Origin: Minisyncoccota bacterium
Lineage (GTDB): Bacteria > Patescibacteriota > Minisyncoccia > Phycocordibacterales > Zambryskibacteraceae
Reading direction: 5' to 3'
DNA: 42,951 nucleotides
NCBI GenBank assembly: GCA_025450175.1
Contig: JANWHY010000011.1
Coordinates: forward strand, 1 to 42,951
The notes beneath the pieces were generated by a model. It worked only from the letters and a program-made list of their open reading frames with translations. It was not told where the DNA came from and did not search any database. How positions within the stretch are numbered: position 1 is the stretch's first letter; each line of letters opens with the position of its first letter. Shown here piece by piece: positions 1 through 42,951 of the stretch. The position numbers were made by a program, and so were the translations under genes.

Positions 1-846
1 GGCCTCTGTCAGAGCGTGCTTAGTGCGAGAGGAGATGTCTATAGACTCGATACGAGTCTTAAGAACTTCTGGATCTACTTCTGATCTTCCGAGAGTTTGG
101 CTCTCTGGCATAACACCCATCTCAGCTACCACCGGCTCCTCTTCTTTGAAGCCCACAATCGACTTCAGTTGGTTGATCATGACCTCAATAGCTGTAGAGA
201 GAGCTACCGAGGGAGAGATGGTGCCATCGGTCTCAATATTCATGCGAAGTTTGTTGAAGTCTGTTCGGTCTCCCACACGCATATTCTCTACTTCGTAAGA
301 AGCACGCCTAATAGGAGTGAAAATCGCGTCGAGGGCGATGGTGCCAATTTCGACGCGATTCTTATCGAGGTTATCCTTATCGACGAAGCCGAGACCCTTC
401 TCTGCACGAACTTCCATCTCACGAGTAGTGCTCTTGTCGGTAATCGTGGCGATAACAGCCTCAGGTGTGAGTATCTCTACTTGTCCAGGCACCTCTAGAT
501 CAGCAGCAGTAACCACTCGTTCCTCGCCAGCATTGCCTTTGATCTTGAGAGTAAGAGTCTGAGCCTCATCAGTAGAGAAGCGCATGCGGATCTTCTTAAG
601 ATTGAGGAGGATAGAGATGACGTCTTCCTTCACTCCCTCTATAACAGAAAACTCATGCTCTACTCCGCTTATCTTAACTGAGGTAATAGCTACTCCCGGA
701 AGAGACGAGAGGATGATGCGACGAAGACTGTTGCCCAGGGTGTGGCCATAGCCCGGATAGAGACCCTCTATCTCGAAGATGCCGCTCTCTCCTTCTTCGG
801 AGATGACCCTTGGTTTTGATGGTAGAAGTATTGTGTAGTCAGCCAT
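1..846 (-). CDS. rpoA: DNA-directed RNA polymerase subunit alpha (3' end runs off the window)
   Basis: Not in the ORF track. Manual translation from the ATG at 846 gives MADYTILLPSKPRVISEEGESGIFEIEGLYPGYGHTLGNSLRRIILSSLPGVAITSVKISGVEHEFS, the RpoA signature. It follows rpsD. Confidence 0.97.
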   Translation of the reverse strand, partial: MADYTILLPSKPRVISEEGESGIFEIEGLYPGYGHTLGNSLRRIILSSLPGVAITSVKISGVEHEFSVIEGVKEDVISILLNLKKIRMRFSTDEAQTLTLKIKGNAGEERVVTAADLEVPGQVEILTPEAVIATITDKSTTREMEVRAEKGLGFVDKDNLDKNRVEIGTIALDAIFTPIRRASYEVENMRVGDRTDFNKLRMNIETDGTISPSVALSTAIEVMINQLKSIVGFKEEEPVVAEMGVMPESQTLGRSEVDPEVLKTRIESIDISSRTKHALTEA

Positions 847-877
847 AAAAATAAAAATTGAGTGGATAATTATAACA

Positions 878-1483
878 CTAACGGTTGTAAAATTCAATAA
901 CCACACGGAGATCGAAGACCTCCCCACCTGGTGCGTATACCGGCTCTCCTACGACCTTAAGCTCTCGGGCTTCCGGATCTACCTCGAGCCACGCCGGTAC
1001 CGTGAGGCTCTTAGCACGCTCAGTAAGGTCGGCGAAGAGCGGACTCGTAGCCGAGGTCGGTCGGAGAGAGACCTTGTCTCCCACCTTGAGAGCGATGGAG
1101 GGGATGGTCACTCTCTTACCATTGAGCATGAGGTGGCCGTGACTTGCAGCTTGACGAGCCTGCCCACGAGTCTTCGCAAAACCTGCTCGGTAGAGTGCAT
1201 TATCGAGACGAGTCTCGAGTTGACTGAAGAGCTTCTGAGCAGGAGATGCGACCTTGAGAGACTTCAACACATAGTTACGGAGTTGCCTCTCGGTGATACC
1301 GTAGTTGAAGCGGCTCTTCTGCTTCTCGGTAAGTTCCTTACCGTACTCGCTCTTGGGCTTAGTCCAACCCTTGCTACTCTTCTCCTTACGCGCGAGAGAT
1401 TGTGCGTACTTAGGACTTTGAGTTTTCTCAAATATTGGGGCGCCAAGACGGCGAGCTAATTTATATTTTGGTCCTATACGCAT
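878..1483 (-). CDS. rpsD: 30S ribosomal protein S4
   Basis: SEYGKELTEKQK, LETRLDNALYRAGFA, ARQAASHGH motifs; position in the alpha operon. Confidence 0.97.
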   Translation of the reverse strand: MRIGPKYKLARRLGAPIFEKTQSPKYAQSLARKEKSSKGWTKPKSEYGKELTEKQKSRFNYGITERQLRNYVLKSLKVASPAQKLFSQLETRLDNALYRAGFAKTRGQARQAASHGHLMLNGKRVTIPSIALKVGDKVSLRPTSATSPLFADLTERAKSLTVPAWLEVDPEARELKVVGEPVYAPGGEVFDLRVVIEFYNR

Positions 1484-1498
1484 AAATTTAAAATTTAA

Positions 1499-1966
1499 CT
1501 ATGTCCTACGAGGCTTAGGGGGCTTGGGGCCGTTATGAGGAACCGGAGTTTTATCCTGAATCGTAGTTAAGTTGATACCCTTTGATATAAAGCCGCGGAT
1601 AGCCGACTCACGACCGGAGCCTACCCCCTTAACTACGACCTTGATCTCTTTAATACCTAATGTCTGAGCCTTTTCTGCTAACTTCTCCCCTACCTTAGCG
1701 GCAGCGAAGGGGGTGCCCTTCTTTGCGCCCTTGAAGCCTAGAGAACCCGATGAGGACCAGGCGAGCGTATTAAATTTTGGATCCGTGAGGGTCAGCTTGG
1801 TGTTGTTGTAAGTCGACTCTACATACAAGACTCCTGAGTCGACACGCTTCTTGGAAGACTTAGACGAAGAAGCTTCCGGAGACTTCTCCGCCCCGCCCGA
1901 ACGACCGTCCGGTCGGGCGGGCTTGTCGTTCTCTGCTTGTACTGTTGCGATTTTTTTCTTACCCAT
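1499..1966 (-). CDS. rpsK: 30S ribosomal protein S11, with an in-frame palindrome-derived PARPDGRSGG insert in the N-terminal tail
   Basis: STYNNT, WSSSGSLGFKGAKKGTPFAA, GSGRESAIR, DKTPVPHNG motifs. Confidence 0.97.
   Translation of the reverse strand: MGKKKIATVQAENDKPARPDGRSGGAEKSPEASSSKSSKKRVDSGVLYVESTYNNTKLTLTDPKFNTLAWSSSGSLGFKGAKKGTPFAAAKVGEKLAEKAQTLGIKEIKVVVKGVGSGRESAIRGFISKGINLTTIQDKTPVPHNGPKPPKPRRT
1892..1921 (-). repeat. 30-bp palindromic in-frame element, copy 1 (in rpsK)
   Basis: Coding strand reads CCCGCCCGACCGGACGGTCGTTCGGGCGGG with 9-bp terminal inverted arms. Identical to 12520-12549. Confidence 0.95.
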
Positions 1967-1975
1967 AATAAATAT

Positions 1976-2010
1976 AATTTAAAATTTTGAATTTAAAATT
2001 TAAAATTGTT
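1976..2010. repeat. AT-rich 7-mer tandem repeat (AATTTAA-like, 5 units) in the rpsM-rpsK spacer
   Basis: aatttaa aattttg aatttaa aatttaa aattgtt. Two further aatttaa units occupy 1485-1498 in the rpsK-rpsD spacer. Confidence 0.6.
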
Positions 2011-2387
2011 TATGTTTTCTCGGCAATTTTCCTACCGGTACCCATAGTCTTCCTTACACCACGCTTAGTACGAGCATTGGTCTTGGTACGCTGACCTCGC
2101 ACAGGAAGGTTCCTCATATGGCGCATCCCTCGGTAACTCTTCAAGTCTTTCAATCTCCTAATATTAGAAGTCACTTCGCGGCGGAGGTCACCCTCGAGAG
2201 TAAGCGCCTCGATGATAGCGCGGATCTTGTTCTCATCCTCGATCGAGGCGTCCTTGGCCTTTTTGCCATATTCGATCCCAGCTTCCTTAAGTATCGACTG
2301 AGCTCGAGATCTCCCAACACCAAAGAGGGTCGTTAGACCGATTTCAAGACGCTTATCATCTGGGATGGTAATACCAAGAAGTCTCAT
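2010..2387 (-). CDS. rpsM: 30S ribosomal protein S13
   Basis: EGDLRREV, YRGMRHMRNLPVRGQRTKTNART motifs. Confidence 0.97.
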   Translation of the reverse strand: MRLLGITIPDDKRLEIGLTTLFGVGRSRAQSILKEAGIEYGKKAKDASIEDENKIRAIIEALTLEGDLRREVTSNIRRLKDLKSYRGMRHMRNLPVRGQRTKTNARTKRGVRKTMGTGRKIAEKT

Positions 2388-2503
2388 TAACCTTGTCGTT
2401 GCTTATGTCTAGGATTAGCTTTGCAAATTACGTAAACATAGCCCTTTCTGCGGACTATCTGGCACTTACTACACATTTTCCTTACGGCCGCCTTGACTTT
2501 CAT
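2387..2503 (-). CDS. rpmJ: 50S ribosomal protein L36 (Zn-binding type)
   Basis: Below the ORF-track cutoff. Manual translation: [43 protein letters not shown] overlap with rpsM. Confidence 0.97.
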
Positions 2504-2555
2504 AGCAAGATTGCATTGTAACCTAAGCTACTTCGAGTGTCTAGCCTTGGCTAGG

Positions 2556-2804
2556 TTAGAGCCTTTTTATGATCCGGGCTTTGCCACCATAGGGCTCAAG
2601 CTCCATAACTACCTTATCTCCCACCAATACACGAATCCTATGTAGACGCATCTTACCAGAGAGATAAGCCAAGATCTCTTTAGGCTCATCTTGACTTACT
2701 CCTTCAGTCCCGCTCTCATCCAAGCGCACCCTAAACATAATATTTGGCAAGGATTCTGTGATAATACCTACCCTCTCTAGGGTCTCTCTCTTTTCAATAT
2801 TCAT
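2556..2804 (-). CDS. infA: Translation initiation factor IF-1
   Basis: [12 protein letters not shown]...[21 protein letters not shown]; lies next to rpmJ. Confidence 0.95.
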
Positions 2805-2806
2805 TA

Positions 2807-4123
2807 TTACTTATTATCTGTTGACTCTCTTTCTACCATAATCTTCGAAGCATCACTAGGGAAGGAGCTCTTCCAGAAGGGTCGGATGATTGGCCTCGCC
2901 GACACTATACTTGGGTAGTTGTTGAGGATCAGAGGCAGATCCTTCTTGTTGTGACCAACAAGATCTGCCTTGAGAGCCACCTCGTCTGAAGACCAGACGG
3001 CAAGACCCGTACCAGAGACGGAGAAGTTAATCTCAGAAACGCTCGCAAGATCAACCTGGGGGTTAGTGAAGGCAAAAGTGAGGTTAGCGAGATCTAGATC
3101 TACAGACTCATCCTTATTGATAGTGACCTTCTTCTTCGTAAGACTATTGGAGAGTTCCTTAGTTTTAAACATTACGCCGTAGAAGTTGCCCTTCTTATTG
3201 ATAGTGACCTTGTCGGCCCCAGCAGCCTGACTTTGCGGTAGGTCCTCATACACGACACTCGAGAGTGCGGGGATCAAGACGAATCCATCGGGTACTTGTG
3301 AGAGAGCCTCAGAGGTGAGATCGGTCTTGAGAGTAGTCTCGAGCTCGCCAGAGACCCGTGTCTTATCTTCCTCACTCACACCCTTCTCCTTACCTACGAA
3401 GCCTCCTGCCATCGCGGTCTTAGATCGTGCATATATAGTGTTGTAGCGTTCGCTCCCCTTGAGACCCGGGAGAGTAAAGTCTGAGAGTCCCATGTTGTAT
3501 GTCTCTCCCGCTTCGTCGGCATATATGAGAGTCTCAAGAGTACCTGGCTTCACCACTCCGCCAACAGTCATCTTGCCTGGCACCACTATGTCCTTGGCCA
3601 CTCGATAAACTTTGCCATTCGCTGCTTCGAAGCGGGTAGTAGCAATAAGCCTCTGAGGTTCGGCTGAAGCGTTGTTGTAGACCACTATGGTACCCGAGGC
3701 CTTGCGATTTACTTCTGTCTCACCTGAAGCGGCCACCTCTTTACCAAGATCTCGAGATAGTTTGACGACGCTGAAAAGCAGACTGCCCTCCCCCTCTCTC
3801 TTGGCGGTGAAGTTATCTCGAGAGAAGGCCACACTCGTAGACTTGGGTGTGTAGACCAGAGATGAGCTATTGAAGAATGCGAGAAGGGCGAAGACCAGAA
3901 CGAAAATACTTAAGAAGGTAACAATCCATACCTTAGCTCGTGATCTCCTTCGTCTCACAGGAGGCATACCAGGAGATACGCTTGTCTGTGTGGTGGAGCG
4001 CTCGACCCTGTCAATTGTAGGTGGGGGTACAGAAGTGGCGCGGCGACGGTTGGCAGGGATAGGGATATCTCGGATGCTTCGGCGCTTCTCTGGTACGATC
4101 ATGTCTTCTACGCTTTTTGCCAT
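2807..4123 (-). CDS. Single-pass membrane protein with a large extracytoplasmic domain (baseplate-J-like region; CPR-type hypothetical)
   Basis: Basic N-terminus, one TM ([20 protein letters not shown]), then [31 protein letters not shown] and AMAGGF motifs. Family is recalled, not searched. Confidence 0.6.
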
Positions 4124-4157
4124 TTGTATTTTAGTGAACTTATTAAACTATTATAAC

Positions 4158-5369
4158 TTAATTAGAGAATTTTTGGCTACTACTCTGGCGCGAAAGTTCT
4201 TGATGCTTCTTCATCTCTTCTTTAAACTTTTCTTCGTCGAGATTGGGCACAACTTCTTTTATTATTTCTAATGGTAGTCCATAACTCGTGAAGAGGGTGA
4301 ACGGGTCTGCACCTTTCTCTACTTGCTTCAATCCTGCACTTAATGCTTTCTCAAACTTGGCTAGTTCGTCATGAATTATTTCTTTAGTGTTAGGTGCGAA
4401 TGTATAGAGACCCTGGTAACTTGGATGATTGATTACAGCATCTACTATTGGATCAATATTCTTATCACTGACATAAGCGCGGCGCAAAAGTCTTCGTAGA
4501 ATATATCCCCTATCAGTATTGGAGGGGGTCACTCCATCTGCGATCATAAAGACGGAGGTGCGGATGTGGTCTGCCGCGATCCGCGAGCTTGTGACCCCCA
4601 TAAGAGGTGCAAACAAATCTGTTTCGAAAATATTATTCTTACCTTGAAGTGCCATAGTTAAACGCTCAAGTCCTGCCCCCGTATCCACATTTTTTTGTGA
4701 AAGTTTGCCTACAACCTTTCCACCTTTCTTGAGATACTCCATGAACACATCATTCCAAACCTCTACGACTTCCTGCCTCTCATCGGCCACCATGTATTCT
4801 TCTTTAGTCATGTCTCCCAACTTGCCCGTGACATCATAAAACATCTCAGTATCTGGACCACAAGGGCCATCTTCTCCCATACTCCACCAATTCGACTTTG
4901 CCCCCATAAAGTAAATACGATTTTCTGGCATGTACTTCTTCCAGATTTCAAATGCTTCTTCGTCACGAGGAGCATTCTCATCCCCTTCAAAAACAGTTAT
5001 ATAGAGACGCTTTGGATCTAAGCCAAAACCTTCTTCCTTACTCGTGAGAAGTTCAAAGCTCCATTTAATAGCCTCTTCTTTGAAATAATCACCCAATGAC
5101 CAATTGCCAAGCATTTCGAAAAAAGTGTCATGTGTATTGTCTCCAACTTCTTCAATGTCTTGGGTTCGCACACATTTCTGAATATTTACCAAACGCTTCC
5201 CCTGAGGATGCTCATTGCCCATGAGATATGGAACGAGAGGTTGCATACCTGCTGTAGTAAAGAGGACTGACTTATCTCCCTCTGGTATTAGAGAGGCCGA
5301 AGGAATTTTAGTATGTCCTCGTTCTTCAAAAAATTTAAGAAATTTCTCTCGGATTTCTCTGGATTGCAT
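4158..5369 (-). CDS. alaS: Alanine--tRNA ligase, aminoacylation domain only (403 aa)
   Basis: LFTTAGMQP, QKCVR, TFFEMLGNWS, EVWNDVFM, VDTGAGLER, DHIRT, GYILRRLLRR. Ends at HQELSR...KFSN with no HxxxH/CxxxH editing domain. Confidence 0.93.
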   Translation of the reverse strand: MQSREIREKFLKFFEERGHTKIPSASLIPEGDKSVLFTTAGMQPLVPYLMGNEHPQGKRLVNIQKCVRTQDIEEVGDNTHDTFFEMLGNWSLGDYFKEEAIKWSFELLTSKEEGFGLDPKRLYITVFEGDENAPRDEEAFEIWKKYMPENRIYFMGAKSNWWSMGEDGPCGPDTEMFYDVTGKLGDMTKEEYMVADERQEVVEVWNDVFMEYLKKGGKVVGKLSQKNVDTGAGLERLTMALQGKNNIFETDLFAPLMGVTSSRIAADHIRTSVFMIADGVTPSNTDRGYILRRLLRRAYVSDKNIDPIVDAVINHPSYQGLYTFAPNTKEIIHDELAKFEKALSAGLKQVEKGADPFTLFTSYGLPLEIIKEVVPNLDEEKFKEEMKKHQELSRQSSSQKFSN

Positions 5370-5396
5370 GCAAATGAATATAGCACAAAAAGACGA

Positions 5397-5420
5397 AGGG
5401 CGACGCGTAAGCGTCGCCCT
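5397..5420 (-). terminator. Intrinsic terminator-like hairpin
   Basis: agggcgacgc-gtaa-gcgtcgccct, 10-bp stem with a T-rich tail on the minus strand, downstream of the 5430-5666 ORF. Confidence 0.7.
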
Positions 5421-5429
5421 GGCACAAAG

Positions 5430-5666
5430 TCACGCGGCAACAGAGAGTAGTACCTGGAATTTCTCGCTCGGATACCATCTCACCTGATTATTCTGGTCCA
5501 CCATGGGGCCCAAACCCTCTTCTTTCGAAAGAGCGATGAACCCCGGGCAAGAACCAGAGACATGGAAAGGCCCATCCAGCGGCGCAAGTCCAATTGGTGC
5601 CACCTGCCGGACAACCTCACCTATCACACGCTGACCGCCTGTTCCCATCGAAAAATGATCGGACAT
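5430..5666 (-). CDS. Small hypothetical protein (78 aa)
   Basis: ATG at 5666 preceded by a GGAGGAG SD and TGgTATAAT (5688-5693); followed by a hairpin. Confidence 0.6.
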   Translation of the reverse strand: MSDHFSMGTGGQRVIGEVVRQVAPIGLAPLDGPFHVSGSCPGFIALSKEEGLGPMVDQNNQVRWYPSEKFQVLLSVAA

Positions 5667-5688
5667 GCTCTTACTCCTCCACCTAGTA

Positions 5689-6273
5689 TTATACCACACT
5701 TTTCAAAACTTTAAAATCTTCTTGGAGAGTACTTAAGAGATGTTGATTATATATAGCGGCGGCGGGATGGTAGAGCGGCACGTATTTAAATTGATTTGCC
5801 TCGAATACTTTCCCATGCAAAGTGCTGATAGGGCCCACCTCCCACTCAAGTCCGTATCGATTCATGATGTAAACCATTGAGAAGCGGCCGAGAGTGGCCA
5901 CCACTTTCGGTTTAATTATCTCGATCTGCCTATCTAGAAAGGGTGCATAGATAGATATCTCCTCCGGTAATGGATCCCTGTTTCCTTGTGGTCGGTCTTT
6001 TACAATGTTTGTGACATAAACATCTTTTCTCTCGATGCCGACAGATGCCAGTAGATCATCCAATACTTTCCCTGCGCGTCCGCAGAAGGGTCGACCCGTC
6101 TTGGCCTCATTCTCTCCCGGAGCTTCGCCTATAAACATGATGTCCGCAGAGTGACTCCCCTCTCCAATCACTGGGAAATATTTGTTCTCAATTCTGTATC
6201 GATAAAGGGGTGATGACGAGAGAGCTACTACCTCGTCTTTAATCTTCTTCAGCTCACTTGTCGCATCCGCCAT
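5689..6273 (-). CDS. udg: Uracil-DNA glycosylase, family 4
   Basis: IMFIGEAPGENE, GRPFCGRAG, VYVTNIVKDRP, LYHPAA motifs. Confidence 0.9.
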   Translation of the reverse strand: MADATSELKKIKDEVVALSSSPLYRYRIENKYFPVIGEGSHSADIMFIGEAPGENEAKTGRPFCGRAGKVLDDLLASVGIERKDVYVTNIVKDRPQGNRDPLPEEISIYAPFLDRQIEIIKPKVVATLGRFSMVYIMNRYGLEWEVGPISTLHGKVFEANQFKYVPLYHPAAAIYNQHLLSTLQEDFKVLKSVV

Positions 6274-6277
6274 TCTC

Positions 6278-7108
6278 TTAGAGTTCGTTTATCTCGTCTA
6301 TAACAGGGATAATGTTGAAGTTCTCTCCTAAGAACTTGGTAAGAGGTGTTGGATCGTTCTTCACATCGGAGCAGAGCACCACCCTGGAGGCAAGTAAGAT
6401 CTTTTTGTCTTGGTTACTTAGAGTTGTAAGACAAGTTATAGGGTGTAGACCTTCCGTCTCGATCATGCTGCGCAAGTTCCCCTCATCAGGATAATTCCAA
6501 CCAATCATTTTCAAATCTTTGCAGACACCGTAGTGGATCGCCGTACTCGAGAACTTAGTATTAGTGATAAGCCAACTGTCAGTAATCTTACGATCCTTAC
6601 CTCCGTAGTTAAAAACATTTTCTCGCAGATCATCAAAACGCGCTTTCATATATAAGACCACCTTGAGGTCCGACTTAGTCCCGAGTTCGTTGTGGAACTT
6701 GGCCTCAATCATTACGAGCTCCTTATCGGTGTAGGCGACGACATCTACTTCGTGAGGTACACAAGCGCCCAAGACAGTCTGTCTAGTCTCACACTTGTAA
6801 CCCTTAGCCTCCAAGATCTTGGCTACGAAGTCTTCGAAGGGAAATCCTGAAGGTCCGAGATCCATGACGGCGCGGCGGAGAGAGTAGCTACGAGCTACCG
6901 GCTTAGAGATAGTCTCGAGTATAGAGAAGGCGTGTCGATAGATCTCGCTCGTGCTCATGTCGTTGTGGAGTTCTGGCAAGAGATGCTCCAACACCTTCGC
7001 GCTCGCCGCCTCACTTGCACCGGAGTGTAGGAGAGAAGCACGAAGCTTCGCGGGATCGAAGAACTCCTTCTGGCCATTTGCCTTGATGAGAGTAACCTGG
7101 TTAGTCAT
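6278..7108 (-). CDS. ATP-cone domain plus Mrr-like PD-(D/E)xK restriction-endonuclease-fold protein
   Basis: N-terminal IKANGQKEFFDPAKLRASL (ATP cone), then GFPFEDFV...HEVDVV...IEAKFH...LITNTKFS. Confidence 0.75.
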   Translation of the reverse strand: MTNQVTLIKANGQKEFFDPAKLRASLLHSGASEAASAKVLEHLLPELHNDMSTSEIYRHAFSILETISKPVARSYSLRRAVMDLGPSGFPFEDFVAKILEAKGYKCETRQTVLGACVPHEVDVVAYTDKELVMIEAKFHNELGTKSDLKVVLYMKARFDDLRENVFNYGGKDRKITDSWLITNTKFSSTAIHYGVCKDLKMIGWNYPDEGNLRSMIETEGLHPITCLTTLSNQDKKILLASRVVLCSDVKNDPTPLTKFLGENFNIIPVIDEINEL

Positions 7109-7124
7109 AGGTTAAGTATATCAA

Positions 7125-8219
7125 CTAAGAAACCACTTTATCCATCAGAGCACCGCCGAGACATTCTTCATCGCGATAAAAGACGATTGACTGTCCAAGT
7201 GAGAGACCTCGCACTGGGGTACGGAAGGTTACGGCCAAGCGCTTGCCCTCAAGAGAAAGCGTGGCAGGGATCTTATCTCCTCGATAACGTACACGAGCAC
7301 TCAAGGTAGGTATGGTGGGCTCACTGATCCAGTTGGGCTTCTTCACCACAATCTTGGTCGGTGAGAGAGCGATAATCTCTGGCTCTTCTTTCGAGACAGT
7401 GAGAGTATTGGCCTTCACATCTTTCGACACGACATAGTATGGCTTATCCTCCGGCGACTTCTCCGTAATCTCGAAGCCATGCCGCTCACCAATAGTATAA
7501 AAGACGGTGCCATTATGAGTGCCAATCACCCTGCCCTCTGTATCTAGTACCTTACCTGGCTTCGTCTCAATATAATGAGATAAGAATTTCTCAATACTGA
7601 CCTCCCCGATGAAGCAGATACCCTGACTATCCTTCTTTTCTGCAACAGGAATCTTGTACTTAGCGGCGAGCTTACGCGTTTCTTCCTTCTCTAAATTGCC
7701 AACAGGAAAAAGTACGTGGGGCAAATCCTCCGGAGTAAGCGTCCAGAGAAAGTAACTTTGATCCTTCTCTTTATCTTTCCCTTCTAATAATGCAGCCTGC
7801 TTCACCTGTGCATAATGTCCCGTAGCAATGAAGTCTGCTCCCATCTCTCTAGCCTTCTTAGAGAAGGCTCCGAACTTAATCTCCCTATTGCACAATATAT
7901 CTGGGTTGGGTGTACGACCCGCCTTATATTCTAGAATCATCTCATCTACTACGCCCTTCTTATATTCTTCCTCGAAGTCGAAGGATAGGAATGGGATATC
8001 GAGAGCCGCCGCCACCCTCATGGCATCCCGCCTCTCATCGCGCCAGGCACAAGGTAAGAAGTCAGGCTGCCACACCTTGATAAAGACTCCGGTGACATCA
8101 TACCCTCTTTCCTTAAGCAGAGCTGCTGAGACAGCACTATCTACCCCACCCGAAAGCCCGACAAAAACTTTTTGCTTTTTCTTCCTCTTACTTGATGTAT
8201 TTCCTTTTGTTGGCCACAT
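7125..8219 (-). CDS. mnmA: tRNA 2-thiouridylase MnmA
   Basis: SGGVDS PP-loop, TPNPDILCNREIKF, ATGHYA, KDQSYFL, DSQGICF. Start is uncertain; the ATG at 8219 overlaps the mltG end. Confidence 0.95.
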   Translation of the reverse strand: MWPTKGNTSSKRKKKQKVFVGLSGGVDSAVSAALLKERGYDVTGVFIKVWQPDFLPCAWRDERRDAMRVAAALDIPFLSFDFEEEYKKGVVDEMILEYKAGRTPNPDILCNREIKFGAFSKKAREMGADFIATGHYAQVKQAALLEGKDKEKDQSYFLWTLTPEDLPHVLFPVGNLEKEETRKLAAKYKIPVAEKKDSQGICFIGEVSIEKFLSHYIETKPGKVLDTEGRVIGTHNGTVFYTIGERHGFEITEKSPEDKPYYVVSKDVKANTLTVSKEEPEIIALSPTKIVVKKPNWISEPTIPTLSARVRYRGDKIPATLSLEGKRLAVTFRTPVRGLSLGQSIVFYRDEECLGGALMDKVVS

Positions 8220-9078
8220 GCTCGTCGAAGGTACGAGAATAATGCATGTTACCGTCATCTCCTGTCAAATAATAGAGATAGGGTGTGGTAGTGGGATGGA
8301 TAGCCGCTCGTATGGAGTCTAGTCCAGGATTGTTGATGGGGTTGTCTGGCAAACCTTGGAATTCGTAAGTTTTCTTCTCCACATCTACTTGGAGTGGCAT
8401 ACCTATCTCTAACCTCTTCCACAAAACATCGGAAATCATGACTCGATCTACCTGACTCTTCGCCTCTCCTTCGATGAGCGAAGCCATGGTAATTATTTCT
8501 TCCAGAGTTTTGTCAGCAGCTTCTATCTCTGGGAGTATGGCGGCAATCTGCTTGTTGAAGTTGTCGTTCATAATCTTGATCGTTGAAGAAGCAGTGGCAG
8601 TGATGGGTATAAAGTAAGTATCTGGGAAGAGATAACCCTCCGGCGCAAGGGCTAAGAACTTATTGTGATCAAAGGAACTAAACTTAGTATCGAAGAGTTT
8701 AGAAATTTTTACCTTAGTAAAGCCTTCTGGCACAGTGACCTTCACCGTCTCAATGTCATGCTTGCCGTAGAAGACTCTCCAGGCCACTACAAAAACATTC
8801 TGAGGTTGTGACATATAGTAATCCCCCGCCATCATCCTCCGCTCACCCCCGAGGAGAATAGCCGCAGCTCTAAAGAGGAATGTGGACTTGATCACCCTGT
8901 CCTTTTCAAGCTCTTGGGCAAGGTCGTAGAGTCCCCGACCAGAGGCTACAGTCACAATAGAGTAGGTAGGAAAATTAGACGGAGGCATAATGCGCGAGAC
9001 AAAAAGGAGAAGTAACACCACAATAACGAGTGCAACAAGAAAGGAGATTTTTCTATAGCGACGGGTCGGGTTCTCCAT
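8188..9078 (-). CDS. mltG: Endolytic transglycosylase MltG (YceG-like), compact
   Basis: N-terminal TM, VTVPEG, EGYLFPDTY, ASLIEGE, GLPDNPINNPG, YSRTFDEH. Confidence 0.9.
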   Translation of the reverse strand: MENPTRRYRKISFLVALVIVVLLLLFVSRIMPPSNFPTYSIVTVASGRGLYDLAQELEKDRVIKSTFLFRAAAILLGGERRMMAGDYYMSQPQNVFVVAWRVFYGKHDIETVKVTVPEGFTKVKISKLFDTKFSSFDHNKFLALAPEGYLFPDTYFIPITATASSTIKIMNDNFNKQIAAILPEIEAADKTLEEIITMASLIEGEAKSQVDRVMISDVLWKRLEIGMPLQVDVEKKTYEFQGLPDNPINNPGLDSIRAAIHPTTTPYLYYLTGDDGNMHYSRTFDEHVANKRKYIK

Positions 9079-9081
9079 AGT

Positions 9082-10326
9082 TTATATAGGTAAGTTGGCG
9101 GGAGCGTCGGCCTTCTTGGAAGAGACGCGAGTGAGAGTGGGAGTAGTAGCAGCCTTGCCGGGGATGTGGAAGAGAGTCGCCACTTCTTCTGTAGAAAGTA
9201 CGTAAGGTTCGCCGAACAAGTGTTTGAAGGGCACATCGAAGAAGGACCGCCTCTTAAAGGACTCTACGAACTCCGTGAGCCTCCTCTTCTTCACTATGTC
9301 GTGGAAGTCCTGCCAAGGATGCGTGGTGCTAAAGAATTCTGGCTTGATGCCATTAAGATTTTTAGAAGCGAACTGACGGGTACTGCCTATGATACCCATA
9401 CCACGCGTCCTTTCGTAGTTGTCTTGAGGAGCAGTATAGAAGAAGCGCACCATAGAGTCGAAGGCGAGCTTACCAGAATTGCGTTGCATGGCTTTGATAG
9501 TGTTTTGCTGTTCGTCAGTGAGACCGAGCATCGAGGGTTGCCTATCCTTCTCAGGTTTTATGAGTTGTTCTGTCTCAATAATCTTTTTGATATCCTCTTT
9601 AATCTTCCCGGTCCAATCCTTCTTAGGTCTAAGTCTTCCGTACAAATAGTTCTCGCTGGCATGCGCACGGATCAATATCTGGATCACTCCTATTTCGTGA
9701 GGACCGAATGTGCCTAGATATTCGAGTACCGGAGTAAGAGGGTCCACAATCTCTTCTGGGACATCACCCCTCTGTTTATCTAACTCGTATTCAATATAAG
9801 TCTTGATGGGATATGAGTCACCCTTCACGAGCGAAGTTGTAACACCCCAGACATAAGTCTCTCCATAACGGTAATGTATATCTCGAGCATAGTCCTCCAC
9901 TTCGCGAACCTCCGCTCCCGGGAATTGCCCATAGATCCTCGTCTCGATAATCTTCTTCCACCTGGGGAAGGCCCAGATGAAGAACCGCACCTCACCACCT
10001 ATGGCCACGATCTCGAGTGAGAACCACTCTCGGAGCTTACCTGTCCAGAAGGCATCTTCGGGAGTAGATATATTAGCGTTCTCCCAAATACCTTCGAGGA
10101 CAAACTCCATAGCCGCTGGCGACTTGGGTTGGTCTTGAGGTAACTTGATCTCTAAGAGGATACTTCCCTGCTCCTTGATCCAAGAACGGCGCACATAAGA
10201 GAGCCAGGTATGCCACCATGTCCAGATGAAAAGACCTGGCACCCACACCGGCCATAATAGAAAAATATAATGCAATACGGAAAAGTAAAAATCCTTACTT
10301 AGGAGAGTATCTAAGCTTTCAAACAT
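9082..10326 (-). CDS. Membrane-anchored conserved hypothetical protein (CPR-type)
   Basis: 414-aa ORF with an N-terminal TM and LLEIKLP, WFSLEI, YPIKTY, LSTEEVATLFHIP, PANLP motifs. Function unknown. Confidence 0.7.
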   Translation of the reverse strand: MFESLDTLLSKDFYFSVLHYIFLLWPVWVPGLFIWTWWHTWLSYVRRSWIKEQGSILLEIKLPQDQPKSPAAMEFVLEGIWENANISTPEDAFWTGKLREWFSLEIVAIGGEVRFFIWAFPRWKKIIETRIYGQFPGAEVREVEDYARDIHYRYGETYVWGVTTSLVKGDSYPIKTYIEYELDKQRGDVPEEIVDPLTPVLEYLGTFGPHEIGVIQILIRAHASENYLYGRLRPKKDWTGKIKEDIKKIIETEQLIKPEKDRQPSMLGLTDEQQNTIKAMQRNSGKLAFDSMVRFFYTAPQDNYERTRGMGIIGSTRQFASKNLNGIKPEFFSTTHPWQDFHDIVKKRRLTEFVESFKRRSFFDVPFKHLFGEPYVLSTEEVATLFHIPGKAATTPTLTRVSSKKADAPANLPI

Positions 10327-10346
10327 TATTTTATTTTACCCCACCC

Positions 10347-11384
10347 TTAAGCGTTATGGTAGCGATTCTCTCTATCCTTGCGGAAGTATTTGGAGTTCTG
10401 GAGATTGACCAGGATAGTGTTCTCCTTGACATAGCGCTCCTTGAGCACCTTGCTGATGATCTTCTCCTTGGAGAGAGGGCCCTCCTTCTCTAGGATCTTC
10501 TTGATAACATCTTTCACAACCCCAGACATGTAACCCCATTCGGCGAGAGCATAGAGTCCTCGACCTACGAGGACGAAACGCGGGTCCTTGATAAGCTCGT
10601 TGTGAGTAGTAGCCACATGAGCCTTCTTATTGAAATAGGTATTGATAGCCTTAGCTACCTCCTTGAAGTGGATAGGAGAACCGTGCTTCCTTATGACCAA
10701 GAAGGCATAATCTCTCATACCCTTAGCATTAACATTGGGCGAAGAACTCTTACCCCACTCCCCTAATGGGTTCTTGCCGATCTTCTGGGAGATCGAGAGC
10801 CAGCGCTTGATCACCTCCTCATTTTTATACTTCTCGTTAAGATCTTTGACCTCATCGAGGAAGGAAGCGATGATGTCGCTCTCAAATACTAGCTCATCGT
10901 CAGAGAGCTTGGAGTATAACTTCCTTAAGGTGCCTTTAATCTTAGTGGCGAGCTGTGGATCGACATGCCAATGATGCTTGAACTCTTCGTCCTCCTTCTC
11001 ACGCTCGAAGGCTTCTCCAATAGTGAGGAGGAAGTGGAAGTGGTTCTGAGTATTAATATCTTTGCTGAAGTGACCTAAAAGATCTTTCTCTGCGACGATA
11101 CCACCGAGGGAAAGGATGATCTCCTTAAGCTCAGTGAAGATGGGCTCGGCATCTTTGTAGTTCTTCGACTTACGAATAGTGAGGAGAGAGTGGTTCTCGA
11201 TCTGGCGCACACGCTCACGAGTGATGTTGTACTTCTTACCAATAGCATCTAGGGTCAACTTCTCCGATTTACTGCCCAATCCATAGCGACTAGTGAGAAC
11301 ATCTTGTCCCCGCTTATTGAGGCTCGACAATAGGCGTTTTGTTATCTCTTTAGGTTTGAAGCTGGTGGTTATCTTTTCAGCCAT
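10347..11384 (-). CDS. Sigma-70 region-4 HTH plus C-terminal winged-helix (HARE-HTH-like) protein
   Basis: RYGL...TLDAIGKKYNITRERVRQIE and HNELIKDPRFVLVGRGLYAL. No sigma region 2 is evident. Confidence 0.75.
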   Translation of the reverse strand: MAEKITTSFKPKEITKRLLSSLNKRGQDVLTSRYGLGSKSEKLTLDAIGKKYNITRERVRQIENHSLLTIRKSKNYKDAEPIFTELKEIILSLGGIVAEKDLLGHFSKDINTQNHFHFLLTIGEAFEREKEDEEFKHHWHVDPQLATKIKGTLRKLYSKLSDDELVFESDIIASFLDEVKDLNEKYKNEEVIKRWLSISQKIGKNPLGEWGKSSSPNVNAKGMRDYAFLVIRKHGSPIHFKEVAKAINTYFNKKAHVATTHNELIKDPRFVLVGRGLYALAEWGYMSGVVKDVIKKILEKEGPLSKEKIISKVLKERYVKENTILVNLQNSKYFRKDRENRYHNA

Positions 11385-11439
11385 CTTATTCTATTGTCCT
11401 ATTTCTATCACCCCCTATAGGTAATGTCAAGAGGCCAAG

Positions 11440-13620
11440 TCAAGTGACGATACTTATGACCTTATTGGGTACTACTATCACCTTCTTAGGCTCTTTGTCT
11501 AACCACTTTTTCACCTCTGGTAGTCCTAGAGCAAGGCTTTTTATCTCCTCTTCGCTCTGACCCTTCTCTATCTTGAGCGTGGCTCTTAGCTTGCCGTTGA
11601 CCTGGACAGTCATAACAATCTCATCATCCACGAGTTTACCTTCATCATATGTTGGCCACGACTCAAGATGGATAGAATCTTTGTGTCCAAGCTCCGCCCA
11701 AATCTCTTCTGTAATGTGTGGAGCAAAAGGTGCAAGGAGCTTTAGAAGTGTCTTGTATTCTTCTTGTGAAATTTTCTCTTGCTTTTCAAGATTGTTCGCT
11801 AGAATCATCATACTTGAGATGGCAGTATTGAATCCAAGTTTCTCTATATCATCAGAAACCTTTCTTACAGTCTGGTGTAAAATTGCAGGGATTTCGACAT
11901 TGGAATCCGCAATTTTCTCCTTCAATCTCCAAACTCTCTCAAGGAACCGGCGGGGGCCTGCGAGAGCCTCATCGCTCCACGCAATAGCTTGTTCGAAGGG
12001 GCCCATGAACATTTCATATAGGCGTAGAGTGTCAGCGCCGAACTGATCTACAATCTTGTCTGGATTTATCACATTGCCCTTCGACTTACTCATTTTCTCT
12101 CCGCCTTCCGCCAGAATAATACCGTGAGAAGTACGCTTCTTGTAAGGCTCGCTAGTTGGCACTAACTTGAGATCATATAGAAATTTATTCCAGAATCTCG
12201 AATAGAGTAAGTGGAGTACGGTGTGTTCCATACCGCCGTTGTACCAATCGACTCCCATCCAATATTTTAATTTTTCTTTAGAAGCAAATTCTTTATCATT
12301 TTTGTCATCACAATATCTATAGAAGTACCACGAGGAGCCGGCCCAGTTGGGCATAACATCGGTCTCACGTTTAGCATCACCGCCACAGCTGGGGCACTTC
12401 ACACGGACCCACTCACTAATATTGGCTAGTGGAGACTCGCCATCGGGCCCGGGCTCATACTTCTCAACCACTGGGAGTTCTACTGGTAGATCCTTCTCCG
12501 GTACCGGTACCACTCCACACCCGCCCGAACGACCGTCCGGTCGGGCGGGCTTCTCACAATGTATAACCGGAATAGGCTCCCCCCAATAGCGTTGTCGCGA
12601 AAACACCCAATCCCGAAGTTTGTACTTCACCACCTTCTTTCCAAATTCTTCAAAGTCTGCTTTTTTATAATCTATAACAATTGGCAGATTGTACTTCTCA
12701 GCAAAAACTCTATCTCGTTCATCATCAGCTGGCACTCCCATAATTGCACCCGTGCCGTAATCTGAATAAACATATTCAGCTTCCCAAACAGGAATCTTTT
12801 CTTTCGTTGCCGGATTCGTCACGAACTTCCCAGTGAACTTGTCTTCCTTCCCTGAAACCACCAGAAAAGTTGCCCCACGAATAGTATCTGGTCGAGTGGT
12901 AAAAATTTCTATGTCATCAAACTTTATCAACACACCCTCGCTTCTCCCAATCCAGTTTCTCTGCTCTATCTTCACTCTCTCGGGATAATCAACTTCGTCT
13001 AAATCTTTATCCAACCTGTCTGCATACTTGGTTATAGCAAGCATCCACTGCTCTTTCTCCTTCTCTACCACTTCTGTACCACAACGTTCGCACTTACCAT
13101 CGACCACCTCCTCATTGGCCAAACCAATTTTATCCTTCGGACACCAGTTAATTGGCATCTTGGCCTTATAGGCTAGACCGTTTTCAAGAAATTTTAAAAA
13201 GATCCACTGAGTCCACTTATAATACTTGGGATCTGTAGTATTGGTCTCCCTCGCCCAGTCAAAAGAGATGCCAAGAGACTGGATCTGCTTGCGGAAGGTA
13301 TCTGTATTTTCTTTTGTAACTACACGCGGATCCTTGCCTGTCTTCAAGGCATAGTTTTCTGTCGGGAGACCAAAGGCGTCCCAACCTATTGGGTACAAAA
13401 CATTCTTGCCTTCCATTCGACGCTTGCGCGCAATGATATCGAGACCAATATAGGGACGAGGGTGACCCACATGGAGACCGTCACCAGATGGGTAAGGAAA
13501 TTCTATGAGAGCGTAATACTTCTCCTTCTTAGAATCATCTTCTGCATGATAAATTCCCGACTTCTCCCATTCCTCCTGCCACTTAGATTCTATTTCTTTA
13601 GGGTTATACTCATCAGCCAT
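11440..13620 (-). CDS. leuS: Leucine--tRNA ligase (compact CP1; palindrome insert in a CxxC knuckle)
   Basis: [43 protein letters not shown], KMSKS. Confidence 0.97.
   Translation of the reverse strand: [726 protein letters not shown]
12520..12549 (-). repeat. 30-bp palindromic in-frame element, copy 2 (in leuS)
   Basis: Identical to 1892-1921. Splits HCEK|CGVVP. Confidence 0.95.
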
Positions 13621-13638
13621 AGAGGCTAGTATAACAAA

Positions 13639-14577
13639 CTACCTTACTGGTCTTACAGGATAGAGTTGCGGGTCGATACTTCGAGAGAAGCACTCGTGGC
13701 CGGCTTCATGTTGCCAATTCTCACTTACTCCCTTCACACCCATATCCACTGGCATAGGATAGGCTATAGAGCTACTCCCCAACCCTTCCGAAACTCGATC
13801 GAAGGTGGCGCAGAGTTCGAAGGCCTTAGCAGACTGCCCGATAAGTTTGTACTCATAAGACGCGCTTGTCTTAGGATCACGAGGTAAGGTGAAGCCGGAG
13901 ATAGGATCTGCTATCTGGGAGAGGTTGTCTGGAATACTTCCCTTACTCTGATAATAATTTACAATCTGCCACTGAATATTCTGTAGATCAGAAACTCTTT
14001 GAGAGTCGTAACGACGTTCACGCTGAGAAACTGGTGAGCCAATAACCATAAAGCCGAGAATGATAGAAGCTAGGATAAATACGATAGCGACAATTCTCCA
14101 GATATTTCTCTCCCCTGCCATAATGAGATTCCTAATCTCACGCAGATAGTACAAGAAGATGCCTCCTGCGACGATGATGAGCGTCAGCACCTTGAGTAGG
14201 AAGCCGGTAGTAAGATCTTGACCATCGAGGAACATGTAGATCACAGTGATGAGATCCCCAGCAATCACTCCCCCAGCCACGAATAGGGTGATGTATGAGA
14301 GCCACTTGCGTAGCCAAGATTCACGAAGTCCGGGATCTGCCATATAACTCTTCTGCAAAAGCCACGAGAGGAAGAGAAAGAGTGGGAAGGCTACGATCAG
14401 GGTAGCGACTTGGAAGCTGATCGAAGGGTAGTTGTAATACTGATAGGTAGTAACCTTCGGATAAGCGAAGTTGATCACCTCGAAGAGGAGGGTGATAAGG
14501 GCAATAGCGCTAGCGTAGAAGGTCACGATCACTCCGAGGTTCAAGAAGAAGTCCTTTGCAGTTATTTTTGTATTCAT
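13639..14577 (-). CDS. Multi-TM membrane protein (DUF5671-like) with a pilin-like C-terminal domain
   Basis: About 5 TM segments, then DSQRVSDLQNIQ..YY...G.IP..L...PRDP...YEY...FELCATF. Confidence 0.65.
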   Translation of the reverse strand: MNTKITAKDFFLNLGVIVTFYASAIALITLLFEVINFAYPKVTTYQYYNYPSISFQVATLIVAFPLFLFLSWLLQKSYMADPGLRESWLRKWLSYITLFVAGGVIAGDLITVIYMFLDGQDLTTGFLLKVLTLIIVAGGIFLYYLREIRNLIMAGERNIWRIVAIVFILASIILGFMVIGSPVSQRERRYDSQRVSDLQNIQWQIVNYYQSKGSIPDNLSQIADPISGFTLPRDPKTSASYEYKLIGQSAKAFELCATFDRVSEGLGSSSIAYPMPVDMGVKGVSENWQHEAGHECFSRSIDPQLYPVRPVR

Positions 14578-14622
14578 ATTTGGATTATACCATAAAAATG
14601 AACGCCGCGCAGGTCTACACTC

Positions 14623-15432
14623 TTATATCAAAAACTCTATAACATCTCCATCCTTCACCACATACTCTTTGCCTTCTGTTCTCACCAAGCCCTTCTCGCG
14701 AGCCTTCACCATCGAGCCATTATTTATAAGGTCTTCGTAGGCGACCACTTGAGCACGGATAAACTTATCTTGGAAGTCGGTATGTATAGACTTACCCGCC
14801 TCGGGTGCTGTCGCTCCCCTCTTAGTCGTCCATGCTCGTGACTCATCCTCGCCAGTAGTGAGGAAGGTGATGAGGTTGAGAAGTTTATAAGACTCGGTGA
14901 TGAGTTGGTCTAAGCCAGTACCAAAGATTGGATCTATCTTTACATACGGTCCCGGCACATTGAAATCTAGATTTTCTGCCGCCTCAGACATATTGAGTAC
15001 ATAGAGTGTTGGCTTCTTAATCCCGGCCTTCTCGAGTTCCAGATTAATAATTTCTATATCGAACAAGGGATCCACCTTCTCATGTACATGGATAATATCT
15101 TTATCTTCGAAAATTCTTACCACTTCGATAATTGCATCAACCTCGCGAATGTGAGATAGGAACTTGTTTCCTAAACCCTCCCCTTCTGCTGCACCCTTCA
15201 CCAGTCCAGCAATGTCTACAAACTCCACAACTGCTGGGATAGTCTTCTTCGACTTACTCATCTCCGAGAGTTTAGTAAGTCGCTCATCCGGCACCGGCAC
15301 GATCCCGACGGATGGGTCGATAGTACAGAAAGGATAATTCTCCGCCGGCACCCCCTTCTTTGTAAGCGCGTTAAAGAGTGTCGACTTCCCGACGTTTGGC
15401 AGCCCTACGATGCCAACAGAAAGCTTGGACAT
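14623..15432 (-). CDS. ychF: Ribosome-binding ATPase YchF, internally shortened (269 aa)
   Basis: GLPNVGKST, NYPFCTIDP, DIAGLVKGA, GLGNKFL, ESRAWT, IHTDF, EGKEYVVKDGD. Confidence 0.93.
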   Translation of the reverse strand: MSKLSVGIVGLPNVGKSTLFNALTKKGVPAENYPFCTIDPSVGIVPVPDERLTKLSEMSKSKKTIPAVVEFVDIAGLVKGAAEGEGLGNKFLSHIREVDAIIEVVRIFEDKDIIHVHEKVDPLFDIEIINLELEKAGIKKPTLYVLNMSEAAENLDFNVPGPYVKIDPIFGTGLDQLITESYKLLNLITFLTTGEDESRAWTTKRGATAPEAGKSIHTDFQDKFIRAQVVAYEDLINNGSMVKAREKGLVRTEGKEYVVKDGDVIEFLI

Positions 15433-15474
15433 AAGAATCTAAAATTACCTTATTTTTAAGCATTTTTCTATGGC

Positions 15475-15503
15475 TTGACAAGTCAAATGCTTTATGCTAG
15501 GAT
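15475..15503 (+). promoter_or_regulatory. Sigma-70-type promoter TTGACA-N17-TAGGAT with an extended TG, overlapping the palindrome TTGAC-AA-GTCAA
   Basis: Direct reading of the sequence. A near-duplicate lies at 18724-18752. Confidence 0.7.
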
Positions 15504-15509
15504 AGAAGA

Positions 15510-15882
15510 TAGAGAGAATAGATAGTCCAGCATGCTTATAGACATTTGCATCGCACCGGCGTCGTTGTATCGTCGCCACAGCATGTGATTGTTATAGGCA
15601 CTGGAGACGGCTCAGTTGAAGCCCCTTACGCAGACGTAAATTGGCGTCCGTGCTGGCGCCCGAGAAGTTCTGCGAGCCCAGGGTCTCTCGGCGACGATCG
15701 AGAGTAGACAGAGGTTTGCTTAGCGGAATTTGGCTACGCAGACTATCGGCGACGCACGCGCTTGCCGATAAGAGGAAGTATCTATTCCCTCGTTCTTTTA
15801 GGAAGAAGTCTAAAACAAAGTGCCGACTGCATACAAACAGGCGGACAGTGGGCCTCAGTTCATATACAAACTGAGGCCTTTT
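15510..15882 (+). ncRNA. Candidate structured non-coding RNA (~375 nt) of unrecognised family
   Basis: Lies between a promoter and an intrinsic terminator, has about 10 consecutive hairpins by eye and no convincing ORF. Confidence 0.5.
15851..15882 (+). terminator. Intrinsic terminator
   Basis: ggcctcagtt-catataca-aactgaggcc followed by tttt. Confidence 0.8.
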
Positions 15883-16172
15883 CGTTTGTAAACAAAATAC
15901 TAGTCGCAAAAAATAAAATTTGACTTCTATACAAGCACGTATTCTAGATGAGAAAATTGCTTGTTATCCACTCGATATATCAGAAATGTTTTTATAAAAT
16001 TAGAGCGCTAAAATAACCGCTTTCGCGGTTGTCTTAGCACCCTTATTAGTGTGTCTCGGCTTCTTATGGATTCCAGAGACGCAACCGTCGGCATCTCTAA
16101 TACTAATGATAATGCTACCGAGCGACAAGTAATTGTGGGCATGATCTGTGGACAGGTGTTGGCCTCGAACGA

Positions 16173-16310
16173 ATGGTAAAAACTAAGACCTTCAGGATTG
16201 GCAGAGACCCAGAAAATGGTGAACTCGTGACAATCAAGAAAGCTGAAAGCAACCCAAAGAAATATATCATCGAAAGAATGCCTAAAAAGGGCTATGGTGA
16301 TACAAAATAA
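16173..16310 (+). CDS. Small basic protein (45 aa), below the ORF-track cutoff
   Basis: MVKTKTFRIGRDPENGELVTIKKAESNPKKYIIERMPKKGYGDTK, followed directly by a terminator hairpin. Confidence 0.55.
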   Translation: MVKTKTFRIGRDPENGELVTIKKAESNPKKYIIERMPKKGYGDTK

Positions 16311-16333
16311 TAACGACAATTAATCGTTAGAGA

Positions 16334-16360
16334 AAAATTGCCTTGCTCGGAGGCAATTTT
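16334..16360. terminator. Bidirectional terminator
   Basis: aaaattgcct-tgctcgg-aggcaatttt between convergent genes. Confidence 0.75.
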
Positions 16361-16370
16361 CTTATTTCAT

Positions 16371-17540
16371 TTATCGATTTCCTTTTGCCCGATTGTGGGT
16401 CTTACACAACATCTCACAATTCTTCGCTGAAGTCGCACCACTCTTGCTCCACGCTGATACATGGTCCGCTTCCATTTCGCCAAAACTCCAAATCTTTTCC
16501 TTATTGGCGTCGTGCCCAATAGCACAATGTGAACAGTTTGATTTCTCTTTGGTTTCAGCTTCCTTAGTTTGTTTTTCGTAAACAGCTCTTTTAGTTGGTT
16601 CGTCAAAAATACGAATATTAAGCAATTTTGTATCGTTTTTACCATCCAATATGTACTCAAAGATTCCCTTCTTATCTTTAACAAAAAAGTCCCCGTAGAG
16701 CTTACGCACATCAGCAGATACTTTGGCTGGATTATATTTCTCTTTACGATATTCCTCGTACAATCGTCCCCATTCAAGACCGCGCATTTCGTTTTCTACA
16801 TCGGTAAATATGCTAGATACCCAATCAATGACAGTGTTAAAATACTTTTTCAACTCATCAATATTTTTGTCTTTGCGATGTTTGCTCATGTAATCGCCAA
16901 TATTACCTTTACTTGTCCAATCCAAAGCACATTCCAAAAACTCCTGCCTGTTGGCACTACCAGATACATAAGCGCTCCATTTCTGAATGTTGGCATTTTG
17001 ACTATTACTAAATTCCTCTTTGGCCTTAGTTACGAATGGACCAGAATATACGGCATTCAGTAATTCTTGATTATTGAGCGGGACACCAGCAATATTTATA
17101 GTCTTAAACCATTCTTTTATCTGGCTTTCTGTTCCCTCACATTCGTAAATAAGCAATTTCGCATCCAAAATTTTAGTTTGTTTGTCTTTCGCCATACCAC
17201 CGAAATATTGTTCCATCCCATTCTCGTCTTTGATAGCAAATTTATCGGTGACAAATCGTCCGAGACTCGTTATACGTTGCTGTCCATCTAAAACTTCAAG
17301 GTTGTCAGCAGAAACTTTATTGAAATAGATTAATCCTATTGGGTACCCCTTCAAAACTGATTCAATGACGGCCATTTCTCTTTTGCCACCGTCAGACGCA
17401 TAAATATAGTTTCGCTGATACTCCGGTTGAATAGTGAGCTTGCCAGACAAGCCAAACAAACCCTTACCCTCAAGCTCGTTATAGACAAAGCCGTCGCAAA
17501 TTTCTTTAACAGCGATGCTGGACTTTAGAGTTGTGTTCAT
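16371..17540 (-). CDS. DUF262 (GmrS/ParB-like) plus C-terminal HNH endonuclease; probable restriction component
   Basis: [28 protein letters not shown], then CSHC...EADH..W..G.T...[13 protein letters not shown]. Start set at the ATG at 17540, just after the MTase stop. Confidence 0.85.
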
Positions 17541-17541
17541 A

Positions 17542-18645
17542 CTATTTTTTCTTCTTATGTCTAATAAAGACTCGCTTGAATGTTTCCTTGCCATTTATGT
17601 ATGACCCGTACCCGTAGACTCCATTCGAGTCTTGGCCAACACCTCGATTTGAACCAAGCAACTCAAATTGATCTGGATTATATTTATCTAGAAAACTGGC
17701 AGGGACCCCCATCACCCCATCATAATCACTAGGAATAGAATCAGTAAATGGGACCTCTATAGCATTATAATTATCATACTTGGTATAAGTTTTTTTGCCC
17801 TTAATCTCTTTGTGTTTGCTGTATTTTAAATTTTCCTCCATCGTCATAAGTGGCAACATTTCGTGACGACGGCCATGATCGAGATTAGTGAACCAACAAC
17901 AATTTCTGAATTTCACTAGACCTGTTTTTGGATCATACACCCCACCAGCATATTCTCTAGTTAAGGGAGTTGAAAAATAGGCATTGCCGGCATTAAAACC
18001 GTTTCCAAGCCACATTTTATTTTCTTTTATCAAAGGAAAAATCTCTTTGTAAATGATGGCATGCAAGTTGCCAATAATCACAAACTTTTTGTTGTAATCA
18101 AAAAGTTGTTTAACATACTCTCGAAACAAACTGAACGGAGGATTTGTTACCACAATATCAGATTGTTTAAGAAGATTTACACATTCATCACTACGGAAAT
18201 CACCCTCGTTTTCTAATGGTGTCCATTCATTGTGTTTGTTTGCCTTTAACTGCTTGGCAACGTCTTTAAGATTAAACTCACCGTCATCATCTACGTCTTT
18301 CACTTCGTTGATAATAAATTTGTTTGCGGTTATCTTAGGACGTCCTTTCGCTTTTGCAAGCGTTTTATCATCACCAAATAATCCTAATTGGGTGTTGGCT
18401 ACTGGTGAAGGCTTGTAGCTGGTGGTAATAAGCTGTTTCAACCCAAGTTTGTTAAAGTTGAGCACAAAATAGCGAAAGAAATTACTTTCGAACGGATCGT
18501 CGCAGTTACAATACACAACTTTGCCACGAAACACATCATGGTCATATTCCAAATATGCCCCGATCTCTTTTTGAATATCGCTGTATTGGGTATAAAACTC
18601 ATCGTTCTTAACCCGTTTTGCATTTGTAAGATTACTGTTTGCCAT
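17542..18645 (-). CDS. Adenine-specific DNA methyltransferase, EcoRI family
   Basis: [43 protein letters not shown]. Confidence 0.9.
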
Positions 18646-18723
18646 AAAGTAATACCACGAACTCTATCATTTTTAGCTTATTTTAACAGTTTTTTATGGC
18701 TCAAACATTAGGCAATCAATAGC

Positions 18724-18752
18724 TTGACAAGTCAAGTATAGTATGATAGGAT
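18724..18752 (+). promoter_or_regulatory. Sigma-70-type promoter TTGACA-N17-TAGGAT
   Basis: Shares gcttgacaagtcaa and tatg.taggata with the promoter at 15475. Confidence 0.7.
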
Positions 18753-18854
18753 ATATAAAGAATCCCTACTCGTTATGGGTAGGTGGCTCGCAAGGGCAAC
18801 GGGGTCAGATTTCCTACCTTGACCAAAGGAAGTGTTCATTACAGTGAGGTCGTT

Positions 18855-19196
18855 ATGGCCAAGATCCTGATCAAGAATGGTCCGCCCGAATTCGACATGA
18901 TTCACGCCTACTTCAGGCAGAGAGGAATGGAAGGTCGTGCGTCCGAGGTCGAGATGACCTTCGGTGAAGAAGGTGATGGCGTGACCAACGTCTGCTACGT
19001 CCGCCTGGACGTCATGATCCCTTGGACCGATTCCACCAAGACGTGGAAGTTCAGGGCGACTGTCGAGACGAAGGAGAGTCGGATCGCTGGTGGCTGTCGG
19101 TGGAAGGCCTTCATTGGCACTTACAGCCTCCAGACAAGAACTGGAGAAGGAGTGTTCGTTGATGGACTTGGTCCATTGAAGGACATCAATCTCTAG
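18855..19196 (+). CDS. Hypothetical protein (113 aa)
   Basis: GAGGT SD before the ATG at 18855, GC3-rich codons, hairpin at 19212-19236 downstream. Confidence 0.65.
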   Translation: MAKILIKNGPPEFDMIHAYFRQRGMEGRASEVEMTFGEEGDGVTNVCYVRLDVMIPWTDSTKTWKFRATVETKESRIAGGCRWKAFIGTYSLQTRTGEGVFVDGLGPLKDINL

Positions 19197-19211
19197 CTCG
19201 TCAGAGTTCAC

Positions 19212-19236
19212 ACGGGGAGACTCAAAATCTCCCCGT
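19212..19236 (+). terminator. Hairpin or terminator
   Basis: acggggaga-ctcaaaa-tctccccgt with a weak T tail. Confidence 0.55.
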
Positions 19237-19309
19237 TCCATCAAAGCAATTAAATCTTTTGATTTCTTTGGTGGGACCATTTCGGTCAATGTTCTTTGAG
19301 GAGGTGGTT

Positions 19310-19609
19310 ATGGCGAGCAGCCAAAAACGCTTAGACCAGATCAACGAGGAAAAGCTGTGGCAAACTGCCCACTATTCAGAAGGTGATCGAGTTTGTGTGG
19401 ACTACCACAAGAGCGAAGTGACTGGCACTGTAGTGCAAGCTCGTAAAAATATCTACGGCCGCTATAACTACAAGGTAAAGTTCGATAAGCCCGTTATTTT
19501 TTACAAGCGGGCCGGTCGTAGCCGAACCGATAGAAAGAGAATCACTATGGAGTCTGATGAGATCCTTCTCGAATTTCTTCATCGCATCAGTGATCCCGAT
19601 ACAGTCTGA
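19310..19609 (+). CDS. Hypothetical protein (99 aa), possibly an SH3/KOW-like beta barrel
   Basis: GGAGGT SD; GDRVCV...TGTVV...YKVKFD pattern. Confidence 0.65.
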   Translation: MASSQKRLDQINEEKLWQTAHYSEGDRVCVDYHKSEVTGTVVQARKNIYGRYNYKVKFDKPVIFYKRAGRSRTDRKRITMESDEILLEFLHRISDPDTV

Positions 19610-19614
19610 GCCCG

Positions 19615-19665
19615 TGAAAGACCCGCGATAACATCGCTAGTCTCTCGCGGGCTCTTTCATTTTAT
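19615..19665 (+). terminator. Intrinsic terminator
   Basis: tgaaag-a-cccgcga...tcgcggg-ct-ctttca followed by tttt. Confidence 0.6.
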
Positions 19666-19696
19666 TATTCACAAAAATTTTTGATACAATTTATAT

Positions 19697-20116
19697 ATGA
19701 CAAAAATCACTGTTCAAACAGAAGTCTATGCTCCCGTAGAAAAAGTTTGGGAACTTTTTAATGCTCCAGAACATATTGTAAAGTGGGGCTCGACTTCAGA
19801 TGACTGGCACACAGTCCGAGCAGACAATGATCTTCGAGTGGGAGGAGAATACAGCTACCGCATGGAGGCTCGAGATGGCAGTGCCGGCTTCGACCTTACA
19901 GCCACTTACACTGAGGTAGTCTCACAAGAATTTATTGCCTACACTATGGTGGACGGGAGAAAGGTAGAAATAGCTTTCCGAAACGACGAGGGTAAGACCC
20001 ACATCACCCAAACTTTCGACGCTGAGAATGAGAATACGATAGATAAGCAGCGAGGAGGCTGGCAAGCTATCTTGGATAATTTCAAAAGTTACGTAGAGAC
20101 TTTAGAGAAGAAGTAG
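19697..20116 (+). CDS. SRPBCC/AHSA1 family protein
   Basis: APVEKVWE, DLRVGG.YSYRMEARDGSAGFD, QRGGWQAILDNFK. Confidence 0.88.
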   Translation: MTKITVQTEVYAPVEKVWELFNAPEHIVKWGSTSDDWHTVRADNDLRVGGEYSYRMEARDGSAGFDLTATYTEVVSQEFIAYTMVDGRKVEIAFRNDEGKTHITQTFDAENENTIDKQRGGWQAILDNFKSYVETLEKK

Positions 20117-20753
20117 CATCGAGAATCTCGACCACAGAATCCCTTAGCTTGTTTACCCTCTCCTTCTTTTCCTTCTTACTCTTACCGCTATTCTCACTCC
20201 CCTTCTCTTCCCTACTATCTTCCTTATCTTTCTTCCCTTCTACAATCCGCGCCCTCAACTCTTTCTTAAGTGAGGTAGAAGAAGCCACTTTTTCTGTAGC
20301 GATATTAAATGACTGTGAGCTCTTCTTGATACTTTCTTCGAGCTTCTTAAACTTCTTGTCATCAAGCTTATCCTTCTCCACCAGCTTCTCGGCCTCAGCT
20401 ATCCGGCGATCAATCTTGGCTTCTTCCCACACAATCTTTTCCTCCGAGCTTCTATGACTTGCTCCCACAAAGGGCTCCACAATCTTGGTCTTTATGGGAT
20501 ATAGGATATCTCCAGGCAAAGAATTACCAGAGACTTGGAGTACTCCCACCGACATGACGAGTACTAGACACGCAACAAGTCCAAAAGTTCGGATAGGAAA
20601 TACATACGGAGACTTTATCGGCGCACTAAAAATCTTCTGGAGCATCTTCTCCTTCTCAGATTGGGAAAGTCTTATACTATTCCACCCCGAACGAATCTTT
20701 TCAAGATCGTACGGGGCAGGACTCTTTATTCCTTTGTTAAATTCTTCATTCAT
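20082..20753 (-). CDS. Membrane protein with a DUF5667-like domain; putative anti-sigma factor
   Basis: One TM then SLPGDILYPIK; ATGA overlap with the ECF sigma gene. Confidence 0.7.
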   Translation of the reverse strand: MNEEFNKGIKSPAPYDLEKIRSGWNSIRLSQSEKEKMLQKIFSAPIKSPYVFPIRTFGLVACLVLVMSVGVLQVSGNSLPGDILYPIKTKIVEPFVGASHRSSEEKIVWEEAKIDRRIAEAEKLVEKDKLDDKKFKKLEESIKKSSQSFNIATEKVASSTSLKKELRARIVEGKKDKEDSREEKGSENSGKSKKEKKERVNKLRDSVVEILDATSSLKSLRNF

Positions 20754-21256
20754 TCTTTGATATGTAACTTTTTCTTAAGATCTTTTAGTCCTCGAGTTAT
20801 GCGTATAGAGACCACATTAGGATTGACCCCAAGTAACTCGGCAATCTCCTGCGGTTTAAGATCTTCTACAAACCGCAGATATACAACCTCCCGAGATTCT
20901 TCCGGTAAACTCTTTAGAACTTCGAGTACTCGACTGACCTCTGCCTCCATCTCTATAGCCTCGTAAGCCCTCTCGTCTTCTATATCTGGAGCGCTCTCTT
21001 CTTCGAAGCTCGTATCGAGAGAGAGGGTCTTCTTCTTCCTATACCAATCGATGATGAGATTGCGAGCTGTTCTATATAGGAAGCCTTTTCTATTACTCAC
21101 CTCCTCGCCACTAGCCAACTTCTGCCACAGACGAGCGAAGGATTCTTGTACCAGATCTATAGCCCTCTCCCTGTCAGATACTCTAAAGAGCGAGAAGCGG
21201 AAGAGCTTATCCGCCTCCTCCTCATAAATTTGCTCGAATTGTTCTCTCCTACTCAT
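20750..21256 (-). CDS. ECF-type RNA polymerase sigma factor
   Basis: Region 2 (DLVQESFARLW, FLYRTARNLIIDWYRK) and region 4 (LRFVEDL..QEIAELLG...VSIRITRG); 168 aa. Confidence 0.92.
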   Translation of the reverse strand: MSRREQFEQIYEEEADKLFRFSLFRVSDRERAIDLVQESFARLWQKLASGEEVSNRKGFLYRTARNLIIDWYRKKKTLSLDTSFEEESAPDIEDERAYEAIEMEAEVSRVLEVLKSLPEESREVVYLRFVEDLKPQEIAELLGVNPNVVSIRITRGLKDLKKKLHIKE

Positions 21257-21319
21257 GACGGTGGGGCCTCTCTATCCTTTCATAATTTGGAGTTGAAAGG
21301 AATTCGTACGTAGAACGTC
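21257..21319. promoter_or_regulatory. Two divergent ECF-type promoter motifs, TGAAAG-N16-CGTC
   Basis: Plus strand: 21294-21299 and 21316-21319. Minus strand: 21282-21277 and 21260-21257. Both spacers are 16 nt. Confidence 0.6.
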
Positions 21320-21367
21320 TACTATATTGGCGCCTCGGCGCAAGAATAATACCTATTACTTAACCAT

Positions 21368-22285
21368 ATGACTATCCACATTATTAAAAGGTTTGCCTTA
21401 CCCCTTATCCTCGCCGTCCTAATCTTAGGCGTGGGTACCTTAGCCTATGCTAAGGAGAACGGTAATCAAGATAAGAGCGATAAGAAAGTGCAGGTTGAGA
21501 AGAACAAAGCAGAAAGAAAGCAAGATAAGAAAGAGATCAAGCTCTGCTTCCGAGCTTTCGGACACCTTATAGCTCCCGGCTTTATAAAGCATCATGGAGA
21601 AGTAGACGTAGACCTTAGTAACTGCTTCATCCCCTTCGGCATCGCTAAGAAGTTCCGTGGTGTAGCCTCTTCTACTACGCAAGATCTTATAGCTCCGACT
21701 ATTACCGATGTTAAGATCGTGACCACTACCAACAAGGCAACTATCACCTGGCATACGAGCGAACGCGCAGACACTACCCTATTCTGGAACACTTCCGCCG
21801 GCGTCAATGTAAGTAGCACTTCAACTCCGAAGATCGCTAACGCTACAGAGACCAAGGATCACAAAGTAGTTATCCCTAACCTTACCGCCAGCACCACTTA
21901 CTACTTCGTATTAAGATCCAAAGACCATTCAGGCAACGCTACCACCTCAAGCGAAATGAGCTTCACTACTAAAGGAGCACCAGTAGACACTGCGGCTCCT
22001 ACCATCTCAAGCATAGTGATCCTGACTAGCTCCTCTACCGCCACAGTAGGTTGGCATACAAGCGAGAACGCTACTTCCAAGGTTTACTTCGGCACTCTAG
22101 ACGCTCTCAATGTAAACGCTACAACCACAAGCTTCGTAGAGACTAATGCTCTTACCGAGAACCACTCTCTGCAAGTCACCAGCCTGGCCTCTTCTACTCC
22201 CTACTTCTTCGCGGTCGAATCTAAAGACGCAACAGGCAACAGAACAGTCAGTCCCATCTTCACCGCTACGACCTTAGGATTGTAA
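21368..22285 (+). CDS. Secreted Thr/Ser-rich protein with two fibronectin-III (purple-acid-phosphatase-N-like) repeats
   Basis: Signal peptide, GHLIAPG motif, and two repeats of D..APTI...AT(I/V).WHTSE...H...L..ST.Y(Y/F)F...SKD..GN. Confidence 0.8.
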   Translation: MTIHIIKRFALPLILAVLILGVGTLAYAKENGNQDKSDKKVQVEKNKAERKQDKKEIKLCFRAFGHLIAPGFIKHHGEVDVDLSNCFIPFGIAKKFRGVASSTTQDLIAPTITDVKIVTTTNKATITWHTSERADTTLFWNTSAGVNVSSTSTPKIANATETKDHKVVIPNLTASTTYYFVLRSKDHSGNATTSSEMSFTTKGAPVDTAAPTISSIVILTSSSTATVGWHTSENATSKVYFGTLDALNVNATTTSFVETNALTENHSLQVTSLASSTPYFFAVESKDATGNRTVSPIFTATTLGL

Positions 22286-22303
22286 TAGCTCCAGCATTCA
22301 ATA

Positions 22304-22335
22304 AAACAAAAAGAGCCTTGCGGCTCTTTTTGTTT
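22304..22335. terminator. Bidirectional terminator
   Basis: aaacaaaaagagcc-ttgc-ggctctttttgttt between convergent genes. Confidence 0.85.
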
Positions 22336-22336
22336 G

Positions 22337-22915
22337 CTATTTAGCCTGTTTCCCCATATTAAAAACTTTCTTCTTGATCCGTTCGCGGCGGCCAGTGGTG
22401 TTGAAGTGTTTGAGGTAGCCAAACTTCTTGACACGAATAGGGCCGAAGCCGGCAAACCAGAGAGCACCATTGCGTAACTCATTGGTCGTATCGCCGAAGA
22501 TTATGCGCTGAGCAAGTGGGATAGTGTCTGAGGTGACTATCATTCGCGCGCTTCTGCCCTTGAGTAACTTAATCCAGGTAAATTCGCCCGTAAACTTATA
22601 AGCAAAGCCCGGAATCCAGGCTCGATCGATGAGACCCTTGAGAAGAGCTGGCATAGTCGACCACCATGATGGATAGAAGATTACAAAGTGGTCACACCAC
22701 CTCACATTCTCTTGGAAGGATAATAGATCGGGCTCGAGCTCTTGGATCGTGCGGTAGCCATGGTGGAGGATGGGGTCAAACTTCATTTCACCCAGATTCA
22801 TCCGGCGGACTTCATGACCTCCAGTCTCCGCGCCCCTCTCATACTCACTCGCCAATGTGAAGTTGAAACTGTCGTTATCTGGGTGACCGAGAAGTATGAA
22901 AATTTTCTTCGACAT
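22337..22915 (-). CDS. NAD(P)H-dependent oxidoreductase, flavodoxin-2 family
   Basis: LGHPDNDSFN, LEPDL, YPSWWSTMPALLKGLIDR...PGFAY. Confidence 0.88.
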   Translation of the reverse strand: MSKKIFILLGHPDNDSFNFTLASEYERGAETGGHEVRRMNLGEMKFDPILHHGYRTIQELEPDLLSFQENVRWCDHFVIFYPSWWSTMPALLKGLIDRAWIPGFAYKFTGEFTWIKLLKGRSARMIVTSDTIPLAQRIIFGDTTNELRNGALWFAGFGPIRVKKFGYLKHFNTTGRRERIKKKVFNMGKQAK

Positions 22916-22916
22916 A

Positions 22917-23147
22917 TTAGCGCCCCATTAGCTTCTGTAACTCCGCTTGGTTCTCTCTCATCACTACCATAGTGGCGGCCATCTCACTCTCACCATTCTT
23001 CATCCTGCGTTTGACCTCATCACCAATCTTTTTGAAAAATTCTGGATTCTTCTCTACTAGCGTAAGCATCATATCGCGCTCGGCCTCGGGCACGTCCTTC
23101 ATCTTCATCTTCAAGGCCTGCTTGAGTAAAAAGTTTTTGAATCCCAT
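22917..23147 (-). CDS. Small helical conserved hypothetical protein
   Basis: 76 aa with VEKNPEFFKKI; packed tightly against its neighbours. Confidence 0.7.
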   Translation of the reverse strand: MGFKNFLLKQALKMKMKDVPEAERDMMLTLVEKNPEFFKKIGDEVKRRMKNGESEMAATMVVMRENQAELQKLMGR

Positions 23148-23168
23148 GATCGCGCTATTTTAACATTT

Positions 23169-24074
23169 TTATTCTGCCCCACAAAGAGCCTTGAGAGCAT
23201 CTATATCTGCCATAGCAAGAACTCCAGCCTCACTCTCATTGAGGTAATACATTATAGAGTCTGGGTCGCTTGTATGCTCAAGACCAAGCGCGTGCCCAAG
23301 CTCATGTGCGAGTACGCGCACAAGCTTGGCGCGGTTCTTGAACTCATAAATATCTATACCGTACTCAGTCGGATTCTGGTAGAAGAGACCCCCGGTGAAG
23401 GATTCTCCACGACTTGCCCCAATAGTGTTGTAGGTCTCTACGTTGAGGTTAAGGGCTTTTGCCAAGTGGTTAAGCGACTCTACTAGAGAGTTCAGCGCAT
23501 GAACTCTTAGATTGAGCTTGGCCTCCAGAACTTCTAGTTCAGCGGTCTGTCTCTCAAGAGTGGTGCGCTCATCCTCGAGAGCTTGCCACTCTTTCTTAGA
23601 AGTACGTGAAGACTTGTTCCAAGCTTCGACCTTACCTTGGTAAGCACTATTAGCAAGATTAAAAGCTGTAACCTTGTTATCGTAATCTCTCTTGGCTTCT
23701 TCGTAAGAGGTCTTCTCCGCTAAATAGTTGGCACGAAACTTCTTATAAGTACTCTCGTCCTGTGCTAACTCACTACCCAGGTTCTCAAGAGTCTTGGTAG
23801 TCTCTTGGCGATAATCATAAATAAGATTAATAGGTAATTTCCCCGCTACCGCATCGTAAGTGAAAAGTTCTTTGCCAAGAGCCTTCTCCCATAGACCTTC
23901 CGCCTCGCGAAGAGATAGTAAGAAATCAGGTTGAGAGATCTTAAACCTCTCGTCGAACTTGTTAATGTTATAAGTGATAGGCTCCTCACAAGGCCTCTTG
24001 GCGAAGATGACTTCGTGATACTTCCAGCCTATACCTCCTAGAATTAAAATTATGAGGAAAAGAACCTTCGTCAT
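23169..24074 (-). CDS. Matrixin (M10)-like zinc metalloprotease with a coiled-coil insert
   Basis: HELGHALGLEH, Met-turn SIMY, N-terminal TM. Confidence 0.88.
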   Translation of the reverse strand: MTKVLFLIILILGGIGWKYHEVIFAKRPCEEPITYNINKFDERFKISQPDFLLSLREAEGLWEKALGKELFTYDAVAGKLPINLIYDYRQETTKTLENLGSELAQDESTYKKFRANYLAEKTSYEEAKRDYDNKVTAFNLANSAYQGKVEAWNKSSRTSKKEWQALEDERTTLERQTAELEVLEAKLNLRVHALNSLVESLNHLAKALNLNVETYNTIGASRGESFTGGLFYQNPTEYGIDIYEFKNRAKLVRVLAHELGHALGLEHTSDPDSIMYYLNESEAGVLAMADIDALKALCGAE

Positions 24075-24089
24075 TTTTTGCCCATTTGC

Positions 24090-24575
24090 TTAGTCTCCGA
24101 AGGTAATAGGGATCTCTAGCGCGTCGTCGTGTTCGGCGAGACCTGAGGGATTATCCTTACGGAAGATGATAGTGCCGCGCTTCCCAAGCTCTCCTTGGAT
24201 AGCAGGTTCAGTAAACTCGATGGTGCCTATGAAGGGTACGAACTCTTCGGTCATCCAGTCTCCTTGTGCCTCAGCGTGACCTTGGCCGATGATAAGTCCA
24301 TCCCAGTTCACTATATCTATAGGGAAGCTAGCTTCGAAGTACCAAGTCCCGCGAGCTTTGCCACGCACGACTATGGGAGAAGTGATGTTTCCAAGGGGCA
24401 CCGGGGAGTCGACTACTATCAGATTGGCCTTGGATTGGATGTGTGCGAGAACGTCGGCCGGGACTTCTGTCGTAGACGGTAGATCGTCGGTAGTGGGCAT
24501 ACGGTTCTTACCCACTACAAAAAGGAATCCAATAAGTACAGCAAGAACCACTAAGATAGAGACAATCTTCCCCAT
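24090..24575 (-). CDS. Membrane-anchored Gmad2-type Ig-like domain protein
   Basis: SPIVVRGKARGTWYFEASFP...WMTEEFVPF...KDNPSG. Confidence 0.75.
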   Translation of the reverse strand: MGKIVSILVVLAVLIGFLFVVGKNRMPTTDDLPSTTEVPADVLAHIQSKANLIVVDSPVPLGNITSPIVVRGKARGTWYFEASFPIDIVNWDGLIIGQGHAEAQGDWMTEEFVPFIGTIEFTEPAIQGELGKRGTIIFRKDNPSGLAEHDDALEIPITFGD

Positions 24576-24591
24576 TAGCTGGTCTAATTAA

Positions 24592-24750
24592 CTAGGCGTT
24601 CTTAGGAAGGATCTTGTACATGCCTGTTCCACAGACGGTACAAGTTCCCTTAGCAGCTGGGCGACCAGGCTTGATCTCAACCCTCTTAACATCCTTCATC
24701 TCCCTCTTTTGCTTACATTTAACACAGTAACCAATGACTTTTTCGTCCAT
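24592..24750 (-). CDS. Small zinc-ribbon protein (DUF5679-like)
   Basis: YCVKCKQKREM...KGTCTVCGTGMYKI. Confidence 0.8.
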   Translation of the reverse strand: MDEKVIGYCVKCKQKREMKDVKRVEIKPGRPAAKGTCTVCGTGMYKILPKNA

Positions 24751-24794
24751 AATTTTATTATTAGTTATCCTATCCAACATACCATATTAATAAG

Positions 24795-24826
24795 AAAAGG
24801 CCACCCCTAGGCGGGGGTGGCCTTTT
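24795..24826. terminator. Intrinsic terminator (bidirectional form)
   Basis: aaaaggccacccc-taggcg-ggggtggcctttt. Confidence 0.85.
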
Positions 24827-24833
24827 AAGGATC

Positions 24834-25223
24834 CTAAGCTCCTTTCGGAACAAGATCCCTGAGCATCTCACGATAATTGATCGGATGAGGATGGTAACTA
24901 GCACCACGAACAAGGCAGAATCGACCCAGCTCGACCTTCTCACCTCTAAAAGTGGTAAAGTCCGAATCCCCCATTAGGGCAAATGGGAGAGATGCCAGGG
25001 GAGGATTCGCCCTGATGATTGCGAGAAGCTCAGGTCCACTGACCCCCGAAAGCTCCACCTCTGCGAAGATATGGTCGTACCTCATATCTCCCTCTAGAAG
25101 TATTAAGGCCCCTTCGGCACCAGGAACAGGAGTTACTCCATAACCCTCCATCATAATAATCTTCGCAACCTCGTCCCGCCTAGCGCCATCACTGTCGACG
25201 AGCATCACTCTCTTCATCTTCAT
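24834..25223 (-). CDS. Degenerate receiver (REC) domain protein
   Basis: VMLVDSD...GY.V...AL..L...YDHIFAEVELSGVSGPELL; the phosphoacceptor position is Glu. Confidence 0.65.
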   Translation of the reverse strand: MKMKRVMLVDSDGARRDEVAKIIMMEGYGVTPVPGAEGALILLEGDMRYDHIFAEVELSGVSGPELLAIIRANPPLASLPFALMGDSDFTTFRGEKVELGRFCLVRGASYHPHPINYREMLRDLVPKGA

Positions 25224-25243
25224 CGATCACCCCTTCTTCCTAT

Positions 25244-25271
25244 ATTATATCACGTAATAGATTTATGTCAA
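25244..25271 (-). promoter_or_regulatory. Consensus sigma-70 promoter TTGACA-N16-TATAAT
   Basis: Reverse complement of attata (25244-25249) and tgtcaa (25266-25271). Confidence 0.75.
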
Positions 25272-25276
25272 ATGTG

Positions 25277-25349
25277 TGGACCCTAGCGGATTCGAACCGC
25301 TGACCTCCTCATTGCAAATGAGGCGCTCTACCAACTAAGCTAAGGGCCC
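25277..25349 (-). tRNA. tRNA-Ala(TGC), CCA not encoded
   Basis: GGGCCCTTAGCTTAGTTGGTAGAGCGCCTCATTTGCAATGAGGAGGTCAGCGGTTCGAATCCGCTAGGGTCCA; G3:U70 pair. Confidence 0.97.
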
Positions 25350-25412
25350 GTAGCCTCAAAAGAATACAACAAAATTATAAACCGTGCTATCTTATTTAAA
25401 CAAAAGTTTTTA

Positions 25413-25486
25413 GGGCCCATGGTATAGCAGTAACACGCGTCCATGGCATGGACGAGTCCGGGGTGCGACTCCCCGTGGGTCCACCA
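25413..25486 (+). tRNA. tRNA-Ala(GGC), CCA encoded, atypical D and T loops
   Basis: GGGCCCA...CGTCC-ATGGCAT-GGACG...GGGG-TGCGACT-CCCC...TGGGTCCACCA; G3:U70 pair. Confidence 0.92.
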
Positions 25487-25509
25487 AATAGGAGTGCTAT
25501 AATAATGTC

Positions 25510-25884
25510 ATGAAAAAAGAAGGATATGTGGATGGATTTGTACTATCTATTCCAAAAAAGAATAAGGCTAAATACCAGAAGCTTGCTCGCGAAGCCATGA
25601 AGGTTTGGATGAGATTCGGAGCTCTCGATTATAAAGAATGTATTATGGATGACCCTAAGCCCCCACTTATAACGTTTACCTTCCATAAAATGACACGGGC
25701 AAAGTCTAATGAAAATGTGTGGTTCTCCTTTATAACTTACAAATCGAAGTCGCACCGAGATATGGTTAATAAGAAGGTAATGACCTACTTCCAGAAGAAA
25801 TATGATAAAAAAGATGAACCAGGAATGCCTTTCGACATGAAGCGCATTGCCTATGCCGGATTTAAAGTAGAGGTAGGAAAATAG
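25510..25884 (+). CDS. DUF1428 (YbaA-like) protein
   Basis: YVDGFVL..P, GALDYKEC, VWFSFI.YKS..HRD, MPFDMKR..Y.GF. Confidence 0.88.
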   Translation: MKKEGYVDGFVLSIPKKNKAKYQKLAREAMKVWMRFGALDYKECIMDDPKPPLITFTFHKMTRAKSNENVWFSFITYKSKSHRDMVNKKVMTYFQKKYDKKDEPGMPFDMKRIAYAGFKVEVGK

Positions 25885-25888
25885 AGTC

Positions 25889-26602
25889 GTGAGAAAGGTA
25901 GCAATATTTGATATCGACGGAACCATCTTCCGCTCTAGCTTACTTATAGAGTTGGTAAATATTCTGATCGATCGGAAGATTTTCCCAGACAACGCTCGAC
26001 TCGAGTATGGCCGAGAGCATCTTGCCTGGCTAGACAGGAAGGGCTCTTACCACGACTACATCATGGCCGTGGTAAATGTATTTGAGAAATATATTAAGGG
26101 CGTACGCAAAGCTGAGTTAGAGAGTGCTGCCGCACTCATCGTCACCCACCAAGAGAACAGAGTCTACCGCTATACTCGAGATCTCACTCATAAGTTAAAG
26201 AACGATGGTTACTATCTCCTAGCCATCTCCCACTCCCCCAAGCTCGTGGTAGATGGATTCGCCGAGTCTCTACTCTTCGACAAAGTGTATGGGCTTAAGT
26301 ATGAGATTGATGAGAGAAGTATCTTCACCGGAGTCATCTTGGACAAAGAGCTTATCTTCCACAAAGCCAACATTCTGGAACGCGCCGTAACCAAAGAACA
26401 TCTAACTCTAGAAAATTCGGTAGGAGTGGGCGATACTGAGAGCGACATCTCCTTCTTATCCATGGTCGCTAACCCAATCGCCTTTAACCCCAATAATTTA
26501 CTCTACACTCACGCGAAGAGTAAAGGTTGGAAGGTGGTCGTCGAACGCAAAGATGTCATCTACCAACCCGCCCGACCAGACGGTCGTTCGGGCGGGCTCT
26601 AA
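25889..26602 (+). CDS. HAD-IB family hydrolase (phosphoserine-phosphatase-like)
   Basis: FDIDGT, ISHSP, K, GDTESD, NPN motifs. The C-terminus carries PARPDGRSGG. Confidence 0.88.
   Translation: MRKVAIFDIDGTIFRSSLLIELVNILIDRKIFPDNARLEYGREHLAWLDRKGSYHDYIMAVVNVFEKYIKGVRKAELESAAALIVTHQENRVYRYTRDLTHKLKNDGYYLLAISHSPKLVVDGFAESLLFDKVYGLKYEIDERSIFTGVILDKELIFHKANILERAVTKEHLTLENSVGVGDTESDISFLSMVANPIAFNPNNLLYTHAKSKGWKVVVERKDVIYQPARPDGRSGGL
26567..26596 (+). repeat. 30-bp palindromic in-frame element, copy 3 (in the HAD gene)
   Basis: CCCGCCCGACCAGACGGTCGTTCGGGCGGG; one synonymous change (CCG to CCA) versus copies 1 and 2. Confidence 0.95.
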
Positions 26603-28125
26603 TTTTCCTTACAGAGATATTGATACTTATCTTCGAAGAGACTGCATCTATTACTTCTGATACTCTTATCGGCGAAGACATCCTTAAGGCGCCAGGTTAA
26701 GAGCTCATAACAAGGCTGTTTCTCTTCTTGGCTCGTTAGGAGCTTACATACTTGGACCGCCTGATCCTCAAGCTTCTCCCCCCAGAAGTCGACTATCACG
26801 TGGACCGCCCCATCGATACATTGCTTGTGAAGTTCTTTGTTTGTTGTCACAGTCGCACACCGAGTCACTATTGTTTGCGGATTCCGGAGAGCATTACCAG
26901 AGATATCCCTACCAAGACTCTTGAAACATACTGGAGTCATGTCTCCCGCTCTTAAACACTCCTTAGCTACCCGCTCATAGTCAAAGTTGAAGATTGTAAG
27001 CATCCAGCTTGTCTGCATCTGATAACAGTCGTAGCGGACTTGGTAATCGTTTTTATCTAACGCATTGCAGGGGAAGTGCGGGTCAGTATGGTTAGCCCAC
27101 TTAGTATCGTGACCAATGATAGCTCCTTGACCTTGGCCTGCCACCACATTTTCCATAAAGACTCCTCCGTAACACGAACTTATAGAGAAGCTGTCCCCTA
27201 ATAATTTACAATCTTCTAGCGACTGAGGTAGGTCATAATCCTCGTAAGCCATGAGTCCGTGCCCCACTCCATGCAAACATTCGAAGTGGCCAAAAGAAGT
27301 TGGGAAGATGCTACAAACATCTTTGATATTTTGAGTGAGATTGTCTAACCCCTTTTCAGCAAGGAAAGTCTCCATAGCCCCATGATAGAAGCCTGAGTGA
27401 CAAGACGAATCACCAAACTGGAAAGCCTCTGAACCATAGAGCTCGTAAGAGACACGACCAAGGTGGTGTGCCTGAGTATGACAGTCAACGCTCGAACCAC
27501 CTCCAGTATCACTAAGAAGTTCGATCATCATATCCTTAGGACTAAAGAGCTTAAGCCAATATCTTAGAGCTGTATCATCTCTACCCACCTCCTTCATATC
27601 GAGAGCCTTGAGTTTAGCTTCAGCCCGCTTCGACAGAAGTTTGAAATAAACTTTAGTAACAGCAAGCTCTCCCCAATTTATAAATCGCTCGAAGAAGCTC
27701 TCTTTCACTTCAGTCTCTGCCGCCTCAGATTCTAGAGATGTGCCTGTGACGACAATAGTGCCCTTCAAGTTTGGGAAGAGATGGTCATGATACTTCCAGC
27801 TACCAGCTTGAGTGAATACAAATGAATATTCTTCTCCTGTACCAATACCTCTACAAGCATCGAAAATATTTTCCTCTTTTTCTGTACCACACTTGTCGAT
27901 ATTGGAGCCTGGATATAGGGTGTGTGTGGGATGAATGTTGGAGGCTGGCCAATGCTCTTTATCTCCCTTGTTTTCGAATACTACCGTAGTCCCAGCCTCA
28001 ATAGTGATATTGGTCGGCTCATAATGATCGTCATACATATGGATAGTCACCGCGTCAGGAACCTCATGAGCAAGTAGTGTCATGGGCACTAATAAATAAG
28101 CGATGAGTAAGAGTGCGTACTTCAT
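26599..28125 (-). CDS. Exported protein with a cupredoxin-like N-domain and a Cys/His-rich helical repeat C-domain
   Basis: Signal peptide MKYALL; YEP..ITI.AGTTV.F.N, HWPASNIHPTH, GSWKYHDHL; then CHTQAHHLG, CHSGFYHG, CLHGVGHG, CYGGVFME. ATGA overlap with ddl. Confidence 0.75.
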   Translation of the reverse strand: MKYALLLIAYLLVPMTLLAHEVPDAVTIHMYDDHYEPTNITIEAGTTVVFENKGDKEHWPASNIHPTHTLYPGSNIDKCGTEKEENIFDACRGIGTGEEYSFVFTQAGSWKYHDHLFPNLKGTIVVTGTSLESEAAETEVKESFFERFINWGELAVTKVYFKLLSKRAEAKLKALDMKEVGRDDTALRYWLKLFSPKDMMIELLSDTGGGSSVDCHTQAHHLGRVSYELYGSEAFQFGDSSCHSGFYHGAMETFLAEKGLDNLTQNIKDVCSIFPTSFGHFECLHGVGHGLMAYEDYDLPQSLEDCKLLGDSFSISSCYGGVFMENVVAGQGQGAIIGHDTKWANHTDPHFPCNALDKNDYQVRYDCYQMQTSWMLTIFNFDYERVAKECLRAGDMTPVCFKSLGRDISGNALRNPQTIVTRCATVTTNKELHKQCIDGAVHVIVDFWGEKLEDQAVQVCKLLTSQEEKQPCYELLTWRLKDVFADKSIRSNRCSLFEDKYQYLCKEN

Positions 28126-29105
28126 AATGCAAGACTTAATATGTGGTGGACGAAACTCTGTGGCGACCACCCTACAGAACCAATCGCCTTAGGCATGAGA
28201 GACTCTGTAGTGAATCCTGGTAGCGAATTTGTTTCTAATATATATATCTTCCCCTTGGGCGTGATGATAAAGTCAGAGCGCGAGTAGTGTCTCAAACCTA
28301 GGGTTGAGTGAGCCTGGATAGCGAGGTCCTCAAGAGCCTCTCTTTCCGTAGAGGAAAAGTTGCCTGGAGATATCTCCTCAACTTCTCCAGAATATTTATC
28401 AGTGTAGTTGAAGAATTGAGCATTTTTTGGCCTTCTTATCTCTATGGGGAGAAGAGCGTAATGACGCTTGCCCCGGAAGTCATCTACCACTCCACAAGTA
28501 GCTTCCTTACCTCTTATCAACTCTTCTACTAAAACTTTCTTAGAATGTCTGAGGGCCTCCGCCACACCCTCTCTAAGTTCTTGGTAGCTTGATGCCACCT
28601 TCATGCCAATAGAGGAACCACTAGAAGCTGGCTTAATAATCACCGGATGCAGGTAGTTCTTGAAGATAAAGAGTAGGTGGTCATCAGTGTAAGAATGAGC
28701 TCTCAGGAGTTCGTGACGAGGGGTAAGAAGGGAGTGACGCTTATAATGTTCTTTTGTAAGATGCTTATCCATAGAAAGAGCGGCCGCCATAGAAGTAGGG
28801 CCAGTGAAGGGTATCTGCATCCTCTCTAAAAGCCTTTGGACCTGGCCATCTTCTCCGTAACTCCCATGGAGAGCATTCCAAACCACATCGGTATGACGGA
28901 GAGCTTGGTGAGGCTCTTCCACTAAGCCCGAGCGGTGCCACTCCCCACTCTTAGAGATAAAGATATCTAGAGGATCATAGAGCTCGGGTCTCTCTCTAAT
29001 GATAGATAATACGTGCTGACCCGTCTTCATCGAGACATCGTACTCACTCGAAGGCCCGCCACGTATAACTGCCACTCTGATCTTGGATGGCTCGAGTATA
29101 GACAT
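28122..29105 (-). CDS. ddl: D-alanine--D-alanine ligase
   Basis: GGPSSEYDVS, ALHGSYGEDG, MDK, IKPASSGSSIG, FNYTDKY, LETNSLPGFT. Start set at the ATG at 29105. Confidence 0.93.
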   Translation of the reverse strand: MSILEPSKIRVAVIRGGPSSEYDVSMKTGQHVLSIIRERPELYDPLDIFISKSGEWHRSGLVEEPHQALRHTDVVWNALHGSYGEDGQVQRLLERMQIPFTGPTSMAAALSMDKHLTKEHYKRHSLLTPRHELLRAHSYTDDHLLFIFKNYLHPVIIKPASSGSSIGMKVASSYQELREGVAEALRHSKKVLVEELIRGKEATCGVVDDFRGKRHYALLPIEIRRPKNAQFFNYTDKYSGEVEEISPGNFSSTEREALEDLAIQAHSTLGLRHYSRSDFIITPKGKIYILETNSLPGFTTESLMPKAIGSVGWSPQSFVHHILSLAL

Positions 29106-29112
29106 GCCTGAA

Positions 29113-30294
29113 TTATAACCTAAAACCTTTTGAACGTAATTTGCGATGGTACCCGATGGCAAATCTATGAGCCTCAGAATTCGCGATGAGTACTGACTTC
29201 TCTAAACTCTTATCTTCTAGACCTAGGATCTCCCGAGCCTTGTGCTTGTCATTCTTCACCACCGAAACCACTTGTACAAACTCGAGTCCCGCTTCCTTAA
29301 CAACCTTAGTTGCGACGTTGATCTGACCTTTACCACCATCCACTACGATTAAATTTGGGAAACGCCACTCAGAGTGACCAAGCCGACGAGACAGAACTTC
29401 TTTTAGATTCTTGGTGTCATTGTTCTTATCTAGTTTAATTTTGAACTTGCGATACTGACTCTTATTCACTTCCCCATCTTCCACCACTGTCATTACGCCC
29501 ACAACATTGGTCCCAGAAATATGGGCGATATCATAAGCCTCTATGCGAAATGAGCCGGAAAAAGTTTCAGCGAGATCGGCTTTTATCATTGCGATATCTT
29601 GGATATGATCAAGGGCGAAGAGTTTCCTCTTCAACATTTGGGCTTCTTCGAACTTTTGCGCCTTAGCAAGAGCCTTCATCTCCTTCTCTAGAGTCTTTAT
29701 AAGATCGGTCTTTTTCGCTTCGAAAAAGAGTTTTATATATCTAATGCTTTTCCTATAATCTCTTTTAGAAATAGAGCCCGCGCAAGGGCCAGGGCAGAGT
29801 CCAATCTGGGCGTTGAAACAAGGTTTACCCTTCGAAGTGATCTTACACTTCTCATCCCGATAAGGGAAAATTTTACGAATAATCTTTAAACCCTCTTTCA
29901 ATTCGGCACTATGGGGAAAGGGTCCATAAGTGCCAGACCCGCGAGTGATCAGGACCTTGGGGAAATCCTCTTTCGTTACAGTAACGAAGTTATAACTCTT
30001 ATCATCCTTCTCGCGCGCATTATATATAGGTTGATGCGACTTAATCTGGTTAGCTTCAAGTATCAGAGCCTCGAGTACCGAATCTGTTTGGACGAAGTCT
30101 ATCCTATCTGCCTCCTCAAGCATCTTCACAATCCGTGGACCCCGAGAGAGAAAAATATCTTTCACAAAGTAACTTTTCACTCTGTCTACAAGTGAGGTAG
30201 CTTTCCCCACGTACAAGATCTCCCCTCCCTTTCGGAAGAAGTACACCCCCGGCATATCTGGGAGATTGAATTGTGCTAAATCCTGTAACTTCAT
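29113..30294 (-). CDS. uvrC: Excinuclease ABC subunit C, short form lacking the C-terminal HhH domain
   Basis: PGVYFF...YVGKATSL..RVKSYF (GIY-YIG), UVR helix, RIEAYDIAH, VVDGGKGQ, EAHRFAI. Confidence 0.88.
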   Translation of the reverse strand: MKLQDLAQFNLPDMPGVYFFRKGGEILYVGKATSLVDRVKSYFVKDIFLSRGPRIVKMLEEADRIDFVQTDSVLEALILEANQIKSHQPIYNAREKDDKSYNFVTVTKEDFPKVLITRGSGTYGPFPHSAELKEGLKIIRKIFPYRDEKCKITSKGKPCFNAQIGLCPGPCAGSISKRDYRKSIRYIKLFFEAKKTDLIKTLEKEMKALAKAQKFEEAQMLKRKLFALDHIQDIAMIKADLAETFSGSFRIEAYDIAHISGTNVVGVMTVVEDGEVNKSQYRKFKIKLDKNNDTKNLKEVLSRRLGHSEWRFPNLIVVDGGKGQINVATKVVKEAGLEFVQVVSVVKNDKHKAREILGLEDKSLEKSVLIANSEAHRFAIGYHRKLRSKGFRL

Positions 30295-30296
30295 AA

Positions 30297-32834
30297 CTAT
30301 TTCTTCCTTAGAACTTTTCTTAGATACTTACCCGTATGCGTATCCGTATTGGCCACCTCCTCGGGAGTGCCCTTGGCCACAAGAGATCCGCCCTTGTCCC
30401 CCGCTTCTGGACCAATGTCGAGGACGTAGTCAGCACTTTTTACAAAATCGAGATTGTGCTCAATGACCAGTACGGTATTGCCCTTATCTACTAAGCGCTC
30501 GAGAATCTCTATCAACTTTTTCACATCGGCATAATGCAGACCGATAGTAGGCTCATCCAAGATATAAATCGTCTTATCGACGTGGGGACGATATAGTTCA
30601 GAAGCAATCTTCACCCGCTGAGCCTCTCCACCAGAAAGAGTGGTGGCAGATTGCCCCAGAGCAAGATAACCTAACCCTACATCGTTTAGAGTTTTGATAC
30701 GGTCAGAAATGGCCGGAATATCTTCGAAGAAGGTCATTGCCTCTTCTACTGTCATCTCCAAGACATCATAGATAGACTTATGTTTGTACTTCACCTCAAG
30801 AGTCTCCTTCATAAAGCGCTTACCACGACAGACATCACAGGGCACATAGACAGTAGGTAGGAAGTGCATCTCCACCTCGATCATGCCATTACCCTGGCAC
30901 GTCTCACAACGCCCACCCCGTACGTTGAAGGAGAATCTATTGGGCTTCCAACCTCGCGCTCTCGCCTCCGCCGTCTCAGCGAAAAGCTCGCGAATGAAAG
31001 TGAAGGCTCCTGTATAAGTAGCGGGGTTAGAGCGCGGCGTACGACCGATTGGTGACTGATCAATAAGGATCGCCCGACCCAAATATTCTGATCCTGAAAA
31101 AGATTGGCAGTTGAAGGTCCCTGCCCGGCGATAGCGCCTATCAAGTCTCGTCTGTAAGTTCTTGTGTAAAATCTCGTAAACGAAGGAGGACTTGCCAGAA
31201 CCCGAGACTCCGGTGACCGCGATCAGGCGACTAAGGGGAATGTCGACATTAAGATTTTTTATATTGAAGATATTTCCACCGCGAATCTTGATCTCTCCCC
31301 TCTCTTTAGTGCGACGCTCCGCCGGCACCTCAACTCTCTCCTCGCCACGTAGGTATGCAAGAGTCAGAGACTTACTCTCATTCTTCTTGGCCAAGAGAAG
31401 CGGCTCGAGATAATCTGCCACCACCACCTTACCTCCGTGAGTACCGGCACCAGGTCCAATGTCGACCAGGTAGTCAGCGGCAAAGATTGTTTCCTCATCA
31501 TGCTCAACCACGATGATAGTGTTTCCGAGATCCCTGAGATTTATAAGTGTCTTGATCAGGCGATCGTTGTCTCTAGAGTGTAAGCCAATGGTCGGCTCAT
31601 CGAGTACATAGAGCGCCCCCACTAAACCAGAACCCAGCTGACTTGCTAGGCGGATACGCTGAGACTCTCCACCCGAGAGAGTGTGGGCCTTACGGTTGAG
31701 AGCCAAGTACTCAATCCCAACATTGAGCATGAAGGAAAGTCGCGCCTCGATCTCCTTGGTCACCACTTTAGAAATACTCTTCTCTCTTATGGTGAGCTTA
31801 AGCTTACGGAAAAACTCGTCCGTCTCACCAATAGAAAGTCTGGTCAAGTCGACTATGTTTTTACCACCAATCGTCACATGGAGAGCCTCTTCGCGCAGTC
31901 GTGCCCCATGACACTTATCACACGGCTCAGAACCGAAGAGGTGCTTAGTACCCAAACCATTACACAGAGGGCATGCTCCATATGGGGAGTTGAAGGAGAA
32001 GAGCCGTGGCTCAATCTCGGGGAAGGAGAAACCATCTTTAGGACAAGACCACTTAGCGCTCATAAGATGCTCTTCACCTACTTGCGCAGGCAGGTCGGCA
32101 ATTTTTAAGAGTAGGAGTCCGTCAGACTCGTTGAGAGCACGCTCTATAGACTCGCTCAGTCGCTCCTCACCACTCGCCTCATCTAAGTTGATAGCATCTA
32201 CCAGCACAGCGATCTCGTGCTTCTTAGTCTTTGTAAGTGCTATGCGTTCCCGGAGAGAATACTTCTTACCGTCGACTGCTACAGTAGTAAAGCCCTTACC
32301 CAAGAGATCATACAGAAGTTGGTAATACTCCCCCTTCCTACCTCTCACTACCGGAGACCAGATCTCTATCTCTCTTTTGCCCTTTACTGCCTTCTCCAGG
32401 ATAAAGTTCTTGATCTCTTCGTTGGAGAGCTTCTTGATCTCTGTGCCACAGATAAGACAGTGCGGCCTGCCAATGCGCGCGTACAAAATGCGGAGATAGT
32501 CATAGATCTCAGTAATAGTGGCCACGGTCGAGCGAGGGTTATTGGAGCGTGACTTCTGATCGATAGAGATAGCTGGGGAGAGGCCGGTAATCTCATCGAC
32601 ATCGGGCTTCTGCATTTGGCGCAAGAATTGGCGAGCATAAGAAGAGAGAGACTCTACATAGCGCCTCTGCCCCTCAGCAAAGATAGTATCAAAAGCCAAT
32701 GAAGACTTGCCCGAGCCAGAAAGCCCAGTGAAGACAATCATCTTGTCGCGCGGCATCTTGACGCTCACGTTTTTCAAGTTGTGAGTACGCGCGCCACGCA
32801 CTTCTATATAAGACTCATTCTGATCCTTTTTCAT
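30297..32834 (-). CDS. uvrA: Excinuclease ABC subunit A (insertion domain absent)
   Basis: [45 protein letters not shown], zinc fingers. Confidence 0.97.
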
Positions 32835-32901
32835 AAATAGATATCGAAAGTCACCCGGGGTTCATCCCTAGGGGCGAGGTGCAATCATATCACAAAGGTG
32901 A

Positions 32902-33705
32902 TTACTTACGCGATTCTAAGATATCAGCGATCTGGTCGATGATCTCGTCGAGATTTGAGGCCGCCTTTATAAGGAAGCGTTCTGCTCCTAAAGCCTTACC
33001 CTTCTCAATATCATTCTCTTGGCTAAGATTAGAAAGAAGTACTACTGGGATGTTCTTTACCTTCTCATTAGACTTCAACTTCTCCAGAACTTCAAAACCA
33101 TTCATCCCTGGCAATAAGATATCGAGCATTATGATATCTGGCTTCTCTTGCTCTACCACCGAGAGCGCCTCTTCTCCGTTAGTATTGTGGATCAAGGTAC
33201 ACTTCTCGGTGGCAAGTTTCCTCGCAACTATCTCACTCAAGAAGTTGTCATCTTCCACCCACATAATCTTCTTGCCGGCCACTCGATCTGAGGTCGCTTT
33301 TTTATCTCCACCAATACTACTCAGGTTACCACCCTCCTTCTCAAGAAATGCTCGCACCTTCACCATCACTTCTTCGGGATCAAACTGAGCTTTTATAAAA
33401 TAGTCCTTAACTCCAAGCTCTAGAGCTCTATTGATCTCTACAGGCTGGCCAGAGTTGGAGATGATAATTACCGGAATTTTTTCTATATCGGGATCCTTAT
33501 GCTTAGCCTCTAAGATTTCATAACCATTCATAGTGGGAAGAATGATGTCTAGAAGGATGAGATCTGGCTTAAGCTCCTTCATCTTCTGGAGACCTTCGGC
33601 CCCATCCCGAGAGAGGATGGCTTCGAACCCATCCTTCTTAAACTTCTCTGTCAGAACATCCCCGAGGAAAACATCGTCCTCTACGATCAAAATCTTTTTT
33701 GCCAT
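32902..33705 (-). CDS. Response regulator with two tandem receiver domains and no output domain
   Basis: Two copies of VEDD...D(L/I)I(L/M)LDI.LP.MNG...SN...IK. Confidence 0.9.
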   Translation of the reverse strand: MAKKILIVEDDVFLGDVLTEKFKKDGFEAILSRDGAEGLQKMKELKPDLILLDIILPTMNGYEILEAKHKDPDIEKIPVIIISNSGQPVEINRALELGVKDYFIKAQFDPEEVMVKVRAFLEKEGGNLSSIGGDKKATSDRVAGKKIMWVEDDNFLSEIVARKLATEKCTLIHNTNGEEALSVVEQEKPDIIMLDILLPGMNGFEVLEKLKSNEKVKNIPVVLLSNLSQENDIEKGKALGAERFLIKAASNLDEIIDQIADILESRK

Positions 33706-33723
33706 GGTAATTACTATAACACG

Positions 33724-34746
33724 TTATTTTACAGCGGGGATGCTGAAGCTGAAGGTCGAACCCTCTCCCACCTTAGACTCAAACCAGATCTTACCCCCAT
33801 GCTTTTCTACAATACCCTTGGTAATAAAGAGTCCTAAGCCCGAACCACCCGTCTCGACCTTAATAGCATTGCGTGCTCTAAAGAGACGGGTGAAGATCCT
33901 GTCCTGCTCCTCTTGGGGAATACCAATACCTGTATCTCGCACCCAGACTTCCACAAAGCTCTCTATATGCTTAAAGCCAATAGTAAGCGCCCCTCCCTCA
34001 GGGGTGTACTTAACTGAGTTCTCCAATAAGTTTTGTAGAGCGGCTCGCATCTTCTCGGTATCGATAAGGACGTGAGGAATATCATCGGTCCGATTTTCAA
34101 AAGTAAGCTTCAACTTCTTCTTACTTATCATCGGAGTCATCTCGAAGAGGATATTGTCGATAAGGTTGAAGATAGATGTAGGCACCATAGAGTACTTGAG
34201 TTTGCCAGACTCAACACGATCGGCACTAAGCATGTCATTGATCAGCACGATCAGGCGCTCATTACTCTCGTAACACTTCATGAGAAAAGACCTTTGCTCT
34301 GTAGTGAGACTTCCCAAGGTATCTTCTAGGATCATATTGAGTGTCCACTTGATGCTAGAGAGTGGGGTGCGAAGTTGGTGGGCGACAATGGAGATGAAGT
34401 TCGACTTAGCCTCATCCAGCTCGCGCAACTTGTCGTTGGCACGGTTGAGATCAAGATCGCGACGAATTAGCATTTTCGAAGCTTGAATACTATCTTCGCT
34501 AGCCTTACTTAACGCCTCCATCTGAGTCCGGAGATCTCCAATATAAGGAGAGATAGCTATCTTATATATGGTAAGCAGGAGAAGAACTAATCCAACAAAA
34601 AGGATTACTTGATCCCGTTCGCGAAGATGGTGAAGAATCGCAATAGTAAGGAAGATAATGATCACCATCAGCAATACAAACCCAATGCGTAACCTCTGTG
34701 TAAGAGATAGGAAGTATCTGGTTTGACTATTGGAGCCAGGAGGCAT
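33724..34746 (-). CDS. Sensor histidine kinase (2 TM, HisKA, HATPase)
   Basis: AHQLRTPL, NLLENSVKY, DTGIGI, GSGLGL. Confidence 0.93.
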   Translation of the reverse strand: MPPGSNSQTRYFLSLTQRLRIGFVLLMVIIIFLTIAILHHLRERDQVILFVGLVLLLLTIYKIAISPYIGDLRTQMEALSKASEDSIQASKMLIRRDLDLNRANDKLRELDEAKSNFISIVAHQLRTPLSSIKWTLNMILEDTLGSLTTEQRSFLMKCYESNERLIVLINDMLSADRVESGKLKYSMVPTSIFNLIDNILFEMTPMISKKKLKLTFENRTDDIPHVLIDTEKMRAALQNLLENSVKYTPEGGALTIGFKHIESFVEVWVRDTGIGIPQEEQDRIFTRLFRARNAIKVETGGSGLGLFITKGIVEKHGGKIWFESKVGEGSTFSFSIPAVK

Positions 34747-34750
34747 GAAG

Positions 34751-35947
34751 TTATTCTCCTAGGACACAGATAACGACCGTTTCGTTATGGAAGGCAGGAT
34801 TGCACTTCTCGATATTTCTTACTTCTCCACCGAGTGGAGCTTGCTCTCCATAAGTGTAGAAGCCGATGAGAGGAGTGGTCTTACCTACTGCTTCTTGGAT
34901 AGCATCAATTTCATCTCCAGAGCGCTCACCGAAGAGCTTGTTCCTCGCAATACAGTTGAAGATGATCACTGCCTTAGGAGCACTGCCATCTAGCTGGTCT
35001 ATAGCCTTCTCAGCCGCGAGCTTAGCAACCTTGACCGCCTCTTCACGAGAGCCAATCATTAGTCTGATCTCTGAGCCTTCGGGAATCTCGGCGGCACAAG
35101 TGATAGAACCATTCTTATCTACCGTAATAGGATCACGAATCAACATCTCATCGCTCCCTGCGACTGTCATACCCAAGGGGTAAGTGATAGCGAGTTTGGC
35201 CAGAGTTTCTTTCTGGAGTTTCTCGGCCTCTTCGGCTCCGAAGTAATCTTTGTAAATATTAATAGCAGGAGCGCCATTGAGCTCATGGAGTACAGCACCC
35301 GTAGAGCGAGTGACCTTCATAGGAGAGCCGACGGGGATCCAGCCATGCTTGACCCCGATACCCATTTTGAAGTTACCTACTAAGCCTAAGCCCACCACAG
35401 ATCCTGAGTATACTTTGTCATTGAGATACTGGAAGGTTTTCTCGAACTTGAAGTCATCCCCAGAAGCCCCACCCACTACTGGGAAGTGCTCTCCTAGAGC
35501 ATCGAGCACTCCACGCACAGTGTCAGCACCATTACCAGCCAGCACATCCGGGATCATCATAAAGGCCTTAAGATCTGTCCCTGCAAGCTTCTTCACCTCT
35601 TCCCCCACCCTCTTACCTGCATCACGAGGCCCATTGGCAATACCCTCTCCTACTGCGGCATAGAACTTCACATCCGGTGAAGACATGAGCATAACTGCTA
35701 CAGAATGCTTGATCGAAGGCCCATCGGTAGTAATCTCTCCAGCTGTAGAAGAACCCACGAGTAGAGCATCCTTAGTAATAGAGCGCACACCCATAAGAAG
35801 CTTCTCTTGATCATATGCCGACGAGGCAAAAACGATGGCTAAGTTCGCCTGAAATCCGAGTTTGGTCAGCGCTTCTTGGGCAGCATTGGCTCCCACAGTA
35901 TAGGCATTGTCCCCACTCGATACCCCCACCTCTGCTCTAAGTGACAT
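34751..35947 (-). CDS. FIST-N/FIST-C (NosP-like) signal-sensing protein
   Basis: GSSTAGEI, VGGASGD, HGW.P.G, NCIAR, GFYTYGE. Confidence 0.88.
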   Translation of the reverse strand: MSLRAEVGVSSGDNAYTVGANAAQEALTKLGFQANLAIVFASSAYDQEKLLMGVRSITKDALLVGSSTAGEITTDGPSIKHSVAVMLMSSPDVKFYAAVGEGIANGPRDAGKRVGEEVKKLAGTDLKAFMMIPDVLAGNGADTVRGVLDALGEHFPVVGGASGDDFKFEKTFQYLNDKVYSGSVVGLGLVGNFKMGIGVKHGWIPVGSPMKVTRSTGAVLHELNGAPAINIYKDYFGAEEAEKLQKETLAKLAITYPLGMTVAGSDEMLIRDPITVDKNGSITCAAEIPEGSEIRLMIGSREEAVKVAKLAAEKAIDQLDGSAPKAVIIFNCIARNKLFGERSGDEIDAIQEAVGKTTPLIGFYTYGEQAPLGGEVRNIEKCNPAFHNETVVICVLGE

Positions 35948-35985
35948 GTTTAAATTAATTTACTTGTAAGTAAACTAATTATAGC

Positions 35986-38004
35986 CTATTTTTTGCCAAG
36001 GCGAGCCTCAAGTGCGCGGATCTCATCCCGCAGGATAGCCGCAGTCTCAAAGTCTAAGTTCTTGACCGCTTCTTCCATCTCTTCCGACTTAGCTTTTATC
36101 AATTTTTTAGGAGTTTTGGCAAATATCTTCTCATCAGTTAGAAGGAGGGTATCTACTGCCTGACGATGCTCTCGCTCGAGAGTATCCGTTATATCCTTAA
36201 TCTTCTTGATAATAGTTTTGGGTGTTATGTTGTGCTTCTTATTGTAGGCAGTCTGGATACTGCGGCGCCTCTCGGTCTCAGAGATGGCGTGTTCTATAGA
36301 GCGCGTGAGCTCGTCTGCATAGAGAATCACCCTGCCCTCCACGTTCCTCGCGGCCCGACCAATAATCTGGATAAGTGATGTCTCACTGCGCAAGAATCCT
36401 TCTTTGTCCGCATCAAGAATGCCAATAAGAGCTACCTCAGGTAGATCCAGTCCTTCTCTAAGCAAATTCACTCCCACTAGTATGTCGAACTCTCCACGGC
36501 GGAAGTTGGTTAAAATCTCGATCCTATCTATGGTCTTGATCTCGCTGTGGAGATATGTCGCCTTTATACCCTTCTCCTTGAGAAACTCAGAGAGATCCTC
36601 CGCCATCTTCTTGGTAAGAGTTGTGGCGATGACGCGGAAGCCCTTCTTCACCACTCCTTCGGCCTCGCTTATAAAGTCATGTATTTGGCCCTTATAAGAT
36701 CCTTTAGATTGAATAGGCTTTACCGATATAAGTGGGTCGACAAGACCAGTAGGACGGATGACTTGTTCGACTACTTGCCCACTCACCTCTTTCTCATATG
36801 CAGCCGGAGTAGCACTGGTAAAAATAGTTTGACCGACTCTCTCTTGGAACTCTTCAAACTGGAGCGGTCTATTGTCCCGAGCAGAAGGTAGCCGGAAACC
36901 ATGCTCGACAAGAGTCGCCTTACGCGATTGGTCTCCGGCATACATACCGCCAATCTGAGGTACCGTGACATGCGACTCGTCGATAATAGTGAGGAAGTCT
37001 GGTTTGCCCGCAGGATCTTTAGGGAAGTAGTCAAGCAAAGTGTATGGGGGCTCACCCGGAGCTTTGCCGGTGAAGTGACGGGAATAATTCTCGATCCCGT
37101 TGGTGTAGCCAACCTCGCGGATCATCGCCAAGTCATAAGTAGTACGACGTTTAAGACGCTCAGCCTCCAATATTTTCCCAGCCTTCCCTAAGTCTTCTAG
37201 GCGATCTTGGAGCTCGGACTTAATACTTTCTAGCGCGCGCTTGTTGTCTTCGTCATCTGTGATGAAGTGCTTAGCCGGGAAGATGAAGTGGGTCTCAGGC
37301 TCCGAGACAATAGTGCGGGAGACGGCGTCAATCTTTTTTATCACCTGAACCTTATCGCCCTCGAACTCGATACGATATATGTAACGCTCGGAGATTGGCA
37401 TGACCTCAATACTGTTGCCCAAAGCGCGGAAGAGGCCAGGCTTCACATCAGCATTGGTGCGAGTGTAGTGGATATCAATAAGTTCGCGGATGAGCTCAGT
37501 GCGAGTCCTACTTATACCAACCTCGATCTTGAGATTGACCTTCTCATACTCTTCTGGATTACCAAGACCATAAATACACGAGACCGAAGCCACGATGATC
37601 ACATCCTTCCTCGTGAGAAGAGCTTGAGTAGAAGCGTGGCGCAAGCGCTCAATCTCTTCATTGATCATGGCTTCCTTCTCTATATAAGTATCTGTCACCG
37701 GAAGATAAGCCTCTGGCTGATAGAAGTCGTAATAAGAGACGAAATAATGCACGGCATTGTCGGGGAAGAACTCCCGGTATTCTTGAGCCAGTTGTGCAGC
37801 CAAGGTCTTATTGTGAGCAATGACCAAAGTAGGTTTGCCGATATTGGCTATTACATTCGCGGCTGTAAAAGTTTTCCCCGAACCGGTCACACCAAGAAGG
37901 GTCTGATAGCGTAAACCCTTCTTTACTCCCTCAGTAAGATCTTTAATAGCCTTAGGCTGGTCCCCAGCAGGAGAGAATTGGTTATTAATTTTAAAAACTG
38001 ACAT
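35986..38004 (-). CDS. uvrB: Excinuclease ABC subunit B
   Basis: GVTGSGKTFT, YFVSYYDFYQPEAY, DESH, SATP, LLREGLDLPEV, C-terminal UVR. Confidence 0.98.
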   Translation of the reverse strand: MSVFKINNQFSPAGDQPKAIKDLTEGVKKGLRYQTLLGVTGSGKTFTAANVIANIGKPTLVIAHNKTLAAQLAQEYREFFPDNAVHYFVSYYDFYQPEAYLPVTDTYIEKEAMINEEIERLRHASTQALLTRKDVIIVASVSCIYGLGNPEEYEKVNLKIEVGISRTRTELIRELIDIHYTRTNADVKPGLFRALGNSIEVMPISERYIYRIEFEGDKVQVIKKIDAVSRTIVSEPETHFIFPAKHFITDDEDNKRALESIKSELQDRLEDLGKAGKILEAERLKRRTTYDLAMIREVGYTNGIENYSRHFTGKAPGEPPYTLLDYFPKDPAGKPDFLTIIDESHVTVPQIGGMYAGDQSRKATLVEHGFRLPSARDNRPLQFEEFQERVGQTIFTSATPAAYEKEVSGQVVEQVIRPTGLVDPLISVKPIQSKGSYKGQIHDFISEAEGVVKKGFRVIATTLTKKMAEDLSEFLKEKGIKATYLHSEIKTIDRIEILTNFRRGEFDILVGVNLLREGLDLPEVALIGILDADKEGFLRSETSLIQIIGRAARNVEGRVILYADELTRSIEHAISETERRRSIQTAYNKKHNITPKTIIKKIKDITDTLEREHRQAVDTLLLTDEKIFAKTPKKLIKAKSEEMEEAVKNLDFETAAILRDEIRALEARLGKK

Positions 38005-38037
38005 TTGGCTTAGTATAATCTTTTAGATACAAAATGT

Positions 38038-38063
38038 AAGGGCGGCCGTGATAGGCCGCCCTT
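38038..38063. terminator. GC-rich hairpin
   Basis: aagggcggcc-gtgata-ggccgccctt downstream of the 38073 ORF; weak T tail. Confidence 0.6.
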
Positions 38064-38072
38064 GAACTTTCA

Positions 38073-38339
38073 TCACACTTGGTGAGAAGCGAAGACATCT
38101 ACTCGTGGATATCGACCTTCTTGGAGTCGTTCTTGACGCCTCTTTTCCTGTCGTCTCTTCACCAATTCCTTTTGACGAGAGGCGAACTCTTCACGAGAAA
38201 CAATTTCTCGGGAATGAAAGTCGAACTGGAATTCGGCCCCAAGAGCTCCCCATACAGATCGACCGTGCGTCTTGGGACCCTTACGAAGCAGTTCGGCGAC
38301 TGTAACTTTGCCAGCGAGTCTTCGTTTGCGATAGAACAT
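38073..38339 (-). CDS. Small basic hypothetical protein (88 aa)
   Basis: GGAGGAG SD before the ATG at 38339; flanked by hairpins. Confidence 0.55.
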   Translation of the reverse strand: MFYRKRRLAGKVTVAELLRKGPKTHGRSVWGALGAEFQFDFHSREIVSREEFASRQKELVKRRQEKRRQERLQEGRYPRVDVFASHQV

Positions 38340-38387
38340 ACTTCTCCTCCCATACCAGTGAAAGAACAATTGACCGGACAAAAACAG

Positions 38388-38416
38388 AACAGGCCCTCGA
38401 GTCTCGAGGGCCTGTT
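38388..38416 (-). terminator. Terminator or attenuator hairpin
   Basis: aacaggccctcgag-t-ctcgagggcctgtt, followed by ctgtttttg on the minus strand. Confidence 0.75.
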
Positions 38417-38437
38417 TCTGGTTTCGTCTTTGGTGGA

Positions 38438-38515
38438 TTAGACAGTCACTAGAACAAGCCCTCTTCCAAGAAGGATGGACTTGATAAAGTTAGCGACTAG
38501 CCAATACCTATTCAT
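38438..38515 (-). CDS. Putative 25-aa leaderless peptide
   Basis: MNRYWLVANFIKSILLGRGLVLVTV; TTGCGA-N16-TAAGCT ends 6 nt before the ATG. Confidence 0.4.
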   Translation of the reverse strand: MNRYWLVANFIKSILLGRGLVLVTV

Positions 38516-38721
38516 ATATTTAGCTTACCACGATCTTAAAACTTCGCAATCCACAGTCGTATTTGACTCTTCACCCTTAATTTATAGTATGTGCTTAAGA
38601 CCTTTGTAGATGTACGGCCCTGTTGTCCACGGTCCCGATGAGGGAGACAGTGCAACATCCGAAAAAAGCACTACAAGATCTGAAGGGTGGTTGCTGTATG
38701 CCAGCTCCATGATGAAGTACT

Positions 38722-38750
38722 GGCCGGTCCAAAGCGGACCGGCCTTTTTT
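38722..38750 (+). terminator. Intrinsic terminator
   Basis: ggccggtcc-aaagc-ggaccggcc-tttttt; the T tail is on the plus strand. Confidence 0.8.
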
Positions 38751-39999
38751 ATTTCTGATACTGTTCTAGAAATTCTTTCTTTAATTCTGAGAGGCGGCCA
38801 GTGATTATGGCCTCGCGCATTCGCTTGACCAGATTGATGATGAAATAGAGATTGTGCATAGAACCGAGAGTGCCGCCGAGCATTTCGTGAGACCGGTACA
38901 AGTGGCAGAGATAAGCGCGAGTATAGTTTTTACAAACACTACACTCGCACGACCGATCTATAGGACCAAGATCTTCTCTAAACTCGGCATTGCGAATATT
39001 GATCTTCCCTCTACTTGTATAAAGCGTGCCTCCTCGACCGTTCCTAGTGGGAGCAACGCAGTCGAAGAGATCCACTCCGTTCTCCACTCCCATAAAGAGA
39101 TCTTCTGGCTCCCCTATCCCCAAGAGATGTCGAGGCTTCTCTTTGGGCAAAATTTCGTTGACCCACCTTACGGCTGTCTCCATATCCTCTTTGGTAAAAG
39201 AACCACCAATACCGAAACCATCAAAATCAAGTGCACCGATAAACTCTGCCGAGCGTTTACGCAAGTTCTCTTCCCTCCCACCCTGCACAATTCCAAAGAG
39301 AGCTGGCCCACTTTCGCTTATGGTACCATTCGCGCGAATTAGCCGATCGTGTTGGGCGAGTGAGCGCTCTGCCCAGCGGTGGGTGCGCTCCAACGCTTCT
39401 TCTTGATACTCATAAGTTTCGTTAGGCGAAGTACATTCATCGAATGCGAAGATGATATCTGCCCCTAAGTTGTGTTGGATCTCAATCGACTTCTCCGGAT
39501 TAATATAGTGCAACGAACCATCGTGATGAGATTTGAAAGTGACACCATCTTCTGAAACTTTAGCGAGCGAGCCAATAAGTTCTTGCTCAGACCTCACCCC
39601 TTTCCCCTCTCCTTGCGCAAGGAGAGGGGTGGATGCGTTAGCAGATGGGGTGAGGTGGTCCCGAGCTACCTTACTCACCTGCTTGCCATACGCAGCTCCG
39701 AGAGAGAAGACTTGGAAGCCACCGGAGTCCGTCATCATCGGCCCAGACCAATTCATAAACTTATGGAGACCCCCAAACTTCTTGACCCTATCATCTCCCG
39801 GCTCGAGATACAGGTGGTATGTATTGGCAAGTACTACTTGAGCGCCCGTCTCTCTAATCTGCTCGGGGGTGAGAGCCTTCACTGTAGCCTTGGTCCCCAC
39901 ACTTACAAAAGCTGGAGTCTCTATCACTCCATGCTCTGTCTCGAGTCTGCCTGCTCTACCTAAGGCATTCGGAATTTCTTTTTCTATGTCAAACTTCAC
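38749..39999 (-). CDS. tgt: tRNA-guanine transglycosylase
   Basis: ETPAF..VGT.ATVK, ANTYHL, TDSGGFQVFSL, GIVQGG, DLFDCVAPTR, C.C..C...H zinc site. Confidence 0.96.
   Translation of the reverse strand: MKFDIEKEIPNALGRAGRLETEHGVIETPAFVSVGTKATVKALTPEQIRETGAQVVLANTYHLYLEPGDDRVKKFGGLHKFMNWSGPMMTDSGGFQVFSLGAAYGKQVSKVARDHLTPSANASTPLLAQGEGKGVRSEQELIGSLAKVSEDGVTFKSHHDGSLHYINPEKSIEIQHNLGADIIFAFDECTSPNETYEYQEEALERTHRWAERSLAQHDRLIRANGTISESGPALFGIVQGGREENLRKRSAEFIGALDFDGFGIGGSFTKEDMETAVRWVNEILPKEKPRHLLGIGEPEDLFMGVENGVDLFDCVAPTRNGRGGTLYTSRGKINIRNAEFREDLGPIDRSCECSVCKNYTRAYLCHLYRSHEMLGGTLGSMHNLYFIINLVKRMREAIITGRLSELKKEFLEQYQK
39591..39656. repeat. 66-bp nested palindromic element in frame within tgt
   Basis: 10-bp terminal inverted repeats acctcacccc/ggggtgaggt enclose a perfect 26-bp palindrome, cccctctccttgcgcaaggagagggg (39604-39629). 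Confidence 0.8.
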
Positions 40000-41003
40000 T
40001 ACCTTTTGGCAATTATCGACTTCTTATAAGTATCGAGATGGGTGAGAGCGAGGCCCGTGCCTTTAGCGACACAGAAGTAGGCATCCTTGGCGAGAGCGGC
40101 CTTGACCCCGGTGCGGCGAAGCATGAGCTCCGGGAAATTGCGGAGCTGTGAGGAGCCTCCAGTCATAATGATGCCTTTATCGATAATATCTGAGGAGAGT
40201 TCTGGTGGTGTCTCTTGCAGAACTTCTTTGACCGCCTTGATCATCTCGCGAAGCTCTTTGGATATCGCCTTCACCACCTCATTGGTTTTGAGTTCAATAG
40301 TGCGAGGTAAGCCAAGCATCGAGTCTCTCCCCTTCACCGTCATACTTAACTCCTCATCAAGAGGTACAGCCGAACCTATGGTGATCTTAATATCTTCGGC
40401 AGTCTTGTCTCCAATAATCAAATTAAAATTCTTCTTCACATAATCCATAATAGCCGCATCCATCTTGTTGCCCGCTACCTTGACAGAAGTGGAGGCTACG
40501 ATACCTCCAAGGGAAATAATAGCCACATCGGTAGTGCCTCCACCAATATCTACCACCATGTGCCCCACCGCCTCATGGATGGCAATACCAGCACCAATAG
40601 CGGCAAGTATAGGCTCCTTCATCACATAGGCATTGTTAGCACCAGCCTTCAATGCGGCCTCTATCACTGCTCGTCTCTCAGTAGACGTAACTCCTGCTGG
40701 CACCGAGATAAGCACATCAGGCTTGAAGAGTTGCCACTTACCCAGAGCCTTATCTATGTAGTAGCGAAGCATAGCCTCTGTAACTCGGTAGTCTGCTATC
40801 ACTCCATCCTTCATGGGTCGATAGGCGATGATGGATTCTGGAGTACGGCCAACCATAGTCCTAGCCTCTTGGCCAATGGCCACAATCCTATTATCCTCAC
40901 TAGAGACCGCAACTACAGAAGGCTCGTTGAGCACTATACCCTTGCCAGGAACATAGACTAAAATATTGGTAGTACCAAGATCTATGCCGAGCTTTTTTGC
41001 CAT
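39999..41003 (-). CDS. mreB: Rod shape-determining protein MreB/Mbl
   Basis: GIDLGTTN, EPSVVA, PMKDGVIAD, VDIGGGTTD, TGGSS. Confidence 0.96.
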   Translation of the reverse strand: MAKKLGIDLGTTNILVYVPGKGIVLNEPSVVAVSSEDNRIVAIGQEARTMVGRTPESIIAYRPMKDGVIADYRVTEAMLRYYIDKALGKWQLFKPDVLISVPAGVTSTERRAVIEAALKAGANNAYVMKEPILAAIGAGIAIHEAVGHMVVDIGGGTTDVAIISLGGIVASTSVKVAGNKMDAAIMDYVKKNFNLIIGDKTAEDIKITIGSAVPLDEELSMTVKGRDSMLGLPRTIELKTNEVVKAISKELREMIKAVKEVLQETPPELSSDIIDKGIIMTGGSSQLRNFPELMLRRTGVKAALAKDAYFCVAKGTGLALTHLDTYKKSIIAKR

Positions 41004-41046
41004 TCAAGAGTTGATTAAAGCACTATGATACTATACTAAACAACAT

Positions 41047-41304
41047 ATGAAGTCTATTGACGACAGCCTCAGAAACCGCAATATTAAAGAATTTGTTAAG
41101 CACCCAAGACTCAAAATGCTTGACGAATTCGTCCGTCGTATCAATACCGAAAGAGTCGCTGATGGCCTTAAGCCTATGCCCGTAAGTGCCATAGCTGTGA
41201 AGACTAGTCACCTTTCTCTAGAAGATATGGACTACCTCTTGAAGCGCTGTTCGCAAGCAACCAACTTCTCCCGTTATTTCTTCGGCAGCCTGAAACCTAA
41301 ATGA
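41047..41304 (+). CDS. Hypothetical protein (85 aa)
   Basis: TATACT upstream; ATGA overlap with def-fmt. Confidence 0.65.
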   Translation: MKSIDDSLRNRNIKEFVKHPRLKMLDEFVRRINTERVADGLKPMPVSAIAVKTSHLSLEDMDYLLKRCSQATNFSRYFFGSLKPK

Positions 41305-42569
41305 CAGAAATCGTAGACAAAGACAATCCAATTTTAAGAAAAGTGGCTACAAGTGTCTCCCCTAGCGAGATAACTTCGCCGCGTATCCAAGAGATCATTC
41401 GTGAGATGAAAGAAGCTATGCACTCCCAAGACGACGGTGTGGCTCTAGCCGCCCCCCAGATTGGAGAGGGACTAAGAATATTTGTGGTCAAGGGTGTTGC
41501 AATTATGAAAAAGCGTGGAGCCAAGATGGATAGAGCTAAGAGTATTGAGGACCTTACCTTCGTGAATCCACAAATTATCAAGAGTTCGAAGAAGAGGAGA
41601 ATGATGGAGGAGGGCTGTCTCTCAGTACGCTGGCTCTACGGAGAAGTCTCTCGAAGCGAGAAGATTAGCATAGAAGCTTACAACGAGAAGGGAGAGAAGG
41701 TTAGCCGGGGAGCCTCGGGGCTACTAGCGCAAATCTTCCAACACGAGATAGATCACTTAGACGGAGTGCTCTTCATCGATAAAGCTGAGAATCTGCGAGA
41801 GATCCCTCCCGAAGTGCGGCCAAAAATTGTTTTCTTCGGCAATTCAAGCTTCTCTCAATATGTACTTGAGGAACTTGAGGATATGGGCTTTGTCCCCACT
41901 CTACTCGTCCCCTCTACCAAAGAGATACCCACTACCAAAGAGCTTCGGGCCTTAGAACCAGACATCTTCGTCGTCGCCTCTTTTGGTAAAATTTTGTCGC
42001 AAGAGATCCTAGACATCCCCAAGCATGGAGCACTCAATGTCCACCCCTCTCTTCTGCCTAAACTTCGCGGACCCTCCCCCATCCAACAGACGATTACAGA
42101 AGCTGGTGAGCCTGGTGTAACTATTATCAAGATGGATGAAAGAGTGGACCATGGACCGATCATCGCTCAAGCGAGAGTCGAGATGACTCCTTGGCCAGAT
42201 CATTATGCAATAGTAGAAGAGAAGCTTGGGCGTGTGGGGGGACGACTGCTTGGTACAGTACTCCCTGAGTGGCTACAAGGAAAAGTAGAGGAGCGGGCGC
42301 AAATTGATAGTGAGGCTACCTTCACTCGTCTCATTGAGAAGGAGGATGGGCTCGTAGATATGGAGGCAATGCCCGAAACCAATTTTAGAAAAGTCTTAGC
42401 TTACAGTACCTGGCCCGGTGCTTATATGATGTACAAAAACAAAAGAGGTGAAGAGGTTCGTGTAGTAGTGAAGGATGCTGAGATAAAGGATGGACACTTC
42501 CTACCTACCCGAGTAATCCCCGCAGGTAAAAAAGAGATGGATTGGCAAGACTTCCTCCGAGGTAACTAA
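41301..42569 (+). CDS. def-fmt: Fused peptide deformylase and methionyl-tRNA formyltransferase
   Basis: Def motifs GVALAAPQIG, EGCLS, QHEIDHLDG, then Fmt motifs IVFFG, VVASFG.IL, LNVHPSLLPKLRGPSPIQ, DHGPI, with no intervening stop. Confidence 0.9.
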   Translation: MTEIVDKDNPILRKVATSVSPSEITSPRIQEIIREMKEAMHSQDDGVALAAPQIGEGLRIFVVKGVAIMKKRGAKMDRAKSIEDLTFVNPQIIKSSKKRRMMEEGCLSVRWLYGEVSRSEKISIEAYNEKGEKVSRGASGLLAQIFQHEIDHLDGVLFIDKAENLREIPPEVRPKIVFFGNSSFSQYVLEELEDMGFVPTLLVPSTKEIPTTKELRALEPDIFVVASFGKILSQEILDIPKHGALNVHPSLLPKLRGPSPIQQTITEAGEPGVTIIKMDERVDHGPIIAQARVEMTPWPDHYAIVEEKLGRVGGRLLGTVLPEWLQGKVEERAQIDSEATFTRLIEKEDGLVDMEAMPETNFRKVLAYSTWPGAYMMYKNKRGEEVRVVVKDAEIKDGHFLPTRVIPAGKKEMDWQDFLRGN

Positions 42570-42571
42570 GA

Positions 42572-42951
42572 TTATTTAATTACCCCCTGATACGCCTTGA
42601 GTAAGAGCGCTCCCGTACCCTGCAACTGTTGAGTAAGAAGGATGATCAGTTGTCTGATAAGGGCAACCAGTTGCTGTTGAAGAGATCTGATAAGATTCTG
42701 TCTCTCTGTATCGGTCAAGACTGGTCTTGGTGTAGGTGTAGGTGAGAGTACTGGTGAGACTACAGGTGGGGTGGGAGTGGGTTGATATGTGGGTGGAGGC
42801 ACAGGAGTGGGTGTGGGTTGAGGAGAGGGAGAAGCTGTACCTACAGTTACTGTAAGAGTGATAGAAGGAGCTTGAGAGCCATCACTATTAGTAGCGGTCA
42901 TGATGTAGGTAGTGGTTAGGGCTGGGGTCACGGTCATAACTCCTGAGCAGA
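42572..42951 (-). CDS. C-terminal part of a probable surface protein (Ig/PKD-like strand, Pro/Thr linker, coiled-coil tail); 5' end outside the window
   Basis: The frame stays open to the window edge; TVTP...TTYIMTATN, PTPTP repeats, LQQQLVALIRQLIILL. Confidence 0.7.
   Translation of the reverse strand, partial: CSGVMTVTPALTTTYIMTATNSDGSQAPSITLTVTVGTASPSPQPTPTPVPPPTYQPTPTPPVVSPVLSPTPTPRPVLTDTERQNLIRSLQQQLVALIRQLIILLTQQLQGTGALLLKAYQGVIK

Follow-up and report, generated by a model that had tools for sequence, protein, structure and literature searches.

The 30-bp palindromic element that lies in frame within three unrelated genes of the window (the whole stretch of 42,951 nucleotides that was analysed; Table 1) is one subfamily of a large, phylum-wide and apparently undescribed family of miniature GC-rich hairpins, which we call S1 elements. 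We consider it likely that S1 elements are target-directed mobile hairpins which are translated where they sit in genes, are held by nucleic-acid pairing and are moved by a trans-acting enzyme. The first-pass annotation of this DNA had recognised the three copies, but missed the phylum-wide superfamily with its fixed 8-bp termini and oriented AAR|GA preference.

Table 1. Copies of the 30-bp element and their host genes in the window.
Feature	Position	Strand	Details
30-bp hairpin element, copy 1	1892..1921	-	in frame in rpsK (S11), residues 16-25, variable N-terminal tail
30-bp hairpin element, copy 2	12520..12549	-	in frame in leuS, splitting the HC-x-K|CG (CxxC) motif between its two cysteines
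30-bp hairpin element, copy 3	26567..26596	+	in frame in the HAD-family hydrolase, directly ahead of its last codon
Ribosomal protein S11 (rpsK), 155 aa; host gene	1499..1966	-	Pfam PF00411, E 2.5e-32
Leucyl-tRNA synthetase (LeuRS, leuS), 726 aa; host gene	11440..13620	-	Pfam PF00133, PF13603, PF08264; PDB 1h3n, E 6e-181
HAD-like hydrolase, 237 aa; host gene	25889..26602	+	Pfam PF12710, E 1.8e-15

At up to three mismatches, exactly three matches to the 30-mer are found in the window, none of them intergenic, where 100 dinucleotide shuffles give a chance expectation of 0.00 matches. Two copies are identical, and the third, in the HAD hydrolase, carries a G->A change at element position 12 that is synonymous (CCG->CCA, both proline). 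Each copy has the orientation of its gene, respects the codon boundaries and encodes PARPDGRSGG; on each of these points, coordinates included, the first-pass annotation was correct. It was also right that no stop codon occurs in any of the six frames (PARPDGRSGG, PPDRTVVRA, RPTGRSFGR, PARTTVRSGG, PPERPSGRA and RPNDRPVGR), and the other-frame peptides that it named, PARTTVRSGG and PPERPSGRAG, match the translation. Folded as DNA, either strand forms a hairpin of -11.7 to -14.2 kcal/mol (z-scores -2.6 to -4.0), a range also given, for both strands, as about -12 to -14.6 kcal/mol. The expectation that many more copies would be found genome-wide did not hold: the source assembly (442,116 bases in 12 contigs, 96% complete) contains no 30-mer beyond the three at up to six mismatches. 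The source organism is a small-genome soil or groundwater bacterium with 47% GC.

The hosts of the 30-mer are three essential or housekeeping genes, and alignment of these genes with those of relatives, suggested earlier as a means of finding empty sites, does reveal such sites for all three. In LeuRS, PARPDGRSGG sits between HCEK and CGVVPVPE; its ten residues correspond to a gap when aligned to Thermus LeuRS (1h3n), and 28 of 30 loci of the genus lack the insert. The S11 insert is absent from all 29 other S11 genes of the genus (0/29 filled). In the HAD hydrolase the peptide stands one residue ahead of the stop, and three of four orthologues have C-termini without it, ending ...VIYE-L/I-stop. 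In LeuRS and HAD, the filled site is exactly 30 bp longer than the empty one (a boundary ambiguity of 1 nt arises where a G precedes the element), confirming that there is no target-site duplication. Within single populations we saw no filled/empty polymorphism. Because orthologues have clean empty sites, we judge the insertion to be recent in at least two hosts, and these comparisons support the earlier suggestion that the 30-mer would be a non-autonomous, coding-compatible element. In keeping with this, the source genome gives no match to Y1_Tnp, TnpB zinc ribbon, Resolvase, rve, DDE_Tnp_1 or IS110; for a seventh transposase/recombinase family it holds a single tyrosine recombinase only.

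The LeuRS site has been filled more than once. The identical 30-mer occupies it in the source genome and in one relative; an AU test rejects a sister relationship of these two LeuRS genes (p = 3.8e-7). The site is also filled in three further LeuRS-like genes (L286, L297 and L312), while another long open reading frame (L377) is filled at a C-D-K|C-S site. Different species carry different subfamilies at orthologous sites.

S1 elements are delimited by inverted, invariant termini of 8-9 bp, CCCGCCCG...CGGGCGGG, which by the design of our search are present in all collected copies. Lengths range from 24 to 48 bp, being chiefly 30, 32, 36 or 39 bp, and the interior forms a second short helix with a 4-nt bulge, whichever strand is considered; interiors of different subfamilies are unrelated (e.g. 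PARHGFAVGESGG versus PARTTEAVQSGG). The termini are present in 29 of 86 genomes from the family, 106 of 401 from the order and 33 of 301 from the phylum, and a reversed-pattern control gave approximately zero matches at each of these levels. We collected 99 distinct copies, at 1-26 per genome; 55 lie inside open reading frames of at least 200 aa and 44 are non-genic. Identical 30-mers are found across different families and classes, which calls either for horizontal spread or for a very strong constraint, and each is a candidate.

The strand and frame bias first noticed in the window holds in a larger sample. Among 56 genic contexts of metagenome 30-mers, 37 are in sense phase 0, with 5 and 0 in sense phases 1 and 2, and 3, 9 and 2 in the corresponding antisense phases; the genus and family set gives 38, 10 and 4 for phases 0, 1 and 2. 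One phase-1 copy counted as genic (L116) in fact lies within a tRNA-like fragment. Position -1 is occupied by a purine in 85 of all 95 contexts. Among the 38 copies outside sense phase 0, 31 have a purine there (p = 1e-4), and 19 of the 38 have A at +2. The resulting target consensus, AAR|GA relative to the element, is oriented, and across 249 ORFs of the source genome 46.9% of such motifs fall in sense phase 0. Oriented target preference thus accounts for much of the bias, and no RNA-level or transcription-coupled step, as had been proposed, is needed. The motif model is nonetheless incomplete, since it predicts 17% of copies in antisense phase 0 and 7% in antisense phase 1, where 5% and 16% are observed. 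The remainder of the bias is probably due to selection. We infer this weighting of target preference against selection, and the consensus is itself partly circular: it derives mostly from sense-phase-0 copies, and Lys|Asp/Glu codons could mark the tolerance of surface loops instead of targeting.

The closest analogues of S1 are Rickettsia palindromic elements (RPEs) and mitochondrial GC clusters. A review of MITEs (PMC10969869) describes RPEs as palindromic selfish DNA of about 100-150 bp, found in frame in numerous genes that are unrelated, and often essential, in a reduced genome and translated as extra peptide segments at tolerant positions, with no known transposase. S1 elements are likewise palindromic and in frame in unrelated genes, but they measure 24-48 bp, have invariant 8-bp termini common to many interiors, reside in Patescibacteria and are unrelated in sequence. 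The GC clusters of yeast and fungal mitochondria, as presented in PMC8811140, are short GC-rich palindromes with common terminal sequences that change rapidly, merge and shuffle, and are hot spots of recombination and gene conversion; in-frame insertions occur in the protein gene var1, GC-rich palindromes border the mitochondrial tRNA genes of Neurospora, and AG/TAG terminal repeats are read as target duplications. S1 elements share the short GC-rich palindromes, the common termini and the occasional in-frame position, but show no duplicated bases and are found in a bacterial chromosome rather than an organelle. MITEs, too, are non-autonomous, have terminal inverted repeats and in some cases form in-frame fusions with host ORFs (PMC10969869); S1 elements resemble them in these respects, but are without target duplication and far smaller than a usual MITE.

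What, then, could move S1 elements? The enzyme would most likely be a hairpin- or single-strand-specific nuclease or transposase, acting in trans and encoded outside the source genome. S1 elements resemble REP/REPIN and IS200/IS605 elements in being imperfect hairpins of tens of bases that insert without target duplication, oriented and beside a short flank motif. REPs are extragenic and occur in hundreds, whereas S1 elements are largely intragenic, at the low copy numbers given above. It is possible, though we think it unlikely, that an HUH Y1 transposase encoded elsewhere moves S1 single strands in the REP/RAYT or IS200/IS605 manner, inserting them 3' of a short target. The missing duplication, the oriented 5' flank preference (AAR|) and the bulged hairpin would all be in line with this. 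Moreover, Y1_Tnp-like ORFs of about 225 aa are present in 61 of 86 family genomes, and of 30 Y1 loci examined, at least 5 (L146, L148, L152, L153 and L154) have the same GC-rich hairpin on either side of the ORF, so hairpin-based Y1 elements, arranged as in REP/RAYT and IS200/IS605, seemingly exist in the lineage. However, these hairpins are unrelated to S1, and none of the 30 loci has a Y1 gene flanked by S1 repeats; only one (L128) has, no more than about 1.5 kb away, a sequence loosely like S1, which at 50 bases and with one right-terminus mismatch is not a typical element. No parent IS sharing S1 ends was found in the sample of genomes inspected or by profile searches of the source genome, nor do the listed S1-rich genomes contain a gene flanked by an S1 pair about 0.7 kb apart. 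Y1_Tnp, present in 21 of 29 S1-positive genomes, is absent from the other 8 and has no match in the source genome, and S1 and Y1 copy numbers are only weakly correlated (Spearman 0.21, p = 0.055). Within the window the element tracks gene strand (two copies on the minus strand, one on the plus) without a switch in GC skew, which misfits an orientation set by replication.

A second candidate, which we likewise regard as possible but doubtful, is that small GIY-YIG nucleases of tRNA-gene cassettes nick or cut hairpin junctions, S1 being inserted at the breaks or copied from filled alleles during repair or gene conversion, much as in mitochondrial GC clusters or homing. Displaced tRNA 5' fragments hold 16 of the 99 copies, each exactly at the boundary of a D-arm stem (TA|GCTC in 7, GCTC|AGY in 6 and GGTA|GAGC in 3), and a GIY-YIG ORF lies no more than 600 bp from 10 of 44 non-genic copies, versus 0 of 55 genic ones; one such ORF was confirmed (PF01541, E 1.2e-12). 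The reuse of one site by identical or different S1 elements would also be expected, and yeast GC clusters offer a precedent in their common termini, merging, shuffling and allele conversion (PMC8811140). S1 counts correlate with GIY-YIG matches (Spearman 0.37, p = 4e-4), but this ignores phylogeny and is partly trivial, as the cassettes supply target sites. GIY-YIG genes are present in 84 of 86 genomes, many of them S1-free, and genic insertion sites are unlike D-arm junctions. In addition, the catalytic domain of about 80 aa has by itself no known targeting or joining activity, and copies at new sites cannot arise by gene conversion.

The nature of the constraint on S1 elements bears on whether the peptide is the selected unit, PARPDGRSGG being a functional motif added to proteins. 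Selection on the peptide had been put forward as a cause of the bias, and the strong preference for frame 0 would agree with it. Frame-0 copies all begin PAR and end GG in either orientation, but this is because the termini are palindromic, whereas the interiors (PARHGFAVGESGG, PARTTEAVQSGG) encode unrelated residues and interchange at one site. S1 copies are also retained between genes and in the other frames, and the host proteins are mutually unrelated. Covariation points the same way. In the 36-mer, pair 11-22 is UA in 19 copies, CG in 8, UG in 1 and other in 1; pair 13-20 is AU in 19, GC in 7 and other in 3; and pair 15-26 is CG in 18, UA in 5, UG in 5 and other in 1. In the 30-mer, positions 15/20 are C/G in 67, T/A in 18, T/G in 8 and C/A in 2 (Fisher p = 2e-11, such p-values being overstated as S1 copies are partly orthologous and not independent). 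Several of the covarying changes are nonsynonymous (P/L, G/S, R/H). As paired positions covary via amino-acid-changing substitutions, the constraint appears to act on nucleic-acid pairing, which makes the peptide a very unlikely unit of selection.

Excision or bypass of the hairpin, also suggested in the first-pass annotation, would leave the proteins unaltered, the element being cut from mRNA or skipped by the ribosome as in the Magnusiomyces mitochondrial byp or T4 gene 60. The interruption of a CxxC motif in an essential enzyme, LeuRS, and the stability of the hairpin lend this some appeal, as does the translational bypass of GC-cluster relatives in mitochondria (PMC8811140). Insert lengths argue otherwise. 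Among clearly genic copies 52 of 55 are divisible by 3, versus 30 of 44 non-genic ones, and lengths of 32, 34, 35 and 37 bp are essentially restricted to non-genic sites. Skipping, in which insert length is independent of reading frame, would make both the divisibility by 3 and six stop-free frames unnecessary. Unlike byps, genic S1 copies are therefore probably translated, to judge from their lengths, and we consider skipping very unlikely. Negligible, finally, is the chance of an assembly, adapter or chimera artefact or of an ancient, vertically inherited insert: the element is in frame in numerous genomes and metagenome contigs that were assembled independently, its junctions are clean relative to empty orthologues, a unitig from an independent soil run carries the 30-mer in another context, and the mostly empty LeuRS site and its two non-sister filled genes speak against ancient origin.

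We therefore favour mobile, target-directed hairpins, and S1 elements would accordingly represent mobile DNA of Patescibacteria (the Parcubacteria/Minisyncoccia group). We infer that the hairpin would be recognised as a single strand by the trans-acting enzyme. A copy is added precisely, without target duplication, in a preferred orientation adjoining a purine-rich site. As coding strands here are purine-rich and full of Lys, Glu and Asp codons, the AAR|GA preference would bring close to half of all insertions into the sense strand, between two codons. Copies that shift the frame or damage the protein would then be purged by purifying selection. Surviving genic copies would add 10-13 residues, PAR...[S/A]GG, rich in Pro, Gly, Arg and Ser, at positions that tolerate them, such as the tail of S11, the C-terminus of the HAD hydrolase and a loop bulging from the CxxC knuckle of LeuRS.

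The window holds three copies of the 30-mer, each read in frame 0 as PARPDGRSGG within a gene whose identity is confirmed by Pfam (see table); copy 3 differs by a single synonymous base. The chance expectation for the pattern is 0.00 matches (100 shuffles) against three observed, no frame of the 30-mer contains a stop codon, and both strands fold as DNA hairpins (-11.7 to -14.2 kcal/mol). The copies span 24.7 kb, for which the probability with three random points is about 0.009, a post hoc figure. The first-pass annotation forecast many more copies genome-wide, and this forecast fails because the whole assembly (G000; 442,116 bases, 12 contigs, 96% complete) contains no fourth copy at up to six mismatches. 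Four relatives of the 30-mer are present in G000: a 36-mer (contig C6) and a 32-mer (contig C7) with the same 8-bp ends, and two (contigs C9 and C12) in which the right end has decayed.

Copies of the 30-mer in the window and the tRNA-gene cassette of G000
Feature	Position	Strand	Context
30-mer copy 1	1892-1921	-	in-frame PARPDGRSGG, residues 16-25 of ribosomal protein S11 (155 aa), Pfam-confirmed
30-mer copy 2	12520-12549	-	leucyl-tRNA synthetase (726 aa), between HCEK and CGVVPVPE, Pfam-confirmed
30-mer copy 3	26567-26596	+	HAD-type hydrolase (237 aa), one residue before stop, Pfam-confirmed
Cassette L124	G000 contig C7:31900-35000
32-mer of L124	L124:1543-1574
GIY-YIG ORF of L124	L124:1278-1517	-

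In all three genes the 30-mer is an insertion. Empty sites in relatives, which the earlier idea of a mobile element anticipated, were found for each host. Among 30 leucyl-tRNA synthetase (LeuRS) loci from 37 genomes of the genus, the site is empty in 28 (HC-x-x-CG, the ten residues absent) and filled only in G000 and in a second genome, G014; filled and empty DNA differ by exactly 30 bases, with zero duplication. Aligned to Thermus LeuRS (1h3n), the ten residues lie opposite a gap within ...HCE-ACGVVPVPEE.... The S11 insert is present in 0/29 other genes of the genus, at a position that falls in a tail variable among all species, and three of four HAD hydrolase orthologues end in VIYE-L/I-stop, as against VIYQ-insert-L-stop in G000 (the fourth, from G010, has a different C-terminal extension). 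Two soil runs (shares 0.19 and 0.11) gave contigs that do not bridge the LeuRS junctions and so neither confirm nor refute them.

Several features of these hosts and of the 30-mer were noted in passing. The N-terminal tail of S11 (window 1499-1966; about 40 residues before ...DSGVLYVESTYNNTK) differs in sequence and length in almost all 30 genus genomes. The G000 LeuRS (window 11440-13620) is short: it has 726 aa, and the Thermus structure has 878. When the two are aligned, the match skips from chain residue 359 to 409, and the editing domain is only partly matched by Pfam. In five relatives from the genus (G020, G025, G027, G030 and G032) the LeuRS open frame is 909-928 aa long, and additional sequence falls between query residues 314 and 323. 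In soil run X2, a 151-base unitig (record 6) matches window positions 12520-12550 in the 30-mer only, its flanks being unrelated, and represents another copy in another context from an independent data set.

The 30-mer is one subfamily of what we call S1 elements, GC-rich hairpins of 24-48 bp with fixed inverted 8-bp termini. We scanned for CCCGCCCG, then 8-30 free bases, then CGGGCGGG, with the reversed pattern as control; the control gave near zero matches in the family, order and phylum samples. S1 matches were found in 29/86 genomes of the family sample (8/17 genera), in 106/401 of the order sample (79/223 genera, one genome with up to 26 copies) and in 33/301 of the phylum sample. Phage carriage was considered and set aside, with matches in only two viral contigs. 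The unpublished genome G089 is counted in the family tallies (S1, GIY-YIG and Y1_Tnp), and the unpublished G632 in the phylum S1 tally; none of the specific claims depends on either. Identical 30-, 32- and 36-mers, letter for letter, recur in other families and classes. The 36-mer consists of the ends plus ACTG AACG NNNN CAGT CGTT, and the 30-mer is the same with the loop removed; the 32-42-mers have the interior TACCGAAC...GGTACGTT, and several 36- and 39-mers have other interiors. We infer that S1 is not a DNA uptake sequence, because there are 1-26 copies per genome and uptake bias is unable to create block insertions.

In G007, S1 copies are clustered, with 9 of 22 on one 82.7-kb contig (C25, loci L077-L080; binomial p 0.0016); one 736-aa ORF in this genome carries two copies, and contig C17 has a further two, 168 bp apart. 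Many order and phylum genomes share, without a single change, a 39-mer that has S1 termini and an interior that is not palindromic. At locus L188 (G285 contig C3:18800-24000) it lies inside 224-bp perfect inverted repeats with a spacing of 1958 bp, and at locus L187 (G111 contig C1:1-4500) HNH endonuclease and DHH/DHHA2 genes lie between two inverted copies spaced by about 2 kb, in a segment that adjoins a serine recombinase. The region may be an invertible or mobile segment, and this 39-mer, lying in long inverted repeats beside a resolvase, was judged distinct from S1.

An alignment of 36 36-mers (29 distinct) reveals two overlapping inner helices, both covarying: pair 11-22 is UA in 19, CG in 8, UG in 1 and other in 1; pair 13-20 is AU in 19, GC in 7 and other in 3; and pair 15-26 is CG in 18, UA in 5, UG in 5 and other in 1. 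Positions 15/20 of the 30-mer are C/G in 67, T/A in 18, T/G in 8 and C/A in 2 (Fisher p 2e-11; 95 contexts among the metagenome matches listed). In frame 0 the covarying changes produce Pro/Leu, Gly/Ser and Arg/His swaps. Invariance of the outer stem is uninformative because the search pattern required those ends. The predicted fold, on either strand, is an 8-bp outer stem, a 4-nt bulge and a 4-6-bp inner stem. Judged from these substitutions, what S1 conserves is its structure; the peptide is not conserved.

Lengths bear on how genic copies are expressed. We gathered 99 distinct S1 copies with their flanks, of which 55 are genic, that is, within an open frame of at least 200 aa that clearly dominates the other frames. 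Length is a multiple of three in 52 of the 55 and in 30 of the 44 non-genic copies (14 are otherwise), and the 32-, 34-, 35- and 37-bp types occur essentially only in non-genic DNA. Of the three genic exceptions, two are short matches and the other belongs to a longer element. The open frame has run for 17-20 codons where two of them lie, and the third is a 26-base piece of a 30-mer whose interior repeats a terminus. Frame-compatible genic lengths are the pattern that would be expected if the ribosome reads these copies, and they count against the skipping or bypass of the hairpin that the first-pass annotation had entertained.

The bias in strand and frame noted at the outset is real. The 52 in-frame genic S1 copies fall into phases 0, 1 and 2 as 38, 10 and 4 (one phase-1 'genic' copy, at locus L116, really lies in a tRNA-like fragment). 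A metagenome scan for the 30-mer gave at least 120 loci; those listed comprise 95 distinct contexts and another 5 that sit at the end of a contig. Among the matches listed, 56 contexts are clearly genic, with 37, 5 and 0 in sense phases 0, 1 and 2 and 3, 9 and 2 in the corresponding antisense phases (chi-square p 1e-20, which is overstated because some copies are not independent of one another). Flanks oriented by the element have the consensus A-A-R^G-A, the caret marking the element; of the 38 listed copies outside sense phase 0, 31 have a purine at position -1 (p 1e-4) and 19 have A at position +2. Since 46.9% of AAR^GA motifs in 249 long G000 ORFs fall in sense phase 0 (17.2% in antisense phase 0), the bias is largely accounted for by an oriented DNA target preference acting on a purine-rich coding strand, in a model that is incomplete and partly circular. 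The residual excess (66% against 47% in sense phase 0), together with the deficit in antisense phase 0, is probably the result of selection. S1 illustrates in detail how a simple DNA target preference, acting on a coding strand of skewed composition, can produce a strong bias in strand and frame.

Individual sites have been used more than once. G000 and G014 carry an identical 30-mer at the same LeuRS codon, although about 9 of the 30 bases downstream of it are not the same in the two; G014 groups with five empty-site species in the LeuRS tree (support 95/98), and a G000+G014 clade is rejected (AU test, p 3.8e-7). Among the metagenome matches listed, the CxxC-type motif is also filled in three LeuRS-like genes (L286, L297 and L312), and another long ORF (L377) is filled at C-D-K^C-S. 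In other proteins, orthologous sites are occupied by different S1 subfamilies in different species: between ...EPDP-x-K and ELAI... G007 has a 36-mer and G010 a 39-mer, between ...YPE-x-Q and D-x-FT... G007 has a 30-mer and G024 a 36-mer, and a third such case involves G014 and G007. Same-site reuse suggests either that hot spots exist or that copies with shared ends exchange their interiors.

Outside protein-coding genes, 16 of the 99 copies have as their insertion point a D-arm stem boundary within a displaced copy of the 5' part of a tRNA gene. The displaced part covers at most roughly the first 30 nt, the intact tRNA follows 20-330 bp downstream, and an ORF of about 80 aa with the small GIY-YIG nuclease domain lies within the interval in 10 of the 44 non-genic cases. 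GIY-YIG genes are present in 84/86 family genomes, and the more of them a genome has, the higher its S1 count tends to be (rho 0.37, p 4e-4, with no correction for phylogeny). An intron-like interruption of real tRNA genes was considered and rejected, the flanks being displaced 5' fragments. With or without the element, ARAGORN predicted no tRNA spanning the junction at L021, L026, L028, L029 or L023, and Rfam gave no full tRNA at the elements of the first four, its full matches being intact tRNAs nearby; beside the element of L029 there is a sub-threshold partial match (26.6 bits, cut-off 29).

The tRNA-gene cassettes have three parts: a displaced tRNA 5' copy (about 20-30 nt), often interrupted by S1 exactly at the D-arm stem boundary, a GIY-YIG ORF of about 79-86 aa (PF01541, E 1.2e-12), and the intact tRNA. 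In the G000 cassette the stop codon of the ORF falls inside the first bases of the tRNA; further cassettes are at L021, L026, L028, L076, L079 and L115. The unit looks like a homing-type cassette that restores its own target. Displaced tRNA fragments in the regions of L079:1575 (G007 contig C25) and L077:1551 each have two hairpins. In one fragment a 32-mer occupies TA^GCTC and GGTTA^GAGC holds a decayed S1-like copy; the other has an S1 32-mer and a different GC-rich hairpin within the D-loop.

Profile searches of G000 for Y1_Tnp, TnpB zinc ribbon, Resolvase, rve, DDE_Tnp_1 and IS110 gave zero matches; one tyrosine recombinase is present. ORFs resembling Y1_Tnp, the HUH Y1 transposase family (about 225 aa), are multi-copy in 61/86 family genomes and absent from G000; 8 of the 29 S1-positive family genomes lack them, and their number correlates weakly with S1 count (rho 0.21, p 0.055). 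The HUH/RAYT-like nuclease or transposase flanked by 30-mer copies that had been envisaged did not emerge from 30 Y1_Tnp loci, and adjacency of the RAYT/REP kind was rejected, with an S1-like match, a loose one, near a single locus (L128). At least 5 of these 30 loci (L146, L148, L152, L153 and L154, from genus and family genomes) have flanking hairpins of their own: each ORF is bracketed by two inverted copies, about 0.7 kb apart, of a lineage-specific GC-rich hairpin. Such loci resemble units of the IS200 or REP/RAYT kind.

That the S1 family exists is well supported, as are its anatomy and its bias. In contrast to MITEs, S1 has no target duplication and, in the sample of genomes inspected, no parent element; in contrast to REP/RAYT systems, it is intragenic and, at the 30 loci inspected, lacks an S1-flanked Y1 gene; and it differs from byps in that its genic lengths are frame-bound. 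The nearest described systems are Rickettsia palindromic elements and mitochondrial GC clusters. The former are about 150 bp long and in frame in many genes (PMC10969869), and the size and lineage of S1 do not fit them. The latter are short GC-rich palindromes with shared ends that occur in frame in var1, merge and shuffle, lie near tRNA genes in Neurospora, and are in some cases bypassed in translation (PMC8811140). The literature searched contained nothing on such elements in Patescibacteria.

One reading, which we advance as a rather improbable one, is that S1 is the smallest mobile DNA known in bacteria, moving as hairpin oligonucleotides by an undescribed mechanism. A structure-specific nuclease would cut the stem junctions of extruded hairpins, and an S1 hairpin would then be ligated into the cut; candidate enzymes are the GIY-YIG proteins of about 80 aa from the tRNA-gene cassettes, or an unrecognised enzyme. 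If true, movement as hairpin oligonucleotides would explain the missing target duplication, insertions exactly at D-arm stem boundaries, the reuse of one site by different interiors with common 8-bp ends (cassette exchange), and identical copies across Patescibacteria classes. S1 would then play in bacteria the part that GC clusters play in mitochondria. The mechanism of those clusters has, to our knowledge, been open for decades, and bacteria offer a setting in which the parallel could be tested. An enzyme search has several handles: the fixed ends, the covarying interiors, the repeated use of single sites and the connection with fragments of tRNA genes.

After Rickettsia, this is a second bacterial lineage with selfish palindromes inside essential genes, on a scale (24-48 bp) near the lower limit for what can be called a mobile element. 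S1 inserts inflate protein-family alignments and can mislead the annotation of Patescibacteria genomes. The family is phylum-wide in Patescibacteria, whose genomes are minimal, so that each insertion into a ribosomal protein gene or the gene for an aminoacyl-tRNA synthetase ought to carry a cost.

What the first reader, a model, noticed from the sequence alone, without database searches (positions are those of the whole stretch)
12500..12570. The element splits the LeuRS CxxC knuckle (HCEK|CGVVP), giving a clean insertion junction
Seen: TGT GAG AAG [30 nt] TGT GGA. Removing the 30 nt restores [20 protein letters not shown], the usual LeuRS pattern after RYWGEPIP, with no leftover bases. This fixes the element boundaries and shows precise insertion without duplication. 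The partner CPSC is intact downstream. Inference: either this essential enzyme tolerates C-x12-C spacing at a probable zinc site, or the insert is removed or bypassed during expression.
Basis: partly seen in the sequence, partly recalled or inferred. Interest (0 to 1): 0.75.

Follow-up and report, generated by a model that had tools for sequence, protein, structure and literature searches.

The report
Tiny hairpin insert splitting LeuRS zinc knuckle
A 30-base GC-rich hairpin repeat sits in frame between the two cysteines of a zinc knuckle in the only leucyl-tRNA synthetase gene of an ultrasmall bacterium, and the same spot is occupied by the same element in several unrelated lineages, most likely as a tolerated extra protein loop.

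Summary
Window 12520-12549 (minus-strand leuS, 11440-13620) holds exactly 30 extra bases. They read [10 protein letters not shown] between HCEK and CGVVP, and there is no target duplication.

It is one copy of a dispersed 30-nt GC-rich hairpin family:
- 3 copies in this genome, all on this contig
- 23 copies in 11 of 37 genus genomes
- 49 genome contigs and 28 metagenome contigs elsewhere, mostly Patescibacteria
- 13 copies in one MAG labelled Planctomycetota

69 of 85 non-redundant copies lie in long housekeeping ORFs, and 41 of 61 sites are in phase 0.

The LeuRS knuckle is a recurrent site. Five lineages carry the identical 30-mer, and a single clade is rejected (AU p=4e-8). An IleRS carries it at the homologous C-x-K|C. 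Other LeuRS hold diverged forms and short forms that look like relics, so C-x2, x6, x12 and x14-C spacings all occur naturally.

The most likely reading is that the insert is translated and tolerated as a loop; AF2 models it as coil. Removal or bypass is unsupported, but no RNA data exist. No transposase could be linked to it.

Closest known: Rickettsia palindromic elements and intragenic REPs. It is a new variant of a known kind. This scan has already flagged similar in-frame hairpin families on other Patescibacteria DNA (77 notes), though no note matched this 30-mer.

The parts
12520..12549 (-). 30-nt GC-rich hairpin element inside leuS. It reads P358-G367 ([10 protein letters not shown]) between K357 and C368.
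   Evidence: 10-residue gap against solved LeuRS; absent from 14 of 16 genus LeuRS; folds as a hairpin; compensatory changes support a bulged hairpin.
11440..13620 (-). leuS, 726 aa, the only LeuRS gene found in the draft genome. Its CP1 editing domain is shortened.
   Evidence: ORF; one LeuRS match in G000, the other matches are paralogous class I synthetases at 26-32% identity.
12550..12558 (-). Codons TGT GAG AAG (C355 E356 K357): first Cys of the knuckle and the upstream junction.
   Evidence: C355 invariant in 19 of 19; aligns with C439 of T. thermophilus LeuRS (numbering counted).
12517..12519 (-). TGT, C368: second Cys of the knuckle and the downstream junction.
   Evidence: invariant; aligns with C442 of T. 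thermophilus LeuRS.
12385..12396 (-). CPSC (C409, C412): partner half of the four-Cys site, intact.
   Evidence: translation; invariant in 19 of 19; aligns with C484/C487 of T. thermophilus LeuRS.
1892..1921 (-). Exact second copy, in frame in the hypervariable N-terminal tail of ribosomal protein S11 (rpsK 1499-1966). It reads [10 protein letters not shown].
   Evidence: none of 18 recovered orthologue tails carries it.
26567..26596 (+). Third copy (1 synonymous difference), one codon before the stop of a HAD-family hydrolase gene (25889-26602), at the junction with a convergent gene. It reads [10 protein letters not shown] then L, stop.

Best explanation
The 30 bases are one copy of a dispersed family of 30-nt GC-rich hairpin repeats. 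The family behaves like a REP or a Rickettsia palindromic element, but is far smaller than an RPE. Copies have landed, without target duplication, inside protein-coding genes of Patescibacteria and at least one other lineage. Because the unit is exactly ten codons and has no stop codon in the frames used, the ribosome reads through it. In LeuRS it adds a flexible Pro/Gly/Arg-rich loop ([10 protein letters not shown]) at the exposed turn of the Cys-x-x-Cys knuckle, giving C-x12-C, and the enzyme stays functional. The knuckle turn is a site that is occupied repeatedly. Copies there persist, diverge and can be shortened by in-frame internal deletion.

Shown: repeat family, exact junction, in-frame state, recurrence at this site, hairpin maintained by compensatory changes.
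Inferred: translation, retained zinc binding and activity, mobility.
Unknown: the enzyme that moves it. A Y1/HUH (RAYT-like) transposase acting in trans is my best guess, at about 0.3.
For: Repeat family:
- 3 copies in G000.
- 23 copies in 11 of 37 genus genomes, reversed control pattern 0.
- 16 of 401 order genomes, control 0.
- 49 genome contigs and 28 metagenome contigs.

Coding context: 69 of 85 non-redundant copies lie in long ORFs at 61 sites, with phases 41/16/4. In the first set the phases were 39/14/3, chi-square p=1e-8. Pfam names the hosts as core housekeeping genes.

LeuRS site:
- Five lineages carry an identical 30-mer while flanks differ by 25% overall and 53% at third positions.
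- The tree needs at least 4 changes and a single clade is rejected, AU p=3.8e-8.
- IleRS carries the element at the homologous C-D-K|C.

Tolerance:
- Single leuS; four Cys invariant.
- AF2 mean pLDDT 84.5; the insert is coil at about 65 between strands at 81 and 91.
- Full-length LeuRS occur with 2, 6, 12 and 14-residue spacing and with diverged inserts.
- Short forms sit beside full copies on the tree: 12 full rows need 10 changes, and 16 full-plus-short rows also need 10.

Hairpin: the bulged structure has 96.5% of cells paired and 3 pairs with double changes, reached by 1 of 500 shuffles.
Against: - No RNA or protein data: no RNA run holds the locus, and no laid contig bridges the junction.
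- Zinc binding and activity with C-x12-C are untested. AF2 gives no metal geometry.
- No transposase is linked. G000 has no Y1 gene. Y1 genes in 32 of 36 genus relatives are flanked by unrelated hairpins. Only 4 of about 100 element loci have one within about 1.5 kb.
- Element identity across lineages is partly an ascertainment effect, because L068, L104 and L109 were found with near-exact patterns. Only G000 vs G014 is unbiased (0/30 against 31/120).
- Compensatory changes that keep a hairpin, and use of several reading frames, show selection on the nucleic acid and not on the peptide. That would also fit an RNA-level role.
- The upstream AAR signal in Patescibacteria is absent in G437, so no target motif is established.
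Confidence: 0.75

Rival explanations
1. The insert is not translated. It is cut out of the mRNA or skipped by the ribosome (programmed bypass, as in phage T4 gene 60 or the yeast mitochondrial 'byp' elements), and the hairpin is the signal.
For: A stable hairpin starts directly after the AAG codon. The hairpin is kept by compensatory changes. The nucleotide sequence, not one peptide, is conserved across six orientation and frame classes.
Against: There are no matching take-off and landing codons (AAG, then CCC...GGG TGT) and no stop or rare codon after the take-off; the bypass features themselves are recalled, not read here. The unit is always a multiple of three and open in the frame used. 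There is a strong phase-0 excess. LeuRS variants with 36-nt-equivalent and short 'PPAGG' forms remain in frame in full-length proteins, and the short form cannot keep the hairpin (inferred from protein, no DNA seen). Rfam finds no match.
Confidence: 0.07
2. The insert at this site is ancient and vertically inherited. It is kept nearly unchanged because the hairpin has a cellular function (a DNA or RNA signal), and the patchy distribution comes from many precise losses rather than repeated insertion.
For: Diverged copies and relic-like short forms at the same LeuRS site show long residence in some lineages. The hairpin is under structural selection. Same-site pairs in flipped orientation (LepA, GltX) could arise by loop inversion in place.
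Against: IleRS carries it at the paralogous knuckle, which cannot be inherited from LeuRS. The 116-row tree needs 10 changes. The element differs at 0/30 while third positions of the flanks differ at 23/40 between G000 and G014. Copies lie in about 60 unrelated sites in six frame and orientation classes, in only 16 of 401 order genomes, which is odd for a required signal.
Confidence: 0.12
3. The copies spread between orthologous genes by uptake of foreign DNA and homologous recombination (gene conversion of a short patch), not by transposition.
For: These bacteria carry pilus and competence-type systems (earlier notes of this scan, not tested here). The same site is occupied in orthologues of different lineages.
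Against: Flanks next to the element are not co-converted: 31 of 120 flank bases differ between G000 and G014. This cannot explain copies in about 60 unrelated genes or in IleRS.
Confidence: 0.04
4. This leuS copy is a pseudogene or an assembly artefact.
For: None beyond the unusual spacing. The draft is 96% complete, so a second gene cannot be strictly excluded.
Against: The ORF is intact at 726 aa with all invariant residues of 19 aligned LeuRS. It is the only LeuRS found. The same insertion is seen in independent assemblies from many records.
Confidence: 0.02

Closest known systems
Rickettsia palindromic elements (RPEs; as summarised in PMC10969869, passages read)
   Same: Palindromic repeats inserted in frame into unrelated housekeeping ORFs of a reduced-genome bacterium. 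They are read as extra peptide segments thought compatible with the protein fold, and no transposase is known for them.
   Different: RPEs are about 150 bp in ten families and confined to Rickettsia. This unit is 30 nt (ten codons) and is found across many Patescibacteria lineages and in a MAG labelled Planctomycetota. It occupies the same codon junction recurrently in different lineages. Sequence similarity to RPEs was not tested.
Intragenic REPs, GTAG- or CGTC-tagged (Di Nocera et al. 2013, PMC3733652; abstract and passages read)
   Same: Hairpin repeats of 20-40 bp, some inside coding regions, notably in replication and repair genes and tRNA synthetases. The paper notes that CGTC REPs lack a dedicated transposase.
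   Different: REPs are defined by a terminal GTAG or CGTC tetranucleotide and are mostly extragenic and high-copy. This element ends CCCG...CGGG with no terminal tag, is mostly intragenic (69 of 85) and is low-copy (1-13 per genome).
IS200/IS605-family and RAYT-mobilised hairpins
   Same: Hairpin-defined ends and insertion without target duplication. Y1 transposase genes are common in the genus (32 of 36 relatives).
   Different: G000 has none. The Y1 genes examined are flanked by unrelated, AT-richer hairpins and are not linked to element copies. No fixed target tetranucleotide was found.
Programmed translational bypass elements (T4 gene 60; yeast mitochondrial byps). Features recalled; only a search listing was seen for preprint 10.1101/2022.08.31.505936.
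   Same: A short GC-rich or structured insert inside an essential gene, possibly of mobile origin.
   Different: No matching take-off and landing codons and no stop after the take-off. The length is a multiple of three and the frame is open.
Other in-frame hairpin insertion families of Patescibacteria noted earlier by this scan (e.g. e1-1192883, e1-4589276, e1-4662933; AI notes)
   Same: GC-rich hairpin elements of 15-75 nt, in frame in housekeeping genes of ultrasmall bacteria, with recurrent sites and wide distribution. One of them is also exactly 30 nt.
   Different: Those are described as reading Ser/Gly/Ala-type linkers.

Membership tests
REP (GTAG/CGTC-tagged palindromic repeats) | Small (20-40 bp) palindromic repeat forming a stem-loop | tested here: met
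   30 nt; DNA fold -12.7 kcal/mol, z -2.6; pairing kept across 21 variants.
REP (GTAG/CGTC-tagged palindromic repeats) | GTAG or CGTC tetranucleotide at one end | tested here: not met
   The ends are CCCG...CGGG in 21 of 21 variants apart from point changes. There is no GTAG. CGTC occurs only inside the loop, on the complementary strand of some variants.
REP (GTAG/CGTC-tagged palindromic repeats) | Associated RAYT (Y1 transposase flanked by the same repeats) | tested here: not met
   No PF01797 match in G000. The 8 genus Y1 genes and the 1 G437 Y1 gene examined are flanked by unrelated hairpins or repeats. Not every Y1 gene was examined.
REP (GTAG/CGTC-tagged palindromic repeats) | Predominantly extragenic, high copy number | tested here: not met
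   69 of 85 copies lie in long ORFs; 1-5 copies per Patescibacteria genome and 13 in G437.
Rickettsia palindromic elements | In-frame insertion into unrelated housekeeping ORFs | tested here: met
Rickettsia palindromic elements | Size about 100-150 bp and sequence membership in RPE-1 to RPE-10 | tested here: not met
   Size is 30 nt. Sequence comparison with RPEs was not done, because no RPE sequence was at hand.
MITE | Terminal inverted repeats plus target-site duplication; 50-800 bp in prokaryotes (PMC11602168, passage) | tested here: not met
   No duplication at any junction inspected; 30 nt.
Programmed translational bypass | Matching take-off and landing codons, stop codon after the take-off (recalled features) | tested here: not met
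   AAG | CCC ... GGG | TGT.
IS200/IS605-type single-strand transposition | Insertion next to a fixed 4-5-nt target, no duplication | tested here: inconclusive
   No duplication (met). AAR lies upstream in 24 of 38 A-oriented Patescibacteria copies but in 0 of 7 A/phase-0 copies of G437.
Bacterial LeuRS (host gene) | Class Ia catalytic core, anticodon-binding domain, four-Cys knuckle as in T. thermophilus LeuRS | tested here: met
   Pfam PF00133, PF08264, partial PF13603; PDB 1h3n E 1.7e-43 over the knuckle region; four Cys invariant. That the site binds zinc is recalled (Cusack et al. 2000), not read here.

The most novel reading that the evidence does not exclude
A 30-nt hairpin is among the smallest mobile DNAs known. 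It spreads horizontally across families and even phyla, and it homes to particular codon junctions, such as Cys-x-Lys|Cys of the zinc knuckles of class Ia synthetases (LeuRS and IleRS). It would be moved by an as yet unidentified trans-acting system that recognises its bulged hairpin.
Probability: 0.25. Interest if true: 0.8.

Novelty: new variant of a known kind. Interest (0 to 1): 0.58.

Why it matters
It shows that an essential, highly conserved enzyme can carry a ten-residue foreign loop between two metal-binding cysteines. The same tiny DNA unit has reached the same spot in several lineages and in a paralogous enzyme.

If mobility is confirmed, the family would extend the Rickettsia-type 'coding palindrome' phenomenon to the large radiation of ultrasmall bacteria, at a tenth of the size. 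It would also offer a natural map of insertion-tolerant loops in core proteins.

For annotation, it explains odd ten-residue inserts in Patescibacteria housekeeping proteins.

Tried and rejected
- RNA evidence: no RNA holder is listed for window 12100-13000. Laying the two DNA runs gave no contig bridging the junction. One 151-nt contig carried the element with unrelated flanks.
- Viral contigs: 0 matches.
- Rfam at E<=1 on 12350-12720: 0 matches.
- RAYT link: pursued through PF01797 searches, inspection of 9 Y1 loci and a custom profile over all element loci and G000. No link was found.
- Simple 9-bp palindrome as the selected structure: no double changes, and not above shuffles. Replaced by the bulged hairpin.
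- AAR|GAN as a target motif: strong in A-oriented Patescibacteria copies, absent in B-oriented copies and in G437, so it may be compositional.
- Mis-binning as the explanation for non-CPR labels: rejected for G436-G439, which are 2.5-4.7 Mb genomes with their own LeuRS. In L090 the element is intergenic.
- Literature: 'palindromic' + 'in-frame' + 'Patescibacteria' returned 0 papers. Of the 825 papers holding at least 3 of the four terms 'Candidate Phyla Radiation', 'palindromic', 'repeat element' and 'coding', none of the 12 listed was on this subject. The 2024 MITE survey does not mention Patescibacteria. No open paper on the LeuRS zinc site was found.
- Earlier-notes look-up by sequence: blank.
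- S11 empty site: it cannot be drawn exactly, because the tail is hypervariable. My motif search recovered 18 of 30 loci.
Full report
**The observation**

leuS lies on the minus strand (11440-13620, 726 aa). Read on that strand, the sequence is CAT TGT GAG AAG, then 30 bases (plus-strand 12520-12549), then TGT GGA GTG. The 30 bases translate to [10 protein letters not shown] (P358-G367) between K357 and C368.

Evidence that this is an exact insertion:
- Among same-genus genomes where the site is visible, 14 of 16 read HCxxCG with no insert, and 2 of 16 (G000 and G014) carry the same ten residues at the same place.
- Solved LeuRS chains (T. thermophilus 1h3n/2v0c, E 1.7e-43; and 6q89) align with a 10-residue gap exactly at the insert.
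- Counting from that alignment, the four cysteines correspond to C439, C442, C484 and C487 of the Thermus enzyme. That these bind zinc is recalled (Cusack et al. 2000) and was not read here.
- C355, C368, C409 and C412 are invariant in 19 of 19 aligned LeuRS.
- No flanking bases are duplicated. The boundary is fixed to +/-1 nt, because a G lies on both sides.

**It is a repeat family**

The 30-mer occurs three times in the window at <=3 mismatches, against 0 in 100 shuffles. These are the only copies in the 442,116-base draft at <=6 substitutions, and all are on this contig.

The other two copies are also in frame and in the same orientation, and both read [10 protein letters not shown]:
- One is in the N-terminal tail of ribosomal protein S11.
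- One is a single codon before the stop of a HAD hydrolase.

Distribution found with a stem-only pattern (CCCGCCCGA-N12-TCGGGCGGG):
- 23 copies in 11 of 37 genus genomes, with the reversed control pattern at 0.
- 16 of 401 genomes drawn from the order, control 0.

Distribution found with a near-exact pattern:
- 49 contigs among one genome per species. Most are labelled as Patescibacteria lineages, and a few as Bacteroidetes, Chitinophagaceae, Ignavibacteriales and Planctomycetota.
- The exact master sequence is on 28 metagenome contigs.
- None on viral contigs.

The four non-CPR-labelled MAGs are 2.5-4.7 Mb genomes with their own LeuRS. One of them, G437, holds 13 copies, all inside ORFs of 219-608 aa. 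In the Chitinophagaceae contig the copy is intergenic.

**Context statistics**

After removing duplicates I had 85 copies. Of these, 69 have a spanning ORF of at least 150 aa that is at least 1.5 times the second-best spanning ORF. They fall into 61 sites by flank similarity.

| Orientation/phase class | Sites (of 61) |
|---|---|
| A0 | 34 |
| B1 | 10 |
| B0 | 7 |
| A1 | 6 |
| B2 | 3 |
| A2 | 1 |

By phase this is 41/16/4. In the earlier subset the phases were 39/14/3 (chi-square p=1.2e-8) and orientation was 38 A to 18 B (p=0.01).

The hosts named by Pfam are core genes: S11, LeuRS, GltX, PheT, SecA, LepA, RecA, RuvC, UvrA/C/D, PolA, DnaE, GyrA, TopA, FtsK, ParB, RNase R, Dus, TGT, TrmD, RF, NusB, trigger factor and others.

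Caveats: the public scans fixed the sequence variants that could be found, and copies at orthologous sites are not independent.

A-oriented Patescibacteria copies follow AAA or AAG in 24 of 38 cases. B-oriented copies do not, and neither do the 7 A/phase-0 copies of G437. The signal may therefore reflect Lys-rich loops and not a target site.

**The LeuRS knuckle is used again and again**

Five LeuRS lineages (G000, G014, L068, L104, L109) carry the identical 30-mer at the same junction.
- A tree built without the insert needs at least four changes. Only L068 and L104 are sisters. The AU test rejects one clade (delta lnL 270.7, p=3.8e-8).
- Flanks (60+60 nt) differ by 25% on average and by 53% at third positions, while the element differs at 0 of 30 in all ten pairs.
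- Three of the five were found with near-exact patterns, so only G000 vs G014 is free of ascertainment bias (31/120 against 0/30).
- L125, an IleRS fragment (TIGR00392, E 1e-115), carries the element at the homologous W-K-C-D-K|C-S-E knuckle. Descent from the LeuRS insertion cannot explain that copy.

A protein search restricted to residues 336-390 gave a less biased view. Its ranking favours insert-bearing proteins. Among the best 120 LeuRS hits, the Cys-Cys spacing was:

| Spacing or form | Proteins | Notes |
|---|---|---|
| 2 residues | 92 | Canonical CxxC |
| 12 residues | 10 | Includes diverged forms [50 protein letters not shown] |
| 14 residues | 2 | |
| 6 residues | 4 | 'xPPAGG' |
| Unrelated 8-residue insert after the second Cys | 8 | |
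| No RYWG motif found by my regex | 3 | |
| Not classed by my regex | 1 | P0070 |

I read PPAGG as the two outer stem halves left after an internal 18-nt deletion. This is inference from protein sequence only, since I saw no DNA for these.

On a 116-row tree, the 12 full copies need 10 changes. Adding the 4 short forms needs no further change, so the short forms sit beside full copies. Occupancy of this site is therefore patchy. Some copies are old and decaying, and others are identical to the master.

**Structure of the element**

The 30-mer folds as a hairpin (RNA -25.8 kcal/mol with flanks; DNA -12.7, z -2.6). I compared two structures across 21 distinct variants:
- The simple 9-bp palindrome shows no double changes and is not above shuffles.
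- A bulged hairpin (5-bp outer stem, 4-nt bulge, 6-bp inner stem, 4-nt loop) has 96.5% of cells paired, 3 pairs with changes on both sides and 7 such cells. Each of these values is reached by 1 of 500 shuffles, and slid controls pair at 22-52%.

Variants are related by descent, so this is supportive and not proof. It does indicate selection on the nucleic-acid fold.

**Does the enzyme tolerate it?**

- G000 has one LeuRS. The other matches are paralogous class I synthetases at 26-32% identity.
- AF2 on a 19-sequence alignment gives mean pLDDT 84.5 and pTM 0.79. The ten-residue blocks around the insert score 81, 65 and 91, and residues 356-369 are coil between strands 352-355 and 370-372.
- The natural 2/6/12/14 spacings occur in full-length LeuRS.

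Together these favour a translated, tolerated loop.

Bypass or excision lacks its usual marks. There are no matched take-off and landing codons and no stop after the take-off (the defining features are recalled). Direct evidence is missing, because no RNA run holds the locus.

**How it moves is open**

- G000 has no Y1 transposase.
- 32 of 36 genus relatives have 1-9 Y1 genes. The eight I inspected are flanked by their own, unrelated hairpins.
- Only 4 of about 100 element loci have a Y1 gene within about 1.5 kb, close to chance.
- G437's single Y1 gene is flanked by unrelated repeats.

**Comparison with what is known**

- RPEs: about 150 bp, ten families, often in frame (PMC10969869, passages read).
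- Intragenic REPs: 20-40 bp with a terminal GTAG or CGTC tag, found in repair genes and tRNA synthetases, and CGTC REPs lack a dedicated transposase (PMC3733652, abstract and passages read).

These are the closest published classes. This element works like them but fails their defining features of size, terminal tag and extragenic habit.

I found no paper describing it. The searches were made, and the 2024 MITE survey does not mention Patescibacteria.

The scan itself has 77 earlier notes, from at least 74 genomes, on in-frame hairpin insertions in Patescibacteria housekeeping genes. Some of those elements are also 30 nt but read differently. No note matched this 30-mer by sequence. These are unchecked AI notes.

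**Verdict**

The thing is a new variant of a known kind, made notable by its size, its breadth and its repeated use of a metal-binding knuckle.

Noticed in passing
window 1892-1921, 12520-12549, 26567-26596: All three copies in the 442-kb draft lie within 25 kb on one 43-kb contig. G007 likewise has two of its five copies on one 31-kb contig. This could be local hopping or a recombined segment, and it is unexplained.
   Followed up: no
window 11440-13620 (leuS): This genus's LeuRS is short (about 715-760 aa) and keeps only part of the CP1 editing domain. Pfam PF13603 matches profile positions 80-141 of 185 in G000, against 1-185 in L068. Editing may be reduced or lost.
   Followed up: partly
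genus genomes, e.g. L130-L137: REPtron-like Y1 (HUH) transposase genes of 205-228 aa, each bracketed by its own small hairpin. They occur in 32 of 36 genus relatives (1-9 per genome) but not in G000.
   Followed up: partly
L125:1-1830 (minus strand): The IleRS fragment carrying the element continues, in the same open frame, into a histidine-phosphatase (phosphoglycerate-mutase-like) domain at residues about 335-500. This may be a domain insertion or a fusion.
   Followed up: no
L044:1480-1560 (G030:C4): One copy sits in the loop of a longer palindrome formed by its flanks (cggcagcattgc ... gcaatgctgccg), near the start of a SIS-domain ORF. It may be an insertion into a terminator-like hairpin.
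   Followed up: no
L048 / L052 (LepA) and L012 / L086 (GltX): Orthologous proteins in different genomes carry the element at the same site but in opposite orientation. This means either independent hits or inversion of the loop in place.
   Followed up: partly
L085:1011-1040 and 1501-1530: One PolA gene (MAG labelled Nomurabacteria) carries two copies 490 nt apart. One is the master sequence in A/phase 0, and the other is a diverged variant in B/phase 1.
   Followed up: no
L033, L035, L037; P0036, P0047 and six others: Other LeuRS lineages have unrelated inserts directly after the second knuckle cysteine. Examples are an 8-residue KLINPAGG-type insert in 8 of 120 hits, and longer ones in L033 and L037. 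The knuckle region is a general hot spot for insertions.
   Followed up: partly
L075:3-2009: A further LeuRS carries a copy at a different site, in the anticodon-binding region, in B/phase 1.
   Followed up: no

Follow-up and report, generated by a model that had tools for sequence, protein, structure and literature searches.

A candidate class of accessory structured RNA with its own promoter and terminator in a Minisyncoccota genome

Within the window, a stretch of 42,951 nt of DNA from a Minisyncoccota bacterium that was analysed as a whole, positions 15475-15889 of the plus strand probably (at roughly 80%) form a self-contained transcription unit for a noncoding RNA of a so far undescribed class. 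A first-pass annotation, made from the letters of the sequence, had proposed an ncRNA of about 375 nt with its own promoter and terminator at this site, and the proposal is borne out, as the promoter, the terminator and the fold have all been found. The unit consists of two parts: a core of about 290 nt (15506-15798), referred to here as core A, and a separable 3' module of about 85 nt (15799-15882), referred to as T1. The most likely interpretation is that core A represents a structured RNA of a new class, accessory and acting in trans, which serves as a protein- or ligand-binding scaffold. The features of the locus are collected in Table 1.

Table 1 Features of the RNA gene and the associated repeat, in window positions
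Feature	Positions	Strand	Basis or remark
Promoter region	15467..15504	+	promoter scan; first copy of the 38-nt direct repeat D1
Core A RNA, 12-helix fold	15506..15798	+	RNAalifold, pair counts, z -4.53
P2 rod, three stacked helices	15526..15605	+	helices 2-4: 8 pairs with double changes, window/L046 type vs G025
P3 hairpin GGCUCAGUUGAAGCC, invariant loop	15609..15623	+	helix 5; block GCTCAGTTGAAG invariant in alignment A6
P5 domain (15629-15674, nested hairpin) and invariant segment GCGAGCCCAGGGU	15629..15684	+	helices 6-9
P6 hairpin, invariant loop GCGACGAU	15685..15704	+	helix 10: 4/7 pairs with double changes
Invariant junction UAGACAGA	15705..15712	+	invariant columns in alignment A6; unpaired in consensus
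P7 hairpin, conserved loop GGAAUUUG	15713..15744	+	helix 11: 5/11 pairs with double changes
P8 hairpin, CGCACGCGC apex	15745..15770	+	helix 12: 2 pairs with double changes
Invariant junction AAGAGGAAG into P1 3' strand	15771..15779	+	invariant in alignment A6
3' module T1	15799..15849	+	hairpin near 15796-15815, A/C-rich linker, hairpin near 15821-15847
Intrinsic terminator, U-rich tail	15850..15889	+	11-bp stem, 8-nt loop
Second promoter/palindrome copy	18716..18753	+	ahead of two unannotated ORFs, 18855-19196 and 19310-19609

Transcription unit and fold

The promoter had been claimed to be TTGACA-N17-TAGGAT, and a promoter scan recovers this arrangement, with the -35 hexamer at 15475-15480 and, after a 17-nt spacer, the -10 hexamer at 15498-15503. 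Ten of the 12 consensus positions are matched and a TG precedes the -10 hexamer (extended -10). The -35 hexamer sits within the near-palindrome CTTGACAAGTCAA (15474-15486), while the extended -10 element, TGCTAGGAT, ends at 15503. TTGACA-N17-TAnnnT with the upstream TG is kept in all three core A variants despite differing spacer sequence. At the other end, the claimed terminator is present on the plus strand only, as a stem at 15850-15879 followed by TTTCGTTTGT. The positions of promoter and terminator are constant in all variants, whereas the surrounding sequence differs. G-U pairs, which had been read as a sign of the plus strand, make up 11 of the 99 consensus pairs in the window's sequence, and together with the promoter and terminator they fix the strand as plus.

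Folding energy was compared with that of shuffled sequences. The plus strand of 15510-15882 has a folding energy of -142.3 kcal/mol, whereas its shuffles average -114.1 (sd 5.48; z -5.15), and none of 100 shuffles folds equally well; the core alone (15506-15800; z in Table 1) is unequalled by 200 shuffles. Care must be taken with such values, since the neighbouring spacer (15883-16370) also reaches z -3.56, so that low z-scores are not decisive by themselves in this region. The minus strand of the RNA region folds strongly as well (z -4.76).

Comparison of homologues provides a second line of evidence. The consensus of core A, obtained with RNAalifold from three distinct sequences (the window, the L046 metagenome type and the genus genome G025), contains 12 helices and 99 pairs. 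Double compensatory changes are seen in 25 of these pairs, as opposed to 8.2+-2.3 in shuffles (0 of 500 reach this number) and 1-6 in slid controls; with just three distinct full sequences, two of them 97% alike, the model lies below R-scape-grade statistics, and the covariation comes mostly from one comparison, window type vs G025. A two-sequence alifold gives compensatory changes in 22 of 79 pairs. In the three-sequence consensus 95.2% of cells are paired, compared with 88.2% in shuffles, none of 500 being as high. Loops and junctions are invariant while the helices covary. The relatives of core A thus conserve base pairs and no ORF: the alignment of the window with G025 contains two 4-nt indels, which break the frame and leave no conserved reading frame, in agreement with the view that the ORFs here are short or spurious.

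The resulting structure is closed by a terminal helix, P1 (15506-15524 paired with 15780-15798), which encloses the whole core and was absent from the first-pass annotation. Many of the hairpins listed there recur in the comparative structure, namely the rod at 15526-15605, those at 15609-15623, 15685-15704, 15713-15744 and 15745-15770, and the terminator. Two others, at 15633-15648 and 15653-15681, do lie in a paired region but are modelled as one nested domain (15629-15674), beside which stands a 3-bp hairpin at 15676-15684. In place of a hairpin proposed at 15772-15791, the alignment has the conserved junction AAGAGGAAG and the 3' strand of P1. The last two, at 15796-15815 and 15821-15847, belong to the 3' module outside the comparative alignment, and two single-sequence folds disagree on them. 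Within the core, the base of P2 (UCCAG/CUGGA) is conserved and its apex variable. P5 has two rival candidate closings in the model, CCUU/GAGG (15624-15627 with 15773-15776) or CCCU/AGGG, both invariant. The model also offers candidate tertiary contacts between the P2-apex CGUYG and the P6 loop CGACG and between the P3 and P7 loops; these are conserved in 3/3 sequences, but are invariant or wobble-rich.

Known families and distribution

No Rfam family was matched at the gathering threshold, and the RNA of the homologues is also without an Rfam match. At E<=10, seven matches were obtained in 15400-16400, the best with 17.1 bits against a 50-bit cut-off. None of the seven is RNase P, tmRNA, SRP or 6S, consistent with the earlier remark that tmRNA, RNase P and SRP traits are lacking, and ARAGORN called neither a tmRNA nor a tRNA at this locus, and no tmRNA in the window. 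The genome's own tmRNA (RF00023) lies at C3:56-454 (86.5 bits). SRP RNA (RF00169/RF01854) gave no match in the region or the genome, and an SRP domain-IV-like regex found only scattered matches in coding-like sequence across the genome. The SRP models also fail in four other genus genomes, so their sensitivity is doubtful in this lineage; the occurrence of core A in so few of the genus genomes nevertheless argues against a universal RNA such as SRP RNA. In the case of 6S RNA (RF00013), there is no match in the region, a single weak match elsewhere in the genome (C12:5120-5254), and a multi-branched fold where a rod with a central bubble would be expected. Template RNAs of retrons, DRTs or DGRs were rejected because the reverse transcriptase that should accompany them is missing, with 0 candidates for PF00078 in this genome and in G032. 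IscB/TnpB omega-RNA and IS110 bridge RNA were rejected as no such nuclease or recombinase is found among the neighbours and there is no HEARO match, and a type III (ToxI-like) antitoxin as 15400-16400 contains 0 tandem repeats.

Membership of core A was defined by a match to CM R1 together with the terminal helix P1 and the invariant junctions UAGACAGA and AAGAGGAAG. The window belongs to the class with 231.2 bits, and about 221 bits were obtained for G025 (C3:79890-80080) and six metagenome or genome loci, which represent two sequence types; the L046 metagenome type is present in three loci. Core A was detected in 2 of 37 genus genomes. Among 150 genomes at order level there is no verified match, as the weak matches in G072 (18.5 bits) and G125 (17.3 bits) cover part of the model only and are treated as unverified, and 150 genomes sampled at class level gave 0 matches. 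Three of seven metagenome loci found by pattern (L045, L047 and L049) are without a CM match and were set aside as chance pattern matches. Three pattern scans of viral contigs gave 0 matches, and blastn against plasmids and phages found none. So far, core A has been seen, with a patchy distribution, only in a few genomes of one CPR genus, tiny-genome bacteria of groundwater, and in related metagenome contigs.

The flanking genes are unlike at every locus. In the window, core A lies between ychF and GmrSD; in G025, between a 62-aa ORF without a Pfam match and VIT1; in L046, between a 256-aa protein of no assigned family and a PolyA_pol-family gene. Across unrelated flanks the conservation of the cassette amounts to 96-97%. 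X1, a metagenome DNA contig of 6572 nt, aligns with the window from 15473 to 15890 and no further, with 15 differing letters and 1 gap in 418 nt; on either side its sequence is unlike that of the window. In P6 of X1, the changes 15689 C>G and 15690 G>C are accompanied by 15699 C>G and 15700 G>C, so that two pairs are swapped. The core A gene is accessory: it occupies non-homologous contexts and variable inter-gene regions in a minority of related genomes.

Alternative readings of the locus

The RNA had been described as lying beside a defence cassette. This is true of the window, which has GmrSD_N+HNH at 16371-17594 and an EcoRI-type methylase at 17542-18645, both on the minus strand, but not of G025 and the L046-type loci, where the neighbours are others. 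It is possible, though rather unlikely, that the RNA belongs to a small island of mobile or defence type in which the cassette, a variable cargo and the second promoter/palindrome copy form one unit. The RNA would then serve the maintenance, regulation or movement of that island, perhaps in the manner of an antitoxin, a regulator or a guide of recombination. The RNA and the defence genes are bracketed by the two copies of D1 (15467-15504 and 18716-18753, 79% identical) with their palindromic -35 region, and X1 is arranged likewise, its cassette and a second copy of 15473-15504 lying 2088 other letters apart. GC content is lower in 16001-19000 (0.39-0.40 vs about 0.46), no homologue of ORF 18855-19196 turned up in 36 genus genomes, and the cassettes act like insertions in relatives. 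In G032, the gene beside ychF is a homologue of window 22343-22909, which makes 15433-22337 a variable stretch. Given the cargo genes and the second promoter copy after the cassette in both the window and X1, a role tied to a mobile island, in place of a free-standing cellular function, could be envisaged. However, searches next to the RNA revealed no integrase, transposase, RT, IscB/TnpB or toxin family, and the tandem repeats of ToxI-type systems are absent. Five other loci (L046, L043, L044, L053 and L054) have no repeated promoter within about 2.5 kb, and the genes next to them are ordinary ones. The same palindromic promoter also precedes plain small-protein genes in G014, G031 and G032, so the repeat may be just a shared promoter type; the copy at 18716-18753 is itself predicted to drive ORFs 18855-19196 and 19310-19609. 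In both the window and X1, the cassette heads a repeat-bracketed island with restriction-type cargo and no recombinase.

Relatives G022, G032 and G025 carry a second RNA, core B, which looks unrelated to core A but shares several of its outer parts. Core B has the same promoter architecture and the same upstream element, its RNA begins with AGAGRG and finishes with CCCUCG-YUCYU (the ends of the terminal helix), and it too is an accessory insertion: the core B cassettes of G032 and G025 are inserted between genes that are directly adjacent in the window's genome. The 3' ends can also be common to both cores. T1 is 97% identical to G022:C39:1071-1176, where it stands behind core B, and the core B of G025 shares the same terminator. 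T1 is exchangeable, as L046, L043 and L051 have another module of about 130 nt in its place and the core A of G025 is without it. Cores A and B may belong to one superfamily, specific to CPR bacteria, of modular RNA cassettes that are shuffled horizontally, each combining an interchangeable core with the shared promoter element, a terminal helix and a swappable 3' tail. The accessory function would then need no protein, or only proteins of the host, and its active agent would be the folded core. Were this true, the cassette could work as a device of defence or counter-defence made of RNA alone, as an RNA that assembles with itself, or as a ribozyme by which the small islands it heads are marked or moved. 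We regard this as quite unlikely. Cross-searches with both CMs reach at best 6.7 and 5.6 bits, with no detectable kinship in sequence or fold, and core B varies in length from 124 to 367 nt through nested insertions. The promoter plus AGAGRG was also tried as a signature of the family and rejected: of 18 matches, spread over 12 of the 37 genus genomes, five are the known core A and B RNAs and the remaining 13 belong to neither type, most of them being simply an mRNA's Shine-Dalgarno sequence and start codon. A search of viral contigs for the core B motif gave 10 matches, all in unrelated GC-rich coding-like sequence.

A cis-acting leader or riboswitch, in which the terminator gates read-through into downstream plus-strand genes, is improbable, as is its variant, a riboswitch-controlled sRNA with the 3' module as effector. 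A terminator does directly follow a complex, aptamer-like core, and a modular core with an exchangeable 3' module resembles riboswitch-regulated sRNAs. Same-strand genes also lie downstream, a VIT1-family transporter gene in G025 and two small overlapping ORFs (16066-16179 and 16173-16310) in the window. The two ORFs are without a family match, however, and there is no conserved class of same-strand downstream gene: the genes are unrelated between loci and the next one in L046 is convergent. Similarity from locus to locus ends at the terminator, and no Rfam riboswitch was matched.

A highly divergent or substitute RNase P RNA was considered because the genome encodes the RNase P protein (rnpA, C8:64841-65095) without a recognisable RNase P RNA. 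RF00010 and RF00011 find nothing genome-wide even at E<=10, an nhmmer profile built from 12 genus RNase P RNAs matches only at E>=1.4, and GAGGAAAGTCC is absent from the assembly, so that a substitute role in this genome keeps a slight chance. Core A is a loose fit to RNase P RNA, being a stand-alone gene of similar size with a closed multi-helix architecture and a terminal helix that joins its ends, and it contains the strings GAGGAAGU, AGUCC and ACAGA, which may resemble RNase P conserved regions. These short motifs are in the wrong order, though, and no P4-type pairing or pseudoknot is evident. Most of the printed genus RNase P RNAs have GAGGAAAGUCC or a one-base variant near the 5' end, whereas the candidate lacks it and has only AGUCC at the 5' end and GAGGAAGU towards the 3' end. 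There is no RNase P match in the region at E<=10, no CM match, and no sequence similarity to those 12 RNAs of the genus that form the profile (z from -1.5 to 2.6). The distributions also differ, 29 of 36 relatives having an RF00010 match. G025 contains core A together with a canonical RNase P RNA (C5:241985-242432, 94.7 bits), so core A is not RNase P RNA, and the substitute role is very improbable. The assembly comprises 12 contigs and is 96% complete, so a real RNase P RNA gene may fall in a gap; the neighbours of the G025 RNase P RNA have no homologues in the window's genome.

That the locus holds no functional RNA, but either a GC-rich spacer that folds by chance or the remains of a protein gene, would agree with the folding of the minus strand and the adjacent spacer, yet is hardly credible against compensatory changes well above controls, a conserved position of promoter and terminator, conservation across unrelated flanks and frame-breaking indels.

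Proposed action, significance and expression

For core A as an accessory scaffold RNA, the following course can be proposed. Transcription would start near 15506-15510 from the consensus sigma-70 promoter. The first 290 nt or so fold into a compact multi-helix core, with P1 closed around the rod and multi-helix junctions, and the exchangeable T1, with its two hairpins and intrinsic terminator, is predicted to end the transcript at about 15882-15889. The folded RNA would then act in trans and bind a specific partner through a tertiary pocket or surface built from its invariant single-stranded junctions and loops. This partner is most likely a protein and less likely a small ligand or another RNA. 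P1 may shield both ends of the RNA, and the swappable 3' module could provide termination and stability or a second binding module. Coding, a cis leader, and a guide or template for an adjacent enzyme are presumably not how it acts.

Several known RNAs offer points of comparison. The orphan large ncRNAs, such as the raiA motif, ROOL, GOLLD and OLE, have no known biochemical function; reports on such RNAs include PMC10861870 and PMC12286853. Core A is like them a stand-alone gene of a few hundred nt with many helices and conserved junctions, and some of them also have a patchy or mobile-element-linked distribution. Core A is unlike them in its smaller core, its lack of a CM match, its exchangeable 3' module and its restriction to one CPR genus. 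IscB omega-RNA/HEARO, TnpB reRNA, the IS110 bridge RNA and retron/DRT ncRNAs are likewise structured and patchy or mobile, with modular ends, but in core A the 5' end is paired in P1 and not free to serve as a guide.

CPR genomes measure about 0.4-0.6 Mb, and little idle sequence is expected in them; moreover, RNA family libraries cover these bacteria poorly. In such a genome, a consensus promoter combined with a covarying 12-helix fold and invariant junctions is the signature of a specific job, be it binding, catalysis or assembly. The accessory status of core A, its shuffling with exchangeable tails and the regulatory flanks it has in common with core B together suggest a pool of mobile RNA genes in these organisms; no description of such a pool was found in the literature searched. 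Even if its function proves modest, the core A family is a new target for structure determination. Calls of missing RNAs in CPR genomes need care, as RNase P RNA and SRP RNA are both undetectable here.

Expression of core A is possible, as short metatranscriptome contigs lie on it. Three have been found, in three libraries from three studies and as assembled contigs only: X7 (258 nt, covering 15523-15778), X8 (222 nt, 15493-15661) and X10 (163 nt, 15701-15848). X8 runs into a promoter region, which leaves room for DNA carry-over. Parts of the stretch occur in 20 listed sequencing runs from 16 studies, with every share <0.4, and four of these runs were compared with it in detail. In X7, the variants 15722 A>G and 15741 G>A within P7 both preserve pairing.

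Fold, coding potential and transcription of core A

The stretch at 15510-15882 had been proposed in the first-pass annotation as an uncharacterised large non-coding RNA with its own promoter and terminator, a reading that the consensus scan, folding, covariation and the lack of a matching Rfam family all uphold: core A, followed by its 3' module T1, is genuine and constitutes a new class of RNA. In the source genome (G000; 442,116 bp in 12 contigs, 96% complete, the window being contig C11), the unit lies in the 940 nt that separate two minus-strand genes (see the table). Folding of 15510-15882 on the plus strand gave -142.3 kcal/mol against a shuffle mean of -114.1 (z -5.15; 0 of 100 shuffles as good), the reverse strand -133.9 against -108.35 (z -4.76; 0 of 100), and the core alone (15506-15800) -116.6 against -93.06 (z -4.53; 0 of 200). 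These z-scores, with the scanned promoter and terminator, establish that the structured-RNA observation there is real.

Comparative analysis reveals a terminal helix, P1, that closes core A around a long rod, a small hairpin and a multi-helix region, with the invariant single-stranded elements GAC (after the rod), GCGAGCCCAGGGU, UAGACAGA and AAGAGGAAG. Most of the hairpins first listed from the sequence are right; P1 was overlooked, and the supposed hairpin at 15772-15791 is part of its 3' strand. RNAalifold on the window and its homologue in relative G025 yields 79 pairs, of which 22 show compensatory change on both sides, and on three distinct core A sequences 99 pairs in 12 helices. In the three-sequence structure 95.2% of cells are paired versus 88.2% in shuffles (0 of 500 reach this; slid controls 39-44%), and both-side changes number 25 versus 8.2 +- 2.3 (0 of 500; slid controls 1-6). 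Since two of these sequences hardly differ from each other, the covariation amounts in essence to a single deep comparison with a scatter of variants besides. Pairing also survives in read-derived variants of other samples, with a double swap in P6 (15689 C>G/15690 G>C against 15699 C>G/15700 G>C) and, in P7, the changes 15722 A>G plus 15741 G>A. Every reading frame is broken by two 4-nt indels that separate the window copy from that of G025, so no protein is conserved in core A, in line with the first-pass view of the ORFs there as short or spurious-looking. These data show a conserved, non-coding, covarying multi-helix RNA that is independently promoted and terminated.

RNA evidence consists entirely of assembled contigs from three libraries of three studies (X7, X8 and X10). 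They are compatible with an abundant small RNA, and may also be DNA carry-over in RNA libraries.

Downstream lies the spacer 15883-16370, whose fold scores z -3.56. It holds two small ORFs on the same strand as the RNA (16066-16179 and 16173-16310, 37 and 45 aa), which overlap at ATGGTAA and gave no Pfam match, and a bidirectional-looking terminator at 16334-16360.

Coordinates of core A, its neighbours, core B copies and RNA-library contigs
Feature	Position	Strand	Remark
ychF GTPase	14623-15432	-	left neighbour of core A unit
Promoter TTGACA-17-TAGGAT, TG upstream	15475-15503	+	consensus scan
P1 terminal helix	15506-15524 with 15780-15798	+	comparative structure
Long rod	15526-15605	+	inside P1
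Small hairpin	15609-15623	+	inside P1; invariant loop CAGUUGA
P5	15629-15674	+	multi-helix region
P6	15685-15704	+	multi-helix region
P7	15713-15744	+	multi-helix region
P8	15745-15770	+	multi-helix region
T1 module	15799-15889	+	3' of P1; two hairpins and terminator
Terminator	15850-15879	+	consensus scan; 11-bp stem, U-rich tail
GmrSD_N+HNH protein	16371-17594	-	right neighbour of core A unit
EcoRI-type methylase	17542-18645	-	next after GmrSD_N+HNH gene
Core B, G022	L010:710-1076
Core B, G032	L053:~1500-1716	-
Core B, G025:C5	L054:~1411-1534	-
G000 gene pairs flanking core B cassettes in relatives	C4:2594-3028 with 3069-4034; C10:36976-37791 with 37809-39083
X7	15523-15778		soil metatranscriptome, 258 nt
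X10	15701-15848		metatranscriptome, 163 nt
X8	15493-15661		wastewater metatranscriptome, 222 nt; plus 53 nt of different promoter region

Modular ends, distribution and genomic context

Core A is accessory, with modular 3' ends. Its covariance model matches 2 of 37 genus genomes; the 150 sampled genomes of the order gave no verified match (two weak partial hits, unverified), and the class sample gave 0 of 150. Blastn against 60 relatives returned two meaningful matches to the unit. One, G025:C3:79891-80077, is 73% identical to 15603-15798 and belongs to a homologue of full length that has a TTGACA-N17-TAAACT promoter and, almost directly after P1, a terminator of its own; the other, G022:C39:1071-1176, is 97% identical to 15787-15892 only. 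Pattern scans of public collections added three further copies of the G025 type and three of a third type (L043, L046, L051), whose core is ~97% identical to that of the window and whose promoter sequence and 3' extension differ, the L046-type extension being ~130 nt.

The T1 copy in G022, 97% identical, lies downstream of a different RNA of ~367 nt, core B, which is likewise accessory and structured. Blastn and a second covariance model place core B in 3 of 37 genus genomes (G022, G032, G025), at 124-367 nt with nested insertions, the G025 copy being the 124-nt minimal form. It has a conserved 5' part, AGAGGGUAAAAGUU.GGGUGGAGUCGU.CGACAG, and the 3' end GGACCACCCUCG, and has promoter and terminator modules in common with core A. 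In G025 nearly the same terminator ends both RNAs, and both have the upstream promoter element AGCCATATTT..N..TTGACA. All cores start with AGAGRG and end with CCCUCG-YUCYU; cross-searches with both models, filters off, detected no relatedness between A and B (<=6.7 bits). By eye, one short hairpin recurs on both sides of the G032 core B (contig C2), as CCCTCCCCTTTGCAGGGGAGGG on the upstream side and, in the opposite orientation, as CTCCCCTGCAAAGGGGAG on the downstream side; the two are possibly REP-like or terminator elements at insertion borders. About 1.2 kb from the G025 core A lies a group I intron match (L011:2988-3187, on G025:C3; 46.7 bits, E 8.8e-10), truncated where the locus ends.

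Flanking genes of core A differ at every locus, and no conserved downstream gene was found across them. In G032 and G025 the core B cassettes separate genes whose G000 counterparts are immediate neighbours. Upstream of ychF in G032, the next homologous gene corresponds to window 22343-22909; therefore window 15433-22337 is variable. X1, a mine-drainage metagenome DNA contig, matches the window over precisely 15473-15890, with both flanks unlike it, and thus the conserved unit is the transcription unit itself. The RNA, the GmrSD-HNH gene and the methylase lie between two copies of a 38-nt direct repeat (15467-15504 and 18716-18753, 79% identical), in which the palindrome CTTGACAAGTCAAG spans the -35 box. 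The second copy drives two unannotated plus-strand ORFs: 18855-19196 (113 aa), with no homologue found in 36 genus genomes, and 19310-19609 (99 aa), whose sole match, to Glyoxalase_8, falls below threshold (21 bits; cut-off 23.7 bits). X1 has a comparable second promoter copy, 2088 other nucleotides from the cassette; the repeated promoter was not found at the five other loci tested, and genes for ordinary small proteins in G014, G031 and G032 stand behind a promoter of the same palindromic type.

Known families and possible modes of action

Core A also lies outside known families, as first supposed. At gathering thresholds the sole Rfam match in the 42,951-nt window was a tRNA (25277-25349), and permissive filters over 15400-16400 gave seven matches at E<=10, all <=17.1 bits, far under cut-offs, with RNase P, tmRNA, SRP and 6S absent among them. 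ARAGORN found two tRNA-Ala genes in the window and no tmRNA, which in G000 is at C3:56-454 (86.5 bits); the two are divergent and 63 nt apart (25276-25349, minus, TGC; 25413-25486, plus, GGC). SRP RNA models, small and large bacterial, gave no credible match in G000, G025, G032, G022 or G028 (best E 0.53), so that the genus SRP RNA has either diverged greatly or gone undetected by the first-look filter. Searches of the literature on CPR/Patescibacteria, Parcubacteria, Zambryskibacteria and large ncRNAs, at the level of abstracts, turned up no account of such an RNA.

We infer that core A functions in trans in its folded form, with a partner binding to its invariant junctions and loops. In a rough split that leaves a remainder unallocated, a protein-binding scaffold or sequestration role receives about 0.35; a role tied to the island that core A heads is unlikely, small-ligand binding is more doubtful still, and catalysis or self-assembly is the least probable. 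The genes flanking core A include no nuclease or recombinase that could serve as its partner. Searches found no reverse transcriptase in G000 or G032, no tandem repeats at the locus, no similarity in plasmid or phage records and no genuine hit among viral contigs.

G000 encodes RnpA (C8:64841-65095), and no RNase P RNA was detected there by RF00010/RF00011 (even at E<=10), a 12-sequence genus nhmmer profile or motif search, which made core A a tempting substitute. This is ruled out: G025 holds both core A (contig C3) and an RNase P RNA (C5:241985-242432, 94.7 bits), and core A showed no similarity to genus RNase P RNAs. RF00010 matches 29 of 36 relatives; the seven without a match include the 96-98% complete G027 and G019. 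The missing G000 gene may lie in an assembly gap, or its absence could reflect real divergence or loss. In the 7.5 kb around the G025 RNase P RNA (L075, C5:238500-246000), ORFs of at least 90 aa have no tblastn match in G000 at E<=1e-5, a hint that gene content may differ widely across the genus; by eye, one is MurJ-type flippase-like and another a 778-aa membrane protein. G022 has two separate RF00010 matches (C41:4649-4978, 77.4 bits; C7:389-820, 52.4 bits); duplication, divergence of an RNase P RNA or contamination may lie behind this pair.
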